Shown piece after piece: positions 1 through 64,000 of a DNA stretch of 64,000 nt. How positions within the stretch are numbered: position 1 is the stretch's first letter; every line of letters begins with the position of its first letter. The position numbers and the translations under genes are program-made. A model generated the notes under the pieces. It was given only the letters and a program-made list of their open reading frames with translations. It was not told the DNA's origin and ran no database searches. The stretch spans positions 10,362 to 74,361 of the forward strand of contig NZBG01000034.1 in the NCBI GenBank assembly GCA_002687795.1. The letters are read 5' to 3'. This stretch comes from Candidatus Woesearchaeota archaeon (GTDB lineage: Archaea; Nanobdellota; Nanobdellia; Woesearchaeales; GCA-2687795).

Positions 1-156
1 CCTGAAATAAGGACTCTCAACAATCTTTTTAACATGAGCATAGGGCCTTATCCTGCATCTTTTGATGGTAGAAATTATTCTCAGCCTTAACTCTTTGCTA
101 AGCTTCTTTAACTGCTTAAGAGATAAGTCGGAGAAGATAATTGAATACATATTCAT
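1..156 (-). CDS. RelE/ParE-family toxin; the start is at 156 and the C-terminus runs off the window
   Basis: Reverse translation gives MNMYSIIFSDLSLKQLKKLSKELRLRIISTIKRCRIRPYAHVKKIVESPYFR, which is a RelE/ParE-like N-terminus. Its ATG overlaps the stop of the upstream small gene by 4 bp (ATGA). Confidence 0.5.
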   Translation of the reverse strand, partial: MNMYSIIFSDLSLKQLKKLSKELRLRIISTIKRCRIRPYAHVKKIVESPYFR

Positions 157-371
157 AGTTCAAGTTCTTTCTCTACCTTTTCAAGAGTATGAACCTTGCC
201 TCTTTTGAATTCATCTTCAGCCTGCTTTATGAGCGCTTTTGTTTCCTCAGACAATTCCATAGTATCTTCTAAAAGGTCCCAAAGTAGGTCTTCATAACTT
301 TCGTTGTCATACATCTTCCTATGCCTCAATACATCAAGCAGGCTGTTGCTAACTTGTATTGTAGTTGCCAT
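153..371 (-). CDS. Small type II antitoxin of the archaeal VapB/DUF217 type, upstream partner of the RelE-like gene
   Basis: 72 aa protein with the pattern IQVSNSLLDVL...ESYEDLLWDLLED, typical of archaeal small antitoxins. It has a 4-bp translational overlap with the downstream toxin. Confidence 0.5.
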   Translation of the reverse strand: MATTIQVSNSLLDVLRHRKMYDNESYEDLLWDLLEDTMELSEETKALIKQAEDEFKRGKVHTLEKVEKELEL

Positions 372-506
372 AGCAAGTATATAATTAGCTATAGTATTTA
401 AACTTTACTATTTCCCCACTGGACAACCCTTTCATTACTTAATTAACCAAACAAACCCAAAATTAAAGAAAGATTTTTAATACTATACCCTTTTCTCTAA
501 TGGAAA

Positions 507-3500
507 ATGGCTGAAGAAGATAAGGAAACAGAAGAAGATGAAAATATAGATATTGACTTCAGTAAGATTAAGAAATTCTTTAAAAATCTCTTCAAAGAAG
601 ACAAAGAGGAAGAGAAGAAAGAGCTTAAAAAGGAGATAAAAGAAGTAGATAAAGAAATAAAGGAAGATATCAAGGAGAAAAAGGGAGATATAAAGGAACT
701 AAAAGAGGAAGAAAATGAAATCAAGGAGATTAAAGAAGATATTAAGAAAGAACCTTCTGAAAAGGAATTAGAGAAAGCAAAAGAAGATATTAAGGAAATA
801 AAAGAAGAGGTTGAAAAAGAGGAAGAAGATGAAATCAACATTGACTTCTCAAAAATAAAGAACTGGTTCAAGAAAGCTTTTTCTGAGGATAAAGATAAGA
901 AAGATATTAAAGAAGAGAAAAAAACTGATGAAGAGGAAGAAGTATCGTTTGATATCAAAAGAGCAAAATCATTCTATGCTCAATATAAGCATTATATAAT
1001 CCCTATTTTATTCATATTAATTGCCGGCATTTTCTCTGTCTATTTAAGGATGATGCCTGATTCTCTCCCAATAACTGATGATTGGGCAAGGAACTCTGTT
1101 TATAGCGGTGTCAAGTCGCAAATCAAAGGTCAGATAGACCAGCAATATCCAAATCTGCCGGATGCCAACAAGAATGGTCTGGTTGAGGTTGAGTTCAATA
1201 AGCTGTTAAAGGCAGAAAGATCAGCTATAGAGCAACAGGTAAAAGGAACCTCCCAGTTCTTTAAATCAAACCTTAAAAACGAGAAAGGAACAACATATCT
1301 GCTGGCAATAGACCCTTATTATTGGTATAGGTATTCAAGGAATGTTATTGAAAAGGGAACAACAGCAGATACAACCAAAGATGGAATCCCATGGGATGAC
1401 CATATGCTTGCACCATTAGGAAGGCCTGCTGACAGCAATTTCCATATTTACTTTGAAGTGTTCTTGTATAAAGTCTTTTCAGCTTTTAACAAAGACCTTG
1501 ACTTAATGAAGGTTGCATTTTTTATTCCTGTTATAATATCCACATTATCAGTAATACCTGCCTTTTTCATTGCCAGAAGGATAGGAGGTAATTTAGGTGG
1601 CCTTATTGCAGCTATAATGGTTGCAATCCATCCGGCATTGTTAGGAAGGACAGCCGGCGGATTTGCTGATACTGATGCATACAATGTATTTTTTCCATTG
1701 GTTATAACCTGGTTAGCACTGGAAGCTTTCGAGTCAAAGAACTTAAGAAGCAAGATAATCCTTGCTTCTTTGTCAGGTTTCTTTGTTGGATTATTTTCAT
1801 TTTCCTGGATGGGCTGGTGGTATATCTTCGACTTTATCTTGATAGCCTTACTGTTTTACATTACATATTTCATAATTGTTCACAGAGAACACCTGAAGAA
1901 GGGCATTTCATATTTCATTTTCAACACACCGGTTAAGAATACACTGATATTATTAGTCACTTTCCTGTCTGTATCCTGTGTTTCTGTTACTTTGTTTACT
2001 GATTTCTGGACTTTCAGAACAGCGCCAACACAGCCATTTAACTTTGCGCAGATAAAAGTAGTAGGGGTCACAAAGATATGGCCGAATGTTATAACAACAG
2101 TAGCTGAGCAAAATGAGGCTTCTCTAAACAATGTTATTAACCAGATAGGAATAGGGAAAAGGCTTTTCTTCTTGATCAGCTTAATAGGAATAATATTATT
2201 ATTAGTGAGAAAACAAAGCAAGAGACCCAGTGACCTGTGGTTTATCTCCCTCGCAAGTTTATGGCATTTTATTATTCTTGCTTTTAAGCCCCAGGATCTC
2301 CATACATTTATTGTATTAATTTCCCTGCCCATAATAGCAAAGATACTGATAGCCTTAAAAGAAAAGGACACAAAAGCAGATATAAAGCTGGCTATAATAC
2401 TTATTATATGGTTTATAGCAACCATTTATGCAAGCACGAAAGGTATAAGATTTTTGTTATTGTTTGTGCCTGCCTTCAGCCTGGCATTTGGCATTGCATT
2501 GGGAATTATCTATGAATACTGTTCCAGCCTGATATCAAAAAGCCTGAACATACACCAAACCATTACAAAGGCGGCATTATTGCTCCTGATATTCTTTTTA
2601 TTCTTATTAAGCCCAATAAACGCTGCAAAGTCAACAGCCAGGAGCGAGATACCTTCTATGAACGATGCATGGTATTCTTCATTGGATAAAATAAGGCTTG
2701 AATCTGAGCCGGATGCTATTGTTAACTCATGGTGGGACTTTGGGCACTGGTTTAAGGCTATTACTGACAGGGCTGTCACATTTGACGGCACTACACAGGA
2801 TATGCCACAGGCGCACTGGATAGGCAACACTTTGCTAACCAGCAGCGAGGAAACTTCTGTTGGTATTCTAAGAATGCTTGATTGTGGGGCAACCAATGCC
2901 TTTGATGAACTTGATAAGGTTATCAATGATGGTGCTAAATCAGTTGATATTTTATACGAAATTATTGTTGAAAAGGAAACAAAGGCAAAAGATACACTCA
3001 CTAATAATTATAGTCTTACAGAAGAACAGGCAGCCAAGGTGCTTGAAAACACTCACTGCGACCCACCGGAGAACTACTATATAACATCCGAAGATATGGT
3101 AGGAAAAAGCGGTGTCTGGGCCCATTTTGGCTCATGGGACTTTGACAGGGCTACTATTTATAATACGCTTATTAAAAAGGATTATAAGAAGGATAAAGAA
3201 AAAAGCGTTCAGTTTTTAATTGAAAGATTCAATTATACAAGAGAAAAGGCTGAGAATATATACTATGACGTAAACTCTCTCTCTTCAAACAGGGCTGTTA
3301 ACGACTGGATAGCCCCATGGCCATCTTATATGTCAGGATCAAGCAGTTGTCCAAGACTAAACAATGAAACATTATCCTGCTCGTTCGGCCAGGGAAATGT
3401 TATAATTAATTTAACTAATTACGATGCTTTCATACCCACACCTACCGGCACCAAATATCCCAATTCTATTGTTTATCCATCAGAAGATGGTATCCACGAA

Positions 3501-3968
3501 AAGAGGTTCTATAATAATACTCTTGGGTTTAGCATGGCTCTGATACCTGATAAGAACGGAAACTATCAGAATGTTGTATCAAGCCAAGAGATAGCATCAA
3601 GCATGTTTAATATATTGTTTTATATGGAAGGCCATGGCTTAAGGTATTTCAAGAAGTTCTCTGACCAAAGCAGCGTATTTGGAAACAGGATTATTGTATG
3701 GAAGGTTGACTGGGAGGGCTCTGAGATGAACAAATTAGATTATTTTAAGGCAAAGGAGGCTGTTAACCAGACAACCGATCAAACAGATATAAATATAACA
3801 GAAGAAGATACAGATTTCTTAATAAAGAATATTTCTGGAAATGATTCAGAAGCTGCAGAAACAATAAATGAAACTGATGTAACCTCAAACGCCTCTGAAC
3901 AAGCCGAGGATAATCAGACAACAGCTGAAACGGAAAAGCTATCTCCTCCCAGAGTATCAATAGAATAA
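507..3968 (+). CDS. aglB: Archaeal oligosaccharyltransferase AglB (STT3 family) with a long K/E-rich N-terminal extension
   Basis: Polytopic N-terminal half and a periplasmic C-terminal domain. The hallmark WWDFGHW (WWDYG-type) motif lies at about nt 2738-2758. The first ~150 aa are charged KE repeats. Confidence 0.88.
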   Translation: MAEEDKETEEDENIDIDFSKIKKFFKNLFKEDKEEEKKELKKEIKEVDKEIKEDIKEKKGDIKELKEEENEIKEIKEDIKKEPSEKELEKAKEDIKEIKEEVEKEEEDEINIDFSKIKNWFKKAFSEDKDKKDIKEEKKTDEEEEVSFDIKRAKSFYAQYKHYIIPILFILIAGIFSVYLRMMPDSLPITDDWARNSVYSGVKSQIKGQIDQQYPNLPDANKNGLVEVEFNKLLKAERSAIEQQVKGTSQFFKSNLKNEKGTTYLLAIDPYYWYRYSRNVIEKGTTADTTKDGIPWDDHMLAPLGRPADSNFHIYFEVFLYKVFSAFNKDLDLMKVAFFIPVIISTLSVIPAFFIARRIGGNLGGLIAAIMVAIHPALLGRTAGGFADTDAYNVFFPLVITWLALEAFESKNLRSKIILASLSGFFVGLFSFSWMGWWYIFDFILIALLFYITYFIIVHREHLKKGISYFIFNTPVKNTLILLVTFLSVSCVSVTLFTDFWTFRTAPTQPFNFAQIKVVGVTKIWPNVITTVAEQNEASLNNVINQIGIGKRLFFLISLIGIILLLVRKQSKRPSDLWFISLASLWHFIILAFKPQDLHTFIVLISLPIIAKILIALKEKDTKADIKLAIILIIWFIATIYASTKGIRFLLLFVPAFSLAFGIALGIIYEYCSSLISKSLNIHQTITKAALLLLIFFLFLLSPINAAKSTARSEIPSMNDAWYSSLDKIRLESEPDAIVNSWWDFGHWFKAITDRAVTFDGTTQDMPQAHWIGNTLLTSSEETSVGILRMLDCGATNAFDELDKVINDGAKSVDILYEIIVEKETKAKDTLTNNYSLTEEQAAKVLENTHCDPPENYYITSEDMVGKSGVWAHFGSWDFDRATIYNTLIKKDYKKDKEKSVQFLIERFNYTREKAENIYYDVNSLSSNRAVNDWIAPWPSYMSGSSSCPRLNNETLSCSFGQGNVIINLTNYDAFIPTPTGTKYPNSIVYPSEDGIHEKRFYNNTLGFSMALIPDKNGNYQNVVSSQEIASSMFNILFYMEGHGLRYFKKFSDQSSVFGNRIIVWKVDWEGSEMNKLDYFKAKEAVNQTTDQTDINITEEDTDFLIKNISGNDSEAAETINETDVTSNASEQAEDNQTTAETEKLSPPRVSIE

Positions 3969-4003
3969 GACTTTTATATTATTAACTCTTTTTCTCTGAT
4001 ATT

Positions 4004-5131
4004 ATGCTAAATTATCAAATAAATCCTAAATTTAAGCCATTTATTTTAATAGCAGATATGCTGGGTTATGCATTAATTCATCCTATTTTAAGCCTGAAGC
4101 GCTTTAACAAAGCCAAAATAAAGAGAATATTGGTTATAAGGATAGATGAGATAGGGGATGTTATACTGGCAACTCCTGTTTTCAGGGCTCTGAAAGAGGA
4201 GTTTCCTGGCTGTAAGGTTGATGTGTTGGTTAAGAAAGGGACAAAAGAAGTGTTAGAGCATAATCCTAATGTTGATAATACTATAATCTGTGAAAAAGAC
4301 TGGCTGAGGAATAAGCTGGACATAGCCTATTTTCTTTCCCTTGCAAAAAAGCTAAAGGGAAAATATGATTTAATGATAGAGCTGCATACATCCCCTGTAA
4401 ATATATTGCTTGCATTCTTTATTGGAGGTTATAAGATAGGCTATGCATTCAGGGGGCTTGGATTCCTTTCGAATAAAACCAGGTTCTTAGCTAAAAAAGA
4501 GCATATTATTGACAGAAACCTGGATTTGTTAAAACTAATTAATATTAACCATAAAAGCAGAAAAATGGACGTATTCTTTTCAAAGAAAGAAGAAGTCTAT
4601 GTTAATGCTTTACTCAAAAAACACAAACTAACAGGAAAGAAACTAATCTGCATCAACCCCGGAACATTAAGAGCCAATAAACTATGGCAAAACAACAAAT
4701 GGGCAGAGCTTTCTGATACTTTAATGGAGAAGTATAATGCTTATATTTTGTTTACCGGCTCTTCCAATGAAAAGCCTTTGGTTAATGATATTATTAGCAT
4801 GGTTAAGAATAAGAACAAAGCTGTTAATTTAGCTGGAGAAACAGGTTTGCTGCAGTTAGCTGCATTGATTAAAAGATGCAGGCTGTTTATTGGAACTGAT
4901 TCTGGCCCTTTGCATATAGCAAGGGCAGTGGAAACGCCTTTGATTGGCTTATATGGGCCGACCAATCCTTTTATTTGGGGCTATAATGAGGATAAGTATA
5001 AGTCTGTATACAAAAAGCTGGACTGCTCTTTCTGCAATCAGGAAGGTTGTAAAAGGAGAAAAGAAAAAGAGCTTTGTCTTAGGTCTATTAAGGTAGAGGA
5101 CGTAGTAAAAGAAGTTAAAAGGCTTTTTTGA
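4004..5131 (+). CDS. Glycosyltransferase family 9 (ADP-heptose:LPS heptosyltransferase-like)
   Basis: The motifs RILVIRIDEIGDVILATPVFRALKE and C-terminal LFIGTDSGPLHIARAVETPLIGLYGPTNP are typical of the RfaF/WaaC GT9 fold. Confidence 0.7.
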   Translation: MLNYQINPKFKPFILIADMLGYALIHPILSLKRFNKAKIKRILVIRIDEIGDVILATPVFRALKEEFPGCKVDVLVKKGTKEVLEHNPNVDNTIICEKDWLRNKLDIAYFLSLAKKLKGKYDLMIELHTSPVNILLAFFIGGYKIGYAFRGLGFLSNKTRFLAKKEHIIDRNLDLLKLININHKSRKMDVFFSKKEEVYVNALLKKHKLTGKKLICINPGTLRANKLWQNNKWAELSDTLMEKYNAYILFTGSSNEKPLVNDIISMVKNKNKAVNLAGETGLLQLAALIKRCRLFIGTDSGPLHIARAVETPLIGLYGPTNPFIWGYNEDKYKSVYKKLDCSFCNQEGCKRRKEKELCLRSIKVEDVVKEVKRLF

Positions 5132-6289
5132 TTACTTCCTCTCTTTCTTCTTCGTGTAAGCAAAGTAACCAACTAATCCAATAAGAACGATCGCTGCTGC
5201 AACCAGCCAGCCATACTTTGGTTTTGGTGGAGGAACTATATCTTCTTTATCCTCTTCTTCTTCTGGTGGCTTAGCCTCTTCTGGTGGAGCTGCTACTACT
5301 TCTTCACCGCCAGCAATAGTATAAGACTTTATAGAACTCAGTTTTTTCTTGACTGTATAACTTAAATCAAGGGATTTGCCTTTCTTTAAAGAATCAATAG
5401 TCCATTGGACAACAGGATCTTTCTGCAATACCTCAGGGGTTTCTCCTGTAAATGCCAAATCATCAGTTGATTTTGCAACAGTTTTTGGTATTATCTCAAC
5501 AACCTTTATCTTTTTCATATCTTTAGGAGCTGTAACAACCAATGTAATCTGTGTCCTGTATACATAATCACCTGTATCCAGATTTTCTATATTATAAACA
5601 GTTAAGGTTCTTGTAACCCCTGCCTTAGCCTTTTCTCCGGATTCAAACCCTGCCTTTAATTCCTGTAAAACTGATATTGCTTTTGTGCTAGTAACATGCT
5701 CTATTGCCTCTTCTATTCCTGCTGGGGTGTTCTTCCCAAAGGTTTCAGTTGAAGCATCCCCTACCCGAGAATATTTAAGATTATCATCTTCCCAGCCCTC
5801 TGGCAGTGATTTTTCTAATCTGTTAATAATATAGGAATCCGATGCAATCTCTGTTAAGGTTTCTGTTGTAGCAGCTGAGCCACCGCCAGCACCTCCTGTT
5901 GAGCCTGCTGCTGCAGCTGCTGCAGCTGAATAGCTTAGATTGAGTTGTGTGATACCTCCTGGCGTAAAAGCAGAGCTTCCTGAATCAGTTCCGCTAGCTA
6001 TAAATGTAATAGTTGCACCTGAAGTACAGACACTTTCGCCAGCAGCGCATACAAACAACTTTTCATCACTCGCGCCTGCACCTCCATAAACTCCATCATG
6101 CGTAGTTGTTATACTGCCAACAGTAGTACCGCCTATGTTAGCTGTTATCGTTAACCCAGCAGATGCGCCTGTTATTGTGCCAAAATATGCCTCTGGGAAA
6201 GCTGGAAGACTTTCTCCATAAGCAATTCCTATTAAAGAAAAAAAAACCATTATTAAAATTATTGCTTTATTCATCTTTGTGTTGCCCAT
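5132..6289 (-). CDS. Secreted cell-surface protein with an N-terminal signal peptide, a G/A/T/S-rich region, a P/E-rich stalk and a C-terminal TM anchor
   Basis: N-terminus MNKAIILIMVFFSLIGIAYG, a poly-Ala/Gly stretch, a PPEEAKPPEEEEDKEDIVPPPKP linker, and a C-terminus WLVAAAIVLIGLVGYFAYTKKKERK. Confidence 0.5.
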   Translation of the reverse strand: MGNTKMNKAIILIMVFFSLIGIAYGESLPAFPEAYFGTITGASAGLTITANIGGTTVGSITTTHDGVYGGAGASDEKLFVCAAGESVCTSGATITFIASGTDSGSSAFTPGGITQLNLSYSAAAAAAAGSTGGAGGGSAATTETLTEIASDSYIINRLEKSLPEGWEDDNLKYSRVGDASTETFGKNTPAGIEEAIEHVTSTKAISVLQELKAGFESGEKAKAGVTRTLTVYNIENLDTGDYVYRTQITLVVTAPKDMKKIKVVEIIPKTVAKSTDDLAFTGETPEVLQKDPVVQWTIDSLKKGKSLDLSYTVKKKLSSIKSYTIAGGEEVVAAPPEEAKPPEEEEDKEDIVPPPKPKYGWLVAAAIVLIGLVGYFAYTKKKERK

Positions 6290-6330
6290 TTTTTTAATAA
6301 TCTTAAAAATAAATTAAAAAAAGAAATAAA

Positions 6331-9300
6331 TTAAATCAGGTTCTTGTCAGCGTACCCGTTGAAGGTGTAGTATGAGCTGTCAGCTTTGTTATTTGCCCAA
6401 ATCCAGTATGCGTTGTAAGGTATGAGCTTGTCTGATACTATCGCTGCTGCTGTTCCTATATCTTCTAGGGTATCTGCATATGTAATCAAACCAACTTCGC
6501 TGCCATCTCCTGAGCCTCCTATAGAGTTCAGGAATTTACCTGTTGCTCTCTGGTCAGCTGATGCTGCATCATCTAAGTAGCCATTCACTCCTATCAATGA
6601 ATATGCTCCATCATCCACTTTTACGCTCGTTGTATACTGGCTCCAGCTATCCGGCTCTGGAGAACCCATCAAATCTGTTTGGATAGGCACATCAATTGTG
6701 TTGTTTTTTGTTACACCTGTAATCTTTACCAAATAACCCCTTAATGGTATGAAGTCATTTGATGTGCTTGTTGCTGTTATCCATGCTGTTCCATTATATG
6801 TGTAAACAACTGATATTTGGCCACTATCATTCAAGGCTTTCCAGGTAGGTGTTGAGTTTACATCATGCGGAAGACTAAATCCATTCCATAATATCTCTCC
6901 GTTATTGTCCGCAGTCCATACCATTGCATGGTCATAGATATCTAATGGACCTGACCTATTTGATATTGGATTGCCTGCTGGATCGGTTATTGAGGTTGAC
7001 CCATTCGCTAGTATTATTCCCTGTACTTTTCCACTGCCGTTAAAGATGCCTCTTAACCAGATAGTCATATTGCTACTAATCGCGAAATTCATCTTATTGT
7101 GTTGGGTTTGGTCTCTTAGCCATACAGCTCCTTGATCTGCTGTATCATTGCCATCGAATGAGCCGCTTGTATTACTCCCGTTTGTTAGGTAAATAAGGTT
7201 GCTAATATTAGTAGTAGTATTACTATTAACATAATCAGTAGTAACATTTTCACTAAACTTCAATATTAAAAAGTTTTGTCCTCCTTGTCCTCCTTGCTCT
7301 CCTGTGCTTTCATTGTAATCAAAACCAGTGTCATTATACCATACCATTAACAATGTTGGCAGTGTTGTGTCTATTGTGAAGTTATTCGAGATATTTGCAG
7401 CCATTGCATTATAACCAATATCCCTTGCTCCGCTTACATTAATAATAGTCAATCCATCCATAACATCAGTTTTAAATGCGTGGTCTATGAGATACGAGCC
7501 ATTCCAGACAGTCTCGTTTTCCCATTTTCCCAGTACCACAATGGTGGTTGTGTTGTCAATTGGGTGCAGTGTTACATTGATAGTGCTTGTGTTTGACCAG
7601 TCCATGTATTCATTAAAGGTTACAGTGAATGTAACATTTCCTGCTTTTGTTGGCGTGGTATCATTTAATGAAATCGCTGTAAATACATTTGGCGTTACTA
7701 CATCTGGTGTATAAGTGCTGCTGTTGAGCCAGCCTAATGCTGTTGTGTTCGATAATTGGGTCATATTATTTCCTGCCAGATCACCGAAAGTCAGGTTATG
7801 AGTCCATACATACAAAGTATCTGTCCTCCATGATGAGAGATTAGCATTCTGTTCTCCTGTAAGGTTAATCTGGATAGTGGTTGTATTCTCCATTACATTT
7901 ACTAAAGCACCTCCTAAAGATATCTTTTTCACACTGGTGTTTGATGAGTTACTTTCATTTGCTATAAACACATTTATAAGGAATGTGTCTGTTGCCGATC
8001 TGTTTGGATACATTTTCTCGCTAAAGGTAAAATTAATGGTCCTTGTTGCATGGTCATAGGCAGCGCTTGTAAGATCTGGCCTTGTTATATCTAGTTCAAA
8101 TTCATTCAGGCTCTGGTTTACAACCGCGTTAATCATGTTATCAGAGGTATCATTGAATGCTCCTTCCAATAAGCTTATATTTAATGTTGGTGAGCTAGCA
8201 TTCATGGTCCAGCCAAGTATCGTGTCCCTATGGGCTGTTGATAAAGTTATATTAGAATAGTTAAATGCCTGGTTGTAGGTTACTGACTCGTTCTGTGCAT
8301 TTAAGACAAGATAATCCGTGGTTCCTGCTACTGAGTTATTCATAACCAAATGTATTCCCTCAAGGAAAGTTGCTTCCACTGGCTCATCAAACCTTAATAT
8401 TAAGTACCTGTTGCTGTAATTATAGCTTAGGTTAAAGGTTCTGAGGGTTGGCTTTATGCCGTCTGTTGGGGTTACACTGCCAACACCAGTAGTATTACCA
8501 TAAGCAATGTTCCCAGCATAATCTGAGATATTATGCACTGCATCTGTGGAATTTAGGTAAACAGTTGGTGTTCCATTTGCGCCAATCAGGTTATGGAATA
8601 TCAAAGTAGTGTTTGTGCTGTTCTGTGTAAGCAATGCTGCCGCTGTATAATTAACTCCTCCATAAGTCATATAGAAAGATTTTACAGTCAAAGAATCCAT
8701 CCATATTACCTCACTGAATGTGATATTAATGCTTGTGTTTGTGCTTGCGCCTGCTATGCCTGTGCCGTTTGTAACAGCTGTTGAAAACGTAGGCAGTGTG
8801 TTATCAATTGAAATATTGAAGTCCAAGTTAAATGCTGTGTATGTTTCATAAGTGTCATTATACCCAGCTATTATAGTAAAGTTATGAAATCCATCTAAGT
8901 TATTATTTTGGCCGATTGTAACATTAAACGCAAACCATGTGGTTGTATTAGTGCAAGTGCCAGCCGCAGTACCGTTTGTTATGAATGGGGCTGCGCTTCT
9001 GTTCCAGCTAAGCACATGCTGCTCATTAGAGATATTAGTGAAATTAAAATCCACGGGATTGGCTGCATATACGCCATCTGAGAATCCTGACCAGTTTCCA
9101 TAGCCCCATAAGAACCCGCTATCCATTGTTATATTAATACTTGTGATATTATAGGTTTCGTTAAGATTTATAAGTGTAAAATTGAAGAAGTATGTCCCAT
9201 TATTTAAGTAGTATACCCCATCTAAAGGTCTTATTGTAATATTAAACGGGTAATTAGGTCCCAGGTATCCTCCGGTTTCGTTATCCACCATAACCACATC

Positions 9301-9402
9301 AAGGGTGACATTAATCCCCTCGATCGCACCTTCAGAAACTTCAGAAACTCCAGCCATTACTAATAAACCAACCATAATTAAGAATATGTTTTTATACCTC
9401 AT
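6331..9402 (-). CDS. Large secreted, sequon-dense surface glycoprotein (S-layer-like candidate)
   Basis: Signal peptide MRYKNIFLIMVGLLVMAGVSEVSEG. I counted roughly 70 N-x-S/T sequons by eye in 1023 aa. It is N/T/S-rich with no TM segments and sits next to aglB. Confidence 0.6.
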   Translation of the reverse strand: MRYKNIFLIMVGLLVMAGVSEVSEGAIEGINVTLDVVMVDNETGGYLGPNYPFNITIRPLDGVYYLNNGTYFFNFTLINLNETYNITSINITMDSGFLWGYGNWSGFSDGVYAANPVDFNFTNISNEQHVLSWNRSAAPFITNGTAAGTCTNTTTWFAFNVTIGQNNNLDGFHNFTIIAGYNDTYETYTAFNLDFNISIDNTLPTFSTAVTNGTGIAGASTNTSINITFSEVIWMDSLTVKSFYMTYGGVNYTAAALLTQNSTNTTLIFHNLIGANGTPTVYLNSTDAVHNISDYAGNIAYGNTTGVGSVTPTDGIKPTLRTFNLSYNYSNRYLILRFDEPVEATFLEGIHLVMNNSVAGTTDYLVLNAQNESVTYNQAFNYSNITLSTAHRDTILGWTMNASSPTLNISLLEGAFNDTSDNMINAVVNQSLNEFELDITRPDLTSAAYDHATRTINFTFSEKMYPNRSATDTFLINVFIANESNSSNTSVKKISLGGALVNVMENTTTIQINLTGEQNANLSSWRTDTLYVWTHNLTFGDLAGNNMTQLSNTTALGWLNSSTYTPDVVTPNVFTAISLNDTTPTKAGNVTFTVTFNEYMDWSNTSTINVTLHPIDNTTTIVVLGKWENETVWNGSYLIDHAFKTDVMDGLTIINVSGARDIGYNAMAANISNNFTIDTTLPTLLMVWYNDTGFDYNESTGEQGGQGGQNFLILKFSENVTTDYVNSNTTTNISNLIYLTNGSNTSGSFDGNDTADQGAVWLRDQTQHNKMNFAISSNMTIWLRGIFNGSGKVQGIILANGSTSITDPAGNPISNRSGPLDIYDHAMVWTADNNGEILWNGFSLPHDVNSTPTWKALNDSGQISVVYTYNGTAWITATSTSNDFIPLRGYLVKITGVTKNNTIDVPIQTDLMGSPEPDSWSQYTTSVKVDDGAYSLIGVNGYLDDAASADQRATGKFLNSIGGSGDGSEVGLITYADTLEDIGTAAAIVSDKLIPYNAYWIWANNKADSSYYTFNGYADKNLI

Positions 9403-9607
9403 TTTTATCTAAACCTCCTTTTGCATCCCTTTTTTTTGATAATTTATTAGAAGATAAAGAAACACTTTATCCCCTCTTTTTATTTTTTGATTTATATATT
9501 TGATTATATCATCTACTATTTTTGTTTTTATTACCTAACACGCATATATAAATGTTTCGTTTGCTCTCACATAAGCTTTATTAAATAGAATTAACTTCAC
9601 TTCCCTT

Positions 9608-11188
9608 ATGAAGGCCAATAAAAAGATTGAGATTGCATTGATAGTTGCATTATACTTATTCTGTTTATATATATGGAGCCTTCCATTCCATGAAAACAGG
9701 CTTCCCTATGGCGAGGTTGATGCTGGCTCGCACTTTACAATAGCAGATTATACTGCAGGCACTGACAAGCCAATAACCAGGCTGCCGTATTTTATCGACA
9801 TGAGATATGGAAGGGATAATATTTTCACGCCGCATTATCTTTGGTATCATCCCCCTTATCATGTTAACTTCGCTGTTATGCAGATCATCGGAGGGGAGAG
9901 GGTTTTGCCTGTTTTTCTGTTTAATGCAATACTAAGCTCAGCAATTGTGCTTATTTCCTTCTTTGTTATAAGAAAATTATATGGCTTTTGGGCTGCTTTT
10001 CTTTCCTCGCTTCTACTTTCCTTCTCGCTGAGAGATATTTTTATATACCTCTGGGGGCAATGGCCGCAGCAGATTGCATACTTTTATACTCCTCTGATAT
10101 TATACACATTTTATAGGTACGCTTCCTCTTACCTGGATAAAAAGCCAAAGCCAGTATACATGTATATCCTCTCATTCCTTATGGCTGCAAACATGTTTAT
10201 GCATCCTGCCAGCTTCTTCCATACTGTGATTGCCTTGATATTATTCAGCCTTTTCCTATTTATAAAGGAAAAAAGGATTCCGTTTGCTCTAAAGCATTTT
10301 TTGGTGTTTGCTGTGCTGTTTCTGTTATTGATCAGCATATTTCCTTTCCAGACGGGAAATGTGGTCTTAAAGTCTGCAGGTGGGAAGGTTGGCGTTGGAA
10401 AAAAGGCTGAGATGAAAGGGGATTTCAGCAGACTGTTCCAATGGTTTGGCTACAGGGAATATTTCAGCCAGCCAGATTCCTATTTCACATACAAAGATAC
10501 CATTGGCTCATGGACAATAGGGTTTCTTATACTGGGTTCTATCTATCTCCTGATCAAGAGAAGAAGAAAAGACCTTCTCCTGCTAAGCTTCCTGGCAGGC
10601 ACATATATAATGATCCACCTTATCTTCTTTGGCTTTGGAAGGCCTGAACGCTCATTGGCTGCAACAGCGCATGTGTTCTTCCCTATCATTGCAATAGGAG
10701 TTCTAAGCATCCCAAAGCTGCTTAAGCAGTTTAAGATAAAAGCAGCCTATCTCAGCTATCTTAAGTATCTGCTTATATTCCTCTTTGTTTTCCTTGCATT
10801 TTATTCTAATTTTACCCCTGCCTATAACCTCCTGAAGGATTCTTATAAAGGAATAACAAGAATAACCCCTGCGCAATACAGGGTTACAGAATGGCTTCAG
10901 GAGAATATGCCTGCTGAAGGCAAAGGCATAAACCTTGGCACGCTCACCCAGCAAAAATCAAGATGGATGATGTGGCTTTCATGGAGGTATATAGGAGATG
11001 AAGGCAATCTTAACTTTATCAATTCCTCTTCATATTTCATAATGGATTACTCTGACCTTGCTCTGCTCTACCCTAATTACGGGGAAAGGGTTGAGCAGCT
11101 CAGGATTTTTGAGCAAAGCTATCTTATGAACGCTACTTTGCTTTATAACCAGAATAATATAAAGGTGTATAAGTTTGAAAATACATAA
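9608..11188 (+). CDS. Polytopic membrane protein with a C-terminal extracytoplasmic domain; GT-C-like glycosyltransferase candidate
   Basis: About 10 predicted TM helices followed by a soluble tail of about 150 aa. The architecture, and weak tail similarity to 12268..13755, are consistent with GT-C enzymes. Confidence 0.35.
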   Translation: MKANKKIEIALIVALYLFCLYIWSLPFHENRLPYGEVDAGSHFTIADYTAGTDKPITRLPYFIDMRYGRDNIFTPHYLWYHPPYHVNFAVMQIIGGERVLPVFLFNAILSSAIVLISFFVIRKLYGFWAAFLSSLLLSFSLRDIFIYLWGQWPQQIAYFYTPLILYTFYRYASSYLDKKPKPVYMYILSFLMAANMFMHPASFFHTVIALILFSLFLFIKEKRIPFALKHFLVFAVLFLLLISIFPFQTGNVVLKSAGGKVGVGKKAEMKGDFSRLFQWFGYREYFSQPDSYFTYKDTIGSWTIGFLILGSIYLLIKRRRKDLLLLSFLAGTYIMIHLIFFGFGRPERSLAATAHVFFPIIAIGVLSIPKLLKQFKIKAAYLSYLKYLLIFLFVFLAFYSNFTPAYNLLKDSYKGITRITPAQYRVTEWLQENMPAEGKGINLGTLTQQKSRWMMWLSWRYIGDEGNLNFINSSSYFIMDYSDLALLYPNYGERVEQLRIFEQSYLMNATLLYNQNNIKVYKFENT

Positions 11189-11513
11189 TAAAGAGCTAAT
11201 AATCGGACTTGCAGCAGCTGTGCTTATGTTTTTCCTGCTGTTGTTAGGCATACCAGGCATAAGAACCATACTTGGAGCTTTCTTATGCTTCTTCCTGCCG
11301 TTCTATCTTATAATTGATAATTTCGAGCTGGAAACTGGTGAAAAGATAATCTTTTCATTCTTCATAGGCGTAGTGTTCTTTTCAAGCCTTGTCTATTACC
11401 TGGGAATATTATTAGGCTCAGTAAGAATTGCAATTGTTGTAAGCTTTTTATTATTGACTGCCTTAGGAATCTTTATCAGGAAATTTATAAGGAGCTCTAA
11501 GCCAAGGGCTTAA
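11175..11513 (+). CDS. Small integral membrane protein
   Basis: 112 aa, 3-4 hydrophobic helices, overlaps the end of the upstream gene. Confidence 0.3.
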   Translation: MKIHNKELIIGLAAAVLMFFLLLLGIPGIRTILGAFLCFFLPFYLIIDNFELETGEKIIFSFFIGVVFFSSLVYYLGILLGSVRIAIVVSFLLLTALGIFIRKFIRSSKPRA

Positions 11514-11919
11514 TTTTCCCTCTTGCCCTCTTATCAATTCTCCTTTTTATCCAAAGTATCAGAGAGAATGCTCTGAGCCCAAGAATGTTGCATTTATACA
11601 TATATATTGTATCCATAATAATATGGATAATATAGCCAACAAAAAGCAGGCCAAGGCCTGGATATAGAGACAGCAGGAAAACAACAACAACAAACTCTAT
11701 TGTATGGAATAGTATAAGCACATCCTTGAAATCCAGCTTCTTATAATATTCCAATGCCTTCTTTAGGTTAAAGTCTTTAAACCTGAACATATACCATAAA
11801 TAATGATCAATATCAATAAGGAACCCTCCTATGAATATCAATAATGCCTGCTCTTTGTAAAAGGGGTATAGCAGCATAACAAGCGCTAAGGATACAATAA
11901 AATGCACTAGAAGCCTCAT
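11497..11919 (-). CDS. Small membrane protein, possibly a membrane-bound metal-dependent hydrolase (DUF457-like)
   Basis: 140 aa, multi-TM, with His-containing motifs (DIDHYLWY, HIIMD). Confidence 0.3.
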   Translation of the reverse strand: MRLLVHFIVSLALVMLLYPFYKEQALLIFIGGFLIDIDHYLWYMFRFKDFNLKKALEYYKKLDFKDVLILFHTIEFVVVVFLLSLYPGLGLLFVGYIIHIIMDTIYMYKCNILGLRAFSLILWIKRRIDKRARGKIKPLA

Positions 11920-12299
11920 TCTTTCTTGGCCTTCTTTATCTTCGTTATAACAATCATTAATCCTGCAGCCAGGAAAACCAGGGGAAGCAGGGAATGGTAT
12001 CTGATATCAATGCCTATTAAGCCCAAATGATAGCTTAATATCCCCACCAAAGCTGCTGACAAGGGAAAGCTCAATATTATCCTTTCTATGAACCTCAGCT
12101 TTTCATGCCAGTAGTAAAGCAGGGAAAAGCCCGGAACAAGGAATAACCAGAACAATCCAAACACAACCCTTAAGGTAGGCAGGAAATCTTCTTTATAAAA
12201 GAGCACTTTAAATACTGCAAATATAACCAAAAAAAGTATTCCAAGATAGGTCATTTCTTTCTTTAATTTAGCTAAAGCTTCGCTCTTCAATGCAATCAT
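11916..12299 (-). CDS. Small integral membrane protein
   Basis: 127 aa, 3-4 TM helices, 4-bp overlap with the downstream gene. Confidence 0.3.
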   Translation of the reverse strand: MIALKSEALAKLKKEMTYLGILFLVIFAVFKVLFYKEDFLPTLRVVFGLFWLFLVPGFSLLYYWHEKLRFIERIILSFPLSAALVGILSYHLGLIGIDIRYHSLLPLVFLAAGLMIVITKIKKAKKE

Positions 12300-13755
12300 C
12301 TCCTGGTTTGTTGTTTTTCAGTATAAATGCTATCTGGCTTTCATGTACTATCTCAATAAAATCCTTTTTCAATAGTTCGTTCATTATCAGGAAATTATAT
12401 TCCACAAGCACAGGCTCCCTGCTTGCCTTGTCAAACACATAATAATCCATAATGCATATATCCCTTGGCTTTGTCTTGGGTATAACCTCTTCAGTCCAGT
12501 GGCTCCCAAACTCAAAGAACGATTTTCTGTAAGGATAGCCTGCCCCGCTGTCGCCTGGGAGCTCTGCCTTATAGTACCTCCTTATGCTCCTGTTCTTTAA
12601 AGATTCAATAAAATCTCCTGGGTCAACAAGGAACTGGGTCCTGTGGGTATTCCTTAGCAAGGCATCCTGCCCATAGATATCCCCATAGAAAAAGTATACC
12701 TTTGCATCTTCTTCCGTGTTATACCTCAGCCATTGCAGCACATTCCAATGCAAATTATCCATCATTCCCGGTGTGGAAAGCTTTTGGTAATGGGGTATGA
12801 ATGGTACCTTTGCAAATGAAAACACCGATAGAAAGATTAAGGCAATGCCAATAGAAAACAAAAACCTTTTTTTGATGTTCTTAGCTAACAGGCTTATAAG
12901 CAGATAGATTCCATAACCCATAAAAACCGAAAGATACAAAGGCCATAATGTTCTTACTCTCCATGCATGCCTCTGGAACCCGTAATAGTTCCCTAAGCCT
13001 ATCAGAAACATAAACAATGATACATAAAGAGGAAATGCCCTTTTTTTGGGTGTTAATAGAAAATATGCAAGCCCTATGCCCATAAAGATAAGAATTATCC
13101 CAAAATTGTGCATAAAGTAGAGAGGTGTTGCTGCTCTGGTTGTCTGGAAAGAGAATTTATAGCCCTGTTGAACACCCCAGCCAAACTTGAATATCACCAG
13201 ATAGTAAGCTGATAATATAATGGAAAGTATTGCTGAGTAAGCTAATTTCCTGAATAAAGGGAAAGCCTTTCTTTTGAAAAGCATAACAGCAAAGTAAATA
13301 AAAATAAACATCAAGCCAAAAACAAGCTCAGAAGTATGGCTTATTGTGATGGCTGCTATAAATAATCCAAGCAAACTCCATGATTTGTTTAAATCCATGT
13401 TGTATAATGCCCAAAACAGGGATATAAGGAATAAATGCCCTAAATAGGTTGGCCAGTTGCCCCAGGTGATGCCTGCATAAGGTCCTATAATGCCTTCGGG
13501 GCTGGAAAAAACCAAAATGGACAGGGGTATTGAAAGTATTGCTATAGTCCTGCTAAATTTCCTTATTATAGTATAAAAAACCATAACAAATGCAATTATA
13601 ATAAGGAACACCATTAAATAAGCGCTGTCATAGGTTTCAAGTCCTGTCAGATAAGAAAAGATAGTGCCAAGATGATAGAAAACAGGCGGGTATTGGCCCA
13701 CAACATCCTTATAACCTGCAGAGTTATAAGAGGCTTCGTACCTGTAATTTCCCAT
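12268..13755 (-). CDS. Polytopic membrane protein with a C-terminal soluble domain; GT-C-like glycosyltransferase candidate
   Basis: About 11 TM helices and a soluble tail of about 170 aa. The tail resembles that of 9608..11188 (IMDYYVFD vs IMDYSDL). Confidence 0.35.
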   Translation of the reverse strand: MGNYRYEASYNSAGYKDVVGQYPPVFYHLGTIFSYLTGLETYDSAYLMVFLIIIAFVMVFYTIIRKFSRTIAILSIPLSILVFSSPEGIIGPYAGITWGNWPTYLGHLFLISLFWALYNMDLNKSWSLLGLFIAAITISHTSELVFGLMFIFIYFAVMLFKRKAFPLFRKLAYSAILSIILSAYYLVIFKFGWGVQQGYKFSFQTTRAATPLYFMHNFGIILIFMGIGLAYFLLTPKKRAFPLYVSLFMFLIGLGNYYGFQRHAWRVRTLWPLYLSVFMGYGIYLLISLLAKNIKKRFLFSIGIALIFLSVFSFAKVPFIPHYQKLSTPGMMDNLHWNVLQWLRYNTEEDAKVYFFYGDIYGQDALLRNTHRTQFLVDPGDFIESLKNRSIRRYYKAELPGDSGAGYPYRKSFFEFGSHWTEEVIPKTKPRDICIMDYYVFDKASREPVLVEYNFLIMNELLKKDFIEIVHESQIAFILKNNKPGDDCIEERSFS

Positions 13756-13957
13756 CTCCTTTATGCTTTCTGTTCTTGTCTGGTGCTGAAAGGCATCTGA
13801 AGCAAGATAGGCATAGGGAAAATCATGGCTAAGCTGATGGTCCCATAGGTTTGCGCAGCCTGCCAGAAGCAGGGCAGAAAAGATTACAATAAGGTATATG
13901 TTTTCTGCTGTGTCATTAATTTTTATTTAAACCACCTTTCTGTGCTTCTATTATGCT

Positions 13958-15457
13958 TTATTTCCTGCATAACGCTATATTCCATACTGTTGAGCTTTTA
14001 ATCTTCACTTTGCTAAAATGCCTCTTTAGTAACCTTCTTAACTGGCCTGTTGTCCAGTTCTGAACATGGCCGGGAGTGTTTCCCAAGTCGCTAAGATAGC
14101 TCAGCCTTAAAACATTTGCAATCCTCCATAAAGGCTCTCTGGGCACACTGACAACCAAATATTTGCTGGTCACCTTGCTTATCTCTTCCAGCGCTTTATC
14201 CGGATGCTCCAGATGCTCAAGAAGCTCAGCTGCAACCACGCAGTTAAAAGAGTTTTCCTTGAATGGAATATCATACACTGAACATAGCATATACGGAAAC
14301 TTAGGATACAAGGATTTTGCTTTCCTGACTATATCCTCTTCCAGATCTGTGGCAATGATTTCCGCGTTTGTATATTTGCTGATCTCGTTTGTGATATGCC
14401 CTTCCCCGCAGCCCAACTCAAGAATTCTCTTTGCTTCTGTTCTTTTTATAACGCTTCCAATGTCTTTATAGAACTTATTAATCAAAAGCTTTACAGCAGG
14501 ATTCTTGCTTCTGTGCTTATTATAATAATTGCCTGCAATGTTCTTATACACCCTTTTTTTGTCTGAATCTGTGATGTTTAAGAAAAAGCCTACAACCCCT
14601 GGAATCAGAGTGATTATTGCAAACACAAGTATTGAATAGGAAAAGCCATAAGAAGGTGCTGCATTATAAAACCCAAAAAGTCCTATACTAGCAGATTCCC
14701 TTATGCCCAGCCCTGATATGGTCAATGGGATGCTACCTATAAGGATAGCTATAGGATGAGCAAACATCAGCCTGTAGTTAAGCTCAGGGTTAAGAGATTT
14801 AATAATCAGCAATGCTACAACCAGGCTTGACAGGTAATACATTATTGCAAGAAAATAAGCTGTCAACAAAGAGCGGCTGTTCTGCATGATGGATTTCATG
14901 CTGTTATAATAATCTTCTTTGTACTTATCAGGGAGCTTAAGGATATCAGATAAGAAAGATATCAGCTTTCTGTTGTTTAAGAGAACCAGAACAGTTATCA
15001 GCATTATTACAAAAAGGACTATCATAGCAAAAACAATAGTCTGCCTAAAGAATATAATCATAAAAACCAGGCTTAAAGTCACAAGAGCAACTGCATCCAG
15101 TATTTTGTCCCATAAAATGGTTGGTATGGTTTTTGTAAAGTCTCTCTTTAGAAAATAGGCTCTTGCCAGCTCGCCAGCTTTGGCGGGAGTAAAAAAAGAA
15201 TAGAATATGCCAATAAGTATTATCTTAAACCTTCTTATAAAACTAACCTTTATATCCAGGGCACTAAGGAGAACTCCCCATTTTATAACCCTGAGAGAAT
15301 ATATAATAAAGATCAGGAATACTGCAACAGAAATCAGCATAAGATTTGTATTCTTAAAAGTATCAACGATCTTATCTAAATCTATTTTGAAAATAAGATA
15401 CAACAACAATAATATTGTTATAACTAATTTTATAATAAAGGTTCTCCGTTTAAACAT
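13958..15457 (-). CDS. Fusion protein with an N-terminal UPF0104/LPG-synthase-TM (flippase-like) membrane domain and a C-terminal class I SAM-dependent methyltransferase
   Basis: N-terminal multi-TM domain beginning MFKRRTFIIKLVITILLLLYLIFKIDLDKI. C-terminal ILELGCGEGHITNEI ... VVAAELLEHLEHP, which carries MTase motif I and the post-I region. Confidence 0.6.
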   Translation of the reverse strand: MFKRRTFIIKLVITILLLLYLIFKIDLDKIVDTFKNTNLMLISVAVFLIFIIYSLRVIKWGVLLSALDIKVSFIRRFKIILIGIFYSFFTPAKAGELARAYFLKRDFTKTIPTILWDKILDAVALVTLSLVFMIIFFRQTIVFAMIVLFVIMLITVLVLLNNRKLISFLSDILKLPDKYKEDYYNSMKSIMQNSRSLLTAYFLAIMYYLSSLVVALLIIKSLNPELNYRLMFAHPIAILIGSIPLTISGLGIRESASIGLFGFYNAAPSYGFSYSILVFAIITLIPGVVGFFLNITDSDKKRVYKNIAGNYYNKHRSKNPAVKLLINKFYKDIGSVIKRTEAKRILELGCGEGHITNEISKYTNAEIIATDLEEDIVRKAKSLYPKFPYMLCSVYDIPFKENSFNCVVAAELLEHLEHPDKALEEISKVTSKYLVVSVPREPLWRIANVLRLSYLSDLGNTPGHVQNWTTGQLRRLLKRHFSKVKIKSSTVWNIALCRK

Positions 15458-15839
15458 TTTTAATTAATCCAATCATGTTGTAAATAATAAACTTAAACAG
15501 AAATAAGATACTTATAGAGGTAATAGAACTCCATAAAGCCGAGATATAGAGCATATCAACAAAAACATACATGAACCCAACATTTAATGTTGATAAGAGT
15601 ACTGTGGTTAATGTGTATTTAAGGAATTGTTTATGCATTAGATCTATTGCCACATACATGTAAAATCTTGCTATAAATAATACTACCACAATAGAGGTAG
15701 AGCCTATGACTGTATTAATACTTATTACATCAATGAGCAGCCACATAAGGAAAACATTAATTGCTGACCATGCACCACCCACTATGGAATATTTCAAAAA
15801 GTTCAGTCCATGTTTCTTGTAGTTCAACATTTTTATCAA
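15450..15839 (-). CDS. GtrA-family small membrane protein (polyprenyl-P-sugar flippase-like)
   Basis: 129 aa, 4 TM helices, N-terminus KYSIVGGAWSAINVFLMWLLID typical of GtrA. It overlaps the YfhO-like gene upstream by 4 bp. Confidence 0.55.
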   Translation of the reverse strand: MIKMLNYKKHGLNFLKYSIVGGAWSAINVFLMWLLIDVISINTVIGSTSIVVVLFIARFYMYVAIDLMHKQFLKYTLTTVLLSTLNVGFMYVFVDMLYISALWSSITSISILFLFKFIIYNMIGLIKNV

Positions 15840-18175
15840 CTCTTCTTAATATGAAACCCCTTTGATACCTTGAACCCAAAATAAATAATAACGAACAATA
15901 AAGTGATTATGGTTATAGCAAAGCCTGTTCTATACGAGCCTGGCTTAAACTCAAAAGTTATATTTTCTTCATCCCCCTCTAAGTAAACAGCTGAGATTAC
16001 CCCGTCAACATTATAAATGTTTTTAATTTTTCCGCCTGATTTGGCAGTCCATCCAGGAAACATTGAATACTTTTCGCTGAGAACAAGAAACCCTTTAGTG
16101 CCCTTATGCCTGCCCAGCTTTACAGCCTTTTTTTCAAAGCTTTCCGGCATGATATTCTTATCATCTACCTTAAGCAGCTTATCTTTGCCAAGGGATATAA
16201 ACATAGCATCAACACTTTCCCCAGGTACAGTGTCCTCGCCTTCTGTTATATCAGGCAACAGCATTCCTCCTGACTTTTTGAACTGCTCTAATATATATGC
16301 AGAGTTCATGTCAACAGAGCCCTGCGTAAGCACCAGGGCATTAAACCTCTTAAGCTCCTGGATACCATAATCATTAACCCTTTCTTTTCCTCTCACTATT
16401 ATCGTTGACTCAGGATTAAAGTTTTTATTTAGCATAAGCGAGTAAATAACCTTTGTTGCAGATTCTTTCTCTCCGATAACAAGTATGCCATTATTAAGAA
16501 TAAAGGCTCTTGGCAGGTACTGTTTGTTTTCATAGAGGTAAGGCCCATAGGCTTTTTGTATCTTGTCTATCTCAGGAAAACAGATTTCGCATTCTTCATA
16601 CTTCCTCACAAATTCAAAACCTGACAGGTTTAATGGCTGCCTTGATGTAAGATATTTTTGGTTAAGTATGCCCCAGAACTTGGCTGGCTGCTCATTGGCA
16701 ACAGACAAATAAACATTAAGGTACTCAGGCAGCCACATGGTATCATAGCCATATATATTCTCCAGCCTTAATGGGACAGTAAAAAACTCTGTGCCATAAT
16801 CTATGCCTATTGTCTCATAGCTGTGTATCCTGAAGTTCTCGTCCCTGATCTCCTTGCTTATGTCCTGCAGGACATGGTTGCTGCTTAAAACCTGGTTCAC
16901 ATCCTGCATCTTGGTTGCCCTGTAAGGGCTGTAGCCAAACACCATCAGGTTGAGTATTACCAGGGCTGATATAATCCCAAACAATATATATTCAGCTTTT
17001 TTGCCTTGTTTTCTTTTTATATTGGCCAAAAGATAATGGGTGCCTATGCCAGCTAAAGCAGAGCCTCCAAAGACATATATTATCAGCGTTCTCGTCAGAT
17101 ACCTGAAGCTGCTAAACCCAGGCACATATCTCCATAGAAGATAGAAAAGAAAAGAGCCGCTTACAAGGAATAATGATATGATTATAATGGAGGTAAAAAA
17201 GAGGGTGTATCTGCTCTTTAAGCCTTTATACACCCCAAAGGCTGCCAGCAGGAAAGCTATTATTCCCAGGTGGTATGCTCCTCCGGGCTTCCTTGCCTCA
17301 AAAAAACCTTCCATTGGCTGGACTAATGAGCTGAAGAAATCCTTGGGCGCTATCTTTCTCCCTGAGGCAACCTCCCATGGCCTTCTTTCCTTGCCGCTCA
17401 TGTCAAGGAACTCTTTGCCTGGAAGAACCCTCTGCAATGATAAGCCCAGGAATATTATGCTAATAACAGCGCTGACCAGCATGGCTTTGACTATCTTCTT
17501 CTGGAGATTTTTTCCAATCAGATATACCAGGATATATACGCCAAATATAAAAACTGTCCATAGGGTTGCCTTTAGGTCAGGCCCCACTCTCAACTGGAGC
17601 CCAAGCAATATTGCTGTGATTATGGAATACTTGAGCCAGTCCTTTGACTTAAGGGTTTTTATCATGAACAAAATGACCAGGGGCATAAAAACATAGCCAT
17701 TAAGAGTATTCAGGTGCCCCATCTGGAACCTTCCTATCACCCAGCCGTTAAACATATACACAAGAGCGGAAATAAAGGCTGGCTTTGTTTTTTTTGTGAT
17801 ATACAAAATAAGGAAATACATAGCAACCCCCGAGAGGAATATGTCAAGCACATAGCTTAGTTTCACTGCATAGGAAGGCGAGCCTGTCAGCAGCAATATC
17901 ACTCCGGTTATGCTGTCAACCCCTATAATATGTTTAAATAAAAAGGGATGGCCAGCAAAAAAATAGGGGCTCCATAAAGGCCAGAAATCTTTATATTCAA
18001 ATATGGACTGCTTTAAGTTTTCCACCCTGGGCATATAGAACCCAACACCGTCTCCCCAGTAAAAATAATCCAGCCTGAGGAAGGACAGGAAAAAGAGCAC
18101 AGTCATTAAGAGCAGAATGCCTACTAAGAAAATGCTTTCTTTATTGCTTTTTATTCTGTTAAGTATTTTTTGCAT
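15836..18175 (-). CDS. YfhO-like GT-C membrane glycosyltransferase (paralogue A)
   Basis: 779 aa with many N-terminal TM helices, a large extracytoplasmic domain and a single C-terminal TM. It is clearly paralogous to 24032..26374 along its full length. Confidence 0.5.
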   Translation of the reverse strand: MQKILNRIKSNKESIFLVGILLLMTVLFFLSFLRLDYFYWGDGVGFYMPRVENLKQSIFEYKDFWPLWSPYFFAGHPFLFKHIIGVDSITGVILLLTGSPSYAVKLSYVLDIFLSGVAMYFLILYITKKTKPAFISALVYMFNGWVIGRFQMGHLNTLNGYVFMPLVILFMIKTLKSKDWLKYSIITAILLGLQLRVGPDLKATLWTVFIFGVYILVYLIGKNLQKKIVKAMLVSAVISIIFLGLSLQRVLPGKEFLDMSGKERRPWEVASGRKIAPKDFFSSLVQPMEGFFEARKPGGAYHLGIIAFLLAAFGVYKGLKSRYTLFFTSIIIISLFLVSGSFLFYLLWRYVPGFSSFRYLTRTLIIYVFGGSALAGIGTHYLLANIKRKQGKKAEYILFGIISALVILNLMVFGYSPYRATKMQDVNQVLSSNHVLQDISKEIRDENFRIHSYETIGIDYGTEFFTVPLRLENIYGYDTMWLPEYLNVYLSVANEQPAKFWGILNQKYLTSRQPLNLSGFEFVRKYEECEICFPEIDKIQKAYGPYLYENKQYLPRAFILNNGILVIGEKESATKVIYSLMLNKNFNPESTIIVRGKERVNDYGIQELKRFNALVLTQGSVDMNSAYILEQFKKSGGMLLPDITEGEDTVPGESVDAMFISLGKDKLLKVDDKNIMPESFEKKAVKLGRHKGTKGFLVLSEKYSMFPGWTAKSGGKIKNIYNVDGVISAVYLEGDEENITFEFKPGSYRTGFAITIITLLFVIIYFGFKVSKGFHIKKS

Positions 18176-18250
18176 TTTAAATGAAAAATATCATTATCAA
18201 CCTAAGGCTGAAATCATGTTTCGCTCAGGTCTGGCTTTGCCTTAGACAAC

Positions 18251-19666
18251 CTATTGTATTCTAAAAAATAATTTTAAACCACCAAACAGGTTTTTTAAAT
18301 CTCCTAAAGATCTTATTCCGCCTATCTTTCTTAGGATATACTTTGGCCTCAAATAATATTCCCTGTATGCTCTTTTCTGCCAGTAAAGCACTCTCTCAGC
18401 ATCAAGACCAGGCAGGTTCAGGACAGGAACATTGTCCTTGGAAACTAATGTAAAGTCCTTCCAGTCATAACCCTCTCTGAAATATCCTTTTTCCTTTGCT
18501 ATATTATAGAAATCAGTTCCGGGGTATGGGGACGCTACCAGGAAAGCTGTTGTATCAGCGTCGAGCTCCTTGGCCAGCCTGATCGACTGTCTTATTGTCT
18601 CTTCTGTCTCCCCTATATAGCCAAACATGAAATTAACCGCCACATCAATGCCAACCTTTTTCACGAGCTTTACAGCCTCCTTTGCCTGCTCCAGGTTAAC
18701 ATTTTTCCTCATAGCCCTTAGGATATCTTTAGAGCCGCTTTCAATCCCAAACATGATTTTCTTGCATCCCGCGGATTTCATTTCCCTAAGCACATCCTCA
18801 GGGACAAAGTCTGTCCTTGACATGCAGACCCAGGCTATATTCAGCTTCCTTTTCTTGATTTCTCTGCATATCTCGATTGTCCTTTCTTTTAATGTTGTGA
18901 ACAGCTCATCATGAAAATTGAATTCCCTTAGATTATATTTTTTCACGCATGTTTCAATCTCATCCACAAGGTTCTTCGGGCTTCTTGCCCTGTATCTTCT
19001 TTTCCATATCACATTGGGAATGCAGTAAGTGCAGTTGAAGGGGCAGCCTCTTGATGACACTATTGAAGTGCCATGAAATTCGCTTACCTTTTTTGTGGGG
19101 GGTGCTGCATAAAGATGCTGCGGCATCAGGTCCCTCGCCGGAAAAGGCAATATATCAAGGTTATTTATAAATTCCCTTGGCCTTGTTTTTATTATCCTGC
19201 CGTTGTCCATAAAGACTATGCCCGCAACCTCATGCAGGTCCTTCTTTTTATCCAAAGCCTCAACCAGCTCGTAAAAGGTTATCTCTCCCTCGCCAGCCAC
19301 TATGAAGTCTATGGGCTCTATCTTTATTGTTTCTTCCGGAAACACTGAAGGATGAGGCCCACCGACTATTATTATTATATCTTTGGAAATCTTATTCTTG
19401 ATTATATTTGCTATATCTATCACCTGCTGAAACGCAGGAGTGGGTGCGGTCATAGCTATAATATCAGGGTTGATTTTTCTGATTTCCTTTTCCACCATTT
19501 CATATGACAGCTCAAGCGCCTCTGCATCAAGTATCTTACAGGAATGACTCGATTTCTCCCTAAGATAGGCTGCCAGATAGCCAAGATTAATAGGAGCGGA
19601 CTTGCCGCCATGCCCTTCCAGCCCCCCGTATTCAGTAAACGGCGGGTTCAAAAACAATACATTCAT
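18251..19666 (-). CDS. B12-binding radical SAM enzyme (class B)
   Basis: N-terminal Rossmann-like B12 domain (MNVLFLNPP...IIAMTAPTP). The radical SAM cluster motif is SSRGCPFNCTYC. Confidence 0.8.
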   Translation of the reverse strand: MNVLFLNPPFTEYGGLEGHGGKSAPINLGYLAAYLREKSSHSCKILDAEALELSYEMVEKEIRKINPDIIAMTAPTPAFQQVIDIANIIKNKISKDIIIIVGGPHPSVFPEETIKIEPIDFIVAGEGEITFYELVEALDKKKDLHEVAGIVFMDNGRIIKTRPREFINNLDILPFPARDLMPQHLYAAPPTKKVSEFHGTSIVSSRGCPFNCTYCIPNVIWKRRYRARSPKNLVDEIETCVKKYNLREFNFHDELFTTLKERTIEICREIKKRKLNIAWVCMSRTDFVPEDVLREMKSAGCKKIMFGIESGSKDILRAMRKNVNLEQAKEAVKLVKKVGIDVAVNFMFGYIGETEETIRQSIRLAKELDADTTAFLVASPYPGTDFYNIAKEKGYFREGYDWKDFTLVSKDNVPVLNLPGLDAERVLYWQKRAYREYYLRPKYILRKIGGIRSLGDLKNLFGGLKLFFRIQ

Positions 19667-19717
19667 TTAATTTCCCCCTTGTGTTTTTCCTAGTTAAGCA
19701 GCAGGCTTTAGCCTATG

Positions 19718-21151
19718 CTATAGCCTAAACATCCTCAGCCCTGCCTTGACCTTTCTTTTAAGTTCAGGTATGGACCTTACATTCATAAGCTTTTTTATTA
19801 TATAGCCTGGCCTTGTATAAAAATTCTTATAAGCATACATCAGCAACTCCATTAGTTCATCTCTTGTAAGATTCTCTGTCCATAAAGGAGCCCTGAAATC
19901 TTTGGAAGGGTTCTCTGCAAACTCTTTCCATACATCAGTTTTTATAATCCCTTTCTCTAATGCCATCTTGTAAAGCTCTGTTTCAGGAAAGGGCGTGGTC
20001 ACTGAGAAAGATACAAAGTCTGGTTTAAGCTGTTTTGCAAAGTCAATGGTTTTAAGTATCTCTTCCCTCCCTTCACCCGGGGAGCCAATCATAAAGTAGG
20101 CAAGGGTTTCTATCTTTGCCTGCTTTGTCCATCTGAAAGCATCCTTTACCTGTTTTAAAGTAATGCCCTTCCCCAGATTATCCAATACTTTTTGGTCAGA
20201 TGCCTCAACACCATAATGGATTCTTTCACAGCCTGCCTTCCTTAGCTTCAGCAGCATTTCCTTGTCAACCGTGTTGACTCTTGCCCTGATGTCCCAGCCA
20301 ATGTCTAGTTTTCTCCTGCAGATTTCATCACAGATATCAATAACTCTCTGCCTGTCTATTGTAAATGTGTCATCATATATAAGAAATTCTTTAATGCCCA
20401 TGCCAACGCATTCTTCCATTTCATCAACAACATTTTTTGCTGACCTTGCCCTGAACATCTTCCCTAAATGCGGCCTGTCGCAGTAAGTACATTTGTAAGG
20501 GCAGCCTCTGGAGGTTATCATCGTTGTGACCGGGCTCCTTTTGGCCAGAAGCGAGGTATATTTCTGGTGGGGAGTAAGTTTTCTCGCCGGGAAGGGCAGC
20601 ATGTCAAGGTTTTCAATAAAATCCCTTGCTCCTGTGTTTACAGCGTTTCCGTTGCTGTCTTTGAACACAATGCCTTTTATTTCCCTTAGTTTATCCTGGC
20701 TGCTGGTGTTGTCAAGGCTGCCAATGTTATTAAGCAGATCAGTAAACGCATGCTCACCTTCCCCGAGGATAACATAATCCACGCAGGAAAGGTTTATTGT
20801 TTCATATGGAAAGATGTTTGCATGGGGCCCGCCAAGGATAACCTTTATTCCAGGATTTATCTTTTTAACAATCTCAGCGGTCTTAATAACATCCATCAAT
20901 GTAAATGTCATTGCCTGTATGCCCACTATATCAGGCATGAAGTCTTCTATCTTATTTCCTATATCCTTATAATCCATTTCCTCGACCTGGGAATCCAGAA
21001 TCTCAATATGGTGCTTGCTATGCTCTATGGCATAAGAGGATAAGTACAAAAGCCCTAAAGGGGGGTTATAGCCCCTCTCTTCGTCGAGAAACATAGGGCT
21101 GTCTGACATGATCATGTCCTCCATTGGCGGGTTTATTAACAATACTTTCAT
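19718..21151 (-). CDS. B12-binding radical SAM enzyme (class B)
   Basis: MKVLLINPP ... B12 domain; the cluster motif is TSRGCPYKCTYC. Confidence 0.8.
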   Translation of the reverse strand: MKVLLINPPMEDMIMSDSPMFLDEERGYNPPLGLLYLSSYAIEHSKHHIEILDSQVEEMDYKDIGNKIEDFMPDIVGIQAMTFTLMDVIKTAEIVKKINPGIKVILGGPHANIFPYETINLSCVDYVILGEGEHAFTDLLNNIGSLDNTSSQDKLREIKGIVFKDSNGNAVNTGARDFIENLDMLPFPARKLTPHQKYTSLLAKRSPVTTMITSRGCPYKCTYCDRPHLGKMFRARSAKNVVDEMEECVGMGIKEFLIYDDTFTIDRQRVIDICDEICRRKLDIGWDIRARVNTVDKEMLLKLRKAGCERIHYGVEASDQKVLDNLGKGITLKQVKDAFRWTKQAKIETLAYFMIGSPGEGREEILKTIDFAKQLKPDFVSFSVTTPFPETELYKMALEKGIIKTDVWKEFAENPSKDFRAPLWTENLTRDELMELLMYAYKNFYTRPGYIIKKLMNVRSIPELKRKVKAGLRMFRL

Positions 21152-21168
21152 TTTGGTTGTAGTGAATA

Positions 21169-22524
21169 TTAGTGCGTTTTTATTAGTTTTTGTTTTGAGT
21201 ACTCTGCAAGCTCTTTCATGGTAATGACCCAGGCACTTCTGTCGTTTCTTATATACTTAAGAAAATCATGGTAAGCCTTTAGATTTTTCCTGTTTCCTGA
21301 AAGGTGGGACTCAGGATGGGTGTTTATCACAGCAACTCCCCCAACTTTTTTGATAAACTCCAGCTTATTGGCCCATGTCTTTACCATCTTTTCCATGTTA
21401 TAAGACCTGAACAGCAGCCTTGCATCCTGCGGGAGGGTTAAGGGAATCTCAACAAGGCCGTCTATCATATAAGGAAAGACTGTGCAGCAGCCGTTCCTTT
21501 CTGATATCTGTGAATCCTTCTCGGTGTCTACAGAACTTGAATCATAAAGATAGCCATTCTTTTCAAGAAGGCTGTACAGCCTCTCGCTCCTTAACAGGCA
21601 TGGGCTTCTAAAACCTTTTATCTTTAGCTTTTCTTTCAGCCTTGCCATGCTGTTAAACCTCTTTTCGATTTTTTTATCATCAAGAGATATCAGTTTGTTG
21701 TCATGGTTATAGCCATGGAGCAGTATCTCATCACCTTTCTTGATAAGGCTGTCTAACAATCTAAAGTCAATCTTATAGTGATTGGAGACTATGCTCCATG
21801 AAGAAACAAGACTATATTTCCTCTCGATCTTCGAGATAAGAGGAATTCTCTTAAACCCTCCCCCCGTCTCAACATCATGGCTTAAGCAGATAACATACTT
21901 CTTATTTTTCGGCCAGATATCCAGTTTTATTTTTCTGCCTTCTATGGCCTCTATGCATTTCAGCAGCACATGCCTTAATAGTTCCACAGACTTTTCAACA
22001 GGCCAGGAAGGAAAATTCTTTTCTTTCCTGAACATAAACAGGATTTTCTTCATAAGCTTTCTTGAACTGCCGGGCAGAATATGGAAATGGACAGGCAGGT
22101 ATGTATACAGCCTTCTCTTTGGCCTGTAATACCTTTCTTTCATAAGGAATTTTATTGTTTCCACAGGGTCGAAATTGAATATTATCCTGTTCCCTTTCTT
22201 GACTATAAGAGGAATATCCTGGTTCCTTATTCTGGAATGAAGGAGAACCTCGCCTTTGGTTTCATTGCGGTATATCTTTGGAATAAAAACATGAATATGC
22301 TCTTTCTCTTTTACCCATTCAGGCCTTATTTTGGGGTTTAATATCAGCCTTGCTGTTGTATTTCTGTATAGGACTGTATTCTTATTAACAAAAACACCAT
22401 GCCCATTGCCTTCTCCAAGAGGCTTTACTTTCCTGTAATACCTTTCCCAAAAATCTTTGATTGCCATATTACTAAGCCCTGCTTTGAAAAACTCCGCTCT
22501 TTTTCTTTCTTCCCAGGACAACAC
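21169..22524 (-). CDS. Polysaccharide deacetylase (CE4/NodB-like) family protein
   Basis: Motifs LSHDVETGGG, HGYNHD and VINTHPESH. It is paralogous to 62032..63366. Confidence 0.45.
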   Translation of the reverse strand: MLSWEERKRAEFFKAGLSNMAIKDFWERYYRKVKPLGEGNGHGVFVNKNTVLYRNTTARLILNPKIRPEWVKEKEHIHVFIPKIYRNETKGEVLLHSRIRNQDIPLIVKKGNRIIFNFDPVETIKFLMKERYYRPKRRLYTYLPVHFHILPGSSRKLMKKILFMFRKEKNFPSWPVEKSVELLRHVLLKCIEAIEGRKIKLDIWPKNKKYVICLSHDVETGGGFKRIPLISKIERKYSLVSSWSIVSNHYKIDFRLLDSLIKKGDEILLHGYNHDNKLISLDDKKIEKRFNSMARLKEKLKIKGFRSPCLLRSERLYSLLEKNGYLYDSSSVDTEKDSQISERNGCCTVFPYMIDGLVEIPLTLPQDARLLFRSYNMEKMVKTWANKLEFIKKVGGVAVINTHPESHLSGNRKNLKAYHDFLKYIRNDRSAWVITMKELAEYSKQKLIKTH

Positions 22525-23917
22525 TGTTAAAGAAGGCTATACTGTTTCTGATGCCGGCTTTTAACCCTGCCCTTGTCAGATTATACCATATTCTCCTGGG
22601 AGTGAAGTAAAATATCAGGAACCCAAGCCTTTGGTAATTAATGATGTCCTTTCTCTTCAGGTTGTTTACTTCAATCACCGGCGTGCTGTACCTGATGTAC
22701 TTAGAATAATCCTCAGAAATCAGCTTTAAGCCATTCTCTCCTTTCTTTGCCATCTCATAAAGAGGAGTGCCGGGGTAGGGCACGTTAATATAGAGGTAAA
22801 GCTGGTCGCAGTTTTTTAGCCTTCTCATAAACCTTAAGGTTTTCATAACAGTTTTCTTGGTTTCCCCCGGATGGCCTATTATTGCTGATGCTCTTGTTTC
22901 CAGCCCTAAACCTTTTGATATCCTAAATGCGTCTTTTATCTGCTGGAAGCTTACTTCCTTGTTAATCTTTTTTAAGATCTCTTCATCTCCTGTCTCAACA
23001 CCATAAGAGACCCTGACAAGACCGGCTTTTTTCATTAAAGACAGTATATCCTTGTCAACACAGTCAACCCTTGTATGGCATTCCCATGTTATCCTTATGT
23101 TTCTCCTTATTATTTCATTGCAAAGCTCTGCCACCACCTTTTTGTTTGCTGTCATTGTAAGGTCCACAAAGTAAAAATGCTTTATGCCAAGAGCAGTGCA
23201 TTCTTCAATCTCATCGCAAACATTCTCCTTGCTTCTTACCCTGAAGGAAGGGAACAAGGCAGTCTCAGGGCAGTAAAGGCATTTAAAGGGGCAGCCTCTT
23301 GTGCTCATGATTGTTGAGATTCTTACAAGGCCTTTGCCCACCACGCTCATCCTGTACCTGTCCAGGTCAAGGAGCTTTCTGTTAGGAAAAGGCAGCTTAT
23401 CAAGATAATTGTTAATGGACCTTGGCTCAGTCTTAACAATTTCCCCAGCCTTGTTCTTGTAGATTATGCCTCTTATATCCCTTATTTCCTTATTCTGCTC
23501 TATAGCATTAACCAGCTCAGGGAATGTCTCTTCCCCTTCCCCTATAACGCCATAGTCAAAGATAGATGATTTGATAAAAGGGTCTCTGTTAAGCACTGTA
23601 ATATGCGGCCCTCCTATAGCCAGAACTGCATTGGATATGTTTTTTATATGCTGGGCAAGCCTGATTGTCTCATTTATCTGGGGCAGTGTGCATGTAAAGC
23701 CTATGAGCTGCGGGTTCCATGACTTTATAATATTGTCAAGCTCTTCCATTGAATCAATAGCTTCCGAGTCAATAATCTTTACTTCATGGCCATGTTTTTC
23801 AAGAGCTGAAGCAAGGTAACAGAGGCCAAGAGGCGGGTGTAATACAGCAACCTCTGCAGCTGCAACAAAGTTTCCATATACAGATTTCCATGTTGGGTTA
23901 ATAAGCAAAACTTTCAT
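22472..23917 (-). CDS. B12-binding radical SAM enzyme (class B)
   Basis: MKVLLINPTW ... B12 domain; the cluster motif is STRGCPFKCLYC. Confidence 0.8.
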   Translation of the reverse strand: MKVLLINPTWKSVYGNFVAAAEVAVLHPPLGLCYLASALEKHGHEVKIIDSEAIDSMEELDNIIKSWNPQLIGFTCTLPQINETIRLAQHIKNISNAVLAIGGPHITVLNRDPFIKSSIFDYGVIGEGEETFPELVNAIEQNKEIRDIRGIIYKNKAGEIVKTEPRSINNYLDKLPFPNRKLLDLDRYRMSVVGKGLVRISTIMSTRGCPFKCLYCPETALFPSFRVRSKENVCDEIEECTALGIKHFYFVDLTMTANKKVVAELCNEIIRRNIRITWECHTRVDCVDKDILSLMKKAGLVRVSYGVETGDEEILKKINKEVSFQQIKDAFRISKGLGLETRASAIIGHPGETKKTVMKTLRFMRRLKNCDQLYLYINVPYPGTPLYEMAKKGENGLKLISEDYSKYIRYSTPVIEVNNLKRKDIINYQRLGFLIFYFTPRRIWYNLTRAGLKAGIRNSIAFFNSVVLGRKKKSGVFQSRA

Positions 23918-24031
23918 TTTTAGCTGGTTATTTAGTAAAAAACCTCCTCTATAAAAATATTTATTACATAATAGTGACCATTCCAGATTCCTTTATAAAA
24001 CTTATTGTAATTTGTCAGAAAAAGGCTTGAT

Positions 24032-26374
24032 TTAGCCTGTAACCTGTCTTCTAGAACCATAAGCCAATAACAGAATTACCAAAACCAAGGTAACAGAAAA
24101 TATCACAAGCCCTTTCTTAAAAGAGCCAGGCTGGTATTTAAAGAGCAATTCACCTGATTCTCCTTCAAGGTACACTGCAGAGTTCATCCCATTAGCCCTA
24201 TAAATATTCCTTTCTTTATTATCTATCTCTGGCTCCCAGCCCTGGAACATATGGAATTTCTCTGAGAGCACTAACCAGCCAACCTCTTCATCAAGCTCCA
24301 TAATAATTTTATTGGGTGAATAATAGTTTATATCAATTTCTTTAACATCCCTGTAATCGCCTTTAAAAGAGCTTAGCAAAGAATCTATTCTCTCCTGGGA
24401 TATGGAATCTTCACCCTTGACTATGTTTGGCAGGATAATGCCTCCCGAGCTATCATACTGATTTAGTATAAAGAGCGAGCCCTGGTCTATAGACCCCTGG
24501 GTTAAAACAACAGCATTAAATCTTTTAAGGAAATCCAGTTCATAGTTATTCACCTTTTCATAAGCCATAACTATCACAGTGTTAGAAGGGTCAAAATTTT
24601 CATTTGCCATTAATGCATATGCTATCCCATCTACTGCATCCTTGCTGCCCAAAATCAAGATGCTGTGCTCAGCAAGATAAGCCCTTGGCAGATAAAGCTC
24701 ATTATAATACAGGTAAGGGCCATTAATGCCAAAGTCGGTGTTGCGGTCTTCGTATTTATTGCATAATTCAAAGTTATCAAATTTAGTTACAAACCTTAAC
24801 CCTGTAATGTTAACAGGTTCATTTGAGTAAAGGTATTTTGTGTTAAGCATGCCATAGAACTTTGCTGGGAAAGAGTGCGCTATCCCTAGGAAGGTATACA
24901 TCTCAGGAATCCATGTGCCAATCCCGCCGTAAAGCATCTGCAGGTCAAGCAAAGAAATCATGGCAGGGGCAACCCCTGCATGGCTTTTTGTTTTAATATT
25001 GCTTATCCTGAAAACTCCTTCTTCTTTGCTTAGGTTTTGCAGAAGGTAATTATTCTGGAGGCAGGAATTAAAGAACTGGCCTCTCTCAGAGTTTATCCTC
25101 CCGCCTTTTATATACCCTGAAACAAAAAACAGGTCAGCTATCACAATGGCAGCAACTAAGAGATATAGCAGATTAATATGTTTTTTGTTGAATCTTTTGC
25201 CTAACTTATTAAACATAACAGAGCAGCCAATGCCTATTAACACAGAGGTGGCAAAACAGTACAGGTACATGCTCCTGTCCAGGTGATGAAGCCTGTTGAA
25301 CATCGGTACAAATTTCCAGAAAAGATACCAGAAAGGTGTTGGAGCTGCAATAAGCAGGGTGAGGATAATAAGCAGAACAAGGCTCATAACAGTTCTCTTT
25401 TTCCAGAGAGATAAGGAGAACAAAAGCAGGAAGAATCCTGAGAATCCCAATTTAATAATATGGTTGTGCGGGATATTTCTTATGCTCCCTTCTATAGGAA
25501 CCAAGAGCGCCTGGAAAAAGTCAGGAAAGTCTTTGATATTATTTTCCAGGTTGGCGCCGTCAATGCTTCTTTCATAGCTAAAGACATCAACCTGTTTCTT
25601 GCTGCTTGCTTCATTATATTCCAAGAGAGGAAATAACTTAATAGAGAACAGCCCGAGAAACACAAATAATATTACTATGCTTACTAAAGCAACCTTGACT
25701 AATCTTTTAGAGATATTTTTTGTGAAAGTATATACAAAAAAAAACGATAAGAAAAGGAGAACCATAAACAATGAGAAGTCATAACCATTGCCGAGAAACT
25801 GTATAGACAGCAGTATCCCTGTTATAACAGCGTTCTTTAACCATTCTTTTTTTGTGACTGACCTCCATAAAAAGAGAAATATCAGGGGGGCCATGAAATA
25901 TACATGCATTGTTTCCGTGGGGTCGCCCATAGCCCTGACTGCAAAGGGCCCGAACATATAGAAAAGGGCTGAGATAAAAGCAAACCTTGACTTAATATTG
26001 AGGTTGAGCATAAGGATATACATGAACAGCCCGGAAACTAATATGCCAAGAAGCTGTGAGACATTAAATATGCCTATAGGAGAAGATACCAGCAAAGAAA
26101 CCAAAGATGCCATGGAAAAAATAGGAAAGGTTGGATGCGCAAAAAAGGGAAACCCTCCTTGGGAATGGGGATACCATAAAGGGAACTGATGATATTCAAG
26201 AACAGATTTTCTTACAAATGAAAGGGGGCCTACGCTGCCGCTTAAAGGGTCGCCTCTCCTGACATTTGTGAAGCTCAGGTAATCCCAGTATCTTGAACAA
26301 GTGAGAGCTATAAATATTAAGATTATAATTATATGTATCTTGTTCTTTACAAAAAAGTCTTTTATTTTTTTCAT
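24032..26374 (-). CDS. YfhO-like GT-C membrane glycosyltransferase (paralogue B)
   Basis: 780 aa with the same architecture as 15836..18175. The C-terminal WLVLSEKFHMFQGWEP...NSAVYLEGESGELLFKYQPGSFKKG stretch aligns with paralogue A. Confidence 0.5.
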   Translation of the reverse strand: MKKIKDFFVKNKIHIIIILIFIALTCSRYWDYLSFTNVRRGDPLSGSVGPLSFVRKSVLEYHQFPLWYPHSQGGFPFFAHPTFPIFSMASLVSLLVSSPIGIFNVSQLLGILVSGLFMYILMLNLNIKSRFAFISALFYMFGPFAVRAMGDPTETMHVYFMAPLIFLFLWRSVTKKEWLKNAVITGILLSIQFLGNGYDFSLFMVLLFLSFFFVYTFTKNISKRLVKVALVSIVILFVFLGLFSIKLFPLLEYNEASSKKQVDVFSYERSIDGANLENNIKDFPDFFQALLVPIEGSIRNIPHNHIIKLGFSGFFLLLFSLSLWKKRTVMSLVLLIILTLLIAAPTPFWYLFWKFVPMFNRLHHLDRSMYLYCFATSVLIGIGCSVMFNKLGKRFNKKHINLLYLLVAAIVIADLFFVSGYIKGGRINSERGQFFNSCLQNNYLLQNLSKEEGVFRISNIKTKSHAGVAPAMISLLDLQMLYGGIGTWIPEMYTFLGIAHSFPAKFYGMLNTKYLYSNEPVNITGLRFVTKFDNFELCNKYEDRNTDFGINGPYLYYNELYLPRAYLAEHSILILGSKDAVDGIAYALMANENFDPSNTVIVMAYEKVNNYELDFLKRFNAVVLTQGSIDQGSLFILNQYDSSGGIILPNIVKGEDSISQERIDSLLSSFKGDYRDVKEIDINYYSPNKIIMELDEEVGWLVLSEKFHMFQGWEPEIDNKERNIYRANGMNSAVYLEGESGELLFKYQPGSFKKGLVIFSVTLVLVILLLAYGSRRQVTG

Positions 26375-26411
26375 TCGCAGAGAGTATTTTCCTTAACTGT
26401 GAGAATAGTAC

Positions 26412-26433
26412 CTACGCAACTGGCGTTGCGTAG
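26412..26433. promoter_or_regulatory. GC-rich perfect hairpin/palindrome (9-bp arms CTACGCAAC/GTTGCGTAG, loop TGGC) in a divergent intergenic region
   Basis: The palindrome is directly visible. It sits in an unusually GC-rich patch of the 237-bp divergent promoter region, and a partial copy TTGCGTAG recurs at about 26508. Confidence 0.4.
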
Positions 26434-26611
26434 CTACATCCTCCCCATTATCGCAAATGAAGTATCGAGGGCCCACCCCTAACAATGGACATTTAAACAT
26501 GCTACTTGCGTAGATACTGGAGTATTAGATAATCATATAAATATTTGTTGATGAATTGACTGTCATACCACAAAAACATTAATAAATAACTGCTCAATCT
26601 ATTCACTAAGA

Positions 26612-27343
26612 ATGTATAAAGGGAAGAGAATAGCAATAGTGATTCCTGCATATAATGAGGAGAAGCTTATAAAGCCGACAGTGGAAGGAGTGCCTGATTA
26701 TATAGACAGCATAATCGTAATAGACGACGGCAGCAAGGACAGAACTGCAGAGGTTGTCATAGGCATCAGGGATGAAAGGATAAGGCTGATAAGGCACCAT
26801 AAAAATCTTGGGCTTGGCTCAGCAATCATAACAGGCTACAAGAACGCCTTGGAAAACGGCTTTGATGCTGCTGTTGTTGTAGGCGGTGATAACCAAATGG
26901 ACCTCAGCGAGCTGCCAAAGTTTCTCGAGCCTATTATCATGGACAATGCTGATTATGTCAAGGGCAACAGGTTTCTTAACAGGTCTTTCCTGAAGATGCC
27001 TCCTGCAAGGTTCATGGGCAATATACTTCTTTCCGCTATCGAGAAGCCAGCCACAGGCTATTGGAACATATTCGATATGCATGACGGCTATACTGTAATA
27101 AACAAAAAAGCCCTTAAGGCAGTTGACTGGGACAATGCATGGACAGGCTATGCATATAATGTTGACTTTCTTGCAAGGCTGAACATCCATAGAATGAAGG
27201 TCAAAGACATTCCAAGACAGGCTATCTATCTTAAAGGGGAGCGTCAGTCGCAGATAAAAACACTAAGGTATATGCTGATGGCAATACCTTTGATAATAAG
27301 GACCTGGGTATGGAGAATCGAAAAGAAATATCTTAAGGCCTGA
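26612..27343 (+). CDS. Glycosyltransferase family 2, Dol-P/polyprenyl-P sugar synthase-like (DPM1/GtrB-like), lacking the C-terminal TM helices
   Basis: KRIAIVIPAYNEEKLIKPTVEGV...IIVIDDGSKDRTAEV, a GT-A fold with a DxD motif. Confidence 0.7.
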   Translation: MYKGKRIAIVIPAYNEEKLIKPTVEGVPDYIDSIIVIDDGSKDRTAEVVIGIRDERIRLIRHHKNLGLGSAIITGYKNALENGFDAAVVVGGDNQMDLSELPKFLEPIIMDNADYVKGNRFLNRSFLKMPPARFMGNILLSAIEKPATGYWNIFDMHDGYTVINKKALKAVDWDNAWTGYAYNVDFLARLNIHRMKVKDIPRQAIYLKGERQSQIKTLRYMLMAIPLIIRTWVWRIEKKYLKA

Positions 27344-27350
27344 TACCTTC

Positions 27351-28304
27351 CTATTTGCCTTCCTGTTCAGCAACCCATTTCTTTGTAAGCTCCAGCCCCT
27401 TCTCAAATGAAAGCTTTGCTTTAAACCCCAATGCCTCAATCTTAGCTGTATCAGGGATAGGCTTCATATTCTCACCCGACCTTGCTTTCCCATAGATTGG
27501 CTTCATTGATTTATCTTCAGCATACTTATCTATAGCCATGCCTGCCAGCTCGTTTATGCTAACTCTTGCTTTTGAGGCAACATTGTAATCCTCGCCTATT
27601 GCTTTTTTTTCTTTTGCCAAGAGCAATGTTGCATCAACATCGTCAGCCACATAAGTAAAACATCTTATTTGGTTTCCTCCTGAGAAGATGACAGGCGGCT
27701 TTTTGTTAAGCACCCTTGACAGGAAAATGCTGACCACACCGGCTTCGCCGCTGTAATCCTGCCTTGGCCCGTATACATGGAAGTATCTTAACACTGAAAC
27801 CTTCAGCCCAAATTCCTTTGCAAAATGCATGCAATACTTCTCTCCCGCAAGCTTGCTAATGCCATAGATGGTACTGGGGTTCTTAGCATGGTTCTCCGGC
27901 ATTGGCTGCTCTGATGAGCCGAAAACAGAGCCTGTTGAGGCATGAACAATTCTTGCATCAGAATCCCTTGCTGCCTCAAGAACATTGAACGTGCCAACCA
28001 CGTTGGTCATCACATCTGTCCTGGGATCTTTAAGGGAAACCACCAGCTTCGAGGCTGCTTCATTAAACACAAAATCAGCGTTCTGGATAAGCTCTTTAAC
28101 AGTCTCCTGGTTTCTGATATCCCCTTCAACAACCTTAAGGCGCCCATCGTTCTCCAGATGTTCCAGGTTTTTCCTTGAGCCACCAACAAAATTATCAAGA
28201 ACAGTAACCTTCTCAGCCCCTTCTTCAAGTAGCCTGTCAACAAGATGCGAGCCTATAAACCCAGCTCCCCCTGTCACAACTGCTGCCTTGTTTCTGAAAA
28301 ACAT
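27351..28304 (-). CDS. NAD-dependent sugar epimerase/dehydratase (extended SDR)
   Basis: AAVVTGGAGFIGSHLVDRLLEEG and the YGISKLAGE (YxxxK) catalytic motif. Confidence 0.8.
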   Translation of the reverse strand: MFFRNKAAVVTGGAGFIGSHLVDRLLEEGAEKVTVLDNFVGGSRKNLEHLENDGRLKVVEGDIRNQETVKELIQNADFVFNEAASKLVVSLKDPRTDVMTNVVGTFNVLEAARDSDARIVHASTGSVFGSSEQPMPENHAKNPSTIYGISKLAGEKYCMHFAKEFGLKVSVLRYFHVYGPRQDYSGEAGVVSIFLSRVLNKKPPVIFSGGNQIRCFTYVADDVDATLLLAKEKKAIGEDYNVASKARVSINELAGMAIDKYAEDKSMKPIYGKARSGENMKPIPDTAKIEALGFKAKLSFEKGLELTKKWVAEQEGK

Positions 28305-28306
28305 TC

Positions 28307-29410
28307 TTAGCCCTTAAATTCTTTTATGGAATCAACTGTATATTTTATCTGTTCTTCTGTAAGCTCTGGGAACATCGGAAGCGAGACAATCTCCTTGGAA
28401 TATTCCTCAGTAACAGGAAAATCCCCTTCCTTGTGGTTCATATACTTATAAGCCGGCTGGAGATGGAGAGGAATCGGGTAATGGATGCCTGTGCTAATGC
28501 CTTTTGATTTAAGGAAGTCCATCAACCTGTCTCTTTCCTTAACCCTTATAACATAAAGATGGTAAACATGCTTGGCCTTGCTGTGCTCAACCTGAGCAAC
28601 AACGTCGGTGCCTTTTAGCAGTTCGCTATAAAGCCTGGCATTCTTTCTTCTCATCTCTGTCCATTCCTCAAGATGCCTTAACTTAACATTAAGCACTGCT
28701 GCCTGTATGCCATCCATCCTTGAGTTAAACCCTTCCACGAGATGCTCATATTTGCTGATCCTTCCATGGTCGCGCAACAACCTTATCTTCTCTGCTATCT
28801 CATCATTGTCTGTTACCACAGCTCCTGCATCGCCATAAGCTCCAAGGTTTTTCCCTGGATAAAAGCTGAACGCTGCAGCATCTCCATAAAACCCTGGTTT
28901 CTTGTTATTAAACGCTGCATTATGCGCCTGGCATGCATCCTCTAATATCATCAGGTTATGCTTATCAGCAATTTCTTTTATAACATCCATCTCAGCCATC
29001 TGGCCGTAAAGATGCACAGGGATTATCACTTTTGTCTGGGGTGTTATAGCCTTCTCCAAAAGCTCAGTATCTATCTCATAGGTGTCTTTGTTAATATCAA
29101 CAAATTTTACTTTGGCATTAGCTCTTGTTATTGTCTCTGTTGTTGCAATAAAAGTATTTGAAACTGTTATAACCTCATCCCCTGCCTTGACGCCCATCGC
29201 CTTCAAAACAAAGAACAGGGCATCTGTGCCTGTGTTGACGCCTATAGCATGCTTTGCCTCATTAGAGCTAGCAAAGTTCTTTTCAAACTCATCAATCTTA
29301 GGGCAGCCTACAAATGCGGTATTGCTGATAATGTCTTTCACAGCTTCATCAATTTCTCCCATGATTGCTTCGTACTGTATTTTTAGATCTACAAATGGAA
29401 TGTTCATCAA
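28307..29410 (-). CDS. DegT/DnrJ/EryC1/StrS-family PLP-dependent sugar aminotransferase (WbpE/PglE-like)
   Basis: The N-terminus IPFVDLKIQYEAIMGEIDEAVKDI is classic for this family. It overlaps its neighbours by 4 bp. Confidence 0.85.
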   Translation of the reverse strand: MMNIPFVDLKIQYEAIMGEIDEAVKDIISNTAFVGCPKIDEFEKNFASSNEAKHAIGVNTGTDALFFVLKAMGVKAGDEVITVSNTFIATTETITRANAKVKFVDINKDTYEIDTELLEKAITPQTKVIIPVHLYGQMAEMDVIKEIADKHNLMILEDACQAHNAAFNNKKPGFYGDAAAFSFYPGKNLGAYGDAGAVVTDNDEIAEKIRLLRDHGRISKYEHLVEGFNSRMDGIQAAVLNVKLRHLEEWTEMRRKNARLYSELLKGTDVVAQVEHSKAKHVYHLYVIRVKERDRLMDFLKSKGISTGIHYPIPLHLQPAYKYMNHKEGDFPVTEEYSKEIVSLPMFPELTEEQIKYTVDSIKEFKG

Positions 29411-30024
29411 TAACCAACCTCCGATATGTTTTTAGTTACTTTTGCCGGATTGCCCAGCACAACTTTGTTTGGGGGGACATCCTTTGTCACAACAGAGCCC
29501 GCACCGATAAGGCTGTTCTCACCAATAACCAGGCCTGGCAGGATTGTTGAATTCGCTCCTACAATAGCCCCCCTCTTTATCACAGGGCCTTTAAGGTTTT
29601 CCTTGACTCCCTTAAAGGTGGGATACAATGCATTTGTCAGCACAACATTAGGCCCTATCCAACAATCTTTTTCAAGCCTTGAAAACTCAGGTATAAATGC
29701 CTGGGAATGTATCCTCACGTTATCCCCTATCTCAACGTTGTGCTCCACAACAGTTTTTGTTCCTATGCTTACATTATTTCCTATTACATTATTTTCCCTT
29801 ATCTGCGTAGAATGCCCTGTTTGGAAATCATCCCCAATCTTATTGCCCCTATATATTACTGAATGGCTCCTTATTACTGCATTGTCTCCTATAACTGTCT
29901 CCTGCCCGCTCTTATTTTTATCTTTATTTTTATCCTTTGGCGGGACCCCTATCACAACAAACTCATTTATCTCTGCATTCTTTCCAATCTTAACATCCGG
30001 ATATATTTTATACCTTGTTTCCAT
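29407..30024 (-). CDS. Hexapeptide-repeat (left-handed beta-helix) sugar N-acetyltransferase (WbpD/PglD-like)
   Basis: Repeated [LIV]G-x-x-x-x-I hexapeptides throughout (IGDNAVI, IGNNVSIG, IGDNVRI ...). Confidence 0.8.
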   Translation of the reverse strand: METRYKIYPDVKIGKNAEINEFVVIGVPPKDKNKDKNKSGQETVIGDNAVIRSHSVIYRGNKIGDDFQTGHSTQIRENNVIGNNVSIGTKTVVEHNVEIGDNVRIHSQAFIPEFSRLEKDCWIGPNVVLTNALYPTFKGVKENLKGPVIKRGAIVGANSTILPGLVIGENSLIGAGSVVTKDVPPNKVVLGNPAKVTKNISEVGY

Positions 30025-31015
30025 TTTTATTAAGGACTACTGTTCTTTTTTCTTCCGCTGCCTTAAGCGCAGCCTCAGCCATCTCTATTGTTCTCAGGCC
30101 GACATTCCCGTCTATTAGATGCTTTATCCTCTTATTCTTTATACAATCAATGAAATATTTAAGTTCCTCTTTAAGAGGCTCTTTTTTTTCAGTGGACAAT
30201 TTTGTTGACGAACCTTCCTTTGTTATCAACCTGAACCCATCCCAGTTTTTATATTTGGGGAAAATGCCTGAGTTAAATATTTCAATACTGAAATCAATCG
30301 GGTTTATGCTCGCGCTTCTTTTCTCTCCAACAAGCCAGAATTCCCTCAGCTTCTTGGGAGTAAGCCAGCCAACCTGGGCATAGCCTATTGAATTACTGAA
30401 CCTTAAAGACACCACCGCATGATCCTCGAACTTTCTCTTCAAAGGGTGGGATATCGTAGCTGTTATCTCTTCAGGAAAAGGCTCGTCCAATATATAGCAC
30501 ATTATATCCATGTCATGCACAGCATAGTTAAATATAGCGCCTATATCCTCTCTTGGGTTCTTTAGCCCAAGCCTTGACAAAGAAATATAATATACCCTGC
30601 CAAAATTCCCCTTTTTGATTTCCTCTCTTATATAATTCACGGTTGGGTCAAACCTAAACACCTGGCCCACCGCCAGCACAAGGCTTTTTTCTTCAGCAAT
30701 ATCCACTAATTCCTTTCCCTGGCTGGAAGTCATCACAAACGGCTTTTCAACAAGCACATGCTTGCCTGCCTCCAGCGCTTCTTTTGCTATCTTATAATGA
30801 AGCGAAGCCGGGACGCAGATGCTCACAGCGTCTATCTCAGGGCTGTTAATAACCTCCTTGTAATCAGTTGTTAAGCGGGCATTATAAGGCTCCGCAAGCT
30901 TAAGGTTCTCATTGTTTATATCTGAAACAGCCTTAAGCTCAGCCTCTTCTATCTCGCTGTATATCCTTACATGGTTCATGCCCCAAGGCCCTGCTCCGAT
31001 AACTCCTAGTCTCAC
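30008..31015 (-). CDS. Gfo/Idh/MocA-family NAD-dependent oxidoreductase (WbpB-like UDP-sugar 3-dehydrogenase)
   Basis: MRLGVIGAGPWGMNHVRIY ... Rossmann N-domain and a typical C-terminal alpha/beta domain. Confidence 0.8.
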   Translation of the reverse strand: MRLGVIGAGPWGMNHVRIYSEIEEAELKAVSDINNENLKLAEPYNARLTTDYKEVINSPEIDAVSICVPASLHYKIAKEALEAGKHVLVEKPFVMTSSQGKELVDIAEEKSLVLAVGQVFRFDPTVNYIREEIKKGNFGRVYYISLSRLGLKNPREDIGAIFNYAVHDMDIMCYILDEPFPEEITATISHPLKRKFEDHAVVSLRFSNSIGYAQVGWLTPKKLREFWLVGEKRSASINPIDFSIEIFNSGIFPKYKNWDGFRLITKEGSSTKLSTEKKEPLKEELKYFIDCIKNKRIKHLIDGNVGLRTIEMAEAALKAAEEKRTVVLNKNGNKV

Positions 31016-31227
31016 ATTAATTCACCGTTTTTGGTTTTTGGGTTTTAGAAATTCCCATAATACAATGAATATTATAAAAACAACAAACCAAAAGAAAAGA
31101 AATCCGCCTATATGGCCCATTTCTTTATAGAGGCAGTTCATACAAACATCTTTGAATAAGTCCATTTTAGTTTTCTGTGAATATAACCGTATTTAAAACC
31201 TTTTCTGTATATTCTGCATAGGATAAC

Positions 31228-32844
31228 TTATTTTATCTTCCTGATAATCTCTACTGCATCCCTTCTCTTAGTGACAGAGGCTTCAGAGGGAAAGTTGTTG
31301 ATATCAGATGCCTGAAAATAGTTTGCGCTTGGAACAAACAGGTATGAGAACTTATCACCAGCTACTATCTTGCCTGGCATCCTTACATTGCTAAGCCTGT
31401 CCACAACTTTTATAGAATCCTCCAAAAAGTAGATTTCCCTTGAAAAGCCTATATCAGTTTTTCTTGATTTCATAACAAGCATATCCCTCAGCCTATTTTT
31501 AATAAAAGAGCTTGCTATTCCTGACCTTCCTATTGTTGCCTGGAACAGCCTCAGGCAGATATTTTTGCCCGGCGCTAAAACATTCTTAGATAGTTTTCTC
31601 ATGCTTCCTTTCAGTTCAAGTTTATTATCTCTATAGAAGAACCTTGCTGCAGAGCCTGACAGCCCGAGGATATAAGACTGACTGCCTGACCTTACTAAGA
31701 CTCCTGAGTCGGTGTATCCTTTCCCTGTTTTCTTAAAGAACACCCTGAATGTCCCCTTATCATAATTCATGATAAAATAGAAGCAAGGATTGCTCAGGAT
31801 GTATATCTTAGACAGCTTGAAATCTTTGGAAAAATTCTCCTCAAACCTTTGCCTCTGCTTTTTTTGGCTGGGCTTCCCGGCAGAGAGAAATGCCTGCAGC
31901 CAGTTGTATGCTATATAGCTCAGGTACCTGTCATCCAGGGAAAAGGGAGACACAGCTTCTTTTTTATTTATTGCTTCCCTTACGAAAGAAGACACAGCGC
32001 CTGCATACCCAGCTTTGCTGCCTTTGCTACTTTTGCGGCCCACAATCTCAAATCCTGAGGGTATAAGATATTCTGTGTTTCTGCTTGCATAGCAGCCTCC
32101 TGCGCTGAGGTCAGGATGAATAAAGTATGATATGAAGCTTACTGCTTTCTCTATTGCTCTCCTTAAATCCATGCTCGGCCTCTTAGCATAATATTTAGCA
32201 AGATAATCAATAGTGAGCGAGAGATAACCTATATCTGGCCCTCCATACTCAAACCACCAGCCTTCCTTTGTCTGGTTCCTGATCAGGTTGTTTACCTTTT
32301 TTTCAGCATCCTTAAGATAGCACTTATTCTTTGTCAGAAGGTATATGTTCAGTTGGGATAGGGCTGATCCTGACTGCTGGTTCTGCACCTTGGGCTCATA
32401 CCTTCCCTTCAGCCAATTGCCTGCCTTTCTCAGGGAAGAGATTACACTATGTCTGTTCCTTATTTTACTGCCCAGGATTAAAAGCGTTTCTGAAACAGCA
32501 TAGGAAGAGAAAGAAGTTGCCACAAAGCTGTGCTCGTTCGGGTACCATTCGCTGAAAGAGCCGTCCTTTGCCTGTATCCTCTCCCAGAAATCTATGCCTG
32601 CATTTATCCATTCCAATATCTTCTTGTTATTATAATATGCATTATCTTTATGCTTGATCTTGTACAGCAAAGCCAGTGTCAGCACAGCCTCCTGTTTCCT
32701 TGCAGAGGGAGTGTCAGTTGTATTATAATGCCAGTATTCCCTGTCAAAACATCCATAGGTTTTCGTCAAAGGGTTTGTATCAAGCAGACCAAGCAGCCTC
32801 GGCATCTGCTCCAATACTTCTCTTAAATAAACATCTTTGTTCAT
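31228..32844 (-). CDS. Conserved hypothetical 538-aa soluble protein with no recognisable motif
   Basis: No TM segments and no motif I can assign. It sits in an operon between the WbpB-like gene and a SPASM radical SAM gene (4-bp overlap). Confidence 0.3.
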   Translation of the reverse strand: MNKDVYLREVLEQMPRLLGLLDTNPLTKTYGCFDREYWHYNTTDTPSARKQEAVLTLALLYKIKHKDNAYYNNKKILEWINAGIDFWERIQAKDGSFSEWYPNEHSFVATSFSSYAVSETLLILGSKIRNRHSVISSLRKAGNWLKGRYEPKVQNQQSGSALSQLNIYLLTKNKCYLKDAEKKVNNLIRNQTKEGWWFEYGGPDIGYLSLTIDYLAKYYAKRPSMDLRRAIEKAVSFISYFIHPDLSAGGCYASRNTEYLIPSGFEIVGRKSSKGSKAGYAGAVSSFVREAINKKEAVSPFSLDDRYLSYIAYNWLQAFLSAGKPSQKKQRQRFEENFSKDFKLSKIYILSNPCFYFIMNYDKGTFRVFFKKTGKGYTDSGVLVRSGSQSYILGLSGSAARFFYRDNKLELKGSMRKLSKNVLAPGKNICLRLFQATIGRSGIASSFIKNRLRDMLVMKSRKTDIGFSREIYFLEDSIKVVDRLSNVRMPGKIVAGDKFSYLFVPSANYFQASDINNFPSEASVTKRRDAVEIIRKIK

Positions 32845-33917
32845 CTTAAAAACACCAGTTTCTTCAAAACAGCAGGATAGGCAAGAGGATTATAAATGAT
32901 ATTATTCTGTATAGCGCACTCAAAGGTGCAGAAGCACTTTGTGTCTTTAATGAATTTTTTTACTTTTCTTCCTTTTGCAGAGAACAAGATTCTCTTGATA
33001 TCATAATTTTCCTGTCTCAGGTCTCCCATCTCCATGCTAAGCAGTTCACAGGGATAAACTTTCCCTGTTTCATTTAATATTACAAACTTGTCTCCAGCTA
33101 CACAAGGCAGAACCATCCTTTTTTGTTTCAATGTCTTTGATATAACATCTCTCATTACCAGTTTTGCTGCCCTGAGAAGTGTCAGGCGGATGTCTTTCCT
33201 TCTGCCCCTCTTCTTAAATGTTCTTTTCTCAACAAACTTTGCAGCCTTTTCATACCCTTCTATAGTCACGTCTTTTGCTATACCTTCCCTTGGGTTGCCC
33301 CTTGTTAAAAGCAGAACATGGTTGTCTATTTTCATATTCTGCTCAACCCAGTTAAAAATATCTTTTATCTTATCCTTGTTAAAGCTTGAATAAACTGTTG
33401 TAACATCTATATTGAAATTCCTGTACTTGCTCCTTAACCTGTCGAGAAGCCTGTATGTTTCTCCGACTTTCTCAAAGTTTCCTTTAACACCCCTTATATC
33501 ATCATGCTCTTTGCCTATACCGTCTATCGATAATGCTATCCTGAATGAAGTGCCGGGGCAGCTCCTGAACATATCTTCTGAGAGCCCTGCTATCCTTTCC
33601 GGCTGGAGAGCATTAGTTGGAACGCTTACAAACTTTACTTTATTGTTCTTAACAAAGGTCTTAACAATCTCCGGCATGTCATCTCTTAATGTAGGCTCGC
33701 CTCCGCTTACAGAAAGATACTGTATATTGTTTAAATTTCTTGATATTTTTTTGATTTCGTCAATGGTCAATTCCTTTTGTTCCTGATGCTTTTCAATATT
33801 TTTCCAGTAGAAGCACATTCTGCAGCGGGAGTTGCACTTAGCTGTAATAAAGAAGATTACATAAGAGGGCGTTTTGCTAAAAAATGATTTTACCAGGCTT
33901 AGGATTTTTGATGCCAT
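32841..33917 (-). CDS. Radical SAM enzyme with a C-terminal SPASM/twitch-like Cys cluster
   Basis: CxxxCxxC in FFITAKCNSRCRMCFYW, plus additional C-terminal cysteines (VLPCVAG...YPCELL...CFCTFECAIQNN). Confidence 0.75.
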   Translation of the reverse strand: MASKILSLVKSFFSKTPSYVIFFITAKCNSRCRMCFYWKNIEKHQEQKELTIDEIKKISRNLNNIQYLSVSGGEPTLRDDMPEIVKTFVKNNKVKFVSVPTNALQPERIAGLSEDMFRSCPGTSFRIALSIDGIGKEHDDIRGVKGNFEKVGETYRLLDRLRSKYRNFNIDVTTVYSSFNKDKIKDIFNWVEQNMKIDNHVLLLTRGNPREGIAKDVTIEGYEKAAKFVEKRTFKKRGRRKDIRLTLLRAAKLVMRDVISKTLKQKRMVLPCVAGDKFVILNETGKVYPCELLSMEMGDLRQENYDIKRILFSAKGRKVKKFIKDTKCFCTFECAIQNNIIYNPLAYPAVLKKLVFLR

Positions 33918-33984
33918 TTTTCTTTTGTTTTCTTCTGTTTCTTTCTATTTTCTTTTTCCTTCTTTTTCTTTTCTTTACAGTTTA

Positions 33985-34968
33985 TTAGAGCTTATCTATA
34001 GGATATGTGACCACTGAATAAATTATTCCCATCCCTATAACAAACGAAAGTAAGTAGCCTATGAAGATTGCATAAAGCATAAAAGATGAACCTTTTTCTT
34101 TAAACGAGAACGCAAAAAAACGAATGTTTCCATATAAAAAGATAATTGCAGATATTGATGTTGATATGACAAAAGGCAAAAACAGGCTCTTCAAGAAGAA
34201 CAAAGACAGCAATGATGACAGGAACAATATCCAGGTTAGAAAACCGAACATTGTTAAAACACCGGTGGATGCAGTTGTTGTTATGTTGTCAAACTTTTTC
34301 TTTTTCAAAAAAAGCCTGAACCAATAATGGCTCCTTTCAAAATATTTTCTTATGCATGTTTTAAGGCTTGGATGGTAATGCTTTCCCTGAATCTTTTTGT
34401 CAAGAACAACCTTATATTTTTCCGTTAGCCTTCTCCCGAATTCATAGTCTTCCATTTGCTTGAACCTTGGATTAAATCCTTCAATCTCATTAAATACGCT
34501 TTTCCTTATTGCCCCAAGCCTTGGTCCGAAGCTGCTGTATTCATCTGTGTTTGCTTTTGTCCAAAACAAATACTTTTGGAGCGAGATATACCAATTAAAC
34601 CAGCTTTTATTTGCAGGCTCTTTTGAATATATCCCGGAAACAGCCATTGTGTTTTTGTCTTCAAAATTCTTAGCCATGAGCCCCATAGCATCCTTATCAA
34701 GCAGAACATCGGAATCAATAAAGATAATAATATCACCTTCAGCATTTTTAACGCCTAAGTTCCTGGCAACGGCTGGCCCGCTGTTTTTACTTAGTTTCAA
34801 TATTCTGCATCTGAACCTTTTAACAATATCTATTGTATTATCAGTTGAGCAGTCATCAACAACAATAACTTCATAATCCCTGAAATCTGAATCGTATACT
34901 GCGCTGAGGCACTCGCCGATGGTGCTTGCTGAGTTATATACAGGTATTATCACAGAGATCTTTTTCAT
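33985..34968 (-). CDS. Glycosyltransferase family 2 with C-terminal TM helices
   Basis: MKKISVIIPVYNSASTIGECL...YEVIVVDDCSTDNT, followed by a hydrophobic C-terminus. Confidence 0.8.
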   Translation of the reverse strand: MKKISVIIPVYNSASTIGECLSAVYDSDFRDYEVIVVDDCSTDNTIDIVKRFRCRILKLSKNSGPAVARNLGVKNAEGDIIIFIDSDVLLDKDAMGLMAKNFEDKNTMAVSGIYSKEPANKSWFNWYISLQKYLFWTKANTDEYSSFGPRLGAIRKSVFNEIEGFNPRFKQMEDYEFGRRLTEKYKVVLDKKIQGKHYHPSLKTCIRKYFERSHYWFRLFLKKKKFDNITTTASTGVLTMFGFLTWILFLSSLLSLFFLKSLFLPFVISTSISAIIFLYGNIRFFAFSFKEKGSSFMLYAIFIGYLLSFVIGMGIIYSVVTYPIDKL

Positions 34969-35002
34969 TTTTCATTCTGTGAGGCTGCTGCGTTAAAGGC
35001 AG

Positions 35003-36493
35003 CTAACTCCCAAAGAAAACCTCCTTTGCAGATTTTATGATTCTCTTTAATTCCCCGGGACTGCTTATTGACATTATTCTTTTTAAGATATACCCAAACC
35101 TAAGGTAAAACAACCTGTCCGCCTTTTTCACCATTCTTATCTGCTCTTCCACAGGAAAGCCGCTGAGGTTTAGGTTTCCTATGAGCGTTCTTACCCCTCT
35201 TGCCTTGTTGGGAATTTTTTTCATGTACCACAGCTTGTCGCTGAGAACATTGTTCTTAACAGCCCAGTTATACAGTTCAGTATTCGGGTAGGCAACAGTA
35301 ACGCAAAAAAGCACATAGTCAAGCCCAAGAGACTTGGCAAACCTTATTGATTCTTCCGCTGTTTCCTTTGTTTCTCCCGGGTTGCCAATCATGAAATATC
35401 CGCAGACCTTTATATCATGCTTTTTGCAGAGCTTGACTGCGTCAACAATCTGCGGGATTCTAATGTTTTTGTTGATATTATCAAGGATTTTCTGGGAACC
35501 TGATTCTATGCAGAGCTGTATCATATAGCAGCCAGCTGAGCTTATCTGGCCCAGCAGCTCATCGTCAATATGATCTACTCTTGTATTGCATACCCAGTTT
35601 ATCTTGAGCTTTCTTCTTCCTATCTCTTCGCACAGCTTTTTTATCCAGTCTTTATTTACCGTGAAGGTGCTGTCCTTAAACACTATCTGCTTTATTCCAT
35701 AACCATGATAATTCTTTTCTATCTCATCCACCACATTCTCAGGGCTTCTAAGCCTTAACACCCTGCCATGAGTAGCATACTGGTCGCAGAAGCTGCACTG
35801 GTAAGGGCAGCCCCTTGAGCAAACCATTGATGTAAGCGGCAGTGTTTTTGCATAATAGCTGTCATAATCCCCTATATCAATCATGCCTAAGTCAGGGAAA
35901 GGGAGCTCGTCTAAATCAGCAATCCTTTCTCTTGGCAGGTTCCTGATTATTTCCCTGTCTCTTTTATATATCAGGCCTTTAACCTTGTTTAGGTCATCTC
36001 CAAGGCCATCTTTAAGCTCATCTTTTCCCTTAAGGCACTTAAGCAGCTCATGCAAGGTATGCTCCCCTTCCTGGTAAACAGCAAAATCTATTGCATCAGT
36101 AAACCTGAGTATCTCTTCTCTTGTTGAGCTTATATGTGGGCCTCCCACAGCAATAAAAGTCTTAATCTTTTTCTTAACAGCTTCTGCAATCTCCAGGCAT
36201 GAAACCGCCTGGGGTGTCATTATGCTTATACATGTAAGGAGAGGCTTTTCACCAGAAACTATATCCATTATCTGGCTTAAGGAATGCCCCTTAACCTCGA
36301 AATCTATCACCTTCACCTTAAACCCTTTTTCCTTTAAGAACGAAGCAAGATATAATATGCCCAGAGGAGGATAGCTGAACTTTGGCTTTTTCCCAAGCTC
36401 TGTAGGAGGGTAAATAAAGAGAACATCCAGGTTAGAACCATCAGCTGTATTTAGCATGTTAATCAAACCTCTTCTCAAACAGCTTATCAACAA
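35003..36493 (-). CDS. B12-binding radical SAM enzyme (class B)
   Basis: B12 domain (LDVLFIYPP...CISIMTPQA); the cluster motif is CSRGCPYQCSFC. Confidence 0.8.
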   Translation of the reverse strand: MLISCLRRGLINMLNTADGSNLDVLFIYPPTELGKKPKFSYPPLGILYLASFLKEKGFKVKVIDFEVKGHSLSQIMDIVSGEKPLLTCISIMTPQAVSCLEIAEAVKKKIKTFIAVGGPHISSTREEILRFTDAIDFAVYQEGEHTLHELLKCLKGKDELKDGLGDDLNKVKGLIYKRDREIIRNLPRERIADLDELPFPDLGMIDIGDYDSYYAKTLPLTSMVCSRGCPYQCSFCDQYATHGRVLRLRSPENVVDEIEKNYHGYGIKQIVFKDSTFTVNKDWIKKLCEEIGRRKLKINWVCNTRVDHIDDELLGQISSAGCYMIQLCIESGSQKILDNINKNIRIPQIVDAVKLCKKHDIKVCGYFMIGNPGETKETAEESIRFAKSLGLDYVLFCVTVAYPNTELYNWAVKNNVLSDKLWYMKKIPNKARGVRTLIGNLNLSGFPVEEQIRMVKKADRLFYLRFGYILKRIMSISSPGELKRIIKSAKEVFFGS

Positions 36494-37103
36494 GTGGCTT
36501 GATATGCCTCCTGAAAGGAATCCTATAGTAGCATGCCCTTAAAACCCTTTTAATCATAAGCCTTAAACCGAGTCTGGAAGGCACTTTCTCATTAAACCTA
36601 TACCTGTTATAAGACAACACATCCTTTAGCTCATGCTTTCTTGGCCTTGGCTTTGGCTCTGCATCATAATACCCGAGAGCTATATAGGCCATAGGGTCGT
36701 AATGATGAGGTATCTTCAGTATCCTTCTCATTTCGGCCTTGGTGGGAAGATGGCATATCCAGCAGCCTCCCAGGTTAAAGGAATGCGCTGCAAGAAGAAT
36801 GTTCTGTATAGACGCTGCTGCGCTTTGTATATGGTCTTTGTATTCTATGTTACCCGTCTGGTTGTTATACAAAACCAAAATGCCCAAAGGGGCATCTCTT
36901 ATAAAAGATGCAGCGCCTTTGTTAACAATCTCATGCTTGACTTTGTCATCATCGATTATAATAAACCTCCAGCCCTGGTTGTCGCAGGCTGAGGGCGCCC
37001 AGATAGCAGCCTCTATTATTTTCTCAATAATATGTTTGGGTATTTCTTTCTGGGAAAACCTTCTTACACTCCTTCTGGATTTGATCAGGCTGAGAATATC
37101 CAT
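36459..37103 (-). CDS. Nitroreductase-family flavoprotein
   Basis: SRRSVRRFSQKEIPKHIIEKIIEAAIWAPSACDNQGWRFIII, the canonical nitroreductase N-terminus. Confidence 0.7.
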   Translation of the reverse strand: MDILSLIKSRRSVRRFSQKEIPKHIIEKIIEAAIWAPSACDNQGWRFIIIDDDKVKHEIVNKGAASFIRDAPLGILVLYNNQTGNIEYKDHIQSAAASIQNILLAAHSFNLGGCWICHLPTKAEMRRILKIPHHYDPMAYIALGYYDAEPKPRPRKHELKDVLSYNRYRFNEKVPSRLGLRLMIKRVLRACYYRIPFRRHIKPLVDKLFEKRFD

Positions 37104-37114
37104 TTTATTGTGTT

Positions 37115-38026
37115 TTATTTTATTATATATCTTTTAATCCTTGACTTGCCGATTATCATCTCACCCAGCAAGCCTAATGACACAAACTGCATTCCTAATA
37201 TTACTGATAACACGCCTAAAATAAAAAGGTAAGGCACGCTGCCTATTCTTATTCCAAATAAAAACTTTCTGAGGTATAGAAACACTATAACCATGGAGCC
37301 CAGGGAGGAAAGTATTAAGCCCACCCCCCCGAAGAGGTGCATTGGCCTTGTTGAATACTGCATAAGAAACTTTACAGTTATCAGGTCAAGGAACCCTTTC
37401 AGCAGCCTTGATGAGCCATATTTGCTTTTTCCATGGATTCTTTTGTTATGCATAACCTTTACCTCTCCTACCTTAAACCCTTTCCAGTAAGCTATGGAAG
37501 GTATATACCTGTGCAGTTCTCCATAAAGGTTAATATTATCAACAACCTTCTTCTTAAAAGCCTTAAAGCAGCAGTTGGAATCATGCACCCTAACGCCTGT
37601 AAAGAGAGTAACCAGGAAATTAAAAAGCTTTGAAGGAAGCTTTTTCCATAATGTATCGCTTCTTCTGTATCTCCAGCCAACAACAAGGTCAGAATCTTTT
37701 ACTTTCTCTAAGAGCTTTGGTATCTCTCCCGGATCATCCTGCAGGTCTCCGTCCATTGTGATTACAATACTGCCTTTTACATTATCAAACCCTGCTGACA
37801 GGGCTGCTGACTTGCCAAAGTTTCTTTGGAACCTTATTGCCTTAACCTGCTTATCCTTTTGAGATATGTTTTTCAGCTCTAAAAAGGTGTTATCAGTGCT
37901 CCCATCATCAATAAAAATAAGCTCATATTTCTTACCAGTATGCCTAAGAACATCTCTAAGTTTTTGGTAAAGAGGTGCTATATTTCTTTCCTCATTATAG
38001 ACAGGTATTACTATGCTTAAGTCCAT
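37115..38026 (-). CDS. GT2 dolichyl-phosphate sugar synthase (DPM/AglD/ArnC-like) with C-terminal TM helices
   Basis: MDLSIVIPVYNEERNIAPL...IFIDDGSTDNT and two C-terminal TM helices. Confidence 0.8.
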   Translation of the reverse strand: MDLSIVIPVYNEERNIAPLYQKLRDVLRHTGKKYELIFIDDGSTDNTFLELKNISQKDKQVKAIRFQRNFGKSAALSAGFDNVKGSIVITMDGDLQDDPGEIPKLLEKVKDSDLVVGWRYRRSDTLWKKLPSKLFNFLVTLFTGVRVHDSNCCFKAFKKKVVDNINLYGELHRYIPSIAYWKGFKVGEVKVMHNKRIHGKSKYGSSRLLKGFLDLITVKFLMQYSTRPMHLFGGVGLILSSLGSMVIVFLYLRKFLFGIRIGSVPYLFILGVLSVILGMQFVSLGLLGEMIIGKSRIKRYIIK

Positions 38027-38134
38027 TTATTCTCCCCCTAAAACATAGGAAGAAAACAGTTTAGGCTATAAAAATGTTTGTTTTTAAATGGTTTTTAAAG
38101 GCTCTAAACCAAAAGATTAAAAATAAGATATAAT

Positions 38135-39640
38135 TTGGTAAATCAGATGGGAGACTATAACAAGATCATCACTCAGACAGGGATATCCTATCTGTTGAGG
38201 GTAGCAAGCATAGCAACAGCCTTTTTCTTGTTTATGATTCTTACAAGAAGGTTTACCCAGCAAACCTTTGGAGTCTATAATATAATAATCATCTCAATAT
38301 CATTACTTTCCCAGATATTAACCCTTGCCTTAAACAAATACATAAACAAAGAGTTTCCCGGAAGAGACAAGGAATACCAAAGGAAAGTTTTTTCAACAAT
38401 ATTTATCTTTATGGTAATGGTATTAATCTTTATTTCATCTTCATTATTGTTAGCAAGCTATTTTCTTGGAAATAATTTCTCGTTCATACAGGATTATGGA
38501 ACTGAGATAAGGCTTTCTATCTTGATTACTTTTTTCTGTGTGCTTTCATACCTTTTCGTCTCATACTTTGTGGGAAACAAGTTAGTGGAAATCAGGAGCC
38601 TTATATCCTATATAACCGAGCATCTCTGGGGCCTGATAATCATAGCAAGCATACTCGTTCTTCCTATAAACCTTAAGAATGTGCTTATAATAAGGCTGAG
38701 TGTTGTGGCTGCACTCTCATTATATCTTATTATATTACTGATCAGAAAGAATATCCTCACCTTTGATATCAAGGAATTTAACAGGACAATACTAAAGACC
38801 GCTTTGGTATTCAGCATTCCTCTGCTGCCTTTCATAGTAAGCAAATGGCTGATAAGCGCAACCGATAAATATATGATACTTTTTTATTTGGGTGCAGAAA
38901 AAGTAGGGCAATACTCTTATGTTTATTCTTTATTAAACATTGTTTACCTTTTTGTTAATATCCTGAACATCGTTATAGGACCCTATATATACCATGCCTG
39001 GAATATAAAGGACAGGATAAAGCTCAACCTTCTGTTGAATCTCCTGCTTAAGTACTGCCTGCTTCTGGGTATTCCTGCCATTATAGGCATATGGATCCTA
39101 GACAAAGAAATAGTTACGCTGGTTTCAGCTTTAAAATATATAAACGTTGTTTCTTTGATACCTTATCTCCTATTATTCCCATTGTTCCTTGTCCTGGCTA
39201 TTGCTCTCCAGCATGTATTAATCATTCAGAATAAAACCAAGCTCATAGGCATCATATACACAGCAGCCGCGGTGTTAAATATAGTGTTAAATATTATTTT
39301 GATCCCGAGACTCGGGATATATGGTGCTGCTATTGCCACAACAATTGCACACTTTTTGGTGTTCATGCTTATTTTCTTAAGTGTAAAGAAAGATATAGAA
39401 TTTAGATTTAATTTCATTAACCTGCATAAAATCCTTATAGCCTCCTTTTTCATGGCTTTTATAATAAACCTCTTCCATCCGGTTAATCTCTTTGCCAAGA
39501 TTTTCACAATAGGGTTAGGGGTATCATTATACGCCGGGGGGCTGTATTTATTAAAGACGTTTTCTAAAAAAGAAATAAGCACTTTCCTTGATTATCTTAG
39601 GGTGTTCAGGGAGAGAGCTAGACAGAAAGAGACCTTATAA
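38135..39640 (+). CDS. Wzx-like oligosaccharide flippase (MOP superfamily polysaccharide biosynthesis protein)
   Basis: 501 aa, about 12-14 TM helices, typical of Wzx/RfbX. Confidence 0.65.
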   Translation: MVNQMGDYNKIITQTGISYLLRVASIATAFFLFMILTRRFTQQTFGVYNIIIISISLLSQILTLALNKYINKEFPGRDKEYQRKVFSTIFIFMVMVLIFISSSLLLASYFLGNNFSFIQDYGTEIRLSILITFFCVLSYLFVSYFVGNKLVEIRSLISYITEHLWGLIIIASILVLPINLKNVLIIRLSVVAALSLYLIILLIRKNILTFDIKEFNRTILKTALVFSIPLLPFIVSKWLISATDKYMILFYLGAEKVGQYSYVYSLLNIVYLFVNILNIVIGPYIYHAWNIKDRIKLNLLLNLLLKYCLLLGIPAIIGIWILDKEIVTLVSALKYINVVSLIPYLLLFPLFLVLAIALQHVLIIQNKTKLIGIIYTAAAVLNIVLNIILIPRLGIYGAAIATTIAHFLVFMLIFLSVKKDIEFRFNFINLHKILIASFFMAFIINLFHPVNLFAKIFTIGLGVSLYAGGLYLLKTFSKKEISTFLDYLRVFRERARQKETL

Positions 39641-41183
39641 CAGACTTAATCCTTTCTTTCTCTTTAAGGGATTTGTTGCTCTCTGAGTATTCAGCCTTTT
39701 TCCTGGCAAACCCTTTTCTGAAAATATCAAGCACTTTTCCATCCACATCAGCGGGGATTGGCAGCCCGGCCAGGTAAAGCATGGTAGGCTGGATATCTAT
39801 GATTCTTGCCCCTTTTACCAGTTTATTATCTATGCCCATGCCCTTAACCAGGAAAAAACCATCCTTGCTGTGATGGAACCTTGGTATATCCAAGAACTCT
39901 TTTGAAGAAAATGTGTTATCTATCTCATAATCTTTCATGTCTATGATTATATCGCCTTCCATTGCAAGCCCTTTATAGAATGTTGTGATATCATGCCCTT
40001 CCACCTTTCCGGTGGCCTTTAATTCCTTAATAATATCCTGCTTTATTTTGTTTCTTTCCTTATCATCAAGATTATCATTGATCTTGATAATAGGGCAGCA
40101 GCCAAAGCTGCAGTAAGCCTTGGAATTCTTTATATCAATCTTTGATTTTATAATATTAAAAGGAAAGAGGTATACAAAAAATGTGTAAAAAGGCTCCAGC
40201 AGCTTATACAAGAGCTTGTTGCTTTTAATAACATTCATAAGCCAGGACAAGTTAACATCCCTCTTCTTCTTGGTGCGGTAAATATCTTCTTTGATCTTGC
40301 TTCCTTCTCCTGTTGTGCTGAGATATCCCCCGTTTTTCAGGAAAGTGTTCACAAAGAACTTGCCTTTAAATTCTCTGAAGCCATGGTCGCTTAATATTAT
40401 CATGTAAGTATCCTTATCCATCTTTCCCAGCAGGTTGCCGATTGTTCTGTCAACCTCTGCAAATATTTTTTTGCTTTCTCTGGCTAAGCGCCCATTTTTG
40501 TTGTTCAGCAATTTATCATATATCTTATGCTGCACCCAGTCTGTTGAGGAGATTATAAAGCAGCTTAGGTCATAGTCATGCTTTGCTATTTCTTCAATAA
40601 CAGAGCATATCTTCTTTGTTAGTTTCAGATGGTCTTTTATGGTTTTCAGATATCCTTTTGAATGCTCGGTAAAAGGGGTATAGCCATCTAAGACAGGATA
40701 CTTCTCAGGCAGGCTTTTTGGGTGAAACAGGTTTATGTCTTTGTTATCCCCTGTGCACAGCCAAGAATAAACAATATCCCCCTTAATCTTTGGCGGCCTC
40801 GTATATGGCAGGTTTAATAAAAAGACTTTCTTATTATTCTCGTCAAAGATTTCATAGAATGTTTTCTCTTTTACATCAAGGCCAGAGGTTAAATGCATCT
40901 TAAAATCCTTTGTAAGCCTAAAGAAATTGATCACCTTATGCCTGCCTATATCCTTGCCAGTCTGGAAAGATGTCCATGTTGCTGCTGTCAATGGCGGATA
41001 GACTGTCCTGAGCTTCCCGTACGCCGAGTCATTAAGCAGCCTATTCAGGTTAGGCATCTCTTCCTTAAGGCCTTTAATCAGGCCCAATCCTACACCGTCA
41101 AGCCCTAAAACGATAAACTTCATTCTACCTAAGACTAATTTAACTATGTTTATAAATGTTAACTTCCATCGGGCTTCATCCAA
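39618..41183 (-). CDS. Alkaline-phosphatase-superfamily type I phosphodiesterase/nucleotide pyrophosphatase-like enzyme
   Basis: FIVLGLDGVGLGL...VYPPLTAATWTSFQTG (Thr nucleophile region) ... ILSDHGF, the metal-binding motif. Confidence 0.6.
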   Translation of the reverse strand: MDEARWKLTFINIVKLVLGRMKFIVLGLDGVGLGLIKGLKEEMPNLNRLLNDSAYGKLRTVYPPLTAATWTSFQTGKDIGRHKVINFFRLTKDFKMHLTSGLDVKEKTFYEIFDENNKKVFLLNLPYTRPPKIKGDIVYSWLCTGDNKDINLFHPKSLPEKYPVLDGYTPFTEHSKGYLKTIKDHLKLTKKICSVIEEIAKHDYDLSCFIISSTDWVQHKIYDKLLNNKNGRLARESKKIFAEVDRTIGNLLGKMDKDTYMIILSDHGFREFKGKFFVNTFLKNGGYLSTTGEGSKIKEDIYRTKKKRDVNLSWLMNVIKSNKLLYKLLEPFYTFFVYLFPFNIIKSKIDIKNSKAYCSFGCCPIIKINDNLDDKERNKIKQDIIKELKATGKVEGHDITTFYKGLAMEGDIIIDMKDYEIDNTFSSKEFLDIPRFHHSKDGFFLVKGMGIDNKLVKGARIIDIQPTMLYLAGLPIPADVDGKVLDIFRKGFARKKAEYSESNKSLKEKERIKSVIRSLSV

Positions 41184-41260
41184 AAACTCGCATAGCTCTG
41201 GTTATTCTGCCAGGAAAATGCAAAAATTTATAACAAAAATATTATTATTCATCTGTTAAG

Positions 41261-41815
41261 ATGCCAAAGAAAAAAGAAATCAGGAAACTGAATATAAGAT
41301 GCAACAATGAAAGGCTGGACGGGTTTTGGAATATTGACAGCATCAAAGGGGAAGCTGTTGATGAGGTGGTTGATTTTGGCAAACCATTGCCTTACCCTGG
41401 TAATTCCATAGAGCATATAAACTGCTTCCATGCCCTGGAATATATAGAAGATTTCGGGCATATAATGAAAGAAATCCATAGGGTATGCAAAAACAATGCT
41501 GTTGTTGATATCAAAGTCTGCCATTTTACTTCGGCTCCTGCATATAACCCGTTCCACAGGAATTTTTTCAACTCAAGCACATTCGGGATTTATGACAAGT
41601 CCCTCTCCTGGCCAACCAGGCTAAGGAGCAGAATGAAGGTTGAGTTAAGGGTTCTGGAAAATAAGCTGGTTTTTAACAAAGGCTTTAATCCCCTGAACTA
41701 TCTCGGGCCGGTTTTCAACCTGAGCAACGGATTAAAATTTTTCTATGAGAATTCATTCCTGAGAAACCTTATCCCTGCAAGAGAAGTCCATTTTATACTA
41801 AAAGTTGTTAAGTGA
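41261..41815 (+). CDS. Methyltransferase-type-11-like protein with a degenerate SAM-binding motif I
   Basis: KLNIRCNNERLDGFWNIDS occupies the position where the family has LNLGCG...; downstream there is PYPGNSIEHINCFHALEYIED. Confidence 0.35.
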   Translation: MPKKKEIRKLNIRCNNERLDGFWNIDSIKGEAVDEVVDFGKPLPYPGNSIEHINCFHALEYIEDFGHIMKEIHRVCKNNAVVDIKVCHFTSAPAYNPFHRNFFNSSTFGIYDKSLSWPTRLRSRMKVELRVLENKLVFNKGFNPLNYLGPVFNLSNGLKFFYENSFLRNLIPAREVHFILKVVK

Positions 41816-41817
41816 TT

Positions 41818-42975
41818 CTATTTAAGTAATCCTATTTTCTTCTTCAGAATATACCTGACTATATCATACCAGTTTTTCCCGCAGTCAGACCTGCATGTCC
41901 CGCAATAGCTCTTTATGTCTTTTCTTATAGCATCTGCCTTCTTGCTGAACCATATCCGGCTTAAATCTGTCTCAAGCGCATTGCCCAGCTTAGCGGATTT
42001 GTTGTTCATGCACATAAACACATCCCCATTATTCTCTATGAAGATTGTTGAGTATCCAAACACGCACCCCCTGCTTTTGCTTCTTCTTTTTCCCCAATAC
42101 ATATTGATTATATCGTTGGTGTACAGCTCTTCATATATCTGCTCCCCGGAAATCCTCTTTAAGAAAGCTGTTATCTTTTTTATCTGGCTGTCTGTAAATG
42201 TCAGCTCTTTATTCTTTGTGTTGCTGAAGAACGAGCTTGGGTTGATGATCAGATGGTTAAAGGCATATTCTAACTTGTTTGACTTGATGAACTCATATAT
42301 TTTATCAAGCTGGTGCACATTTGCAGGCTGGATAACACAGCCTATGGAAACACCAAGCTTACTGTTGCTTTTCTGGATTTTCTTAAGCTCTTCAAGCATA
42401 AGCATGGCATTATCGAACACAAAAGGCAGCCCCCTGACCTTATTATGCACTCCCTCCAAACCATCCAGAGACAGCCTGACATTCAGCTTTTCAAAATCCT
42501 GAGGGAGAATCTCTAAAATCCCTTTTATTTTTTCCAGGGCAGGCTTATAAGCAACACAATTAGTGGAGAAGCCTATTGTCTTGAGCTTTTTACATTTTTT
42601 TAGGGCTATCTTAACAATGCCCACCAGATCCTTCCTTAAAGTCGGCTCACCCCCGTAAAGGTGCAATGACTCTATTGAGTCTAAAAGCGGGTCAGAAAAT
42701 ATCTTTTCAATATCTTTGATGCCTAAATCATCCTCTGCTTTATCTTTCCAGACATTGCACATCAAACACTTTCCGTTGCACTTTTTTGTGACTGTAAATA
42801 TGCAGGCGTTTGGCTTTGAAGCTATTCCTCTCCCTGCCATGAAGCCTTTATAGATGCTTCTGGTTACCCTATTGACCCTCTTGTAAAAAACAGGTGTTTT
42901 AAGCATTATAGGTATCAGGATTCCTTGACTATTATTTAAGTTTTGTTGAAGTTTGTTTCTTAAGATATCATACAC
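41818..42975 (-). CDS. Radical SAM enzyme with a SPASM-like C-terminal Cys cluster
   Basis: FTVTKKCNGKCLMCNVW, a C-terminal SYCGTCRSDCGKNWYD, and an internal GCVFG...CMNN. Confidence 0.75.
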   Translation of the reverse strand: MYDILRNKLQQNLNNSQGILIPIMLKTPVFYKRVNRVTRSIYKGFMAGRGIASKPNACIFTVTKKCNGKCLMCNVWKDKAEDDLGIKDIEKIFSDPLLDSIESLHLYGGEPTLRKDLVGIVKIALKKCKKLKTIGFSTNCVAYKPALEKIKGILEILPQDFEKLNVRLSLDGLEGVHNKVRGLPFVFDNAMLMLEELKKIQKSNSKLGVSIGCVIQPANVHQLDKIYEFIKSNKLEYAFNHLIINPSSFFSNTKNKELTFTDSQIKKITAFLKRISGEQIYEELYTNDIINMYWGKRRSKSRGCVFGYSTIFIENNGDVFMCMNNKSAKLGNALETDLSRIWFSKKADAIRKDIKSYCGTCRSDCGKNWYDIVRYILKKKIGLLK

Positions 42976-43174
42976 AAAAAAGAATACCTACAAATTCACT
43001 AAAAAATTCCTTTGGAATTTTTGGTGTCCCAGAAATTTCTATGTAATTTCTCAGGACATTTGTGGGTTAGATACTGGGTATCTTTTTTGGTCGCCATCCT
43101 CCCACTTCAAGCATGTTCTATTATTTAAAGGAAACACATAACTTCAGTTGTAGGAGGATGTCATTTCAAAAAAG

Positions 43175-43217
43175 TTTATAAATAAGAAGCATATTCCCTG
43201 ACTATAAAACGGGGGGG
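43175..43217 (+). promoter_or_regulatory. Candidate archaeal TATA box (TTTATAAATA) and G-rich ribosome-binding site upstream of the SDR operon
   Basis: TTTATAAATA at 43175-43184. A run of seven G at 43211-43217 lies 8 bp before the ATG at 43225. Confidence 0.3.
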
Positions 43218-43224
43218 TTTAAAG

Positions 43225-44217
43225 ATGGAAAATAAGAAAGTATTAGTTACAGGCGCACCGGGATGGCTAGGCACAAGAGTAGTAGAAGTTCTATGTTCAA
43301 AAGGCTATGATGTAAGATGCTTTGCACTAAAAGGCCTTGATTTGTCCTCTTTAAAGAAGCTTAACGTGGAGACGGTTGAGGGGGATATAACCAAAAAGGA
43401 AACCATAACTGAGGCTGTTAAAGATATTCATACAGTGGTTCACTGCACTGGGCTGATCCACCCTAAGAAAATAAAAGAGCTCTATGATATCAATACCCAG
43501 GGCACTAAAAATATTCTGGAGAAATCTGCGGAAGCTGGTGTTAAAAAGTTTGTTTATATCAGCTCTAATTCTGCCCAGGGATGCAACATCAGGAGAAATA
43601 TGCTTATGAGGGAAGACCAGAAGGAAAAGCCTGAAAAGAGCTATGGCAAAAGCAAATACCTTGCTGAGAGGGCTGTAAGAAGTTTCCAGAATTCTGGGAA
43701 ACTCAACACTGTTATCCTAAGGCCATGCTGGTTTTATGGCCCCGGCCAGCCTGAGAGGCAGACAAGGCTGATGAAGATGGTAAAGGCAGGAAACCCTTTG
43801 ATCTTCGGCAATGGCAGAAACATAAGGAGCATGAGCTATATAGATAATATTGTTCAGGCAATCATCCTTTCTATGGAAAAGGATATTGCAAACGGAAAAA
43901 TATATTGGATAGCTGATAAAAGGCCTTATGAAACAATTGAGATATACAGGACAATAGCTGATATACTGGGAGTCAGGTTAAAGCCGCGTTATGTGCCAAA
44001 GATAGTTTCCCAGGTCCTGGAGATAGGAGATGATATCCTGCAGGCGCTTGGGTTTTATATCCAGGAGGTGCATGTAGGCGGAGAGCTTGTGAAGAACATT
44101 GCATGCGACATATCAAAAGCTGAAAAAGAGCTGGGGTATGATCCTAAGGTTGACCTGAAGGAAGGCATGAGAAGGTCCATTGAATGGGCAGAAAAGCAGG
44201 GTTATCTAAATGACTGA
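43225..44217 (+). CDS. NAD-dependent epimerase/dehydratase/reductase (extended SDR)
   Basis: VLVTGAPGWLGTRVVEVL and YGKSKYLAE (YxxxK). Confidence 0.8.
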   Translation: MENKKVLVTGAPGWLGTRVVEVLCSKGYDVRCFALKGLDLSSLKKLNVETVEGDITKKETITEAVKDIHTVVHCTGLIHPKKIKELYDINTQGTKNILEKSAEAGVKKFVYISSNSAQGCNIRRNMLMREDQKEKPEKSYGKSKYLAERAVRSFQNSGKLNTVILRPCWFYGPGQPERQTRLMKMVKAGNPLIFGNGRNIRSMSYIDNIVQAIILSMEKDIANGKIYWIADKRPYETIEIYRTIADILGVRLKPRYVPKIVSQVLEIGDDILQALGFYIQEVHVGGELVKNIACDISKAEKELGYDPKVDLKEGMRRSIEWAEKQGYLND

Positions 44218-45247
44218 GACATGCCTGGTAACAGGGGGCTCAGGCTTCTTCGGGACCCATCTTGTGAGGAAGCTTCTTGAAAAGAAAAGAAAGGTCAGGG
44301 TTTTTGATATAGCTGAGCCTGAGGAAGGTGTCAGGGGTAAAGTAGAGTTCTTTAAGGGAGATATAAGAGACTTTGATTCTGTTAACAAGACATGCAAAAA
44401 CATTGATGTTGTTTACCATACTGTTGCTGTTGTGCCCATCTCCAAAGCAGGCAAAAAGTTTGATGAGATTAATGCCGGCGGAACAAGAAATATTCTCGAG
44501 GCTGCCTTGAGGAACAAGGTAAAGTCTTTTGTGCATATATCAAGCACCGCTATCTATAAGGTTCCAAAGAAAGGAGATGTAATAACAGAAGACTATCCTA
44601 TAATGCCTGTAGGGGATTATGGCAGGGCAAAGTACCATGCTGAAAAGATATGTTTTGAATACATGAAAAAAGGTCTTAACATAACCATCCTAAGGCCAAG
44701 AACAATTATAGGAACAGGCAGGCTCGGCATATTCTCTATCCTGTTCGACTGGATAAGAAGAGGCAAAAATATCTATATTCTTGGCAATGGCAATAACCTT
44801 TTTTCCTATGTCAGCGCCTCAGATCTGGCTGAAGCCTCTATCCTGGCAAGCAAGAAGGGCTTTGGCTTATTCTTAAATATAGGCGCTGAAGAATACGGAA
44901 CTTTCAAGGGGGACCTTAAGAAACTGGTAAGGTATGCAAAAAGCAAGTCAAGGTTTGTAACCATAAACGCTGAGCTGACCAGGCTCATTTTGCAGGTGCT
45001 TGATAAGATTGGCTTATCACCTTTGACAGAATGGCATTATAAAACGGTTGACAAGGAATATGTGTTCGATGTGTCAAAAGCAAAGAAGGTTCTTGGATGG
45101 AAGCCAAAAGACAGCAACGAGAGAATGTTTAAAGATACCTATGACTGGTATCTTAAAAACTATAAACAGCTTGATAAGCGCATAGGAACAACCCATAGGT
45201 TTTCCGCAAAACAGGGAATATTAAAGCTGTTAAAGCTCTTTTCATAA
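44210..45247 (+). CDS. NAD-dependent epimerase/dehydratase/reductase (extended SDR)
   Basis: CLVTGGSGFFGTHLVRKLL and YGRAKYHAE. It has an 8-bp overlap with the upstream SDR gene. Confidence 0.8.
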   Translation: MTETCLVTGGSGFFGTHLVRKLLEKKRKVRVFDIAEPEEGVRGKVEFFKGDIRDFDSVNKTCKNIDVVYHTVAVVPISKAGKKFDEINAGGTRNILEAALRNKVKSFVHISSTAIYKVPKKGDVITEDYPIMPVGDYGRAKYHAEKICFEYMKKGLNITILRPRTIIGTGRLGIFSILFDWIRRGKNIYILGNGNNLFSYVSASDLAEASILASKKGFGLFLNIGAEEYGTFKGDLKKLVRYAKSKSRFVTINAELTRLILQVLDKIGLSPLTEWHYKTVDKEYVFDVSKAKKVLGWKPKDSNERMFKDTYDWYLKNYKQLDKRIGTTHRFSAKQGILKLLKLFS

Positions 45248-45262
45248 CCATTTTTCATAATT

Positions 45263-45907
45263 ATGATAAAGATAGACATACATGTGCATACAAAGTATTC
45301 CAGGGACAGCTTGCTTGAGCTTAAAACAATAAGCAAGCTCTGCTCAAGAAAAGGGATTATCCCTGTTATATCTGACCATAATTCTCTTAAAGGCGCGCTT
45401 CAGTACAGAAAGCTGTTCAAAGATTGCATAGTTGGGGAAGAGATCAACACCTCCCAGGGAGAGATAACAGCTCTTTTCTTAAACAATGAAATACCTTCCG
45501 GGCTGGATATTGATGCCACAATAGACAGGATAAGGGAGCAGGATGCTGTTTTATATGTTCCCCATCCCTTTGATTCATTAAGGAGGGAAACAATAAAAAC
45601 ATCAGCCCTTTCCAGGATTAAGCCTGATATCATAGAGGTCTTTAACTCCAGAACTGTTTTATCTGCCTCAAATAAAATGGCTAAAGAGTTTGCCATTAAG
45701 AACAAGTATCTGAAAGGCGTTGGCTCTGATGCGCACACCGGCAGAGAGATAGGGAATGCCTTTGCTGCTGTGGAGGATTTTAACCTTGATTCTAAGAAGG
45801 ATTTTCTCAGGAATCTCAAAGATGCAAAGTTTTACTGCAGGAAGTCAGGCCTTGCAGTGCATGCTGTCACCTTTTTTGAGAAAAGGCTTAAGCTCGTTAG
45901 AAAATGA
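45263..45907 (+). CDS. PHP-domain metal-dependent phosphoesterase
   Basis: MIKIDIHVHTKYSRDS ... VPHPFD ... GSDAHT, the His/Asp-rich PHP motifs. Confidence 0.55.
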   Translation: MIKIDIHVHTKYSRDSLLELKTISKLCSRKGIIPVISDHNSLKGALQYRKLFKDCIVGEEINTSQGEITALFLNNEIPSGLDIDATIDRIREQDAVLYVPHPFDSLRRETIKTSALSRIKPDIIEVFNSRTVLSASNKMAKEFAIKNKYLKGVGSDAHTGREIGNAFAAVEDFNLDSKKDFLRNLKDAKFYCRKSGLAVHAVTFFEKRLKLVRK

Positions 45908-45917
45908 ACCTTCTAAG

Positions 45918-46790
45918 TCAGTAATACACTATCAAAAAGCTGGATGCAAGCCATAGGACTATTCCTATCATCATCCTTATGTCAAAGAACACTTTCTCAG
46001 GATGCCTTGTAACTTCCGAGCCTTTCTCGATAAGGTACAAATACCTGAATATCACATAAAGCGCGAATGGAAGAGTAAGCACAAGGTACTGGTTTATGCT
46101 TAAGAAGCTGTACAGTGAATAAGACATGATCAGCAGGCTTGTGGAAATAACCATCAATGATTTTGTGATCGGCTTTGTATAAAAGCTGAAGACCTCTTTA
46201 TGCGAGACTGCTTTCTCCCCAAGGTAAACCAGGTCAGCCTCTCTCTTCCCTATAGAGATAAACAGGGAAAGAAAAAACACGCAGATGATAAGCCAGGGGG
46301 ACAGCCTTAGCCAGGGCATGCCATCAACCATTATAACAAACACCCCTGAAGCAGCCCTTACCACAAAGTTGACTGCTATTATTATAATATCAACAAAAGG
46401 CTCTTTCTTGAGAAAGAAAGAATAAAGCTGTGTAACCAGGAACAGGAACAATATAAACAGCAGGAAATATCCTGATAAGGATATCCCTATGCCAAGGGAT
46501 ACAATAAACAATGTTATTGCCAGTATTATCGCCTGCCAAACCTTTATCTTTCCTGAAGCCAGGGGCCTTAACCTCTTTTCAGGATGGTTGATATCCTTCT
46601 TTATATCCACTATATCATTGATTATATAATTCACAGACGAAATAAAACAAAGTGCCAGAAAGCCATAGAAAGTCTTTTCCAGTCCAACAAGGTTTAGAAG
46701 CTCACTGGCGAATATTATAGATAAAAATATTACCAGGTTCTTATACCACTGCCTTACTCTCATCAAATAGATTATATCTCTTAATTTCAT
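45918..46790 (-). CDS. UbiA-family polyprenyl-phosphate (phospho)glycosyl/prenyl transferase, DPPR-synthase-like
   Basis: 8-9 TM helices; YIINDIVDIKKDINHPEKRLRPLASGKI is the NDxxDxxxD motif; N-terminus RVRQWYKNLVIF. Confidence 0.65.
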   Translation of the reverse strand: MKLRDIIYLMRVRQWYKNLVIFLSIIFASELLNLVGLEKTFYGFLALCFISSVNYIINDIVDIKKDINHPEKRLRPLASGKIKVWQAIILAITLFIVSLGIGISLSGYFLLFILFLFLVTQLYSFFLKKEPFVDIIIIAVNFVVRAASGVFVIMVDGMPWLRLSPWLIICVFFLSLFISIGKREADLVYLGEKAVSHKEVFSFYTKPITKSLMVISTSLLIMSYSLYSFLSINQYLVLTLPFALYVIFRYLYLIEKGSEVTRHPEKVFFDIRMMIGIVLWLASSFLIVYY

Positions 46791-46804
46791 TCCAGAACAT
46801 AGAT

Positions 46805-48070
46805 TTACTTCTCCATTAAAAAACCTTTCGATGAGCTGGCTTCTGAACTGAATGCTGATTTACGCACAAACACGCCTTTTAGCAGCAGCTTAGACAGCTG
46901 CCTTGCATACTTCAGCCTCAGGAAGCTGAACAGGTTCCACTTCTTAACAGCAGGAGCAGCGCCGATCTTTTCTATATCTTTCATGGAAACCGTAAACGCA
47001 GCTGTCTTAGCCATCACCATAAGCAAAGAGAAGACCGCCAGGAGAAAAATAACAGGCCTTAGGTATACAAGATTCTTTATTGACAACGCCAAAGGTATGG
47101 CCAGGTATGGCAGCATTGATGCAATATACCTATGGTCTCTTGCATCTCCTCCCCACCAGGTTTTATGCTTTGAGATAAGAAGGAACAAAGGAAGGCAGAG
47201 AAGAGCAAACATAACAAGAAACTCCAAAGGAAGGTAATAAAAGCCAATAACCCCGAATATCAGCACAGGGCTGATCACAAAGATGCCGCCGTTCTTTATA
47301 GAGAAAAGCAGCCCGGTTATTCCTGAAAAGATTGGCGTGACAAATGTTGTGAAAGGCGAGTTTGACCATTTAAAGAATGCGCTGTGTTTGTAAGATGTTG
47401 TGAAAGGAGAGCCAAAACATATCTTGTTATAGAGGAAAAGAGGTGCAATGCCTATAACAAAGCCAATAACCAGGTAAGGTGTTGACCAGAAATCTCCCAA
47501 AATCAGTTTAGAGAGAACGATTCCTCCCAGATACATAACATTGGTGTATTCAACCATTGCAGCAAGCCCTATTATTATTCCTGCAAATACAGGACTTAGC
47601 CCTATCAACAGGCAATAGACAGCAGCCAGTATAAGGAAGGTTGACAAAGAATGTATAAAGAACACAACACTGTATCTCCAGTTCAGTGTGCTGAAGGCGA
47701 AAATAAGCGCTGTTACAAAAGATATTGAAGGGCTGTTAACCAGCATCTCCGCTATAAGATACACCAACACACAAGAAAATATCCCGGAAAGCCATGAAAC
47801 AAGAGTTACCGGAAGCCTAAGATAATGGAACACAACCGCTGCAAAAGCCAAACCAGGCGGCCTGTCTGTATAATAATTATCTCCTATTTTAGCATAGTCT
47901 ATTTCCTTTGTATACTTTGTGAAATCATTGATAGCTAATTTTTTCTTTTCAACAATCGCCCTCACCAAAGCAAACAGGCTTCCGTCATTAGAAGTAATTA
48001 TGCCCTTCATCGACAGGCCGTAAATAATCCCGACTATAACTATAAGCATAATCAAGAACAATTTTAACAC
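46805..48070 (-). CDS. Polytopic membrane protein; GT-C-like (polyprenyl-P-sugar dependent) glycosyltransferase candidate
   Basis: 421 aa, about 11 TM helices, with a first-loop acidic motif (SNDGSLFALV ... DYAKIGDNYYTDRPPG). Confidence 0.4.
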   Translation of the reverse strand: MLKLFLIMLIVIVGIIYGLSMKGIITSNDGSLFALVRAIVEKKKLAINDFTKYTKEIDYAKIGDNYYTDRPPGLAFAAVVFHYLRLPVTLVSWLSGIFSCVLVYLIAEMLVNSPSISFVTALIFAFSTLNWRYSVVFFIHSLSTFLILAAVYCLLIGLSPVFAGIIIGLAAMVEYTNVMYLGGIVLSKLILGDFWSTPYLVIGFVIGIAPLFLYNKICFGSPFTTSYKHSAFFKWSNSPFTTFVTPIFSGITGLLFSIKNGGIFVISPVLIFGVIGFYYLPLEFLVMFALLCLPLFLLISKHKTWWGGDARDHRYIASMLPYLAIPLALSIKNLVYLRPVIFLLAVFSLLMVMAKTAAFTVSMKDIEKIGAAPAVKKWNLFSFLRLKYARQLSKLLLKGVFVRKSAFSSEASSSKGFLMEK

Positions 48071-49158
48071 TTCCTATTCTCGCATTTTTGATATACCGGG
48101 CAATCTTCACAGACTTTAGGGGTCTGCCCTGATCTCAGCATTTTTCTTAATGCTGTGAACTTTTTCCCGTACCATATCTCTCTAAATGGTGTTTCAAAAA
48201 CATTGCCCATGCTGGTCTTTTTCTGGAACTCTCTCCTGTTTGCCTCATTCTCAGCGCAGCATGGTATAACATGCCCGGTAACAAATATATAAGGCATTGC
48301 CCATGCAATACAGTTGTTCATTGTTACCTTATTGCAGTCAGCCTTTGTGTTAAGGTTCCATAGGATTGTCTGCTTGCATTCTTCGCCAACTTTATCTACC
48401 CTTTTTATCTGCTCCTTGGTTATCTTTGTATTGATATCCTTAATCTCTTCAAATTCATGAAGGTTGTTTGTAAACTGTATATGCTCATTTTTTGGGCAGA
48501 TTCTGGCGATTAGCCTCACAAAATCCTCCATCTCATGCTGGTTGATCTTATTCACAATATAATGGAATGCAATCAACGGCAGCTTTGTGCCTCTCTTCTT
48601 TTTCTCTCTGGTGAAATTTTTTATATTCTCAACCACTGTTTCGTAATTAGAGCCAACCCTGATTTTCTCATAGGTTTCTTTTGTTGTCCCGTCCATTGAA
48701 ACATAAACCTTATCAATTTTTGCATCAAAGATTTTTGACAGGATTTCAGGAGTCATTTTACAGAAAGAATCGAATATCTCTGTATACTGCCCCTTCTTTT
48801 TTGAATACTCAAGCATCTTTGGAAAATCTTTGTTGAGAAGGTTGTTGCCTATGCCGCTAAAGCCTACCCAGGTTAGCGAAGGTATCTGGTCTATTATCTT
48901 CTTGTACTCGTCAAGGCTCATCAGCTTTGGCTTTTCATCCCAGTATGTATGCTCGCATTCTATACAACGAAGATCGCAATAAGTGCTGATTTCAATCTCA
49001 ATATAATAAGGCATTGGAACTTTTTTATAGAACATATCAACAATTCTCTTATTATGCCTCATATACAAAGGCCAGTATCTTAAATGCCTGTATGTAAACC
49101 CCAGGCCTCTCTCCTTCAGGAGATAGTACACGTTCCTTATCCTTCTCAAAAACATCAT
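48064..49158 (-). CDS. Radical SAM enzyme with a SPASM-like C-terminal Cys cluster
   Basis: IEISTYCDLRCIECEHTYW and a C-terminal CCAENEANRREF...CEDCPVYQKCENRKC. Confidence 0.75.
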   Translation of the reverse strand: MMFLRRIRNVYYLLKERGLGFTYRHLRYWPLYMRHNKRIVDMFYKKVPMPYYIEIEISTYCDLRCIECEHTYWDEKPKLMSLDEYKKIIDQIPSLTWVGFSGIGNNLLNKDFPKMLEYSKKKGQYTEIFDSFCKMTPEILSKIFDAKIDKVYVSMDGTTKETYEKIRVGSNYETVVENIKNFTREKKKRGTKLPLIAFHYIVNKINQHEMEDFVRLIARICPKNEHIQFTNNLHEFEEIKDINTKITKEQIKRVDKVGEECKQTILWNLNTKADCNKVTMNNCIAWAMPYIFVTGHVIPCCAENEANRREFQKKTSMGNVFETPFREIWYGKKFTALRKMLRSGQTPKVCEDCPVYQKCENRKC

Positions 49159-49198
49159 TTTTGTATCACCTTTAATAAATTTTAAGCTCTAAACCGAT

Positions 49199-50062
49199 CT
49201 AAACATTATGATCCCTGCCAAAAAGCCTTTCATAATATTTTTGGGCAGTGTTTGACTTGGCATGTATGATAAAGGAAGCCAGCTGGTTTAAAGTAAAAAA
49301 AGAGCCATATACCACTAAAAACCAGTATAAAAAGCTCCATCTTGGGACAAGCATGACAGACTTATTAATGTATTCCAGGATTATCAGCAGCAATATAATC
49401 AGCTTATCATAAGGGCAGACCCATAAAAAGTTCATCTTCTCGCTGATTTTATACAAAAAGCCAAACTTTCCGGTTGCCTCGCCAATCTTTGAAAGCTTGT
49501 TCTCTTTTTTTGTGTTTTGTCTGATATTAATACCTTCCTTGCTGTCTTCCATACTCTTGATTGCTTCAAGCCTCTTGTTCACTATGGTCCATGTAAGGGC
49601 CATGAACACCACCGAAGCTGAAAACACAACAGCCAGAAACCCGAAGATAAGGGCTGAGATTTTTGCTGTATTCAGAAAAACAGAAAACGCTATCCCAAAA
49701 TACATGAACTTGGGAAGAAACTGGTGAGATATCTCATCAATATGCACTCCAAGGATGCTTGTCTGTTTCCTGTACCTTGCGATCTCGCCATCCACTGTGT
49801 CAAGGATAAAACCGAAATTCATAAGCAATATCCCTATCAGCATATATTCCAATGTCCCAAAGAAAAGGAGGACTGCGCCAAGAAGGGTTATCAATATATG
49901 AAAGACAGTGACCTGGTTAGCTGTAATAGAGGTGTACAGGAAAAGTTTGGTGATATAAATAGATATTTTCCTAATAAAATATTTCTGGTATAAAGGATGT
50001 TTCTGCTCTTCCCATCCCCTTATCCTGCACTTCTCTTTTAATACTGAAATTGGTTCTGTCAT
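49199..50062 (-). CDS. CDP-alcohol phosphatidyltransferase-family membrane protein
   Basis: DTVDGEIARYRKQTSILGVHIDEISH matches D-G-x2-A-R-x8-G-x3-D with the last D replaced by H. It has multiple TM helices. Confidence 0.55.
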   Translation of the reverse strand: MTEPISVLKEKCRIRGWEEQKHPLYQKYFIRKISIYITKLFLYTSITANQVTVFHILITLLGAVLLFFGTLEYMLIGILLMNFGFILDTVDGEIARYRKQTSILGVHIDEISHQFLPKFMYFGIAFSVFLNTAKISALIFGFLAVVFSASVVFMALTWTIVNKRLEAIKSMEDSKEGINIRQNTKKENKLSKIGEATGKFGFLYKISEKMNFLWVCPYDKLIILLLIILEYINKSVMLVPRWSFLYWFLVVYGSFFTLNQLASFIIHAKSNTAQKYYERLFGRDHNV

Positions 50063-50116
50063 ATACTAAAAAGATTAAAGATTTGTTTATATATTTTTTG
50101 GATAGTTTGTCAAAAA

Positions 50117-50977
50117 CTACAGCCTGGCATGAATCCTTGTCAGGATATCCTTATCAACATCCAAGCTCCCTATATCCCCCCTTATATCCCCATGAAAGTC
50201 TGTTCCTCCTGATTCCAGAAGGTTCCTCTTTTCTGCAATTGATTTAAAGAGCTGGTTTTTTGCTATGCTTTCTTCTTTGGGAGTTTTGTTTATAACATCA
50301 TAAGGATAATAAGTCTCAATACCTTCACCGCCATTCTTAATAAAAAGGTCTATCAACTCTGCTGCATCCTTGTCGGAATATACCCCCGGATGCGCAAGAA
50401 AGCACAGGCCTCCGGCAGCCTTGATAACATCTATCGCCTCTTTCATTCTTATCTTAAGCGTTCTTTCAACATAAGCAGGCTTTCCGGTTCCTATATACTG
50501 GTCGAACACATCCTTAATAGTGGAGAATTTATCTGGGTATCTCTTTAACAAAAGCCTTGCGATATGAGGCCTTCCGAAAGAGCCTTTCACTGATTTGCTC
50601 ACTTCCTCAAATGTTATATCAAAGCCTAACTCATTCAGTTTTCTGATGATTTCTTTCTTTTGCTTTATTCTGTCCTGCCTTATCTTATCTGTCAGCTCAA
50701 GCAGTCTTTTATTCCTGAAATCAATAAACAACCCTATAATATGAACATTAACAAAACCCAGTTCTTTCTCATCACAGCCGAACTCAATGCCCGGAACAAG
50801 CTCAAGCCCTATATTATTTTTTGTTATATGCCTTAAAGCAGGCTCTATACCGCTAACTGTGTCATGGTCTGTGACAGCAATTGTTTTCATTCCCCTTTCA
50901 ACTGCCCTGTCAACCACCTGCTCAGGCGTAAAAGTGCCATCTGATTTATCCGTATGTATATGAAGATCGATTTTCAT
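50117..50977 (-). CDS. PHP-domain metal-dependent phosphoesterase
   Basis: MKIDLHIHTDKSDGTFTPEQVVDRAVERGMKTIAVTDHDTVSG and a C-terminal GGTDFHG. Confidence 0.7.
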   Translation of the reverse strand: MKIDLHIHTDKSDGTFTPEQVVDRAVERGMKTIAVTDHDTVSGIEPALRHITKNNIGLELVPGIEFGCDEKELGFVNVHIIGLFIDFRNKRLLELTDKIRQDRIKQKKEIIRKLNELGFDITFEEVSKSVKGSFGRPHIARLLLKRYPDKFSTIKDVFDQYIGTGKPAYVERTLKIRMKEAIDVIKAAGGLCFLAHPGVYSDKDAAELIDLFIKNGGEGIETYYPYDVINKTPKEESIAKNQLFKSIAEKRNLLESGGTDFHGDIRGDIGSLDVDKDILTRIHARL

Positions 50978-51612
50978 TTTATGTTTAATAAAGAGATTAA
51001 TTGATTTGCTAACTTCTCGAATCTTTCTTTGCCAATCATTACCTTTCTGACAGGCTTCATCTTCACAAACTCTTCACCTGTTCCTGAGTCCTTATGCACC
51101 TCTTTTCTTCCAAAGGAACTGTCCACTGTATAAGGCTGGCCTATATCTCCCCTGAAAGGAAATACTTTGATATGAAGATGCTCTTTCTTTTCTTTCCAGT
51201 TTGTGCATTTTCCATAGGTTGCCATGGAAACTGCATCTTCCTTTGACTCTGATGTTACCTTAAACCCTTTATTCTCAGCTGCCATGAGCCCGGCCATAGC
51301 ATTGCATACCTTAGAGAAAGCTGTTCCATAGTTTTCAGCCAGTTTAGGGTAATTGCTTACCTGGCAGAAATGGGTCAGATGCGCCTGGGGCATTAGCTGT
51401 ATAGTAAAATCCTGCTCAGGGTCTCCGCCGGTTTTAGGGGACAAAGTGGCAAACCAGCTGTCTTCAGCAGAGCTGCCTATCCTGAAAACAATAACAGCTC
51501 CGTAATCTGTTCTTTGCCCAACTTTCAGTGAAGATTCACTGCAAAGATTACAATCTTTATGCAAAGAGGCGTCTTCTTTTATTAGCCCATTAATATTATC
51601 ATTCATTTTCAA
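50974..51612 (-). CDS. HIT-like/GalT-like nucleotide-binding protein (tentative)
   Basis: An N-terminal CNLC pair and an EHLHIKVFPF (H-x-H-x-K) motif resembling HIT/GalT HxHx[HQ]. It has 4-bp and 14-bp overlaps with its neighbours. Confidence 0.3.
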   Translation of the reverse strand: MKMNDNINGLIKEDASLHKDCNLCSESSLKVGQRTDYGAVIVFRIGSSAEDSWFATLSPKTGGDPEQDFTIQLMPQAHLTHFCQVSNYPKLAENYGTAFSKVCNAMAGLMAAENKGFKVTSESKEDAVSMATYGKCTNWKEKKEHLHIKVFPFRGDIGQPYTVDSSFGRKEVHKDSGTGEEFVKMKPVRKVMIGKERFEKLANQLISLLNIK

Positions 51613-52708
51613 CTGGCTTTATGAATTCCTTCTCCCTTCTTTCATCAACATAAGCATCAAAATATCCCACCACAAGCCTGTAATAATTCTCTTTATTCTT
51701 AGCGCTGACTTTCTCAAGGATTCCGCATGCCCTAAGCTTCTCCCCAGGATGAGCAAGCATTGCATAATCCCTTGAATAGAATACAATCTTCTTTATCTTA
51801 TTGTTTATGCCTTCTAATTTTAAGCCGTTGCCATCTATTACTTTTGCATCCTTTATATCATAACATCCAGGCCTTACAATAGAGTTATGGCTGTCTGTTA
51901 CAATGCCTTCAATGGCTGCTAACCCTAATGAGGAATATTGCTCTTCCCCCCATTTGAACCAGACCTCCTCTTCCTTCTCAGTCGCAAAGATTACAAAAAG
52001 GCAGCCATTAAAATATCCTTCTGATTTCCTCTTCCTCATTATGCGCAGGAAACCATCCTCGCTGAATATCCCAAACCTGTTCCTTTTCTTATAGAAATCC
52101 AGCCATTCTTCGTCTGTCTTCCACTTCAGTGAAGGATGCTCTGCTGTCTCAAGGTATTTCATAAGCTTCCAGAAGTTCTCTTTGCCATAGACCACAATGT
52201 TTATATCTGATATGTTTGACATGTAATGCCCCATTAGGGTTGAGTATGTTATGCCAAGGTCCTTTATCCTCAGGCCGCTTCCTATAAAGAAGCTCACGAG
52301 CTCATGAACAGTCTTAAGGTGTTCATCAAGCGCTTCCTTTGGCATTGCCATAAGCTCTGAAAGACCTCTCCTGGGGAAATATATTCTTTCTATATCATCA
52401 ACAGGCACTGTGAAAAAAAGCCTTTCCTCAGTATGCTGGGGGCTTTCAAGCATATAATGCGGATATGCCTCTTTGAACTGCTCAATATATGTTTTCAGCT
52501 TTGCCTTGTCAATCCAGAGGTTGAGCCTGTTCATCTTTCTCCCTGAGATGAACCTGTATTGCAGTGCATCTGACTCAATCTTGCCTGTGGGAATATACTT
52601 TGGCTTTACAAGTATGCTGCTCATGGGATGCTCATTCCCATAAACCTGGCAATGCAGGCCGTCCTTTGTTGTTATGATTGATGATTCATAGAAGTGCATA
52701 TTATTCAA
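51599..52708 (-). CDS. Pol-beta-superfamily nucleotidyltransferase-fold protein (LicD/fukutin-like phosphotransferase candidate), tandem paralogue 2
   Basis: LGITYSTLMGHYMSNISDINIVVYGKEN carries a G...DhDh minimal-NTase motif. It shares end-to-end similarity with 52701..53804. Confidence 0.35.
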   Translation of the reverse strand: MNNMHFYESSIITTKDGLHCQVYGNEHPMSSILVKPKYIPTGKIESDALQYRFISGRKMNRLNLWIDKAKLKTYIEQFKEAYPHYMLESPQHTEERLFFTVPVDDIERIYFPRRGLSELMAMPKEALDEHLKTVHELVSFFIGSGLRIKDLGITYSTLMGHYMSNISDINIVVYGKENFWKLMKYLETAEHPSLKWKTDEEWLDFYKKRNRFGIFSEDGFLRIMRKRKSEGYFNGCLFVIFATEKEEEVWFKWGEEQYSSLGLAAIEGIVTDSHNSIVRPGCYDIKDAKVIDGNGLKLEGINNKIKKIVFYSRDYAMLAHPGEKLRACGILEKVSAKNKENYYRLVVGYFDAYVDERREKEFIKPVENE

Positions 52709-53804
52709 CCTCTGCTTTTATGTATTCTTTCTCTCTTCTGTCAGTTAGATAGGCATCAAAATAGCCAACAACAACGCGATAATATCTGCTCCCATCCTTT
52801 GCTGTTACCAGCTCAAGCAGGCCGCATGCTTTTACTCGTTCTCCTTTAAGCGCCTGCTGTATGAAAGGTATAGAATATGTTACAATTCTCTTTATAGGAA
52901 TCTCCTTGTTAAGCTTTAGGGCTTCACTCTCTCCTTCAACTATCTCCCCTTCTTCTATCTCATAATAACCAGGCCTTACATGGCTGTTGTAATGGTCTAT
53001 GACTTTTCCCCTTATTGTTGCTGTTCCAACTGGTTCATAGATTTCCTCACCCCATTTGAACCATGTTTCATCCGGCTCCTCAACAGTAAACAATGTAAAG
53101 ACAGTTCCTCCGAAAGTGCCTTCATACCTTTTCCTTCCCATATGCTTTACATACTCCTTCTCTGTAAAATGGGATGACTCTGATGTCTTATGTTCTTTAT
53201 AATATTCAGCCCATTCTTCATCAGTTTTCCATTTTAGCTTATCATGCGCTGCTGTTTTAAGGTAATCAAGAATTTTCCAGCCGTTTTCTTTTCCATAAAT
53301 AATGATATCTATGTCTGACTCCCCGGGAGTGTAGTTGGCCATTAAAGTGGAATGTGTTATGCCTAAATTATCAGGGCTTACTCCGCTCCTACACAGAAAA
53401 TCAACCAATTCCCTTACCAGTGTTAGGTATTCATCCAGGTCTTTCTTAGGCACTTTTAATAATTCGCCTAAACCTTTCCTTCCGTCATGGACAGTCTTTA
53501 TCTTTTCTTTTGGAACAACAAAGAACCAGTTCTTATGGACAGGAGAATCATAGATATAGCCAGGAAACTTTTTTCTGAACTGTTCTAAGTAATTAACGAG
53601 CTTTTCTTTTTCTGCGAACAGATTAAACCTCACAAGGCATTTCTCAAACAAAAACCTGTATTTCAGGCCCTCTCCCTCTATTGCTTCCTTGGGGATATAC
53701 TTTGGCTTAACGATTACATAGCCTTCAGGATGCTCGTTTCCATATGACTTACACTGGAAACCGTCTGTTGTGTCTATTAATGTTGATTCATAGAAGTGCG
53801 TCAT
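52701..53804 (-). CDS. Pol-beta-superfamily nucleotidyltransferase-fold protein (LicD/fukutin-like phosphotransferase candidate), tandem paralogue 1
   Basis: LGITHSTLMANYTPGESDIDIIIYGKEN; the N-terminus HFYESTLIDTTDGFQCKSYGNEHP is conserved with paralogue 2. Confidence 0.35.
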   Translation of the reverse strand: MTHFYESTLIDTTDGFQCKSYGNEHPEGYVIVKPKYIPKEAIEGEGLKYRFLFEKCLVRFNLFAEKEKLVNYLEQFRKKFPGYIYDSPVHKNWFFVVPKEKIKTVHDGRKGLGELLKVPKKDLDEYLTLVRELVDFLCRSGVSPDNLGITHSTLMANYTPGESDIDIIIYGKENGWKILDYLKTAAHDKLKWKTDEEWAEYYKEHKTSESSHFTEKEYVKHMGRKRYEGTFGGTVFTLFTVEEPDETWFKWGEEIYEPVGTATIRGKVIDHYNSHVRPGYYEIEEGEIVEGESEALKLNKEIPIKRIVTYSIPFIQQALKGERVKACGLLELVTAKDGSRYYRVVVGYFDAYLTDRREKEYIKAEVE

Positions 53805-55183
53805 TTTGTCACCTCTATTGGTTTTGCGGTTATATCATCCGGAATCTTCAGGCCTAATAGCCTCAAAATAGTTGGCGCTACCTGCTTTATGTCAATATCA
53901 TCTATTTGCCCTTTACAGGCAACCCATTTTCCGCTTATTATGAAACAGCCCTGCCTCGAATGGCCTGCGTTATCTGCGCCCACCGCACTTTCCCATGAAT
54001 ATAGGCCTTCCTGGCCAAGGTCAGGGTTTGAGGCCCATCTTAGCTCATCAAAGTAAACTATTAAGTCAGGGCATTCTCTGCTGGATGGATCTTTGTAGAT
54101 ATCTTCAGAAGAATAAACCTTTGTGTCAAGCTTTTTTCCTTTGTCATTTGGGATGTTCTCCAGTTTTTTTATTAGCTCCTTCTTTACTTTATTATAGTCT
54201 GCGCCAACAACCTTTCTGTTAATATAGACTCTTGCATTATATGCGCCGCCGCCGTATGCAACTGTTTTGTCCATGTCCACAAACTTTGTGTCAAACCTCT
54301 TCTTTTCGCTTAGGTCTATGCCTTCTTTAAGGACAAGATAGCCTTCCTTTGCCAGCCAGTTGTTGATATTGATTTTCCCTTCCTGCTTGAACATCCCATG
54401 GTCTGAGGCAACGATAATAATTGTATCATCATCAAGCAGCTCCATTATCTCGCCAAGCTTTTTATCAAGGTAAATGTAATAGTCTTTCAGGGCATCTTTA
54501 TGAGGTGAGTCTTTGATGAATCTTCTGTGTGTATCATCAAAATGCCTCCAGAGCATATGCTGCAGCCTGTCAGTTCCTATCATAACACTTATGAAGAAAT
54601 CCCATGACTCATTGGCAAGAAGGTCTTTTAAAAGCTCTATCTGCATATCAGTCATCTCATAAGTCCTCTCAAGCAGAGTGCTTATATCAAGGGACTTATG
54701 GCCTGCTAAGCCAACCGCAACGTCAAAGAAAATCTCAGGGTTTCCTTTAGAGATTATTTTTTCTCTTATCTTTTCAGGATAAGCGCAGTCGCTCTCAACA
54801 CCAGGTGTCAAGAACCCGCTGACCATGCAGCCGTTTACCTGCTTTACAGGAAAGGTCAAAGGCACATACAAGGCAATGCTCTTTTTATCCTGCTCTCCCA
54901 GGATGTCCCAAAGCAGTTTGCATTTTATGCTTCCTGAATTGGCTAATCTTGAATTTCCATCCTCATCTTTGTATGTATAGCTGAACACTCCTATTTGGCT
55001 TGCATCCTTCCCTGACAACATAGAATTCCAGGCTATTATTGTAGAAGGAGGTATTGTGCTGTTTACTTTAGCATAAGCTCCTGTGTCCATAAGTCTCTTT
55101 ATGTTCGGCAGTTCATTGTTCCATCTGCCAAAGATAAGTTCAGGCGGTGCTCCGTCAATTCCAAAAATAAAAACCTTGCTCAT
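53801..55183 (-). CDS. Alkaline-phosphatase-superfamily type I phosphodiesterase/nucleotide pyrophosphatase-like enzyme
   Basis: VFIFGIDGAPPEL...TIPPSTIIAWNSMLSG...IVASDHGMF. Confidence 0.6.
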   Translation of the reverse strand: MSKVFIFGIDGAPPELIFGRWNNELPNIKRLMDTGAYAKVNSTIPPSTIIAWNSMLSGKDASQIGVFSYTYKDEDGNSRLANSGSIKCKLLWDILGEQDKKSIALYVPLTFPVKQVNGCMVSGFLTPGVESDCAYPEKIREKIISKGNPEIFFDVAVGLAGHKSLDISTLLERTYEMTDMQIELLKDLLANESWDFFISVMIGTDRLQHMLWRHFDDTHRRFIKDSPHKDALKDYYIYLDKKLGEIMELLDDDTIIIVASDHGMFKQEGKININNWLAKEGYLVLKEGIDLSEKKRFDTKFVDMDKTVAYGGGAYNARVYINRKVVGADYNKVKKELIKKLENIPNDKGKKLDTKVYSSEDIYKDPSSRECPDLIVYFDELRWASNPDLGQEGLYSWESAVGADNAGHSRQGCFIISGKWVACKGQIDDIDIKQVAPTILRLLGLKIPDDITAKPIEVTK

Positions 55184-55195
55184 GATAAAATCACT

Positions 55196-56314
55196 CTACA
55201 TTTCTTTTTCAAGCAAAGGCCATAGCTTTTCTTCTATGTCAAGCCCTTTCCCTGCAAGATTATTCTTTTCGTCCGGGTCGTTCTTCATGTCATAAAGCTC
55301 TCTCTTATTGGTGCTGGTGTTGATAATAAGCTTCCAGTCTTCAGTCCTTATTGCTTTCACGTTCGGCTTCTTGGGGGAAGGCGCAGGCCCTCCTAAGCCG
55401 CCTGTCTCAGAAAATGCTATTCTGCTCTTCTCATCAGGGTTTCCTAAGAAAGGCATCAGGCTTGAGCCCCTGAACTCTTGTTCATTGAAATTTATCTTCA
55501 GCATATCCAGGATAGTGGGCATTATATCCACGCTCCTTACAAGCTTGCTTACTTCCAGCTCAGGAAATCTTTCTTTATTAAGAAACAATGCAAAAGTGTT
55601 CAGCGTATAATCATAGCAAAAGCTGCCATACACCTTTTCCCCTGCCCTTTCCCCTGTGCTTGTTCCATGGTCTGATGCAAGGATTATCACAGAGTTTTCA
55701 ATAAGGCCCTTTTTCTCCAGCTCATCAAAGATTGATTTCAGGTAAGCATCAGCTTCCTTGACATACGAGGAAAACATCTTCTGGTTGCCTTCCCTGTTGC
55801 TGAAATACTCCTCGCTGGTGTCTGTGTATTTCTTGACAACATTCTTAACAATAAGGTTATGGACAATGCTGCAGTGGAGATAAACGAACAAAGGCTTTTT
55901 TATATCCTCTACTGTGTTCAGAATATTCTTGTGCCTTGCTATCATCTCTTCTGCGTTCTCTATCACCTTCTCTTCTTCAAAACCTTTCTGTATTGTTAAC
56001 ACATCAAAACCCTGCCCTGGGATAACCATATCATTCATTGCATCCCCTATGGTGAAATAGCCATGCTCTTTAAGAAACTGGGGCAATGTCCTGCATTCTT
56101 TCCTGAAATTAGGCGCTCCATAATAATTATCAACCCCTGTCTCTTTTCCATACTTGCCTGTGAAAATAGAATGCAGGGATGCTATTGAGTATGGCGCATA
56201 GGCAAACATCCTGTTGAACAATGTACCCTGTAAGGTTGAGAAAAAAGGCATATCCTTTATCGTATCATGCCTTACACCATCAACCAATATAAAAATAATG
56301 TTTGGCTTGTCCAT
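55196..56314 (-). CDS. Sulfatase-fold (alkaline-phosphatase-superfamily) hydrolase/transferase that lacks the C/S-x-P-x-R formylglycine motif
   Basis: NIIFILVDGVRHD ... YSIASLHSIFTGKY (Ser where sulfatases have Cys, with no P/R) ... ILASDHGTSTGE. Confidence 0.55.
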   Translation of the reverse strand: MDKPNIIFILVDGVRHDTIKDMPFFSTLQGTLFNRMFAYAPYSIASLHSIFTGKYGKETGVDNYYGAPNFRKECRTLPQFLKEHGYFTIGDAMNDMVIPGQGFDVLTIQKGFEEEKVIENAEEMIARHKNILNTVEDIKKPLFVYLHCSIVHNLIVKNVVKKYTDTSEEYFSNREGNQKMFSSYVKEADAYLKSIFDELEKKGLIENSVIILASDHGTSTGERAGEKVYGSFCYDYTLNTFALFLNKERFPELEVSKLVRSVDIMPTILDMLKINFNEQEFRGSSLMPFLGNPDEKSRIAFSETGGLGGPAPSPKKPNVKAIRTEDWKLIINTSTNKRELYDMKNDPDEKNNLAGKGLDIEEKLWPLLEKEM

Positions 56315-56315
56315 T

Positions 56316-56543
56316 TTAGTCCAGATAACCCAGGCTTCTTAGCCTTTCTTTAACCTTGATTTCATCCTCTTTGCTGAAAGGGTTTTCCTTCTTCTCAGAA
56401 TCCTCTGATTCAGAGATTATCTGCCTTAGGATATAGGTTATATAGCTTGATATAGAATTAAATCCTGTGCCTTCTATCCTCTTTTTAACCTTCTCAGCCA
56501 GTATTTTAGGTATAGATACTGTTGTGATATTATGTTCTTCCAT
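56316..56543 (-). CDS. Small ribbon-helix-helix (CopG/Arc-like) DNA-binding protein
   Basis: 75 aa. TVSIPKILAEKVKKRIEGTGFNSISSYITYILRQ fits a beta-strand plus two-helix RHH fold. Confidence 0.4.
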   Translation of the reverse strand: MEEHNITTVSIPKILAEKVKKRIEGTGFNSISSYITYILRQIISESEDSEKKENPFSKEDEIKVKERLRSLGYLD

Positions 56544-56706
56544 TTTAGAGCCCTCCTTCGGTTATATATATGTTTAATAGTATTTAATTGGCATTTATAT
56601 GATATTTATTCGACATTTATATAGTTTTTGGTTTAATCAATAGAAAAAGGCTTCTTCCAGTAGCTCAGAACTTATATCCTTTGAGTTTAAAGGACTTTAT
56701 TTAATC

Positions 56707-56752
56707 AGGTATTTGTTGTGTTGATTAGGGTTCTTACACTGTCATTTATCGC
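56707..56752. repeat. Left copy of a ~46-bp direct repeat that brackets the HEPN/MNT islet
   Basis: aggtaTTTGTTGTGTTgATTAGGGTTCTTACaCTGTCATTTATcGC. A second copy lies at 58178-58224 with about 4 mismatches. Confidence 0.55.
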
Positions 56753-56827
56753 TTGGAAGGTCATTAACTGGTATTCTGCTGCATAGAACGCTGGGGTTAA
56801 GTTAAATAAGCCGCTTATTAAGAAATA

Positions 56828-56899
56828 TGTCAGTATAACCTAATATTTAGGGGTAAAATGTGTCAGTATAACGATATATTTGTATAACCTGTATTTAGG
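56828..56899. repeat. Short intergenic direct repeats (TGTCAGTATAAC x2; TATAACCT(A/G)TATTTAGG x2)
   Basis: The copies are visible at 56828-56839 and 56861-56872, and at 56834-56851 and 56883-56899. Confidence 0.4.
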
Positions 56900-57171
56900 T
56901 GAAGAAAAGATAAAAGGAAAAAGGATTTGAAAAGGTTATGAGAAAATTACAAAGAAAAGAAGAAAAAGACCATAAAGAGTTGCTTAAACTTAAGAAGAAA
57001 AGATAACTCCTGAAAAGCCAAAGAAAGTATATGGCTGGCTGATTGTTTTGATAATTCTGTTATTATGTATATTGGAATACTTTGTTTACCTAAGACTAAT
57101 AGAAAGGTTTAATAAATTAAACAGAAATATTTAAATATCTTTTCTGTTTAACTTGTTAATTAGATGATAAA

Positions 57172-57546
57172 ATGATTGGTGAAATCCATAAAGAAGCTGC
57201 AAAATCTCATTTAAAAGTGGGTGAAGAGTTTTACAAAAAAATGCAGGAAGAATCAGATACAAACAAGAAGACAGCTAATATGATTGTAAGCGCTCAGAAC
57301 TATTTTTATTGCTCAGTTAATGTAATAGAATATATTTTATTCAAAGAGAAAAAAGAACATTCCTTTAACCATGAAAACAGATTTAGAAAGGTGAAAGAAT
57401 ACTTCAATATATTTCCTTCTGAGTTCGCAGAACTATATGACAAAGTAGATAGGGATCTTAGGAATAAAGTAGCTTATAGAGGAGAGAATTCTGAGAAATT
57501 TGAATCGTTAAAGAAATTAGCAGAATCAGCAATTAAGTTACTATGA
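57172..57546 (+). CDS. HEPN-like small alpha-helical protein (partner of the minimal nucleotidyltransferase)
   Basis: 124 aa, all-helical, with a C-terminal RDLRNKVAYRGE Rx4-6[H/Y]-like motif. Its stop overlaps the downstream ATG (ATGA). Confidence 0.4.
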   Translation: MIGEIHKEAAKSHLKVGEEFYKKMQEESDTNKKTANMIVSAQNYFYCSVNVIEYILFKEKKEHSFNHENRFRKVKEYFNIFPSEFAELYDKVDRDLRNKVAYRGENSEKFESLKKLAESAIKLL

Positions 57547-58160
57547 ATAAATTTGAAAAAACACTTGAGGAACTGAAAAAGAAATTCTTCAAAATAAAAG
57601 ATATATCAATCGTTATATTATATGGCTCTGTTGCAAGAGGCAATTATTCTCTAAGACATTCAGATTTGGATTTATTTATAATTTTGAATAGGAGAGAGTC
57701 TAATGAAAAAATCGTGGGAAAAATTAATGATCAATTATTACCCCTTGGTTCTAGAAACGGAGTCAAGGTACATATTGAATACCAAGGAAGTAAAATAAAT
57801 GATGAGGACAAAACTTTGATTGAAAAAATGATTGAAGAAGGTAAAGTAATCTACTCAAATGCTTTTATGATTTTTCCAATAGATAAAATTGGTTTAGAAC
57901 AATATATTATCTATGAGTTTTCCTCAAAAGAACCTAAAATTAAAACCAGGATTTCACAGATATTCCATGGAAGAAAATCATGGTATCGCAAGGGTAAGAA
58001 GAAGATTATAAAAGAATATGAAGGCATTGCTGATGACAAGGATATAATTTTATTAGGCAAAGGGGCGGTCATGGTGGCTAAAAGTGAGCAGGAGGAGATA
58101 GTAAATATGTTTGAAAGGTTAGGAGTTGATTATAAAATAAAAAAGATTGTTTATGGTTAA
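57543..58160 (+). CDS. Minimal nucleotidyltransferase (MNT, Pol-beta superfamily)
   Basis: ILYGSVARGNYSLRHSDLDLFIIL, a GSxxRGx(n)SDxDL motif. Confidence 0.7.
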   Translation: MNKFEKTLEELKKKFFKIKDISIVILYGSVARGNYSLRHSDLDLFIILNRRESNEKIVGKINDQLLPLGSRNGVKVHIEYQGSKINDEDKTLIEKMIEEGKVIYSNAFMIFPIDKIGLEQYIIYEFSSKEPKIKTRISQIFHGRKSWYRKGKKKIIKEYEGIADDKDIILLGKGAVMVAKSEQEEIVNMFERLGVDYKIKKIVYG

Positions 58161-58177
58161 GAGTGCAAAAGGTTTGT

Positions 58178-58224
58178 TTAGGTCTTTGTTGTGTTTATTA
58201 GGGTTCTTACGCTGTCATTTATTG
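58178..58224. repeat. Right copy of the ~46-bp direct repeat that brackets the HEPN/MNT islet
   Basis: aggtcTTTGTTGTGTTtATTAGGGTTCTTACgCTGTCATTTATtGC. Confidence 0.55.
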
Positions 58225-58288
58225 CATAGAAAGTCTTAAGATTATTAAAACAATCCCAACGTTTATTATTTTTTCATTAAACCCCATT

Positions 58289-58819
58289 TTATATTATCCT
58301 GAACTCATTCGATTCGACTCTAACAAGAGCAGGGTTACCTTTATAATTCATATAAATATAGTCCACCTTGATTTTGTATATTCCTTTACCAGCAATTGTT
58401 TTTTTACGCGTATACATATTAGGATATATTTTTTGATCCCATATTGAAAGTAATTTTTCCTTAGATTTAATATTCTTTATAATCTCCATCTCACAATTTC
58501 CGTAAGAGAGAAAAAAATCATCCCATTCTACACCATTAAACTGAGATATAATATATACATCTCCTCCACATCCAGTTACCCCACCAAGTACCAAATCCTT
58601 GTTAAATCCATTATAAATCACAAAATAAACATATTCATTTTGACTATAAACAGTTTTATCTGTCTTTATAATCAGGTCTTTCATAGAATGATTTATTTGA
58701 AAATCCTCTACAGAGATATTATTTTCTTGTAATTCTTCACACCCACTTATAACAAAGAACAAACTAACTAATCCTATAATCAGAAACATTTTCCTCTTTT
58801 TCTCAATCATTTTCCCCAA
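58289..58819 (-). CDS. Small secreted/lipoprotein-like protein
   Basis: Signal peptide with a lipobox-like LVSLFFVISGCEE; 176 aa. Confidence 0.35.
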   Translation of the reverse strand: MGKMIEKKRKMFLIIGLVSLFFVISGCEELQENNISVEDFQINHSMKDLIIKTDKTVYSQNEYVYFVIYNGFNKDLVLGGVTGCGGDVYIISQFNGVEWDDFFLSYGNCEMEIIKNIKSKEKLLSIWDQKIYPNMYTRKKTIAGKGIYKIKVDYIYMNYKGNPALVRVESNEFRII

Positions 58820-58895
58820 AACTAATATTATGAAACTTCAATCTTTATATATTTTTATAACTTTCTGAAACCAATTATTATTTAAAACCCTAAAA

Positions 58896-60470
58896 CTAAT
58901 CAACCCTATAAACCTCAGTAGAAGTCTTATTATTACTGTAAACAAGGCTGTAGCCCCTGATTATGTCCATGAAGTCATCAGGGTAGGCTGCTGAGAAGCC
59001 CTTTTCATCAGGCCCATAGAAGTCAATCTTCTGGTTTACCCAGATATAAGAGATATTATACTCCTTAATCTTGTCTACAGAGTCAATATAGGGCCTTCCA
59101 TAGAAGCTGTATGTATACCTGTTGAAATTATATGCATAACAATCACCCCTTGGAACCAATATAACAGCATCTTTAGCTGTATTATTCTCCAGCCAGTTAA
59201 AATCCTCTTCATAAGAGCCCCATGTCCTACTTACCACAACAGCTTTAACAAGCTCAACAGCTGAGAACCCTATAATACATAACCCAATGAGCATGAACAC
59301 AGCCAGCCTGAATAAACCTTTTTTATTAGAGACAAGTTTGTTTAATCCTATTGCCCACATTATACCAAGGGGTATGAACAAAGGCATTGAATGCCTGATA
59401 TAGACAAGATCGTTCATAACCTTGTTAAAGATTGCAAAGCTGAAAAAGGAAAGGAACCAGACAATCAGCATCCAGTTTCTTTTATCCTTTAGCTTTATGC
59501 CTATCAGATAGAAAATAAAAGGAACTGTGAAGATAAAAGTGCCTAAAAACCATAGGCCAAGCAAAACATTAAGGAAAGGCAGCTTAAGGAAGGTAAGGTT
59601 CTGGGCATTGCCCGCTCCCGGAACACCATACATTGAAAGATATATCCTCCAGAGAAAGTCAGGCTTAAGAAGATTCTTTAGCTCAACATTAGCCTCTGTA
59701 AAATGGAAAAAGTTAGGGTCTATCCCCTTGTCCTGGCCTATAACCGAGTCAAGGAAAGGCCAGACAGGATTGCCTAGAACAACATAGTTCCTTGCATACC
59801 ACCATAATCCAAATATTGAAGTGGCTATAAGAAGCAATAACAGGATTCTCACAAGCTCCTTTTTATTCTTCCCAAACCTTAAAAATGCCAGGAAGAGCAG
59901 CAACGGAACAACAAACACTGCAGTATATTTTGTTGATAGAGATAAGCCGGCAAAGATCCCTGAAACAAAGGCTTTCTTTTCAAACAGATAATAAACAGAT
60001 GCAAGCACGAAAAAGCATACTGCTGCATCCTGGTAAGGTATTGCGCTCATGTAGATATGCAAAGGGATGAAAGCAACAAAGATTGTGGCAAAGAATGCAA
60101 TTCTGGAATTATACAGCTTCCTTGTAAACAGGAAAGCATATATCAATGTTAAGCTTCCGAATAGAGGGGAGACAAGGTTAACTGAAAACTCTGCTATATT
60201 TCTTCCAAAGATGCCTGAAACCTTATAGAAGAAGGCTGCAATAAGATGAAACATGGGCGGTGCCCAGAACACCGGCCTGCCTAAGGGCTCAAGTAAGGGA
60301 ACCCTGAGGTTATCGGCAATAAACCTTGACACTGAGATAACCCAGCAGGGGTCGCCTGTAACATGCACAAAAAAGGATATGGTAAACCTCAGCAGTGTGC
60401 CTATTATAATAACCAGGAAAGCCAGCCTGGTATACTTATCTAATTTCTTCCAGAAAGATTCTAGAAACAT
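58896..60470 (-). CDS. GT-C glycosyltransferase of the ArnT/PMT (GT39/GT83-like) type
   Basis: 524 aa with about 12 TM helices; the N-terminal loop has RFTISFFVHVTGDPCW and an acidic patch. Confidence 0.5.
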   Translation of the reverse strand: MFLESFWKKLDKYTRLAFLVIIIGTLLRFTISFFVHVTGDPCWVISVSRFIADNLRVPLLEPLGRPVFWAPPMFHLIAAFFYKVSGIFGRNIAEFSVNLVSPLFGSLTLIYAFLFTRKLYNSRIAFFATIFVAFIPLHIYMSAIPYQDAAVCFFVLASVYYLFEKKAFVSGIFAGLSLSTKYTAVFVVPLLLFLAFLRFGKNKKELVRILLLLLIATSIFGLWWYARNYVVLGNPVWPFLDSVIGQDKGIDPNFFHFTEANVELKNLLKPDFLWRIYLSMYGVPGAGNAQNLTFLKLPFLNVLLGLWFLGTFIFTVPFIFYLIGIKLKDKRNWMLIVWFLSFFSFAIFNKVMNDLVYIRHSMPLFIPLGIMWAIGLNKLVSNKKGLFRLAVFMLIGLCIIGFSAVELVKAVVVSRTWGSYEEDFNWLENNTAKDAVILVPRGDCYAYNFNRYTYSFYGRPYIDSVDKIKEYNISYIWVNQKIDFYGPDEKGFSAAYPDDFMDIIRGYSLVYSNNKTSTEVYRVD

Positions 60471-60776
60471 AGAGAGGGAAAATGCTGTTTTCTTTAAATA
60501 TTTATTCTTATTTTGTTGTGGTGCGATAGCGTTTGATATGCTCTGATTTCTCTTAAATGGTGCGTTTTGTTTGATTTATAGATAGATTTAATAATTTTCA
60601 TTAACTTTGCGGTTTTGCACAAAAAAGATTTTCCCCTAAGAATAAGTTTATATATTACATTTCTTATATAATATAATTATGAGAAGACTATTGATTTTGT
60701 TGATATTGATTACGGTTTTTATATTACAAAAGAAAAGTATAATGAAACTAATGATTATATACTTAATGGAACATCG

Positions 60777-61214
60777 TTGAAGCTAAAAGATTTGGAGCAT
60801 AAGGGCGGTGGTGCTTTTCGTGCTAACTTAATATATAGAAACACATCAAAGAAAGTTAGGTTTAGATTATATGATGGGGCGAGTTTTTTGGCTTTAGAAT
60901 TGAAAAGATGGAACGAAGATTATACAACATATATTGATTATGCTTTCATTGAAGAAGTAGATATAAATACAAGTTCTTCAGATTGGAATTTTATTAAAGT
61001 GTCTTATGGAAGATATAAGGAAGGTGGTTTATCATTTGATGCAGACCAGTATCAAGAATACATAGATAATCAAGAATTCTGTAAAAATGATAATGAATGT
61101 GTCGCTACTTGTGGATATGGTTGTGTAAATAAGTATTGGTTTCAAACAATTGGTATAGATTGTGAAGCTGTAGTTACCTTTTCCTGTAAGTGTGTTAATA
61201 ATACTTGCCGTTGA
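60777..61214 (+). CDS. Small Cys-rich protein (8 Cys in the last 45 aa); the start would be a non-ATG codon (TTG)
   Basis: C-terminus CKNDNECVATCGYGCVNKYWFQTIGIDCEAVVTFSCKCVNNTCR. An out-of-frame upstream ORF (from about 60669) encodes a signal-peptide-like MRRLLILLILITVFILQKK. Confidence 0.25.
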   Translation: MKLKDLEHKGGGAFRANLIYRNTSKKVRFRLYDGASFLALELKRWNEDYTTYIDYAFIEEVDINTSSSDWNFIKVSYGRYKEGGLSFDADQYQEYIDNQEFCKNDNECVATCGYGCVNKYWFQTIGIDCEAVVTFSCKCVNNTCR

Positions 61215-61318
61215 AGATCTTTTCCTTCTTTCTTTTTTATTTATTCCAATTATGTTTAATACTACTCATTAACAAATTTAACCTTCTATTTCCCTCAGAA
61301 TCTCTTATTCTTAGTTTC

Positions 61319-62029
61319 TTATCCCTTCCTTCCCCAGACAACCTTGCCGAGTGAGACTTTTCCTAAGAATGTCTTCTCAAGCTCTCTGTTAAACCTGTCA
61401 AGCTTTGAGAAAGGGAATATTACCACAGGCTTTGTTTTTATATCGGAGAACCCAGCCTGCTTAAACATCTGCTTGATCTTCTTCTCATAAAAACCATAAA
61501 ACTGCTTCTCATCAGCCCAGCCATAATCCCAATTAACAGCCTTCGCAGCCTTGCTAAGCAGACTTGAGCTGTTGATAAGATTAATCATCCAGCTCCTGGG
61601 AGTGTTCAGGAAATCCCATAGCCTGTTTGTGCTGGACACAGCGCAAACCCCTCCTTTCCTTAGAACATAAAACGCTTCCTTAAAAAACCTCTCAGGATTG
61701 TCAAGGTAATATATGGTCTCCCCGGACACTATAGTATCAAAAGCCCCTTTCTTAAAAGGAAAATGTTCTGCATCAAACTGCGCTAAAGGTATCTTAAGCC
61801 TTTTTCCAATATTCTTTAACATATTAAAAGAAATATCAGAGGCAACAACCTTGCCTCTCTTAACCAGCTTTTCAGTGACAGTTCCTGTCCCAGCCCCCAC
61901 TTCAAGGATCCTTCCCTTGCCGAGCTCAGCAAATACTTCAGCCCTTCTTGAAGAGAAATAACGGTGCACTGTCCTGTCATAAAGGCCTGCTGTCTTATCA
62001 AAAGCCTGCATAACTTCTTTGTTTGACAT
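61319..62029 (-). CDS. Class I SAM-dependent methyltransferase
   Basis: RILEVGAGTGTVTEKL (motif I) and VLRKGGVCAVSS. Confidence 0.75.
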   Translation of the reverse strand: MSNKEVMQAFDKTAGLYDRTVHRYFSSRRAEVFAELGKGRILEVGAGTGTVTEKLVKRGKVVASDISFNMLKNIGKRLKIPLAQFDAEHFPFKKGAFDTIVSGETIYYLDNPERFFKEAFYVLRKGGVCAVSSTNRLWDFLNTPRSWMINLINSSSLLSKAAKAVNWDYGWADEKQFYGFYEKKIKQMFKQAGFSDIKTKPVVIFPFSKLDRFNRELEKTFLGKVSLGKVVWGRKG

Positions 62030-62031
62030 CT

Positions 62032-63366
62032 TTACCTGAAATAAGCTATCTTTGCCCTTGAATCTCCTATGATTTTATATTCTTTGCCCTTCTTTTTGAT
62101 ACTGCTCATGTCCCTTGACCTCCACCAGTCCGCTATCGCTGAAGGAGTTTCATTAAAAGCTCCCTTAACAGAGCTTACATGCTTCAGCAGCTTTTCATAT
62201 ACCCTTAACTTATCCATGTTGCCCGAGATATAGGTATCAGGATGCACGTCAATAACAGCAATGCCGTTAAGCCTTCTTATCCAGCTGATCTTCTGTTTCC
62301 ATACCTCAAACATTTCTGCATTGCTAAGATGCATCCCATGTATCAATGTCTGGTCCTGGGGGACTGTCAAAGGCAGCTCAACCATTTTGCCAATGAAGAA
62401 AGGGAACACCGTTGAACATCCTGATGTGCTTCTCACCAAAGGGGCTGTTTCTGTGTCAGGCACTGAACTGTCATAGCTGAAATAATCCTGGAGCACTTCA
62501 AAGAAACGCTTATTCCTCTGCAGCATAGGAGCCCTGAAACCTTTTACATCAAGCTCTTTCAGCCTTTGTGTTGAACAGGTGATTCTTTCTCTCATAGCTT
62601 TCTCGCCAAGAAAGGCCAGCTTGCCGTCATGGTTATAGGCATGGCTTATTATTTCGCAGCCTTCCTTTTTCAGCTCCTTAAGCTTTCCTATGTTAGGATT
62701 ATATTTATGAGAAACAACTGACCATGAGCTTTTTATATCATACTTTCTCTCTATCTCCCTGAAAAGCTCAATGTTTTTTATTCCATCAGCTGTTTCCACA
62801 TCATGGGTAACCGTGACTGCCATCTCTGAACCGCCAGGCCAGAAATGTATATAAGGGATCTTGCCGCAGGATTTCAAGGCAATGCTTTTCATATAAAGCC
62901 ATCTCAAATAATCAACGCTCTTATCAATGGGCCATTGGGGAAAACTTTTCTTTTTTCTTCTTCTGTGCATTAAGTGCAGCAGAAAATAAAGCCTGTTCTT
63001 AACCCAGCCGGGAACAATAAAATAAGGGAATGGCAGTTTGGCAAGCAAAGGTGTTTTCTTAGGGAAATAATCCTCATATATAACGGAGTTGACCAATCTG
63101 TCAGGATCTAAAAACCACTTCCCCTCCTCAGAAGAATAAAGGGGAACCTGCCCCTTTCTTTCCTTCAGGCTTACCTCAGCTGTCCCCTGCCCTTTGCTAT
63201 TAACCCTCGCCGGGAGAAGAATGTTACCATCCCTGACCCAGGGCGGCTTAAGCCTGGCATCTTCAATACAAAGCTCATACAACCCATAACATCCTCCGCC
63301 AGTTTTTTTCTCAACTTTGGGCGGGGAAACATGTCCGGGCAGTTTCCAGAAATTTGAAATAGACAT
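62032..63366 (-). CDS. Polysaccharide deacetylase (CE4/NodB-like) family protein, paralogue of 21169..22524
   Basis: VTVTHDVETADG, SHAYNHDGK and VIDVHPDTY. Confidence 0.45.
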   Translation of the reverse strand: MSISNFWKLPGHVSPPKVEKKTGGGCYGLYELCIEDARLKPPWVRDGNILLPARVNSKGQGTAEVSLKERKGQVPLYSSEEGKWFLDPDRLVNSVIYEDYFPKKTPLLAKLPFPYFIVPGWVKNRLYFLLHLMHRRRKKKSFPQWPIDKSVDYLRWLYMKSIALKSCGKIPYIHFWPGGSEMAVTVTHDVETADGIKNIELFREIERKYDIKSSWSVVSHKYNPNIGKLKELKKEGCEIISHAYNHDGKLAFLGEKAMRERITCSTQRLKELDVKGFRAPMLQRNKRFFEVLQDYFSYDSSVPDTETAPLVRSTSGCSTVFPFFIGKMVELPLTVPQDQTLIHGMHLSNAEMFEVWKQKISWIRRLNGIAVIDVHPDTYISGNMDKLRVYEKLLKHVSSVKGAFNETPSAIADWWRSRDMSSIKKKGKEYKIIGDSRAKIAYFR

Positions 63367-63421
63367 TCATACCTAAACATTATCACAAGATATATAAAAC
63401 TTTTTGAATATTCAAAGAGAA

Positions 63422-64000
63422 ATGAAAAAATTAAATGTTTCATCATTCCTGCCGGTAATAGGCATTGCAATATTCGTATATATCATATACTCAACCGGGG
63501 CAAAGAATATTCTTGATGCAGTGAAGAACATAAAGATAATATACCTCCTGGCGGTTCCTTTTTTCCTGATTTTTCTTATATTCCTAAAAGGCCTGAAATG
63601 GAAATTAATCCTTAACATGCTTGGCATAGAATATTCCCTTAAGCGCTCATGCGAAATCTGGTGCCTTGGCTTTTTCACCGGCTTGATAACTCCCGGCAGA
63701 GTGGGGGATATAATGCGCGCCTTTTATGTTAAGAAAGAAGCTAACAAAAATCTAAGCGAAGCACTGATATCAGTATTCCTTGACAGGCTGATAGACCTGC
63801 TAACCCTGCTGGTATTATTTGTTATCAGCCTTGTTGCGTTTTCGGTTATTTTCAGAACTGATTTTTCTTATATTATAATAGCCTCAATTCTTTTCATTGT
63901 GATTATTCTGGCTGGGCTGTTTCTTATTAAGAAAAACTTTGTAAGAAGGTTTGTCTCATACATGGTCAGCTTTTTTGTGCCTAAGAATTACAGCAAAAGC
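63422..64000 (+). CDS. UPF0104/LPG-synthase-TM (flippase-like) membrane protein, partial with the 3' end off the window
   Basis: MKKLNVSSFLPVIGIAIFVYIIY...LGFFTGLITPGRVGDIMRAFYVKKEA. This is the same domain family as the N-terminal half of 13958..15457. Confidence 0.5.
   Translation, partial: MKKLNVSSFLPVIGIAIFVYIIYSTGAKNILDAVKNIKIIYLLAVPFFLIFLIFLKGLKWKLILNMLGIEYSLKRSCEIWCLGFFTGLITPGRVGDIMRAFYVKKEANKNLSEALISVFLDRLIDLLTLLVLFVISLVAFSVIFRTDFSYIIIASILFIVIILAGLFLIKKNFVRRFVSYMVSFFVPKNYSKS

Follow-up and report, generated by a model that had tools for sequence, protein, structure and literature searches.

A conserved gene pair for a sequon-laden secreted protein and its candidate membrane anchor, a putative S-layer-type coat of Woesearchaeota

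Two neighbouring genes in a 64-kb window, the whole stretch of Woesearchaeota DNA that we analysed, encode a 1023-aa protein with an extreme density of N-glycosylation sequons and a 385-aa type-I membrane protein. Their open reading frames lie on the minus strand exactly where the sequence-only reading had put them (Table 1). We hold with moderate confidence that this pair is a conserved bicistronic envelope module and makes up the outermost S-layer-type coat of Woesearchaeota/Nanoarchaeia (DPANN) cells.

Table 1. Features of the locus in window coordinates
Feature	Coordinates	Strand	Basis
aglB, STT3-type oligosaccharyltransferase, 1153 aa	507..3968	+	Pfam STT3 6e-46
GT9 (heptosyltransferase-like) glycosyltransferase	4004..5131	+	Pfam Glyco_transf_9 3.7e-40
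Type-I membrane protein gene, 385 aa, proposed stalk/anchor	5132..6289	-	CMO89_04175
41-nt spacer with oligo-T tracts TTTATTTCTTTTTTT, right after the large-gene stop	6290..6330	-	Sequence reading
Candidate hyper-sequon secreted glycoprotein gene, 1023 aa	6331..9402	-	NCBI tag CMO89_04180, 'hypothetical protein'
D7, residues 825-1023, unique C-terminal domain	6334..6930	-	Domain profiles and conserved motifs
D2-D6, five tandem, mutually related Ig-like (Big_5-like) domains	6931..8805	-	Profile cross-matches
D1, residues 27-199, unique beta-rich N-terminal domain	8806..9324	-	Domain profile matches itself only; secondary structure (AF2)
Signal peptide, residues ~1-26, MRYKNIFLIMVGLLVMAGVSEVSEGA	9325..9402	-	Kyte-Doolittle scan; AF2 helix 3-23
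AT-rich divergent intergenic region upstream of the large gene	9403..9607	-	Sequence reading

Sequon load of the large protein and its family

The 1023-aa protein carries 76 N-x(not P)-S/T sequons (44 NxT and 32 NxS), i.e. 74 per 1000 aa or one per 13.5 residues, close to the earlier estimate of about 70, one per 14 residues. The run that had been quoted as an example, NFTLINLNETYNITSINITM, is found at residues 74-93, and 62% of all Asn sit in sequons. As background we took the 49 other ORFs of the window, with a total of 79 sequons over 18,479 aa, i.e. 4.3 per 1000 (median 3.5, maximum 19.5); their Asn content is 4.8% and 9% of these Asn are in sequons. At this background rate the Poisson probability of finding 76 sequons is 4e-65.

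One might argue that so many sequons simply reflect composition, the protein being rich in Asn, Ser and Thr and the genome AT-rich, and that they arose without selection for glycosylation. The genome is indeed about 39% GC and the protein is rich in both Asn (11.9%) and Thr (12.7%). Yet shuffles that preserve this composition give only 24.6±4.3 sequons globally (z=12.0; shuffle maximum 41-43) and 25.6±4.3 when residues are exchanged inside 20-aa blocks (z=11.8). The control motifs occur at chance levels: reverse S/T-x-N 28 times, N-S/T and N-x-x-S/T 21 times each, Q-x-S/T 4 times and D-x-S/T 11 times. Hence the enrichment is limited to the exact N-x-S/T register and is shared by neither the reverse nor the shifted motifs. 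Nor are sequons similarly frequent across the proteome as sampled by the window, given the low average of its other ORFs. The excess is also kept in all 17 members of the protein family, where site sharing is 10-fold above the null. The window background, the shuffles and control motifs, and the conserved site positions thus refute a purely compositional origin, to which we give practically no credence.

This family, from Woesearchaeota/Nanoarchaeia, is unannotated: it has at least 17 full-length members, every one of them labelled 'hypothetical protein', each less than 50% identical to the others and all 950-1112 aa long. All 17 are sequon-dense (51-76 per 1000 aa, z 6-13), and sequons take up 49-65% of their Asn. 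For the average sequon of the window protein, 37% of relatives also have one in that alignment column (3.6% under the null), and about 20 sites are common to at least 10 of the 16 relatives despite ~25% identity. Such conservation across the family points to selection on glycosylation.

Architecture of the pair

The sole hydrophobic stretch of the 1023-aa protein (Kyte-Doolittle, 19-residue window >1.6) is its N-terminal signal peptide, called from hydrophobicity and the AF2 helix with an approximate end near residue 26, and devoid of a lipobox Cys. The protein therefore has no TM segment, in agreement with the sequence-only reading. The remainder folds in an AF2 model that is all-beta and multi-domain; the models of both the large and the small protein are of moderate confidence (pLDDT 72, pTM 0.45-0.51). 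The densest sequon run falls within D1. Each of the five Ig-like domains (D2 200-313, D3 314-437, D4 438-566, D5 567-677, D6 678-824) opens with a D-x-x-x-P-x-L boundary motif, and their profiles cross-match (i-E 1e-10 to 1e-13 among D2/D3/D4, 5e-5 for D4 to D6, 4e-4 for D5 to D6), while Pfam Big_5 stays below threshold (20.8 vs 23.6 bits). Giant Ig-repeat proteins match the 1023-aa protein in D2-D6 only. D7 keeps two motifs throughout the family, P-Y-x-A-Y-W and, at the terminus, F-x-G-x-G. Its final 123 residues are sequon-free and D7 may be an interface with the anchor or the lattice.

The seven-domain layout and the length of 950-1112 aa are held down to 23-28% identity, when other proteins with the same Ig-like domain range from 0.1 to 7.6 kaa. 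This constancy is more in keeping with a lattice or architectural constraint than with a repeat adhesin.

The 385-aa protein (37 kDa, 1 sequon) starts with a signal peptide (1-26), followed by a beta-sandwich (30-120), an Ala/Gly linker (124-141), an alpha/beta domain (145-330), a Pro/Glu linker (334-359) and a TM helix (360-384) ending in KKKERK. The signal peptide, Pro/Glu stalk and C-terminal TM segment described earlier for this neighbour are thus all in place. AF2 gives a pLDDT of 72 overall and ~88 in the 145-330 domain, for a protein without a Foldseek match at E≤1e-3. It lacks the long coiled-coil of the rigid trimeric SlaB stalk, and its disordered Pro/Glu linker would make a floppier tether.

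Twelve loci had context around the large gene (the window, L002, L005, L006/L013, L009, L020, L021, L022 and L026-L029), and in all of them the next gene downstream, on the same strand and 27-77 nt away, codes for a protein homologous to the 385-aa one (phmmer/hmmsearch E-values 1e-14 to 1e-164). All these partners combine a signal peptide with a C-terminal TM helix and a basic tail, and none has more than 2 sequons (range 0-2). The sequence-only reading gave too little weight to this truly conserved linkage. Identity to the two closest relatives is higher for the anchor than for the large protein (69% vs 48% and 65% vs 43%), a pattern absent in L005 (49% vs 50%). From the gene linkage we propose that the two proteins interact.

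Sequence signals around the pair are suggestive of strong expression of the large gene. Upstream of it lies a putative promoter with a TATA-like AATATATAAA (9500..9491) and a leader element, AAAAAGAGGGGATAAAG (~9481..9465), that is conserved in L002 and L001. A strong Shine-Dalgarno, AAGGAGGT, follows at 9420..9413, with GGAGG 11 nt ahead of the ATG, and AAAGGAGGT sits 7-11 nt ahead of the start codon in L001, L002, L005, L009, L020 and L021. Past the large gene, an oligo-T run (5-18 T) occurs within ~20 nt of the stop codon in 12/12 loci. The spacer is possibly a leaky archaeal terminator that would leave the large-subunit transcript in excess over that of the anchor. This attenuation idea is weak, since AT-rich intergenic DNA often contains such tracts.

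aglB and the glycan-synthesis island

The window encodes a bona fide AglB. It has WWDFG at residue 742 and matches the NCBIfam archaeo_STT3 model (4e-21), though below that model's cut-off; the GT9 protein scores above the cut-off for heptosyltransferase II (NCBIfam, 3.5e-42). Besides AglB there is an envelope/glycan island spanning more than 55 kb, and the pair lies at its edge. The large gene had been placed 'immediately downstream of aglB', which is not the case: aglB and GT9, on the plus strand, converge with the minus-strand pair, the GT9 gene stands in between, and its stop codon abuts that of the 385-aa gene.

Could aglB and the sequon-rich gene nevertheless form a dedicated enzyme-substrate module, adjacency itself being functional? 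In the window and in L009, aglB-GT9 adjoins the pair; in L002 it lies ~7 kb away. The pair's place on the border of a large glycosylation island would also suit such a module. However, the genes are convergent, not co-transcribed and separated by GT9. In the nine other loci (L005, L006, L020-L022, L026-L029) no STT3 gene occurs within 8-10 kb, so that only 3 of the 12 loci have one within 10 kb. These three are closest relatives, one clade with AglB proteins 80-83% identical, and the linkage thus effectively amounts to a single evolutionary event. The genes that recurrently flank the pair, in most other loci, are sugar-nucleotide or glycosyltransferase genes, not aglB. As a general oligosaccharyltransferase AglB acts on any exported sequon, which makes linkage to its substrates unneeded. 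We therefore find a dedicated module very unlikely, and adjacency cannot serve as the 'direct genomic evidence' of an enzyme-substrate pairing that it had been taken for.

The proposal of an AglB substrate survives on other grounds. The conserved, register-specific sequon load, the predicted secretion and the bona fide AglB nearby make the 1023-aa protein very probably a major AglB substrate, with AglB the presumed glycosylating enzyme.

A putative S-layer-type coat

In the mechanism that we propose, the large gene would yield a ~109-kDa acidic all-beta protein made of an N-terminal, five Ig-like and a C-terminal domain, exported through a Sec-type signal peptide and itself unanchored in the membrane. 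On the outer side, AglB would transfer glycans from their lipid carrier to as many as 76 Asn-x-Ser/Thr sites, and carbohydrate would then probably match or exceed the protein mass. The 37-kDa type-I protein, which is nearly free of sequons and consists of two folded ectodomains, a flexible Pro/Glu spacer and a TM helix at the C-terminus, would hold the large glycoprotein non-covalently above the membrane, and both together would form the outermost S-layer-type coat.

The gp120 protein of HIV-1 has roughly 25 sequons in about 500 aa. Its glycan shield offers an analogy, no more, with an unrelated viral protein: in both cases sequon density is enough for glycans over most of the protein surface, and the cellular protein described here is denser (74 vs roughly 50 per 1000). 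The S-layer glycoproteins of Haloferax volcanii (csg) and Nitrosopumilus maritimus (SLP) are single-component, N-glycosylated by AglB and form the outermost layer. They carry their own anchor, either a C-terminal TM helix or, in csg, a lipid attached via PGF-CTERM/archaeosortase. Like the 1023-aa protein, a predicted N-glycoprotein, they are acidic and built as chains of Ig-like beta-sandwiches (PMC12175726). In contrast, they have far fewer sequons, and anchoring here would fall to a second gene; no PGF-CTERM was found in the pair.

The mature 1023-aa protein (108.8 kDa, pI 4.24, 1 Cys), with 46% hydrophobic residues, falls within the ranges quoted for S-layer proteins for mass, pI, hydrophobic residues and Cys (bioRxiv 10.1101/2021.04.28.441871). 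Size, acidity, Cys scarcity, the all-beta multi-Ig build and the strong Shine-Dalgarno fit an S-layer or outer-envelope protein. The protein has no Pfam S-layer family and PDB profile searches gave no matches at all. Its Foldseek matches are generic multi-Ig chains, the bacterial S-layer protein SbsC being one of them, and neither sequence nor specific fold similarity to any characterised S-layer protein was found.

By analogy, the pair would be the functional counterpart of the canopy (SlaA) and stalk (SlaB) of Sulfolobales, built from unrelated proteins: Foldseek and PDB profile searches detected no sequence or fold homology to either. As in Sulfolobus acidocaldarius (PMC10903991, PMC5744192), the genes are adjacent and on the same strand, with the large subunit first. 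That subunit is beta-rich, multi-domain and devoid of TM segments; secretion and heavy N-glycosylation, features of SlaA, are predicted here from the signal peptide and the sequons. In the small subunit, a signal peptide is followed by N-terminal beta-sandwich domain(s), and there is one TM helix, at the C-terminus. SlaB is better conserved than SlaA (PMC10903991), as is the anchor in close relatives of the window pair. In the bicistronic slaAB operon, slaA transcripts exceed those of slaB (PMC5744192); the Shine-Dalgarno and the T-rich spacer after the large gene parallel this and are compatible with higher large-gene expression. There are also differences. Sequon density is ~3.4x that of SlaA (76 in 1023 aa vs 31 in 1424 aa), the anchors have 0-2 sequons where SlaB has 14, and a disordered Pro/Glu linker stands in for the 132-residue coiled-coil stalk. 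Sulfolobales are thermoacidophiles, whereas this is a marine, presumably mesophilic DPANN lineage seen in TARA ocean metagenomes, and its lattice is putative.

Closer to home, there is a precedent in the cultivated DPANN Nanobdella. The product of its top-expressed gene is 1000 aa long, has 5 Ig-like folds and lacks a TM helix; it was proposed to resemble SlaA, and a second, TM-anchored protein to be its SlaB-like partner (bioRxiv 10.1101/2023.10.27.564410). Putative DPANN S-layer proteins include Nanobdella aerobiophila MJ1_0160 (proposed anchor MJ1_0707), Nanoarchaeum equitans NEQ300 and Micrarchaeum harzensis Micr_00292 (bioRxiv 10.1101/2023.10.27.564410; 10.1101/2021.04.28.441871); Nanobdella and Nanoarchaeum belong to the same GTDB class as Woesearchaeales. 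They share with our protein a length of ~1000 aa, a signal peptide, about five Ig-like folds, no C-terminal TM, multiple N-glycosylation sites and the proposal of a separate TM-anchored partner. Judged by descriptions, MJ1_0160 has 15 reported sites against 76 here, and the Nanobdella anchor is not described as adjacent, whereas here the anchor gene adjoins the large gene. Micr_00292 matches Pfam PF05123, which the 1023-aa protein does not.

The pair might instead serve an ectosymbiotic DPANN cell as a surface glycoprotein that forms no lattice: an adhesin for attachment to the host, or a loose glycocalyx ('glycan shield') protein, with the 385-aa anchor as its tether. Any true S-layer would then be encoded elsewhere. 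Tandem Ig-like domains are typical of adhesins too, Foldseek matches include cadherins, RTX adhesins and contactin, and the Ig-like module recurs in giant multi-repeat surface proteins of 2-7.6 kaa. The tether is flexible instead of a rigid stalk, DPANN genomes have many glycosylated Ig-fold surface proteins (bioRxiv 10.1101/2023.10.27.564410), and L002 has another large anchored, sequon-rich protein nearby. Yet length and seven-domain layout are constant family-wide, the pair is strictly kept as one module, the strong Shine-Dalgarno is conserved, and dense glycans over nearly the whole surface would impede protein-protein adhesion. We consider a non-lattice role unlikely, if the most serious of the alternatives. 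The 1023-aa protein is plausibly an S-layer protein, one that would be abundantly expressed and assemble into a lattice, and the pair most likely represents an unannotated, sugar-coated outer cell layer of an uncultivated marine Woesearchaeota lineage.

Sequon load of the large protein and its family

The large protein carries 76 sequons (N-x-S/T with x other than P; 44 NxT and 32 NxS), i.e. 74 per 1000 aa, spread over residues 31-900, and its last 123 residues have none. The sequence-only reading had made this density the mark of an S-layer candidate and AglB substrate, provided that sequons are not generally frequent in the genome. We ran this background check on the other 49 ORFs of the window, where 79 sequons occur over 18,479 residues (4.3 per 1000, maximum 19.5). 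On that sample the frequency is low, and the excess is thus real: 62% of the Asn residues lie inside sequons in the large protein and 9% in the other ORFs. One might still suspect a compositional artefact, i.e. that a suitable amino acid content yields sequons by chance, but this is excluded. Shuffles of the whole sequence gave 24.6±4.3 sequons and shuffles of 20-aa blocks, which keep local composition, gave 25.6±4.3 (z≈12 in both cases), with a maximum of 43 over both shuffle types. Control motifs occur at the shuffle expectation (S/T-x-N 28, N-S/T 21, N-x-x-S/T 21, Q-x-S/T 4, D-x-S/T 11) and N-P-S/T is absent from the protein, so that the enrichment is restricted to the exact N-x-S/T register. 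Together with a predicted signal peptide and an AglB encoded in the window (STT3 domain and WWDFG motif), this makes it very probable that the large protein is a surface-exposed AglB substrate.

Word-indexed homology searches returned a single relative, because low-complexity words saturate their candidate list, and it was an exhaustive HMMER search that revealed the family (230 proteins at E≤1e-3). About 17 of these proteins count as full-length relatives; they measure 950-1112 aa, and each is less than 50% identical to the others. The remaining matches, up to 7.6 kaa long, share the Ig-like repeat region only. Named members belong to Ca. Woesearchaeota or Ca. Nanoarchaeia, are all annotated as 'hypothetical', and some members come from TARA ocean metagenomes. 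One full-length member (42% identity) lies on a 4.7-kb contig (CAZMIO010000023.1, locus L012) whose MAG bears the label 'uncultured Methanosarcinales archaeon'; since every other named member is from Woesearchaeota or Nanoarchaeia, this contig is probably mis-binned.

All full-length members have 51-76 sequons per 1000 residues (z 6-13), with 49-65% of their Asn in sequons and forward motif counts of 52-74 against reverse counts of 18-36. For an average sequon of the window protein, 37% of 16 relatives carry a sequon in the identical alignment column, the null being 3.6% and its maximum 7.6%. About 20 sites, N68, N85, N226, N276, N482 and N752 among them, are common to at least 10 of the 16 relatives, at roughly 25% identity, and the sequon total is maintained while other sites turn over. 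Shared sites and a kept total indicate selection on both particular glycosites and overall glycan density.

The N-terminal signal peptide is the sole hydrophobic segment predicted in the large protein, which has no TM segment. The mature chain (108.8 kDa) has a pI of 4.24 and contains one Cys, and 46% of its residues are hydrophobic. Its AF2 model (pLDDT 72, from a 21-sequence alignment) is all-beta and multi-domain, and D-x-x-x-P-x-L motifs at residues 200, 314, 438, 567 and 678 mark domain starts. Cross-matches of per-segment profiles relate five Ig-like domains internally: D2, D3 and D4 clearly (i-E 1e-10 to 1e-13), D5 and D6 more weakly to these (5e-5 to 5e-3). The first and last domains, D1 (27-199) and D7 (825-1023), are unique. 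Pfam scans of the large protein and 21 members gave sub-threshold matches only, to Big_5, CopC, SWM_repeat and DUF2808. Big_5 (PF13205) scores 20.8 bits over residues 448-549 for a cut-off of 23.6, reaches E<0.01 in 4 of the 21 members, and appears as 'faint' precomputed matches on orthologs. The Pfam S-layer families (S_layer_N PF05123, S_layer_C, DUF1608, SLH) matched none of these proteins and the NCBIfam scan gave no match, hence membership in any S-layer family of the two databases was rejected. Sequence and profile searches of the PDB with the large protein were empty. Foldseek of its model against the PDB returned generic multi-Ig chains (contactin, cytokine receptors, cadherins, RTX adhesins and SbsC, a bacterial S-layer protein) and no archaeal S-layer protein. 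The protein ends in ...YTFNGYADKNLI; an archaeosortase/PGF-CTERM anchor was rejected given the lack of a TM helix and of an NCBIfam PGF-CTERM match, and a lipobox was rejected from sequence.

The partner gene and its surroundings

The window is part of a 91-kb contig of a Candidatus Woesearchaeota MAG. The gene of the large protein is followed after 41 nt, on the same strand, by that of a predicted 385-aa membrane protein, the proposed anchor and hereafter called so. The sequence-only reading had the coordinates of both ORFs exactly right, and both lie on the minus strand. Yet its placement of the large gene 'immediately downstream of aglB' is wrong in the operon sense, because aglB and the GT9 gene run convergent to the pair on the other strand, and also because GT9 lies in between; the stop codons of the GT9 and anchor genes abut.

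Features of the window and of the two paired proteins (window coordinates unless residues are indicated)
Feature	Position	Strand	Remarks
Large-protein gene	9402..6331	-	1023 aa; CMO89_04180; NCBI 'hypothetical protein'
Leader element AAAAAGAGGGGATAAAG	~9465..9481	-	upstream of large gene
Anchor gene	6289..5132	-	385 aa; CMO89_04175; NCBI 'hypothetical protein'
Anchor signal peptide	N-terminus
Anchor beta-sandwich	residues 30-120		AF2 model
Anchor Ala/Gly linker	between beta-sandwich and alpha/beta domain		AF2 model
Anchor alpha/beta domain	residues 145-330		AF2, confident, pLDDT about 88
Anchor Pro/Glu linker	residues 334-359		AF2, low confidence
Anchor TM helix	residues 360-384		C-terminal; Lys-rich tail
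aglB	507..3968	+	Pfam STT3 6e-46; WWDFG at residue 742
AglB N-terminal extension	507..1020		residues 1-170
AglB sequon tail	~3765..3968		residues 1087-1153
GT9 glycosyltransferase gene	4004..5131	+	between aglB and pair
Glycan island, GT-C-like membrane proteins			DUF6541, YfhO, PMT_2
Glycan island, GT2 enzymes			four
Glycan island, B12-binding radical-SAM enzymes	18251-19666, 19718-21151, 22472-23917, 35003-36457		four
Glycan island, further radical-SAM enzymes	32841-33917 (4Fe-4S enzyme)		four: three SPASM, one with 4Fe-4S domain
Glycan island, LPG_synthase_TM-methyltransferase fusion	13958-15457
Glycan island, sugar-modifying and other enzymes			epimerases/dehydratases, DegT aminotransferase, hexapeptide acyltransferase, GFO oxidoreductase
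Glycan island, transporter and hydrolases			MatE-like transporter; phosphodiesterase/sulfatase-type enzymes
Glycan island, further genes			nitroreductase, UbiA, CDP-alcohol phosphatidyltransferase
GC dip	56000..58200		31.5% GC
GC-dip ORFs	57172-57546, 57543-58160	+	small, overlapping; second Polbeta/NTP_transf_2 nucleotidyltransferase

The conserved linkage of the large gene is to the anchor gene and not to aglB. Gene context is available for 12 loci, namely the window and the related loci L002, L005, L006/L013, L009, L020, L021, L022, L026, L027, L028 and L029, which cover large-protein identities down to about 25%. In all 12 a homolog of the anchor (E 1e-14 to 1e-164) lies 27-77 nt after the large gene on the same strand, and every partner has a signal peptide, a C-terminal TM helix, a basic tail and 0-2 sequons. 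Relatives of the anchor are 35-68% identical to it. The anchor alignment searched against metagenomes gave three loci, one (L024) on the contig of L008 and two too short for context; a related-locus search with alignment A2 gave three full-length loci. The window has no paralogue of either protein elsewhere, and no tRNA genes.

According to the sequence-only reading, the proximity of aglB was direct evidence of an enzyme-substrate pairing, i.e. aglB and the large gene would form a dedicated module. An STT3 gene does lie within 8-10 kb of the pair in the window, L009 and L002, but only in these three of the 12 loci, and L009 and L002 are the closest relatives, with AglB proteins 80-83% identical to that of the window. 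Elsewhere the recurring neighbours are sugar-nucleotide and glycosyltransferase genes (NTP_transferase, epimerases, UDP-glucose dehydrogenase, GT2/GT4, YfhO, LPG_synthase_TM). We thus regard a dedicated module as highly improbable. In distant loci the pair's neighbourhood is partly conserved, aglB not being part of it: a small DUF192 gene recurs directly upstream on the opposite strand (L005, L006-L008, L020, L026), and downstream recur an adenosylhomocysteinase gene (L006-L008, L020, L026) and an AsnC-type regulator (L007, L008, L020, L026), neither of them in L005.

In L005 a third gene (11164..12495) right after the anchor gene encodes a 443-aa protein in which 17 sequons were counted (38 per 1000, z=3.3), so sequon enrichment in these archaea extends to further surface proteins, at a level below that of the large protein. 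In L002 the gene of a 1713-aa Cys-rich protein (12722..17863; 48 sequons, 28 per 1000, z=8) separates the pair from aglB. The C-terminal tail of this protein (...PPKPKKKIGWLIFSGVALVGLVVFFVYTRRKEEK) is nearly that of the 385-aa anchor (...PPPKPKYGWLVAAAIVLIGLVGYFAYTKKKERK), and the shared tail may be a lineage-specific anchoring or sorting module.

The window as a whole is an envelope and glycan island of more than 55 kb, to which the stretch 9608..64000 belongs almost entirely. Its enzymes hint at an unusual glycan, heavily methylated or otherwise modified. Within it, long ORFs are missing where the GC content dips, and the two small ORFs found there may represent a small toxin-antitoxin-like insert. 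AglB itself begins with an unusual Lys/Glu-rich low-complexity extension of about 170 residues before the first TM helix, in which a motif is duplicated (NIDIDFSKIKKFFKNLFKEDKEEE and EINIDFSKIKNWFKKAFSEDKDKKD); the aglB genes called beside the pair encode similarly long proteins in L009 (1150 aa) and L002 (1168 aa). Seven of its 12 sequons (N1087, 1096, 1108, 1112, 1121, 1128, 1136) fall in the last ~70 residues, an acidic, Thr/Glu-rich tail, whose sequence suggests self-glycosylation.

The large gene has a strong Shine-Dalgarno sequence (AAGGAGGT) 7-11 nt before its ATG in the window and most relatives, and an AT-rich region with TATA-like boxes upstream. About 65-80 nt upstream of the start codon, the window shares the conserved element AAAAAGAGGGGATAAAG with L002 and L001; it could belong to a 5' leader or serve as a regulatory site. 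All 12 loci show an oligo-T tract (5-18 T), the archaeal intrinsic termination signal, within about 20 nt of the large gene's stop codon. A leaky terminator at this place would give more transcript of the large subunit than of the anchor, as reported for slaA relative to slaB (PMC5744192). Such attenuation is only suggestive since T-runs are common in AT-rich spacers.

A candidate two-component surface coat

The pair resembles SlaA/SlaB of Sulfolobales in several respects. In both systems the two genes are neighbours on one strand and the large one precedes the small one (PMC5744192, PMC10903991). Both large subunits are beta-rich and TM-less; SlaA is exported and glycosylated, and for the large protein export and many sequons are likewise predicted in silico. 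The anchor shares with SlaB a predicted beta-sandwich head and a TM helix at the C-terminus, and as in SlaA/SlaB it is more conserved than the canopy, here in the two closest relatives (69% vs 48% and 65% vs 43% identity). SlaB differs in its long trimeric coiled-coil stalk; the anchor has no coiled coil, its place being taken by the low-confidence Pro/Glu linker. A solved SlaA structure is deposited in the PDB. Still, profile searches against all PDB chains with both families found no S-layer protein, and Foldseek of both AF2 models (pLDDT 72 overall for the anchor too) against the PDB gave generic Ig chains for the large protein and nothing for the anchor at E≤1e-3, for which the profile search found no PDB neighbour either. 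Membership in the SlaA/SlaB families was thus rejected by sequence and by fold. The anchor tail PKYGWLVAAAIVLIGLVGYFAYTKKKERK lacks PGF and has no NCBIfam PGF-CTERM match.

For the cultivated DPANN archaeon Nanobdella, a 1000-aa protein with five Ig folds and no TM helix, the product of the top-expressed gene, has been proposed to act with a separate anchored protein (bioRxiv 10.1101/2023.10.27.564410), a two-protein model that the pair matches. The sequon density of the large protein is the highest among the archaeal S-layer proteins compared, at about 3.4 times the SlaA value and about 5 times the one reported for the Nanobdella candidate. The putative DPANN S-layer proteins NEQ300, MJ1_0160 and Micr_00292 were compared with the large protein through their published descriptions.

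On balance we favour the view that the pair forms an S-layer-type two-component surface coat, all functional claims here being made in silico. The large protein would be exported, receive N-glycans from AglB at many of its 76 sequons, and become the cell's outermost layer; assuming 1-2 kDa per glycan, its sugars would weigh at least as much as the 109-kDa polypeptide. The type-I membrane protein of the second gene, with its ectodomains on a flexible Pro/Glu spacer, would retain the large protein, the sequon-free D7 being the obvious candidate interface. The large protein might instead be an adhesin or glycocalyx protein that builds no lattice. This seems rather unlikely, given that length and domain count are conserved across the family, that pairing with the anchor gene is strict, and that a glycan cover would mask protein-binding surfaces. 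The preferred two-component coat appears to be an independent, non-homologous case of the canopy-plus-stalk design, suggesting that archaea arrived at this split of the surface layer more than once.

There is nothing unusual in the idea that S-layer proteins of archaea serve as AglB substrates and are encoded near glycosylation genes. What is new is a previously unannotated, lineage-wide gene pair as a concrete envelope candidate for Woesearchaeota, for which there is essentially no envelope information (PMC5744192); a 2023 preprint states that not one DPANN archaeon has an experimentally determined S-layer protein (10.1101/2023.10.27.564410). A metatranscriptome study of Woesearchaeota places genes of S-layer proteins in its top-10 by expression (PMC11606122). 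The domain boundaries, conserved glycosites and testable anchor model provided here, and the gene pair itself, can be used directly to query existing metatranscriptomes and metaproteomes from marine and groundwater samples and to read cryo-ET of DPANN cells.

Also new is an extreme sequon density, conserved across the family and found in a presumably mesophilic, marine lineage, against the view of dense S-layer glycosylation as an adaptation of thermophiles (PMC10903991). It points toward N-glycosylation for shielding or recognition rather than thermostability. One might go further and speculate, tentatively, that Woesearchaeota/Nanoarchaeia independently evolved a two-component coat with carbohydrate as its main exposed material: an Ig-domain scaffold of ~109 kDa bearing up to 76 N-glycans, gripped through its sequon-free C-terminal domain by a membrane stalk that is dedicated to it and has almost no sequons. 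If true, such a coat in a mesophile would contradict the thermophile-adaptation view, and the glycan shield could govern host contact and virus resistance in an abundant uncultivated lineage.

Follow-up and report, generated by a model that had tools for sequence, protein, structure and literature searches.

What are two large membrane proteins reminiscent of the bacterial YfhO glycosyltransferases doing in the genome of a DPANN archaeon, and do they form, with a GtrA-like flippase candidate and a GT2 lipid-phosphate-sugar synthase encoded nearby, a bacterial-style machinery that operates independently of the oligosaccharyltransferase AglB, as the original prediction for this locus had it? DPANN archaea live attached to their hosts and, to our knowledge, experimental knowledge of how they build their surface is almost nil. 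In the window analysed here, a stretch of 64,000 nucleotides, the lipid-carrier glycosylation cluster is real and fairly ordinary, comprising two YfhO-type GT-C proteins, a GtrA protein and lipid-phosphate sugar synthases, and it is both larger and wired differently than had been supposed.

The glycosylation island

These genes belong to a surface-glycosylation island that spans 38 kb in the genome of a marine Woesearchaeota (DPANN) archaeon; the first YfhO-like protein is 100% identical to a protein labelled Candidatus Woesearchaeota, and Tara contigs as well as other contigs of marine origin have the same gene order. The four ORFs on which the prediction was built are all present at the positions assigned to them. 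Between and beyond the two YfhO-like genes lie three B12 radical-SAM genes and the genes for a DUF2334-like deacetylase and a third GT-C protein, all absent from that prediction. From 26374 down to 11497 the intergenic gaps are at most 114 nt, an operon-like packing. The features considered are as follows.

507..3968, + strand: AglB oligosaccharyltransferase, 1153 aa (PF02516 STT3, E = 6e-46)
6331..9402, - strand: candidate acceptor, a secreted protein of 1023 aa with a signal-like N-terminus and 76 N-X-S/T sequons
9608..11188, + strand: DUF6541 polytopic membrane protein, 526 aa (PF20176, 33.7 bits, cut-off 29)
12268..13926, - strand: third GT-C-fold membrane protein (AF2 fold), listed ORF of 495 aa
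13958..15457, - strand: fusion, 499 aa, of an LPG_synthase_TM (UPF0104/PplT, MprF-flippase-like) membrane domain (PF03706) and a SAM methyltransferase (Methyltransf_11)
15450..15830, - strand: GtrA-family 4-TM protein (PF04138), 126 aa from ATG (129 aa from TTG at 15839)
15836..18175, - strand: YfhO-family GT-C glycosyltransferase, paralogue 1, 779 aa (PF09586 above threshold)
18251..19666, - strand: B12-binding radical SAM enzyme 1 (PF02310 + PF04055)
19718..21151, - strand: B12-binding radical SAM enzyme 2 (PF02310 + PF04055; HpnJ/BchE-like, under cut-offs)
21169..22524, - strand: DUF2334/WbmS-like predicted deacetylase (PF10096 24.2 bits, PF22537 23.8 bits, both just under cut-offs)
22472..23917, - strand: B12-binding radical SAM enzyme 3 (PF02310 + PF04055; BchE/ApyD/HpnJ-like, under cut-offs)
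24032..26374, - strand: YfhO-family GT-C glycosyltransferase, paralogue 2, 780 aa (by homology to paralogue 1)
26612..27343, + strand: soluble DPMS/PpgS-like GT2, 243 aa (PF00535, 83 bits)
27351..31015, - strand: nucleotide-sugar genes, namely epimerase/dehydratase, DegT aminotransferase, hexapeptide acyltransferase and GFO/IDH/MocA oxidoreductase (Pfam matches)
37115..38026, - strand: ArnC/PgfS/GtrB-type GT2 with two C-terminal TM helices, 303 aa (PDB and NCBIfam matches)

Elsewhere in the window there are a Wzx-like flippase gene (38135-39640) and genes for UbiA and a CDP-alcohol phosphatidyltransferase (45.9-50.1 kb).

Two YfhO-family paralogues

The two ~780-residue proteins are indeed paralogous over their full length, with 34% identity over 770 positions (E = 2e-128). 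The predicted topology, in which a polytopic N-terminal part is followed by an outside domain and a last TM helix at the C-terminus, is borne out for both: Kyte-Doolittle hydropathy and the AF2 model agree on TM helices up to residue ~415, a soluble domain at ~415-750 and a single terminal TM helix at 752-770. Copy 1 matches PF09586 with 31.7 bits (gathering score 28.5), a partial match that covers profile positions 94-388 of 835; copy 2 has no match of its own in the Pfam profile search and is placed in the YfhO family via its full-length identity to copy 1. Precomputed matches to PF09586 and to PF10131 occur in 9 and 3, respectively, of 27 close homologues. Alignment of the archaeal family by hhalign with 17 reference proteins, metagenomic bacterial-type members that all match PF09586, gave a probability of 100% and E = 2.1e-78 over 658 columns, extending from residues 9-767 on one side to 9-751 on the other and thus including the C-terminal outside domain and the terminal TM helix. 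DUF2298 or another unrelated family is ruled out for the large proteins by the PF09586 match and this end-to-end alignment. The original prediction, which was to fall if the large proteins belonged elsewhere and the small ORF escaped the GtrA profile, survives on both points, since the YfhO family is confirmed and GtrA profile detection succeeds (see below).

Archaeal and bacterial members have the motifs PLWxP..G.P, FR...R and LVLSE...GW in common. Also common to them is an acidic residue in the first extracytoplasmic loop (position 42 of copy 1), D in 25 of the 30 aligned archaeal and bacterial sequences and E in the other 5, and kept as Asp in copy 2; this conservation suggests a catalytic role. 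The proteins have the GT-C membrane fold, their best structural matches being STT3, PglB, AglB and AftD. The PDB structure searches yielded no YfhO structure and, the closest solved folds being oligosaccharyltransferases and AftD, the type of donor is not readable from the fold; by analogy with their family, the YfhO-like proteins would take a sugar from a polyprenyl-phosphate donor and pass it to an extracytoplasmic acceptor. In an NJ tree the copy-2 orthologues form a separate clade, and the nearest outgroup of the GT-C genes is bacterial.

GtrA, UPF0104 and further membrane proteins

The small ORF downstream of copy 1, taken from the outset to encode a GtrA protein, scores 26.7 bits against PF04138 (cut-off 26.1), in its C-terminal half only, and has four hydrophobic segments; in a full HMMER scan 43 of 46 homologues match the profile (best E = 1.8e-10). 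The 4-bp overlap formerly attributed to the YfhO and GtrA genes exists if translation begins with TTG at 15839 (TTGA with the YfhO stop) but not if it begins with ATG at 15830, which has the purine-rich AAGAAGAG 9 nt upstream, was chosen by gene callers in four independent assemblies and leaves a 5-nt spacer; under either start the two genes are tightly packed. In the related locus L008 the called GtrA gene overlaps a YfhO-like gene by 17 nt and its product, a 45%-identical orthologue, is encoded between the two YfhO-like genes; a GtrA gene lies between both paralogues in six relatives. The function of GtrA proteins is worded with caution also in bacteria, where they are termed "predicted" or "putative" flippases (PMC8035078).

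Directly after the GtrA gene, with an 8-bp overlap, comes that of the UPF0104-methyltransferase fusion (PF03706, 139 bits; Methyltransf_11, 60 bits; TIGR00374 "flippase-like domain", 93 bits). The product of the third GT-C gene is probably ~552 aa long, from a non-canonical start; its AF2 model (pLDDT 91.3) finds only GT-C proteins among the top 30 Foldseek matches in the PDB (PglB, E = 3e-8, STT3, AglB, ArnT), hhalign relates it to the YfhO-like family (94%, E = 1.4e-7) and its D44 is invariant. The DUF6541 protein is a probable further GT-C, its orthologues having weak PTPS_related or PMT_2 matches; it occurs in 11 of 35 related loci, in a conserved block orf495-orf127-orf112-orf526.

Lipid-phosphate sugar synthases

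Polyprenyl-phosphate-type GT2 enzymes are present, as expected, and they are two. The 303-residue protein matches ArnC (9hwj, E = 2e-49) and GtrB (5ekp, E = 4e-41) in the PDB over residues 3-291, including the two C-terminal TM helices, and the NCBIfam models of ArnC (190 bits) and PgfS (171 bits). The 243-residue protein, encoded divergently on the strand opposite to copy 2 and 237 bp from it, has no predicted TM segment and finds its best PDB match in the catalytic domain of the Pyrococcus furiosus Dol-P-Man synthase (5mlz, E = 3e-11, residues 3-225) and its best NCBIfam match in PpgS (74.5 bits, under the cut-off). Neither GT2 reaches an NCBIfam equivalog cut-off. The gene of the 303-residue protein lies 11 kb from the YfhO-like genes, with other sugar genes and one opposite-strand gene in between.

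Radical-SAM enzymes and deacetylase

Of the B12 radical-SAM trio, the first enzyme has its best NCBIfam match in HpnJ (261 bits, cut-off 578) and its best matches among PDB entries in AprD4 (E = 1.6e-32) and OxsB (E = 1e-21); the second shares 39% identity with a protein encoded in the neighbourhood of the YfhO-like genes of L008. That locus also encodes a 36%-identical homologue of the predicted deacetylase and is the sole other locus with one; against the GlcNAc-PG deacetylase model the predicted deacetylase of the window gives E = 1.3e-3, under the curated cut-off.

Conservation of the neighbourhood

Of the related DPANN loci, 35 had 6 kb or more of flanking sequence (some counts being over ~41 loci in all). 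In these 35, orthologues of the ArnC/PgfS/GtrB-type GT2 (37-60% identity) are found beside YfhO-like genes in 17 and the 243-residue type in only 3. Judged from this distribution, the GT2 partner of the YfhO-like genes across the family is the 37115-38026 gene rather than the adjacent one, and the role of partner synthase originally assigned to the latter is not supported. GtrA is encoded in 8 of the 35 loci (10 of ~41 overall), and a UPF0104/LPG_synthase_TM protein, mostly adjacent to copy 1, in ~20 of ~41, which makes it the commoner neighbour. The third GT-C is found in 18 of the 35 loci, and methyltransferase, B12 radical SAM and both YfhO-like paralogues together in 14 each. The expected synteny of the three-component system is preserved as a linkage of synthase, flippase candidate and GT-C, but the linkage with the 243-residue GT2 is kept in the 3 loci only. 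These genes define a DPANN-restricted subfamily of YfhO-type enzymes with an old duplication, a plausible adjacent acceptor and a conserved neighbourhood of ArnC/PgfS-type GT2, UPF0104 flippase-like protein, methyltransferase and further GT-C proteins.

Proposed pathway and acceptor

The cluster probably specifies a multi-component, lipid-carrier-dependent pathway that adds sugars at the outer face of the membrane. At the cytoplasmic face a GT2 would charge dolichyl (polyprenyl) phosphate with one sugar residue taken from a nucleotide sugar. The ArnC/PgfS/GtrB-type enzyme is the main candidate for this step, and the DPMS/PpgS-like GT2 may provide a second donor. The lipid-linked sugar may be tailored by the deacetylase, the flippase-fused methyltransferase and possibly the B12 radical-SAM enzymes and would then cross the membrane via the UPF0104/PplT-like domain and/or the GtrA protein, after which the two YfhO-family paralogues and the third GT-C, presumably using the conserved first-loop Asp/Glu in catalysis, would take it off the lipid phosphate and attach it to an acceptor.

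On grounds of adjacency only, the likeliest acceptor is a glycan or the polypeptide of the neighbouring sequon-rich surface protein, whose 76 sequons compare with 24.5 ± 4.2 in 2000 shuffles, ~12 standard deviations above the mean; the other proteins of the window have 0.2-1.0 sequons per 100 aa. Modification of a surface protein would be analogous to the finishing of the Haloferax N-glycan by AglS or to the action of PgfM1/PgfM2 on streptococcal adhesins. AglB, which has WWDFG at residue 742, is itself encoded in the island, its gene and that of GtrA being 11.5 kb apart, and the YfhO-type enzymes could equally decorate N-glycans already attached by AglB.

As a speculative and rather improbable elaboration, the three radical-SAM enzymes, the deacetylase and the flippase-fused methyltransferase might edit a dolichyl-phosphate-bound amino sugar at the cytoplasmic face, by C-methylation or by a ring contraction of the HpnI/HpnK/HpnJ or calditol-synthase kind, before dedicated YfhO paralogues install it on the cell surface. 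Sugar tailoring at the level of the lipid carrier would then be of a new kind, and would take place in an organism presumably scavenging its cobalamin; the recurrent B12 radical-SAM association is the sole element of the locus that could be truly new chemistry.

Alternative targets, synthases and donors

Could the target be a membrane lipid or lipoglycan instead? The GT2, the deacetylase and the UPF0104 protein would then make and expose an amino-sugar glycolipid in the manner of GpgSDF/HexSDF, to be extended outside by the GT-C proteins. UPF0104 is the phospholipid-flippase domain of MprF, the GpgSDF system of P. aeruginosa, in which a glycosyltransferase acts together with a COG3233 deacetylase and a UPF0104 protein, makes GlcN-phosphatidylglycerol (PMC12713373), and bacterial YfhO glycosylates a lipid-anchored polymer (PMC8035078); the weak DUF2334 and GlcNAc-PG deacetylase matches and the UbiA and CDP-alcohol phosphatidyltransferase genes point the same way. 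However, these matches are under curated cut-offs, the deacetylase gene occurs in only one related locus, GpgS is a GT4 and not a GT2, and AglB, nucleotide-sugar genes and the sequon-rich protein dominate the island, so that we regard a lipid target as unlikely.

Rather less credit is given to the self-contained CsbB/GtcA/YfhO-type triad of the original prediction, with the 243-residue GT2 as synthase, GtrA as flippase and the YfhO copies decorating an envelope polymer independently of AglB. The position of this GT2 beside copy 2, its resemblance to Dol-P-Man synthase and PpgS, and the placement of GtrA directly after copy 1 here and between the paralogues in the six relatives speak for it; against it are the 3 versus 17 loci of the two GT2 types, the lack of GtrA in about three quarters of the loci as opposed to the common occurrence of UPF0104 proteins, and the fact that the window showed no genes for a teichoic-acid-like polymer.

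The same GT2 and GtrA could be related in another way. Rv3632 anchors or activates PpgS, and the GtrA-like protein might likewise serve to anchor or activate the 243-residue GT2, the two being the membrane and catalytic parts of a Dol-P-sugar synthase that is split between separate genes, with flipping left to the UPF0104 domain. The Pfam name of PF04138 ("GtrA/DPMS transmembrane domain"), the lack of TM helices in this GT2 and its best matches to the P. furiosus DPMS and PpgS fit such a split, and GtrA is encoded in 2 of 4 related loci with this GT2 type (L027, L044), numbers too small for statistics. On the other hand, the two genes are 11 kb apart on opposite strands, and 8 of 10 GtrA loci, again a small number, have the TM-anchored ArnC-type GT2 instead, which leaves this arrangement doubtful to a similar degree. 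Finally, use by the YfhO-like proteins of diphosphate-linked oligosaccharides, as O-oligosaccharyltransferases, ligases or polymerases, is suggested by the matches to STT3, PglB, AglB and AftD and by the Wzx-like flippase gene but is most improbable, given that characterised YfhO-family members use C55-P-monosaccharides (PMC8035078) and that the conserved neighbours are ArnC/PgfS-type single-sugar lipid-phosphate synthases.

Relation to known systems

The lipid-carrier pathway preferred here has several precedents, among them CsbB/GtcA/YfhO and other bacterial systems (PMC8035078). The Firmicute CsbB/GtlA - GtcA - YfhO/GtlB systems likewise combine a GT2 synthase, a GtrA-family protein and a YfhO-family GT-C of the same overall architecture. 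Their acceptor, teichoic acid, is not expected in archaea, where dolichyl phosphate would replace undecaprenyl phosphate as the carrier; moreover, the nearest bacterial PF09586 proteins are only 20-25% identical to the archaeal ones, which have an extra alpha/beta subdomain (~residues 600-690) and lack a TM insert found in the bacterial set.

The Pgf system of Streptococcus mutans (PgfS, PgfM1, PgfE, PgfM2) similarly has two YfhO paralogues, 38.5% identical to each other as compared with 34% here, a GtrB-type GT2, a sugar epimerase and a surface protein as target (bioRxiv 10.1101/2022.10.10.511621). The match between the 303-residue GT2 and the PgfS model is a full-length one, but its 171 bits are far under the equivalog cut-off of 500 and this GT2 is therefore not an orthologue; furthermore, Pgf is a bacterial four-gene operon without the GtrA, UPF0104, radical-SAM, deacetylase and third GT-C genes present here.

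In the Arn pathway (ArnC - ArnD - ArnE/F - ArnT) a synthase, a deacylase, a flippase and a GT-C act on a lipid-phosphate amino sugar. ArnC is the best solved and NCBIfam match of the 303-residue GT2 and a deacetylase-like gene is found in the operon; yet the latter is DUF2334-like rather than an ArnD gene, neither flippase candidate is related to ArnE/F, the type of the GT-C is YfhO and not ArnT/PMT_2, and lipid A is absent from archaea.

Within the archaea, neighbourhoods of GT2, UPF0104 (arCOG00899) and GT-C genes were predicted to serve S-layer glycosylation, and the AglD fusion is a further precedent (Makarova 2015, PMC5898192). As in these, and in Haloferax AglD/AglJ - AglR - AglS, where Dol-P-Man donates the last mannose outside the cell, a Dol-P-sugar-type synthase, an MprF-flippase-like PF03706 protein and a GT-C-like enzyme are encoded together here. 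Here, however, the GT-C is of the YfhO family, UPF0104 is fused to a methyltransferase and not to a GT2, and GtrA is present as well. Of the "bacterial-style" label there remains the bacterial outgroup of the GT-C genes; neither this label nor independence from AglB is established, since the archaeal module had already been predicted and AglD/AglS work in the same manner. The "three-component" logic of bacteria, haloarchaea and eukaryotes also extends to these reduced DPANN genomes, for which the cluster offers concrete targets for heterologous tests. In L008, too, the module is preceded by genes for the aminotransferase, acyltransferase and oxidoreductase, which are 38-58% identical to those of the window.

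The two YfhO-type paralogues

The four ORFs on which the original prediction was built are all present at the positions claimed for them, and the two large ones, copy 1 (15836..18175, minus strand, 779 aa) and copy 2 (24032..26374, minus strand, 780 aa), are indeed full-length paralogues, sharing 34% identity and 55% similarity over 770 aligned positions (E 2e-128). Hydropathy analysis yields the topology that had been proposed for them, with hydrophobic segments up to residue ~415, a soluble portion extending to ~750 and a last TM segment at 752-770 and 755-773 in the two proteins; the AlphaFold2 model of copy 1 agrees with this layout.

Copy 1 matches the YfhO profile PF09586 just above the gathering score (31.7 vs 28.5 bits) and, this being the sole Pfam family matched, its assignment to DUF2298 or to an unrelated family was rejected. 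Copy 2 searched by itself against Pfam gave no match, and the sequence of copy 1 found no meaningful match among PDB chains. When the archaeal alignment was compared as a profile with 17 bacterial-type proteins, each matching PF09586, the two aligned with 100% probability (E 2e-78); the 658 aligned columns run from residue 9 to 767 and hence take in the outside domain and the final helix. Common to both sets are the signatures PLWxP...G.P in the first outer loop, FR...R, and LVLSE...GW near the C-terminus, and position 42, directly after TM1, carries an acidic D or E in all 30 sequences. The proposed kinship of the large proteins with YfhO, like the detection of the GtrA ORF by its own profile, therefore holds on the strength of the PF09586 and PF04138 matches and of the profile comparison.

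The close homologues of copy 1 form a DPANN-specific set of 27; behind these, nearly every next-best relative is a bacterial-type protein annotated with PF09586 (20-30% identity). The NCBI name "YfhO family protein" is already carried by at least one related MAG protein. The window belongs to the genome of a marine Candidatus Woesearchaeota (DPANN), copy 1 having 100% identity to a protein labelled with this taxon; the gene order of the window recurs on Tara Oceans and other marine contigs. In a crude neighbour-joining tree, built without bootstrap, the copy-2-type sequences all fall in one clade and the whole DPANN family stands apart from the bacterial outgroup, so that the duplication, judged from these sequences, looks old; both copies have been retained.

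Gene arrays around the copies

The copies belong to a first, closely packed array of minus-strand genes that extends from copy 2 to a small membrane ORF at 11497 and has no gap longer than 114 nt; its members between and after the copies (radical SAMs, deacetylase, UPF0104 fusion and third GT-C) had been overlooked in the original prediction.

First array, in order, all on the minus strand
24032..26374, copy 2
B12 radical SAM
DUF2334/WbmS-like deacetylase
B12 radical SAM
B12 radical SAM
15836..18175, copy 1
15450..15830, GtrA
13958..15457, LPG_synthase_TM (UPF0104, MprF-flippase-like) domain fused to a SAM methyltransferase
12268..13926, 495-aa membrane ORF (third GT-C)
two small membrane ORFs

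A second array lies upstream, from 38026 to 27351.

Second array, in order, all on the minus strand
37115..38026, ArnC/PgfS/GtrB-type GT2 with two C-terminal TM helices
36459-37103, nitroreductase/BluB-like protein
fourth B12 radical SAM
another GT2
radical SAM
538-aa protein, unknown
oxidoreductase/acyltransferase/aminotransferase trio and an epimerase

The best NCBIfam match of the nitroreductase-family protein is BluB (75 bits, below cut-off); its gene and that of a B12 radical SAM have 35 nt in common, and a BluB-like nitroreductase adjoins the ArnC-type GT2 or a YfhO-like gene in 5/35 related loci (L006, L013, L016, L023, L040).

The GtrA ORF and the GT2 enzymes

The 4-bp overlap said to couple the YfhO and GtrA genes exists in the longest ORF, where a TTG start lies within TTGA, and disappears with the ATG found nine nucleotides further on, which is preceded by AAGAAGAG and leaves a spacer of 5 nt to copy 1; this ATG is the choice of the gene callers in four independent assemblies. 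The GtrA assignment itself was borne out, with PF04138 matching the C-terminal half only (26.7 bits vs a cut-off of 26.1). Searching by word index with the GtrA protein recovered the protein itself and nothing more, but 96 relatives emerged when 1.84 billion representatives were scanned in full with HMMER, PF04138 being matched by 43 of the 46 that were aligned.

The 243-aa GT2 (26612..27343, plus strand) is divergent and soluble as had been claimed, lying on the opposite strand 237 bp from copy 2 and having no predicted TM segment; it is the sole plus-strand gene between the two arrays. The 303-aa GT2 that heads the second array matches the PgfS and ArnC models over their full length.

Conservation of the neighbourhood

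The comparison drew on four contigs reached through homologous proteins and on 43 loci that a scan of the GTDB species representatives had yielded; their ORFs were called and searched with the window proteins. The counts listed refer to the 35 loci that are non-redundant and flanked by 6 kb or more.

Genes beside YfhO-like genes (number of the 35 loci)
ArnC-type GT2 orthologue (37-60% identity), 17/35
243-aa GT2 type, 3/35
GtrA, 8/35
SAM methyltransferase, 14/35
B12 radical SAM, 14/35
third GT-C, 18/35
DUF6541 membrane protein, 11/35
two YfhO-like paralogues together, 14/35

The YfhO-like gene is usually preceded, at short distance and on the same strand, by the ArnC-type GT2. GtrA occurs in 10 of all the loci, in six of them between the two paralogues. 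A BLAST-based count placed UPF0104 proteins in 7 loci, never together with GtrA; an iterated HMM search raised this to ~20 of ~41 loci, mostly abutting copy 1, these counts being lower bounds because the UPF0104 gene of locus L007 known from precomputed Pfam escaped the search. The idea that GtrA and UPF0104 are mutually exclusive, interchangeable flippases was dropped, both being found in L021, L032 and the window.

The 43 GTDB loci are all DPANN-labelled except for "uncultured Methanosarcinales" MAGs, which have the DPANN-type gene set, and one short contig (7.7 kb) titled "Bacteroidota bacterium"; these odd titles are found among L010, L013, L016-L018, L021, L025, L028, L031, L033, L038-L040, L046 and L022, and probably reflect placeholder taxonomy or mis-binning, not true distribution.

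The third GT-C

The 495-aa ORF is ~55 residues shorter than its 99 homologues, and the missing TM1 and conserved ASDAFQHQ loop (invariant Asp) can be read in frame upstream, where no ATG, GTG or TTG is available. An ATA (or ATT) located 5 nt after a GGTGG motif suggests that the product may begin at a non-canonical start; alternatively, an indel could have occurred in the AAAA run that follows an out-of-frame ATG. The sequence of the start region is identical in four independent assemblies. Modelled from the ATA (pLDDT 91.3), the extended protein has PglB, STT3, AglB, DPY19, ArnT and similar proteins as its top 30 Foldseek matches, and its family is a distant relative of the YfhO-like one, so that on the model the product is predicted to be another GT-C enzyme.

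The window holds at least six GT-C-type membrane proteins, namely AglB (507-3968), a DUF6541 protein (9608-11188), the third GT-C (12268-13926, minus strand), the two YfhO-like proteins (15836-18175 and 24032-26374) and a PMT_2 protein (58896-60470), a remarkably high number for a DPANN archaeon with a reduced genome.

Proposed pathway and acceptor

The best-supported reading, drawn from family membership, fold and synteny, is a dolichyl-phosphate-sugar-dependent glycosylation outside the membrane. A GT2 would charge the lipid carrier inside, where the carrier-bound sugar would perhaps be deacetylated and methylated, a UPF0104-type and/or GtrA-type protein would carry the lipid-linked sugar across the membrane and the three GT-C enzymes would pass the sugar to the acceptor. 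The original interpretation is partly supported: its YfhO, GtrA and GT2 components are retained, but not the linkage of the 243-aa GT2, kept in only three of the loci counted. As rival explanations, GtrA could be a detached synthase anchor, and transfer could take place at the oligosaccharide level.

To our knowledge, teichoic acids are not expected in archaea. A 1023-aa secreted protein (6331-9402, minus strand) with a signal-like N-terminus, which matched no family in Pfam or NCBIfam, has 76 N-X-S/T sequons vs 24.5 +/- 4.2 in shuffles (~3 times the expectation, z about 12), the other window proteins examined having 0.2-1 per 100 aa; from its sequence it is likely the major surface (S-layer-type) glycoprotein. 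Since AglB (WWDFG at residue 742) is encoded beside this sequon-rich neighbour, we favour surface glycoprotein glycans or residues as the predicted target of the glycosylation system over the rival acceptor, a lipid or lipoglycan.

AglB is adjoined by a GT9 (heptosyltransferase-family) gene (4004-5131, plus strand), and in locus L008 (15092-18101) genes for a HAD phosphatase, a GHMP kinase, a SIS isomerase and a transaldolase come after the module and recall the synthesis of heptose, hints that these archaeal glycans may contain this sugar.

Relation to known systems

The window system adds a new, DPANN-specific member to a kind of system already known and does not represent a new kind. Its closest functional analogue with two YfhO-type paralogues is Streptococcus mutans Pgf (PgfS, PgfM1, PgfE, PgfM2), in which these are 38.5% identical to each other (bioRxiv 10.1101/2022.10.10.511621); it shares the triad logic of Firmicute CsbB/GtcA/YfhO (PMC8035078), the whole synthase/deacylase/flippase/transferase logic of ArnC/D/EF/T and the first three of these steps with GpgSDF (PMC12713373). 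Makarova et al. 2015 predicted that UPF0104 proteins act as flippases in glycosylation, their genes lying together with AglD-like GT2 and GT-C-like ones, AglD being a GT2-UPF0104 fusion, or, in another typical context, with those of a polysaccharide deacetylase and a glycosyltransferase (PMC5898192); UPF0104-methyltransferase fusions are among the known architectures (bioRxiv 10.1101/2022.03.11.483950). Literature searches on PF03706 and on Woesearchaeota glycosylation returned nothing specific to the window system.

As for the recurrent B12 radical-SAM enzymes, three encoded in the operon with the copies and a fourth nearby, HpnJ and BchE match them best among curated models, though far below cut-offs, and among solved structures AprD4 and OxsB, both sugar-modifying, are their best relatives. 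A GT2, a deacetylase and an HpnJ-like radical SAM occurring together bring to mind the route by which HpnI/HpnK/HpnJ make a cyclitol head group, and also calditol synthase (PMC13459092), both being resemblances only; by such analogy, an editing of the sugar at the carrier level by these enzymes is conceivable, if rather improbable.

Other regions of the window

A second small module (58896-63366, minus strand) comprises a PMT_2-type GT-C (524 aa), a SAM methyltransferase (236 aa) and a deacetylase (DUF2334/Polysacc_deac_1, 444 aa), the second of its kind in the window; the module recalls the pair of methyltransferase and deacetylase genes with which L008 begins. The region 41818-51612 encodes two radical SAM/SPASM proteins, a UbiA prenyltransferase, a CDP-alcohol phosphatidyltransferase and two PHP-domain proteins, genes that from their sequences look lipid-related, which would be unusual for DPANN archaea, generally thought, as far as we know, to be without lipid synthesis. 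Finally, at 56000-58200 the G+C content falls to 0.315 vs about 0.40 elsewhere; the dip encloses a nucleotidyltransferase of Pol-beta type (57172-58160) and a small ORF, which together resemble a toxin-antitoxin pair or a mobile insertion.

Follow-up and report, generated by a model that had tools for sequence, protein, structure and literature searches.

Seven radical SAM enzymes are encoded within the window (the whole stretch of DNA analysed, 64,000 nucleotides of contig NZBG01000034.1), in a cell-envelope glycosylation island whose gene modules recur in other tiny symbiotic microbes. The domain identities, synteny and module conservation described below point to an unstudied and probably vitamin-B12-dependent remodelling of cell-surface sugars. 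The contig comes from a Candidatus Woesearchaeota MAG, a marine DPANN archaeon from TARA station 037. It is archaeal in origin, and FtsY, encoded 2 kb upstream of AglB on the same scaffold, has named relatives that all belong to Woesearchaeota/Nanoarchaeia. About 29 genes hold the seven radical SAM genes, a density well beyond chance expectation, with a binomial P of ~1e-8 to 1e-6 if such genes are assumed to make up 1-2% of all genes. The extent proposed by the first-pass annotation (18251-49158) is real, yet the island is larger: an eighth radical SAM gene, the fifth of the B12 type (474 aa, CPYNCSFC), lies ~8.5-10 kb beyond the right end of the window. The features are as follows.

507-3968, plus: AglB/STT3 oligosaccharyltransferase, 1153 aa (PF02516 STT3, 158 bits)
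6331-9402, minus: secreted sequon-rich protein, 1023 aa, candidate glycan acceptor (signal-peptide-like N-terminus)
13958-15457, minus: LPG_synthase_TM (flippase-like) fused to a class I SAM methyltransferase (PF03706, 139 bits; Methyltransf_11, 60 bits; TIGR00374 'flippase-like domain', 92.7 bits, cut-off 43.2)
15450-15839, minus: GtrA-like small membrane protein (PF04138, 26.7 bits, barely over cut-off; ~4 membrane segments)
15836-18175, minus: YfhO-like GT-C membrane glycosyltransferase (PF09586, 31.7 bits, cut-off 28.5; ~8 membrane segments)
18251-19666, minus: B12a, B12-binding radical SAM enzyme, 471 aa (Pfam; AF2 model, pLDDT 93.5), motif SSRGCPFNCTYC
19718-21151, minus: B12b, B12-binding radical SAM enzyme, 477 aa, conserved partner of B12a (Pfam), motif TSRGCPYKCTYC
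21169-22524, minus: CE4-like (polysaccharide deacetylase-like) protein (DUF2334 and WbmS-like matches just under cut-off; PDB 3rxz polysaccharide deacetylase, E 2e-9)
22472-23917, minus: B12c, B12-binding radical SAM enzyme, 481 aa (Pfam), motif STRGCPFKCLYC
24032-26374, minus: second YfhO-like membrane protein, 780 aa (~10 membrane segments; 34% identity to 15836-18175 over 770 aa; no match of its own in the Pfam search)
26612-27343, plus: small GT2 of polyprenyl-phosphate sugar synthase type (PF00535, 83 bits; best NCBIfam profile PpgS, polyprenyl-phospho-GalNAc synthase, 74.5 bits, under cut-off)
27351-31015, minus: SDR epimerase/dehydratase, DegT aminotransferase, hexapeptide acetyltransferase and GFO/IDH/MocA oxidoreductase (Pfam)
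31228-32844, minus: soluble 538-aa protein (no match in Pfam or NCBIfam searches)
32841-33917, minus: rSAM1, radical SAM enzyme with a cysteine-rich tail (PF04055, 65.8 bits), motif TAKCNSRCRMC
33985-34968, minus: GT2 with C-terminal membrane segments, ~3 in all (PF00535, 118 bits)
35003-36493, minus: B12d, B12-binding radical SAM enzyme (Pfam), motif CSRGCPYQCSFC; the true start is probably an ATG 12 codons inside the ORF
36459-37103, minus: nitroreductase-family flavoprotein (PF00881, 105 bits; BluB-like, 75 bits, under cut-off)
37115-38026, minus: ArnC/PgfS-like GT2 of polyprenyl-phosphate glycosyltransferase type (PF00535, 122 bits; ArnC 190 bits and PgfS 171 bits, each under cut-off; two C-terminal membrane segments)
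38135-39640, plus: Wzx/MATE-type flippase (MatE, Polysacc_synt, Polysacc_synt_3; ~14 membrane segments)
41818-42975, minus: SPASM2, radical SAM/SPASM enzyme (PF13186, 41.5 bits; PF04055, 39.6 bits), motif TKKCNGKCLMC
43225-45907, plus: two extended SDRs, both nearest to HpnA but under cut-off, and a PHP phosphoesterase (Pfam)
45918-46790, minus: UbiA-family, decaprenyl-phosphate phosphoribosyltransferase-like protein (PF01040, 89.6 bits; NF008977, 181 bits, cut-off 234; same name in the NCBI annotation)
46805-48070, minus: 7-TM protein, putative GT-C-like transferase (weak match to the LA_3751/2 putative glycosyltransferase family)
48064-49158, minus: SPASM3, radical SAM/SPASM enzyme (PF04055, 56.7 bits; PF13186, 47.8 bits), motif STYCDLRCIEC
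49199-50062, minus: CDP-alcohol phosphatidyltransferase-family membrane protein (PF01066, 41.4 bits; weak similarity to archaetidylinositol-phosphate synthase)
58896-60470, minus: PMT_2 GT-C glycosyltransferase (PF13231, 49.8 bits)
61319-63366, minus: class I methyltransferase (Methyltransf_11, 70.9 bits) and second CE4-like protein (DUF2334, 28.8 bits; Polysacc_deac_1, 28.2 bits; both over cut-off)
63422-64000, plus: first part of the second LPG_synthase_TM gene, which leaves the window (Pfam on the TARA scaffold; window-end translation)

All seven CxxxCxxC motifs quoted in the first-pass annotation are found in long minus-strand ORFs at the positions it gave. Its four B12-binding enzymes are borne out, with 73-85 bits for the B12-binding domain PF02310 and 89-106 bits for PF04055, against Pfam cut-offs of 32 and 29.5 bits. 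The assignment of three SPASM/twitch enzymes holds for SPASM2 and SPASM3, which pass both PF04055 and PF13186, but rSAM1 passes PF04055 only and has no SPASM match in Pfam; its five C-terminal cysteines (C272, C290, C328, C330 and C334) make a 'twitch/partial SPASM' label plausible. None of the seven proteins has predicted membrane segments, so they are taken to be cytoplasmic. None reaches a curated family cut-off in NCBIfam either, and their function is therefore read from their neighbours only.

The B12 genes lie on one strand with gaps of 17-114 bp. The claim that every radical SAM gene is co-operonic with glycan genes, often with a 4-bp overlap, was too broad: overlaps are seen for two of the seven, of 4 bp (32841/31228) and 7 bp (48064/46805), and SPASM2 is flanked on either side by opposite-strand ORFs and is thus not clearly co-operonic with a glycosyltransferase.

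The embedding of these genes in an envelope-glycan locus is real and is conserved across genomes. Patescibacteria, Omnitrophota and Ca. Scalindua have orthologues of B12b and B12a side by side, at 43-62% identity; the pair is kept at five loci, which belong to three phyla of bacteria. B12a orthologues, at the same identities, occur in CPR, Omnitrophota, Scalindua and Woesearchaeota, and those of B12b (46-57%) adjoin or lie near them (loci L002, L040, L085, L005 and L006). The neighbours of the bacterial pairs are small GT2s, flippase-like LPG_synthase_TM proteins, CE4-like deacetylases and WbpB/E/D-type amino-sugar genes. L085 is near-syntenic with the window, in the order Hexapep, GFO, B12b, B12a, B12, CE4, SDR and a 244-aa GT2, while Portnoybacteria L002 carries five B12 enzymes with LPG_synthase_TM, GT2, Polysacc_deac_1, GT4 and methyltransferases. 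Another contig with a B12a orthologue has three B12 enzymes followed by LPG_synthase_TM (4 bp overlap), and also carries DegT, GT2, SDR, Bac_transf and GtrA, and in Woesearchaeota L004 a B12 enzyme abuts LPG_synthase_TM, with GT2 and PMT_2 also present. Among the matches listed, a GT2 lies ≤3 kb from a B12 enzyme in 34 of 80 GTDB species loci, some glycan gene does so in 41, and non-B12 radical SAM types, rSAM1 relatives included, adjoin one in 16; these are raw counts from these loci alone. SPASM3 homologues, too, have GT4, SDR and NTP_transferase genes as well as B12 enzymes around them, and one of 59% identity (L092) is also accompanied by an SDR pair. In cultured bacteria, related B12 enzymes occur inside heptose-type glycan clusters. 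The glycan association is thus evolutionarily conserved and no accident of this contig; our literature search found no paper describing the B12 radical SAM/GT2/CE4/LPG_synthase_TM module.

The trio at 18251-23917 had been read as a sign of iterative modification. This reading is not retained, as the B12 paralogues share only 34-37% identity with each other, against 51-62% between B12a or B12b and orthologues kept adjacent in bacteria; they are old, distinct orthogroups, which argues for different reactions. Of the curated NCBIfam profiles, those of HpnJ, an enzyme of sugar ring contraction, and of BchE come closest to the B12 enzymes, both matches being under cut-off. A Foldseek search with the B12a model returned AprD4 at the top (TM-score 0.75-0.80), followed by MgmA, TsrM, OxsB, CysS and TokK; judging from this model, the nearest solved fold would be that of a sugar diol-dehydratase whose structure holds an aminoglycoside sugar. 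One paper sets AprD4 apart from the true B12 users as unrelated to them (PMC12931638), and cobalamin use is therefore predicted rather than proven. In a star-like tree without bootstrap support, B12c is closest to sequences from Methanosarcinales (L015) and Omnitrophota (L055). Clustering with BchE had been named as evidence against a role in glycan modification; BchE and HpnJ fall inside the same star-like radiation, neither of them as sister to the enzymes of the window, so that the comparison is not a clean one. The C-terminal domain of SPASM3 resembles BtrN (E 1e-9), and its AF2 model (pLDDT 91.8) has SuiB and the sugar enzymes DesII, BtrN and BlsE as fold neighbours. A PDB search with SPASM2 gave no sequence relative.

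We tentatively favour a route, which may well be correct, in which amino sugars linked to lipid phosphate are modified in the cytoplasm by soluble radical SAM enzymes, then flipped and transferred by GT-C enzymes to a surface glycoprotein. Lipid-phosphate-linked sugars are likely substrates as much as nucleotide sugars are, and the former are preferred because genes for GT2 and flippase-like proteins lie next to the radical SAM genes. The substrates, step order and chemistry are what we infer for the best-resolved module, 13958-31015. Here the SDR, GFO, DegT and acetyltransferase enzymes, the last three of which we take to be of WbpB, WbpE and WbpD types acting on 3-acetamido sugars, would make an acetamido or diamino UDP-sugar, which the small GT2 (26612-27343) would place onto dolichyl or polyprenyl phosphate. 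The CE4-like protein 21169-22524, assigned under Pfam cut-offs and sharing SHDVE and HGYNHD motifs with its 34% paralogue at 62032-63366, would take off an N-acyl group. B12a, B12b and B12c would then carry out three different radical reactions at unactivated carbons of the lipid-linked sugar, and the product would be flipped across the membrane by the LPG_synthase_TM and GtrA-type proteins, as putative flippases, for transfer by a YfhO-like GT-C to a surface acceptor, probably on the glycan of the sequon-rich protein near AglB. In this probable acceptor 76 N-X-S/T sequons are counted, where 2000 shuffled sequences average 24.5 ± 4.2 and never exceed 41.

A like logic may apply to a second module (GT2, nitroreductase, B12d, GT2, rSAM1) and a third (CE4, methyltransferase, LPG_synthase_TM, fifth B12 enzyme), and SPASM3 may belong to a polyprenyl-phospho-pentose (DPPR-like) branch. 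As to what the B12 enzymes catalyse, C-methylation of the MoeK5/GenK kind is our tentative first choice, HpnJ-like ring contraction or another C-C rearrangement is rather unlikely, and AprD4-like dehydration/deoxygenation somewhat less likely still; some other reaction is also unlikely, if a little less so than ring contraction. The C-methylation, epimerisation and deoxygenation of the first-pass annotation are each possible, and such chemistry may, as proposed there, be new to archaeal glycans.

The proposed logic would resemble that of HpnI/J/K/L, MoeK5 and ArnC/D/T. Gene orders hpnJ-hpnI-LPG-synthase-domain gene and hpnI-hpnJ-hpnK are seen in Burkholderiaceae replicons, and HpnJ is thought to act once deacetylation is done (PMC13459092). 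HpnL is a member of the LPG-synthase/AglD family (bioRxiv 10.1101/2025.07.29.667474); the activity of HpnL itself is putative, as is that of LPG_synthase_TM-only proteins.

The same enzymes might act on nucleotide sugars that are not lipid-linked, much as DesII acts on TDP-sugars and GenK and AprD4 on free pseudo-oligosaccharides, the products passing to ordinary cytoplasmic glycosyltransferases for an AglB N-glycan. This would suit the SDR, DegT, GFO and acetyltransferase genes that adjoin the B12 genes, the SDR and NTP_transferase genes beside SPASM3 homologues, the nearest folds (DesII, BtrN, BlsE and AprD4 among them) and the presence of both a Wzx flippase and AglB in the window. We consider it unlikely, if worth serious attention, since in six of the seven loci examined the B12a orthologue directly adjoins a gene for LPG_synthase_TM or an ArnC-like GT2, and the deacetylase with the GT2/GtrA/GT-C triad fits the lipid-linked logic of ArnC/D/T and HpnI/K/J.

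It is improbable that the B12 enzymes are lipid-modifying ones that methylate, cyclise or cross-link membrane isoprenoid chains or the dolichol carrier, in the manner of GrsA/B, Gmm, Tes and HpnP/R, and are merely stored in an envelope island. GrsA/B and Gmm are indeed archaeal B12-type radical SAM enzymes (PMC13459092), and in relatives from Thermoproteota and Thaumarchaeota a B12 enzyme is paired with rSAM1 while glycan genes are absent. But orthologues of B12a and B12b (43-62%) occur in CPR, Omnitrophota and anammox bacteria, whose membrane lipids are unlike those of archaea, and the genes constantly found beside them encode GT2s, sugar aminotransferases, acetyltransferases and deacetylases rather than enzymes of lipid synthesis. 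The locus does hold UbiA, CDP-alcohol phosphatidyltransferase and LPG_synthase_TM genes, although its UbiA-family member belongs with the phosphoribosyltransferases; rSAM1 has a weak likeness to GDGT-MAS/Tes (7tol, E 4e-6; NF045702, 61 bits), the profile score being far under its cut-off of 450. It is very improbable that some or all of the seven serve to mature peptides or proteins, as RiPP-type C-methylases or SPASM cross-linkers do, with a surface protein or a peptide encoded nearby as the target. The island encodes a large secreted protein, SPASM3 has SuiB, CteB and SkfB as fold neighbours, and NCBIfam matches include ApyD (135-186 bits) and RiPP C-methyltransferase profiles, but these scores are far under the cut-offs of 750 and 282. 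Moreover, the Pfam search of the window returned no precursor-peptide, protease, exporter, YcaO or lanthipeptide genes, the SPASM3 model opens with three helices, without the beta-strands of an RRE, and in other genomes it is glycan genes that lie alongside.

The nitroreductase at 36459-37103 is a possible electron donor, and the order GT2, B12 enzyme, nitroreductase recurs in Ca. Scalindua (L005). The protein at 31228-32844 was considered as a GT-C enzyme and rejected, as it has no predicted membrane segments; its relatives adjoin B12 enzymes in three other loci (L004, L010 and L017).

The proteins of the window are identical to NCBI entries MAG08644–MAG08694 (locus tags CMO89_04xxx), which belong to a Candidatus Woesearchaeota MAG from TARA station 037 (mesopelagic, 0.1–0.22 µm fraction). 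A gene for FtsY lies 2 kb upstream of the AglB gene on the same scaffold, and its named relatives are exclusively Woesearchaeota and Nanoarchaeia; on the evidence of this gene the contig is archaeal, and a mis-binned bacterial contig was ruled out. One theme recurs at least three times in the island, which also includes AglB/STT3 and a sequon-rich secreted protein. The main elements of the island are as follows, with modules assigned from Pfam and NCBIfam matches and paralogy.

507–3968: AglB/STT3
6331–9402, minus strand: secreted protein of 1023 aa with a signal-peptide-like N-terminus
13958–31015, module 1: LPG_synthase_TM–methyltransferase fusion, GtrA, YfhO-like GT-C, B12a, B12b, CE4-like protein, B12c, second YfhO-like protein, divergent 243-aa PpgS-like GT2, SDR, DegT, hexapeptide acetyltransferase, GFO oxidoreductase
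31228–38026, module 2: ArnC-like GT2, nitroreductase, B12d, GT2, rSAM1, soluble 538-aa protein
43225–50977, further block: UbiA, PHP phosphoesterases, two SDRs, 7-TM protein, SPASM3, CDP-alcohol phosphatidyltransferase
Right-end module: PMT_2 GT-C, methyltransferase, second CE4-like paralogue, second LPG_synthase_TM gene and, past the window, DegT, GFO, acetyltransferases, carbamoyltransferase, fifth B12-radical SAM gene, PMT GT-C

The seven radical SAM enzymes of the window, all on the minus strand, are:

18251–19666: B12a, B12-binding
19718–21151: B12b, B12-binding; named 'B12-binding domain-containing radical SAM protein' by NCBI
22472–23917: B12c, B12-binding
32841–33917: rSAM1
35003–36493: B12d, B12-binding
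41818–42975: SPASM2
48064–49158: SPASM3

The secreted protein, 2.4 kb from AglB, carries 76 N-X-S/T sequons, against 24.5 ± 4.2 expected from 2000 composition shuffles, and is a candidate for a heavily N-glycosylated surface or S-layer protein. Between the two genes, a GT9 'LPS heptosyltransferase'-type gene (4004–5131, plus strand; 138 bits) follows AglB directly in this archaeon; the family is known best from LPS core synthesis in bacteria. The next gene (5132–6289, minus strand) encodes 385 aa, including a signal peptide and, C-terminally, a membrane anchor that precedes a basic tail, and is likely another surface protein adjoining AglB. The two CE4-like paralogues are 34% identical and have the motifs SHDVE and H(G/A)YNHD in common. 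The product of 31228–32844 has no membrane segments and was ruled out as a GT-C enzyme. The fifth B12-binding radical SAM gene (L095, TARA scaffold_949, 103–1527; 474 aa, CPYNCSFC) lies ~8.5–10 kb past the window, and its product is 32–34% identical to B12a–d. Its neighbours are LPG_synthase_TM and the other genes listed above as lying past the window, so that the island is larger than the window.

The cluster motifs quoted for the seven enzymes in the first-pass annotation are real, each being found in a long minus-strand ORF where it had been placed. The four B12-type calls are borne out by matches to PF02310 (73–85 bits; cut-off 32.1) and PF04055 (89–106 bits; cut-off 29.5). Within the PF02310 region D47, G102 and G103 are invariant and T76, P77 and H105 near-invariant, and on these residues B12a–d are predicted to bind and use cobalamin. 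Rfam and tRNA scans of the whole window returned nothing, a cobalamin riboswitch included. The other three enzymes had been described as SPASM/twitch proteins. This holds for SPASM2 and SPASM3, which match PF04055 and PF13186 (PF13186: 41.5 and 47.8 bits, respectively; cut-off 21.5) and carry auxiliary-cluster cysteines, but rSAM1 matches PF04055 without PF13186. It reaches 63 bits against a cut-off of 170 for N_Twi_rSAM, and its five C-terminal cysteines (C272, C290, C328, C330 and C334) might make up a twitch or partial SPASM site. If 1–2% of genes are radical SAM genes, a frequency that we have assumed, the binomial P for seven among ~29 genes is ~1e-8 to 1e-6, a density far beyond chance.

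The genes had also been described as co-operonic with glycan genes and often overlapping them. Overlaps are present at two places, of 4 bp (32841/31228) and 7 bp (48064/46805), while the remaining radical SAM genes do not overlap a neighbour; the B12 genes lie on one strand with gaps of 17–114 bp. The SPASM2 gene is flanked on both sides by opposite-strand ORFs and is not clearly co-operonic with a glycosyltransferase.

None of the seven enzymes reaches a curated NCBIfam cut-off for equivalog assignment. Three of the four B12 enzymes have HpnJ (TIGR03471) as their best NCBIfam profile; with it the four score 260.7, 232.6, 184.9 and 213.3 bits against a cut-off of 577.6. BchE (TIGR02026) is the other leading profile, at 209–242 bits (cut-off 481). 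Scores are 120–132 bits for the AprD4 family (NF033070; cut-off 500) and 95–160 bits for known methylase profiles. In direct comparison the B12 enzymes are 26–30% identical to two HpnJ proteins and 28–30% identical to BchE. No hopanoid genes (shc, hpnH, hpnG) were found by Pfam and NCBIfam in the 64-kb window or its flanks, and no bch or puh genes accompany the BchE-like scores. A neighbour-joining tree of 139 sequences, with no bootstrap support, is star-like and could not separate methylases from non-methylases. Clustering with BchE had been named beforehand as counting against sugar modification; BchE, like HpnJ, is nested in the same radiation, without a close tie to the window enzymes. 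A published sequence network places HpnJ in one cluster with the methylases Fom3 and MoeK5 (PMC9204698, review), so that likeness to HpnJ neither excludes methylation nor settles the chemistry.

Among solved structures, the AF2 model of B12a (pLDDT 93.5) has AprD4 as its top match (TM-score 0.75–0.80, full length), followed by MgmA, TsrM, OxsB, CysS and TokK, with which it likewise aligns from end to end; the solved methylases TokK, TsrM and CysS are matched at only 40–45 bits. AprD4 is the radical SAM 1,2-diol dehydratase of apramycin biosynthesis, acts with AprD3, and has been solved with its amino-sugar substrate. The likeness extends to length (454 against 471 aa) and to the SDR partners in the window. 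However, AprD4 is treated in a review as unrelated to the true B12 users and as not B12-dependent (PMC12931638), whereas the window enzymes keep their strong PF02310 match.

One search returned 3863 relatives of B12a at E ≤ 1e-10, the closest named ones (50–64% identity) being from Patescibacteria, Omnitrophota and Woesearchaeota, while the B12 paralogues of the window are mutually only 34–37% identical. Orthologues of B12b and B12a are adjacent or close by in Portnoybacteria (52/61% identity), Omnitrophota (57/62%), the L085 locus (51/57%), Ca. Scalindua (46/45%) and another Patescibacterium (51/43%). The low identity between paralogues, set against the retention of this orthologue pair, thus marks distinct, old orthogroups travelling together, and favours a succession of different reactions as well as transfer from one domain to another. 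The reading of the trio at 18251–23917 as iterative modification is not upheld, B12a and B12b being an old pair and not recent duplicates.

The placing of the B12 enzymes in a glycan locus is strengthened by other genomes, where the neighbourhoods repeat the gene content of the window by Pfam. Three to five B12 enzymes are found with LPG_synthase_TM (often abutting B12a), small GT2s, Polysacc_deac_1/DUF2334, DegT, GFO, hexapeptide transferases, SDRs, GtrA, Bac_transf and PMT_2. The 80 loci taken from GTDB species representatives are a sample among the matches listed and do not stand for the closest relatives. Within 3 kb of a B12 enzyme, 34 of them have a GT2 and 41 a glycan gene of some kind, counts that stand without a genome-wide background rate. 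At least two B12 enzymes are present in 32 of the 80 loci, and seven or eight in two. Homologues of SPASM3 (40–59% identity) in Syntrophoarchaeum, Parcubacteria and one further contig likewise have GT4, SDR and NTP_transferase genes and B12 enzymes around them. In the parcubacterial locus (L094), DUF4430 and DUF6580 genes (6974–7987), which might relate to cobalamin handling, separate the SPASM3 homologue from a B12-radical SAM gene. An uncultured Methanosarcinales locus (L012) has a B12 enzyme, YfhO-like, GtrA, SDR, LPG_synthase_TM/methyltransferase and ArnC-like GT2 genes in an order that closely mirrors window 13958–19666; the module is therefore also present in methanogen- or ANME-related archaea. 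Among cultured bacteria, related genes are found in glycan clusters on Lawsonia intracellularis plasmid 1 (L086) and Solidesulfovibrio carbinolicus pDCAR1 (L087), with SIS isomerase, sugar kinase, HAD hydrolase and GT2 genes; the Lawsonia cluster has five class I methyltransferases.

The logic of lipid-phosphate-sugar systems is that polyprenyl phosphate receives a sugar from a GT2; once trimmed by a deacylase, the sugar is exported by a flippase and transferred by a GT-C enzyme. Such a set is present in this one locus, with ArnC-like and PpgS-like GT2s, GtrA and LPG_synthase_TM, and YfhO, PMT_2 and STT3 GT-C proteins. It resembles ArnC/ArnD/ArnE-F/ArnT, PpgS/Rv3632/Rv3779 and AglD/AglR/AglS in its GT2s, GtrA or flippase-like proteins, CE4-like proteins and GT-C enzymes; to our knowledge those three systems are without radical SAM enzymes. 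The gene set matches HpnI/HpnJ/HpnK/HpnL more closely still, where a GT2 and a deacetylase are likewise combined with a class B radical SAM enzyme and an LPG_synthase_TM-family membrane protein. In contrast with that system, the window has neither shc nor hpnH, has three to five paralogous radical enzymes and GT-C transferases, and its deacetylase is CE4-like whereas HpnK is YdjC-like. The gene orders hpnJ–hpnI–LPG-synthase-domain gene and hpnI–hpnJ–hpnK were seen directly in two Burkholderiaceae replicons (L088, L091). The window LPG_synthase_TM protein has no BLAST-level similarity to HpnL, the relationship being at the family level only; HpnL belongs to the LPG-synthase/AglD family (bioRxiv 10.1101/2025.07.29.667474). 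In the Hpn system the class B enzyme acts on deacetylated lipid-linked glucosamine, the radical step being placed after deacetylation (PMC13459092). It is because of this match to lipid-phosphate-sugar systems, and most closely to HpnI/J/K/L, that tailoring of lipid-linked amino sugars is proposed here.

In the proposed route, the soluble radical SAM enzymes would work at the cytoplasmic side of the membrane to tailor lipid-linked amino sugars, which, once flipped, would be transferred to a surface glycan, probably on the sequon-rich protein. Most characterised class B radical SAM enzymes are methylases. For this reason, and given the precedent of MoeK5 and the class I methyltransferases common in homologous clusters, C-methylation by the B12 enzymes is the single most likely chemistry, with ring contraction and dehydration as live options. 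C-methylation of sugars by B12-type radical SAM enzymes is known from MoeK5, GenK and GenD1/GntE, with MoeK5 acting on a lipid-linked saccharide (PMC9204698); these enzymes serve antibiotic pathways in actinomycetes, as against primary envelope glycans. A nitroreductase-family gene (36459–37103, minus strand; likeness to BluB below cut-off) has a GT2 on one side and a B12-radical SAM gene on the other, an arrangement found both here and in Ca. Scalindua (L005, ~7 kb). Given these neighbours the protein may supply electrons to the radical enzymes, perhaps as a dedicated reductase.

The main alternative is that the radical SAM enzymes modify lipids, as Grs, Gmm or Tes do. The presence of B12a and B12b orthologues in bacteria and the constancy of glycan genes as neighbours speak against it, though only indirectly where the GDGT ring synthases GrsA/GrsB and the GMGT methylase Gmm are concerned. 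With the profile of the tetraether synthase Tes (NF045702; cut-off 450) rSAM1 scores 61.4 and SPASM2 37.1 bits. No Grs profile is among the NCBIfam matches listed (best 25 per protein). A close variant of lipid-linked sugar tailoring, which these data do not distinguish from it, would have the enzymes act on nucleotide sugars instead.

Peptide maturation, as in RiPP pathways, is unlikely, even though SuiB, CteB and SkfB are among the fold neighbours of SPASM3. The sugar and cyclitol enzymes DesII, BtrN and BlsE are found in the same list, with TM-scores of 0.43–0.65 that the peptide maturases equal, and BtrN also matches the C-terminal cluster domain (E 1e-9). The N-terminus of the SPASM3 model has three helices without RRE-like strands, and in the window Pfam found no RRE or peptide-binding domain and no precursor peptide, protease or exporter genes, short ORFs being incompletely covered. 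With tailoring of lipid-linked sugars retained as the preferred reading, a wider one can be offered tentatively, as a possibility that we hold to be less likely than not. It is an undescribed but widespread pathway in which lipid-linked amino sugars would be rebuilt, before surface display, by sets of two to eight B12-dependent radical SAM enzymes, through C-methylation, ring contraction to carbasugars or deoxygenation; the ultra-small symbionts of DPANN and CPR would share it horizontally with Omnitrophota, anammox bacteria and further anaerobes.

Most of what is known of class B radical SAM enzymes comes from antibiotic, cofactor and lipid pathways. What is proposed as new here, from the gene content, is their sugar-tailoring chemistry in primary envelope glycan assembly; in this island and in many uncultured lineages they look like core surface-building machinery. 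No description of B12-radical SAM enzymes in polyprenyl-phosphate glycan modules was found in the literature on CPR, DPANN, Omnitrophota and anammox bacteria, of which coverage was incomplete. In the anammox bacterium Kuenenia the six sugars of an S-layer glycan bear as many as five methyl groups. Their assignment as O-methyl relied solely on mass differences (PMC5088730), and the observation offers a lead but no evidence. If the proposal is true, radical C–H chemistry would join the known repertoire of prokaryotic glycan biosynthesis, a very large uncharacterised B12-radical SAM branch would gain a function, and the DPANN/CPR surface coat, through which these symbionts contact their hosts, would be tied to community-supplied cobalamin. 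On the wider reading, this cobalamin would be scavenged by organisms thought unable to make it, and sugar types unknown in archaeal glycoproteins would be expected. Experimental footholds are provided by the conserved B12b–B12a pair and by the clusters of cultured Desulfovibrionaceae and Lawsonia, whose carriers Solidesulfovibrio (L087) and Lawsonia (L086) are possible models.

The block at 43225–50977 resembles, by its gene set, a polyprenyl-phospho-pentose pathway, its UbiA being closest to decaprenyl-phosphate phosphoribosyltransferase. The mycobacterial decaprenyl-phospho-arabinose pathway uses the UbiA protein Rv3806c, a phosphatase, DprE1/E2 and GT-C arabinosyltransferases. Its counterparts in the window would be the DPPR-synthase-like UbiA, the PHP phosphoesterases, the two SDRs and the 7-TM putative transferase; a DprE1-like flavoenzyme is absent from the window, however, and a SPASM radical SAM gene lies in the operon instead. 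A role for SPASM3 as an anaerobic oxidase in place of DprE1, in an epimerisation of the ribose-to-arabinose type, is speculation.

Two adjacent minus-strand genes (51599–52708 and 52701–53804), flanked by PHP and phosphodiesterase/sulfatase-family genes, have no match in Pfam or NCBIfam. Their products, each of ~368 aa, resemble each other at the termini (…FYES…; …VVVGYFDAY…) and so may be tandem paralogues. A stretch of low GC (56000–58200; 0.315 against ~0.40) holds a nucleotidyltransferase gene (57543–58160) and a 124-aa partner, and looks like a toxin-antitoxin-type insertion within the island.
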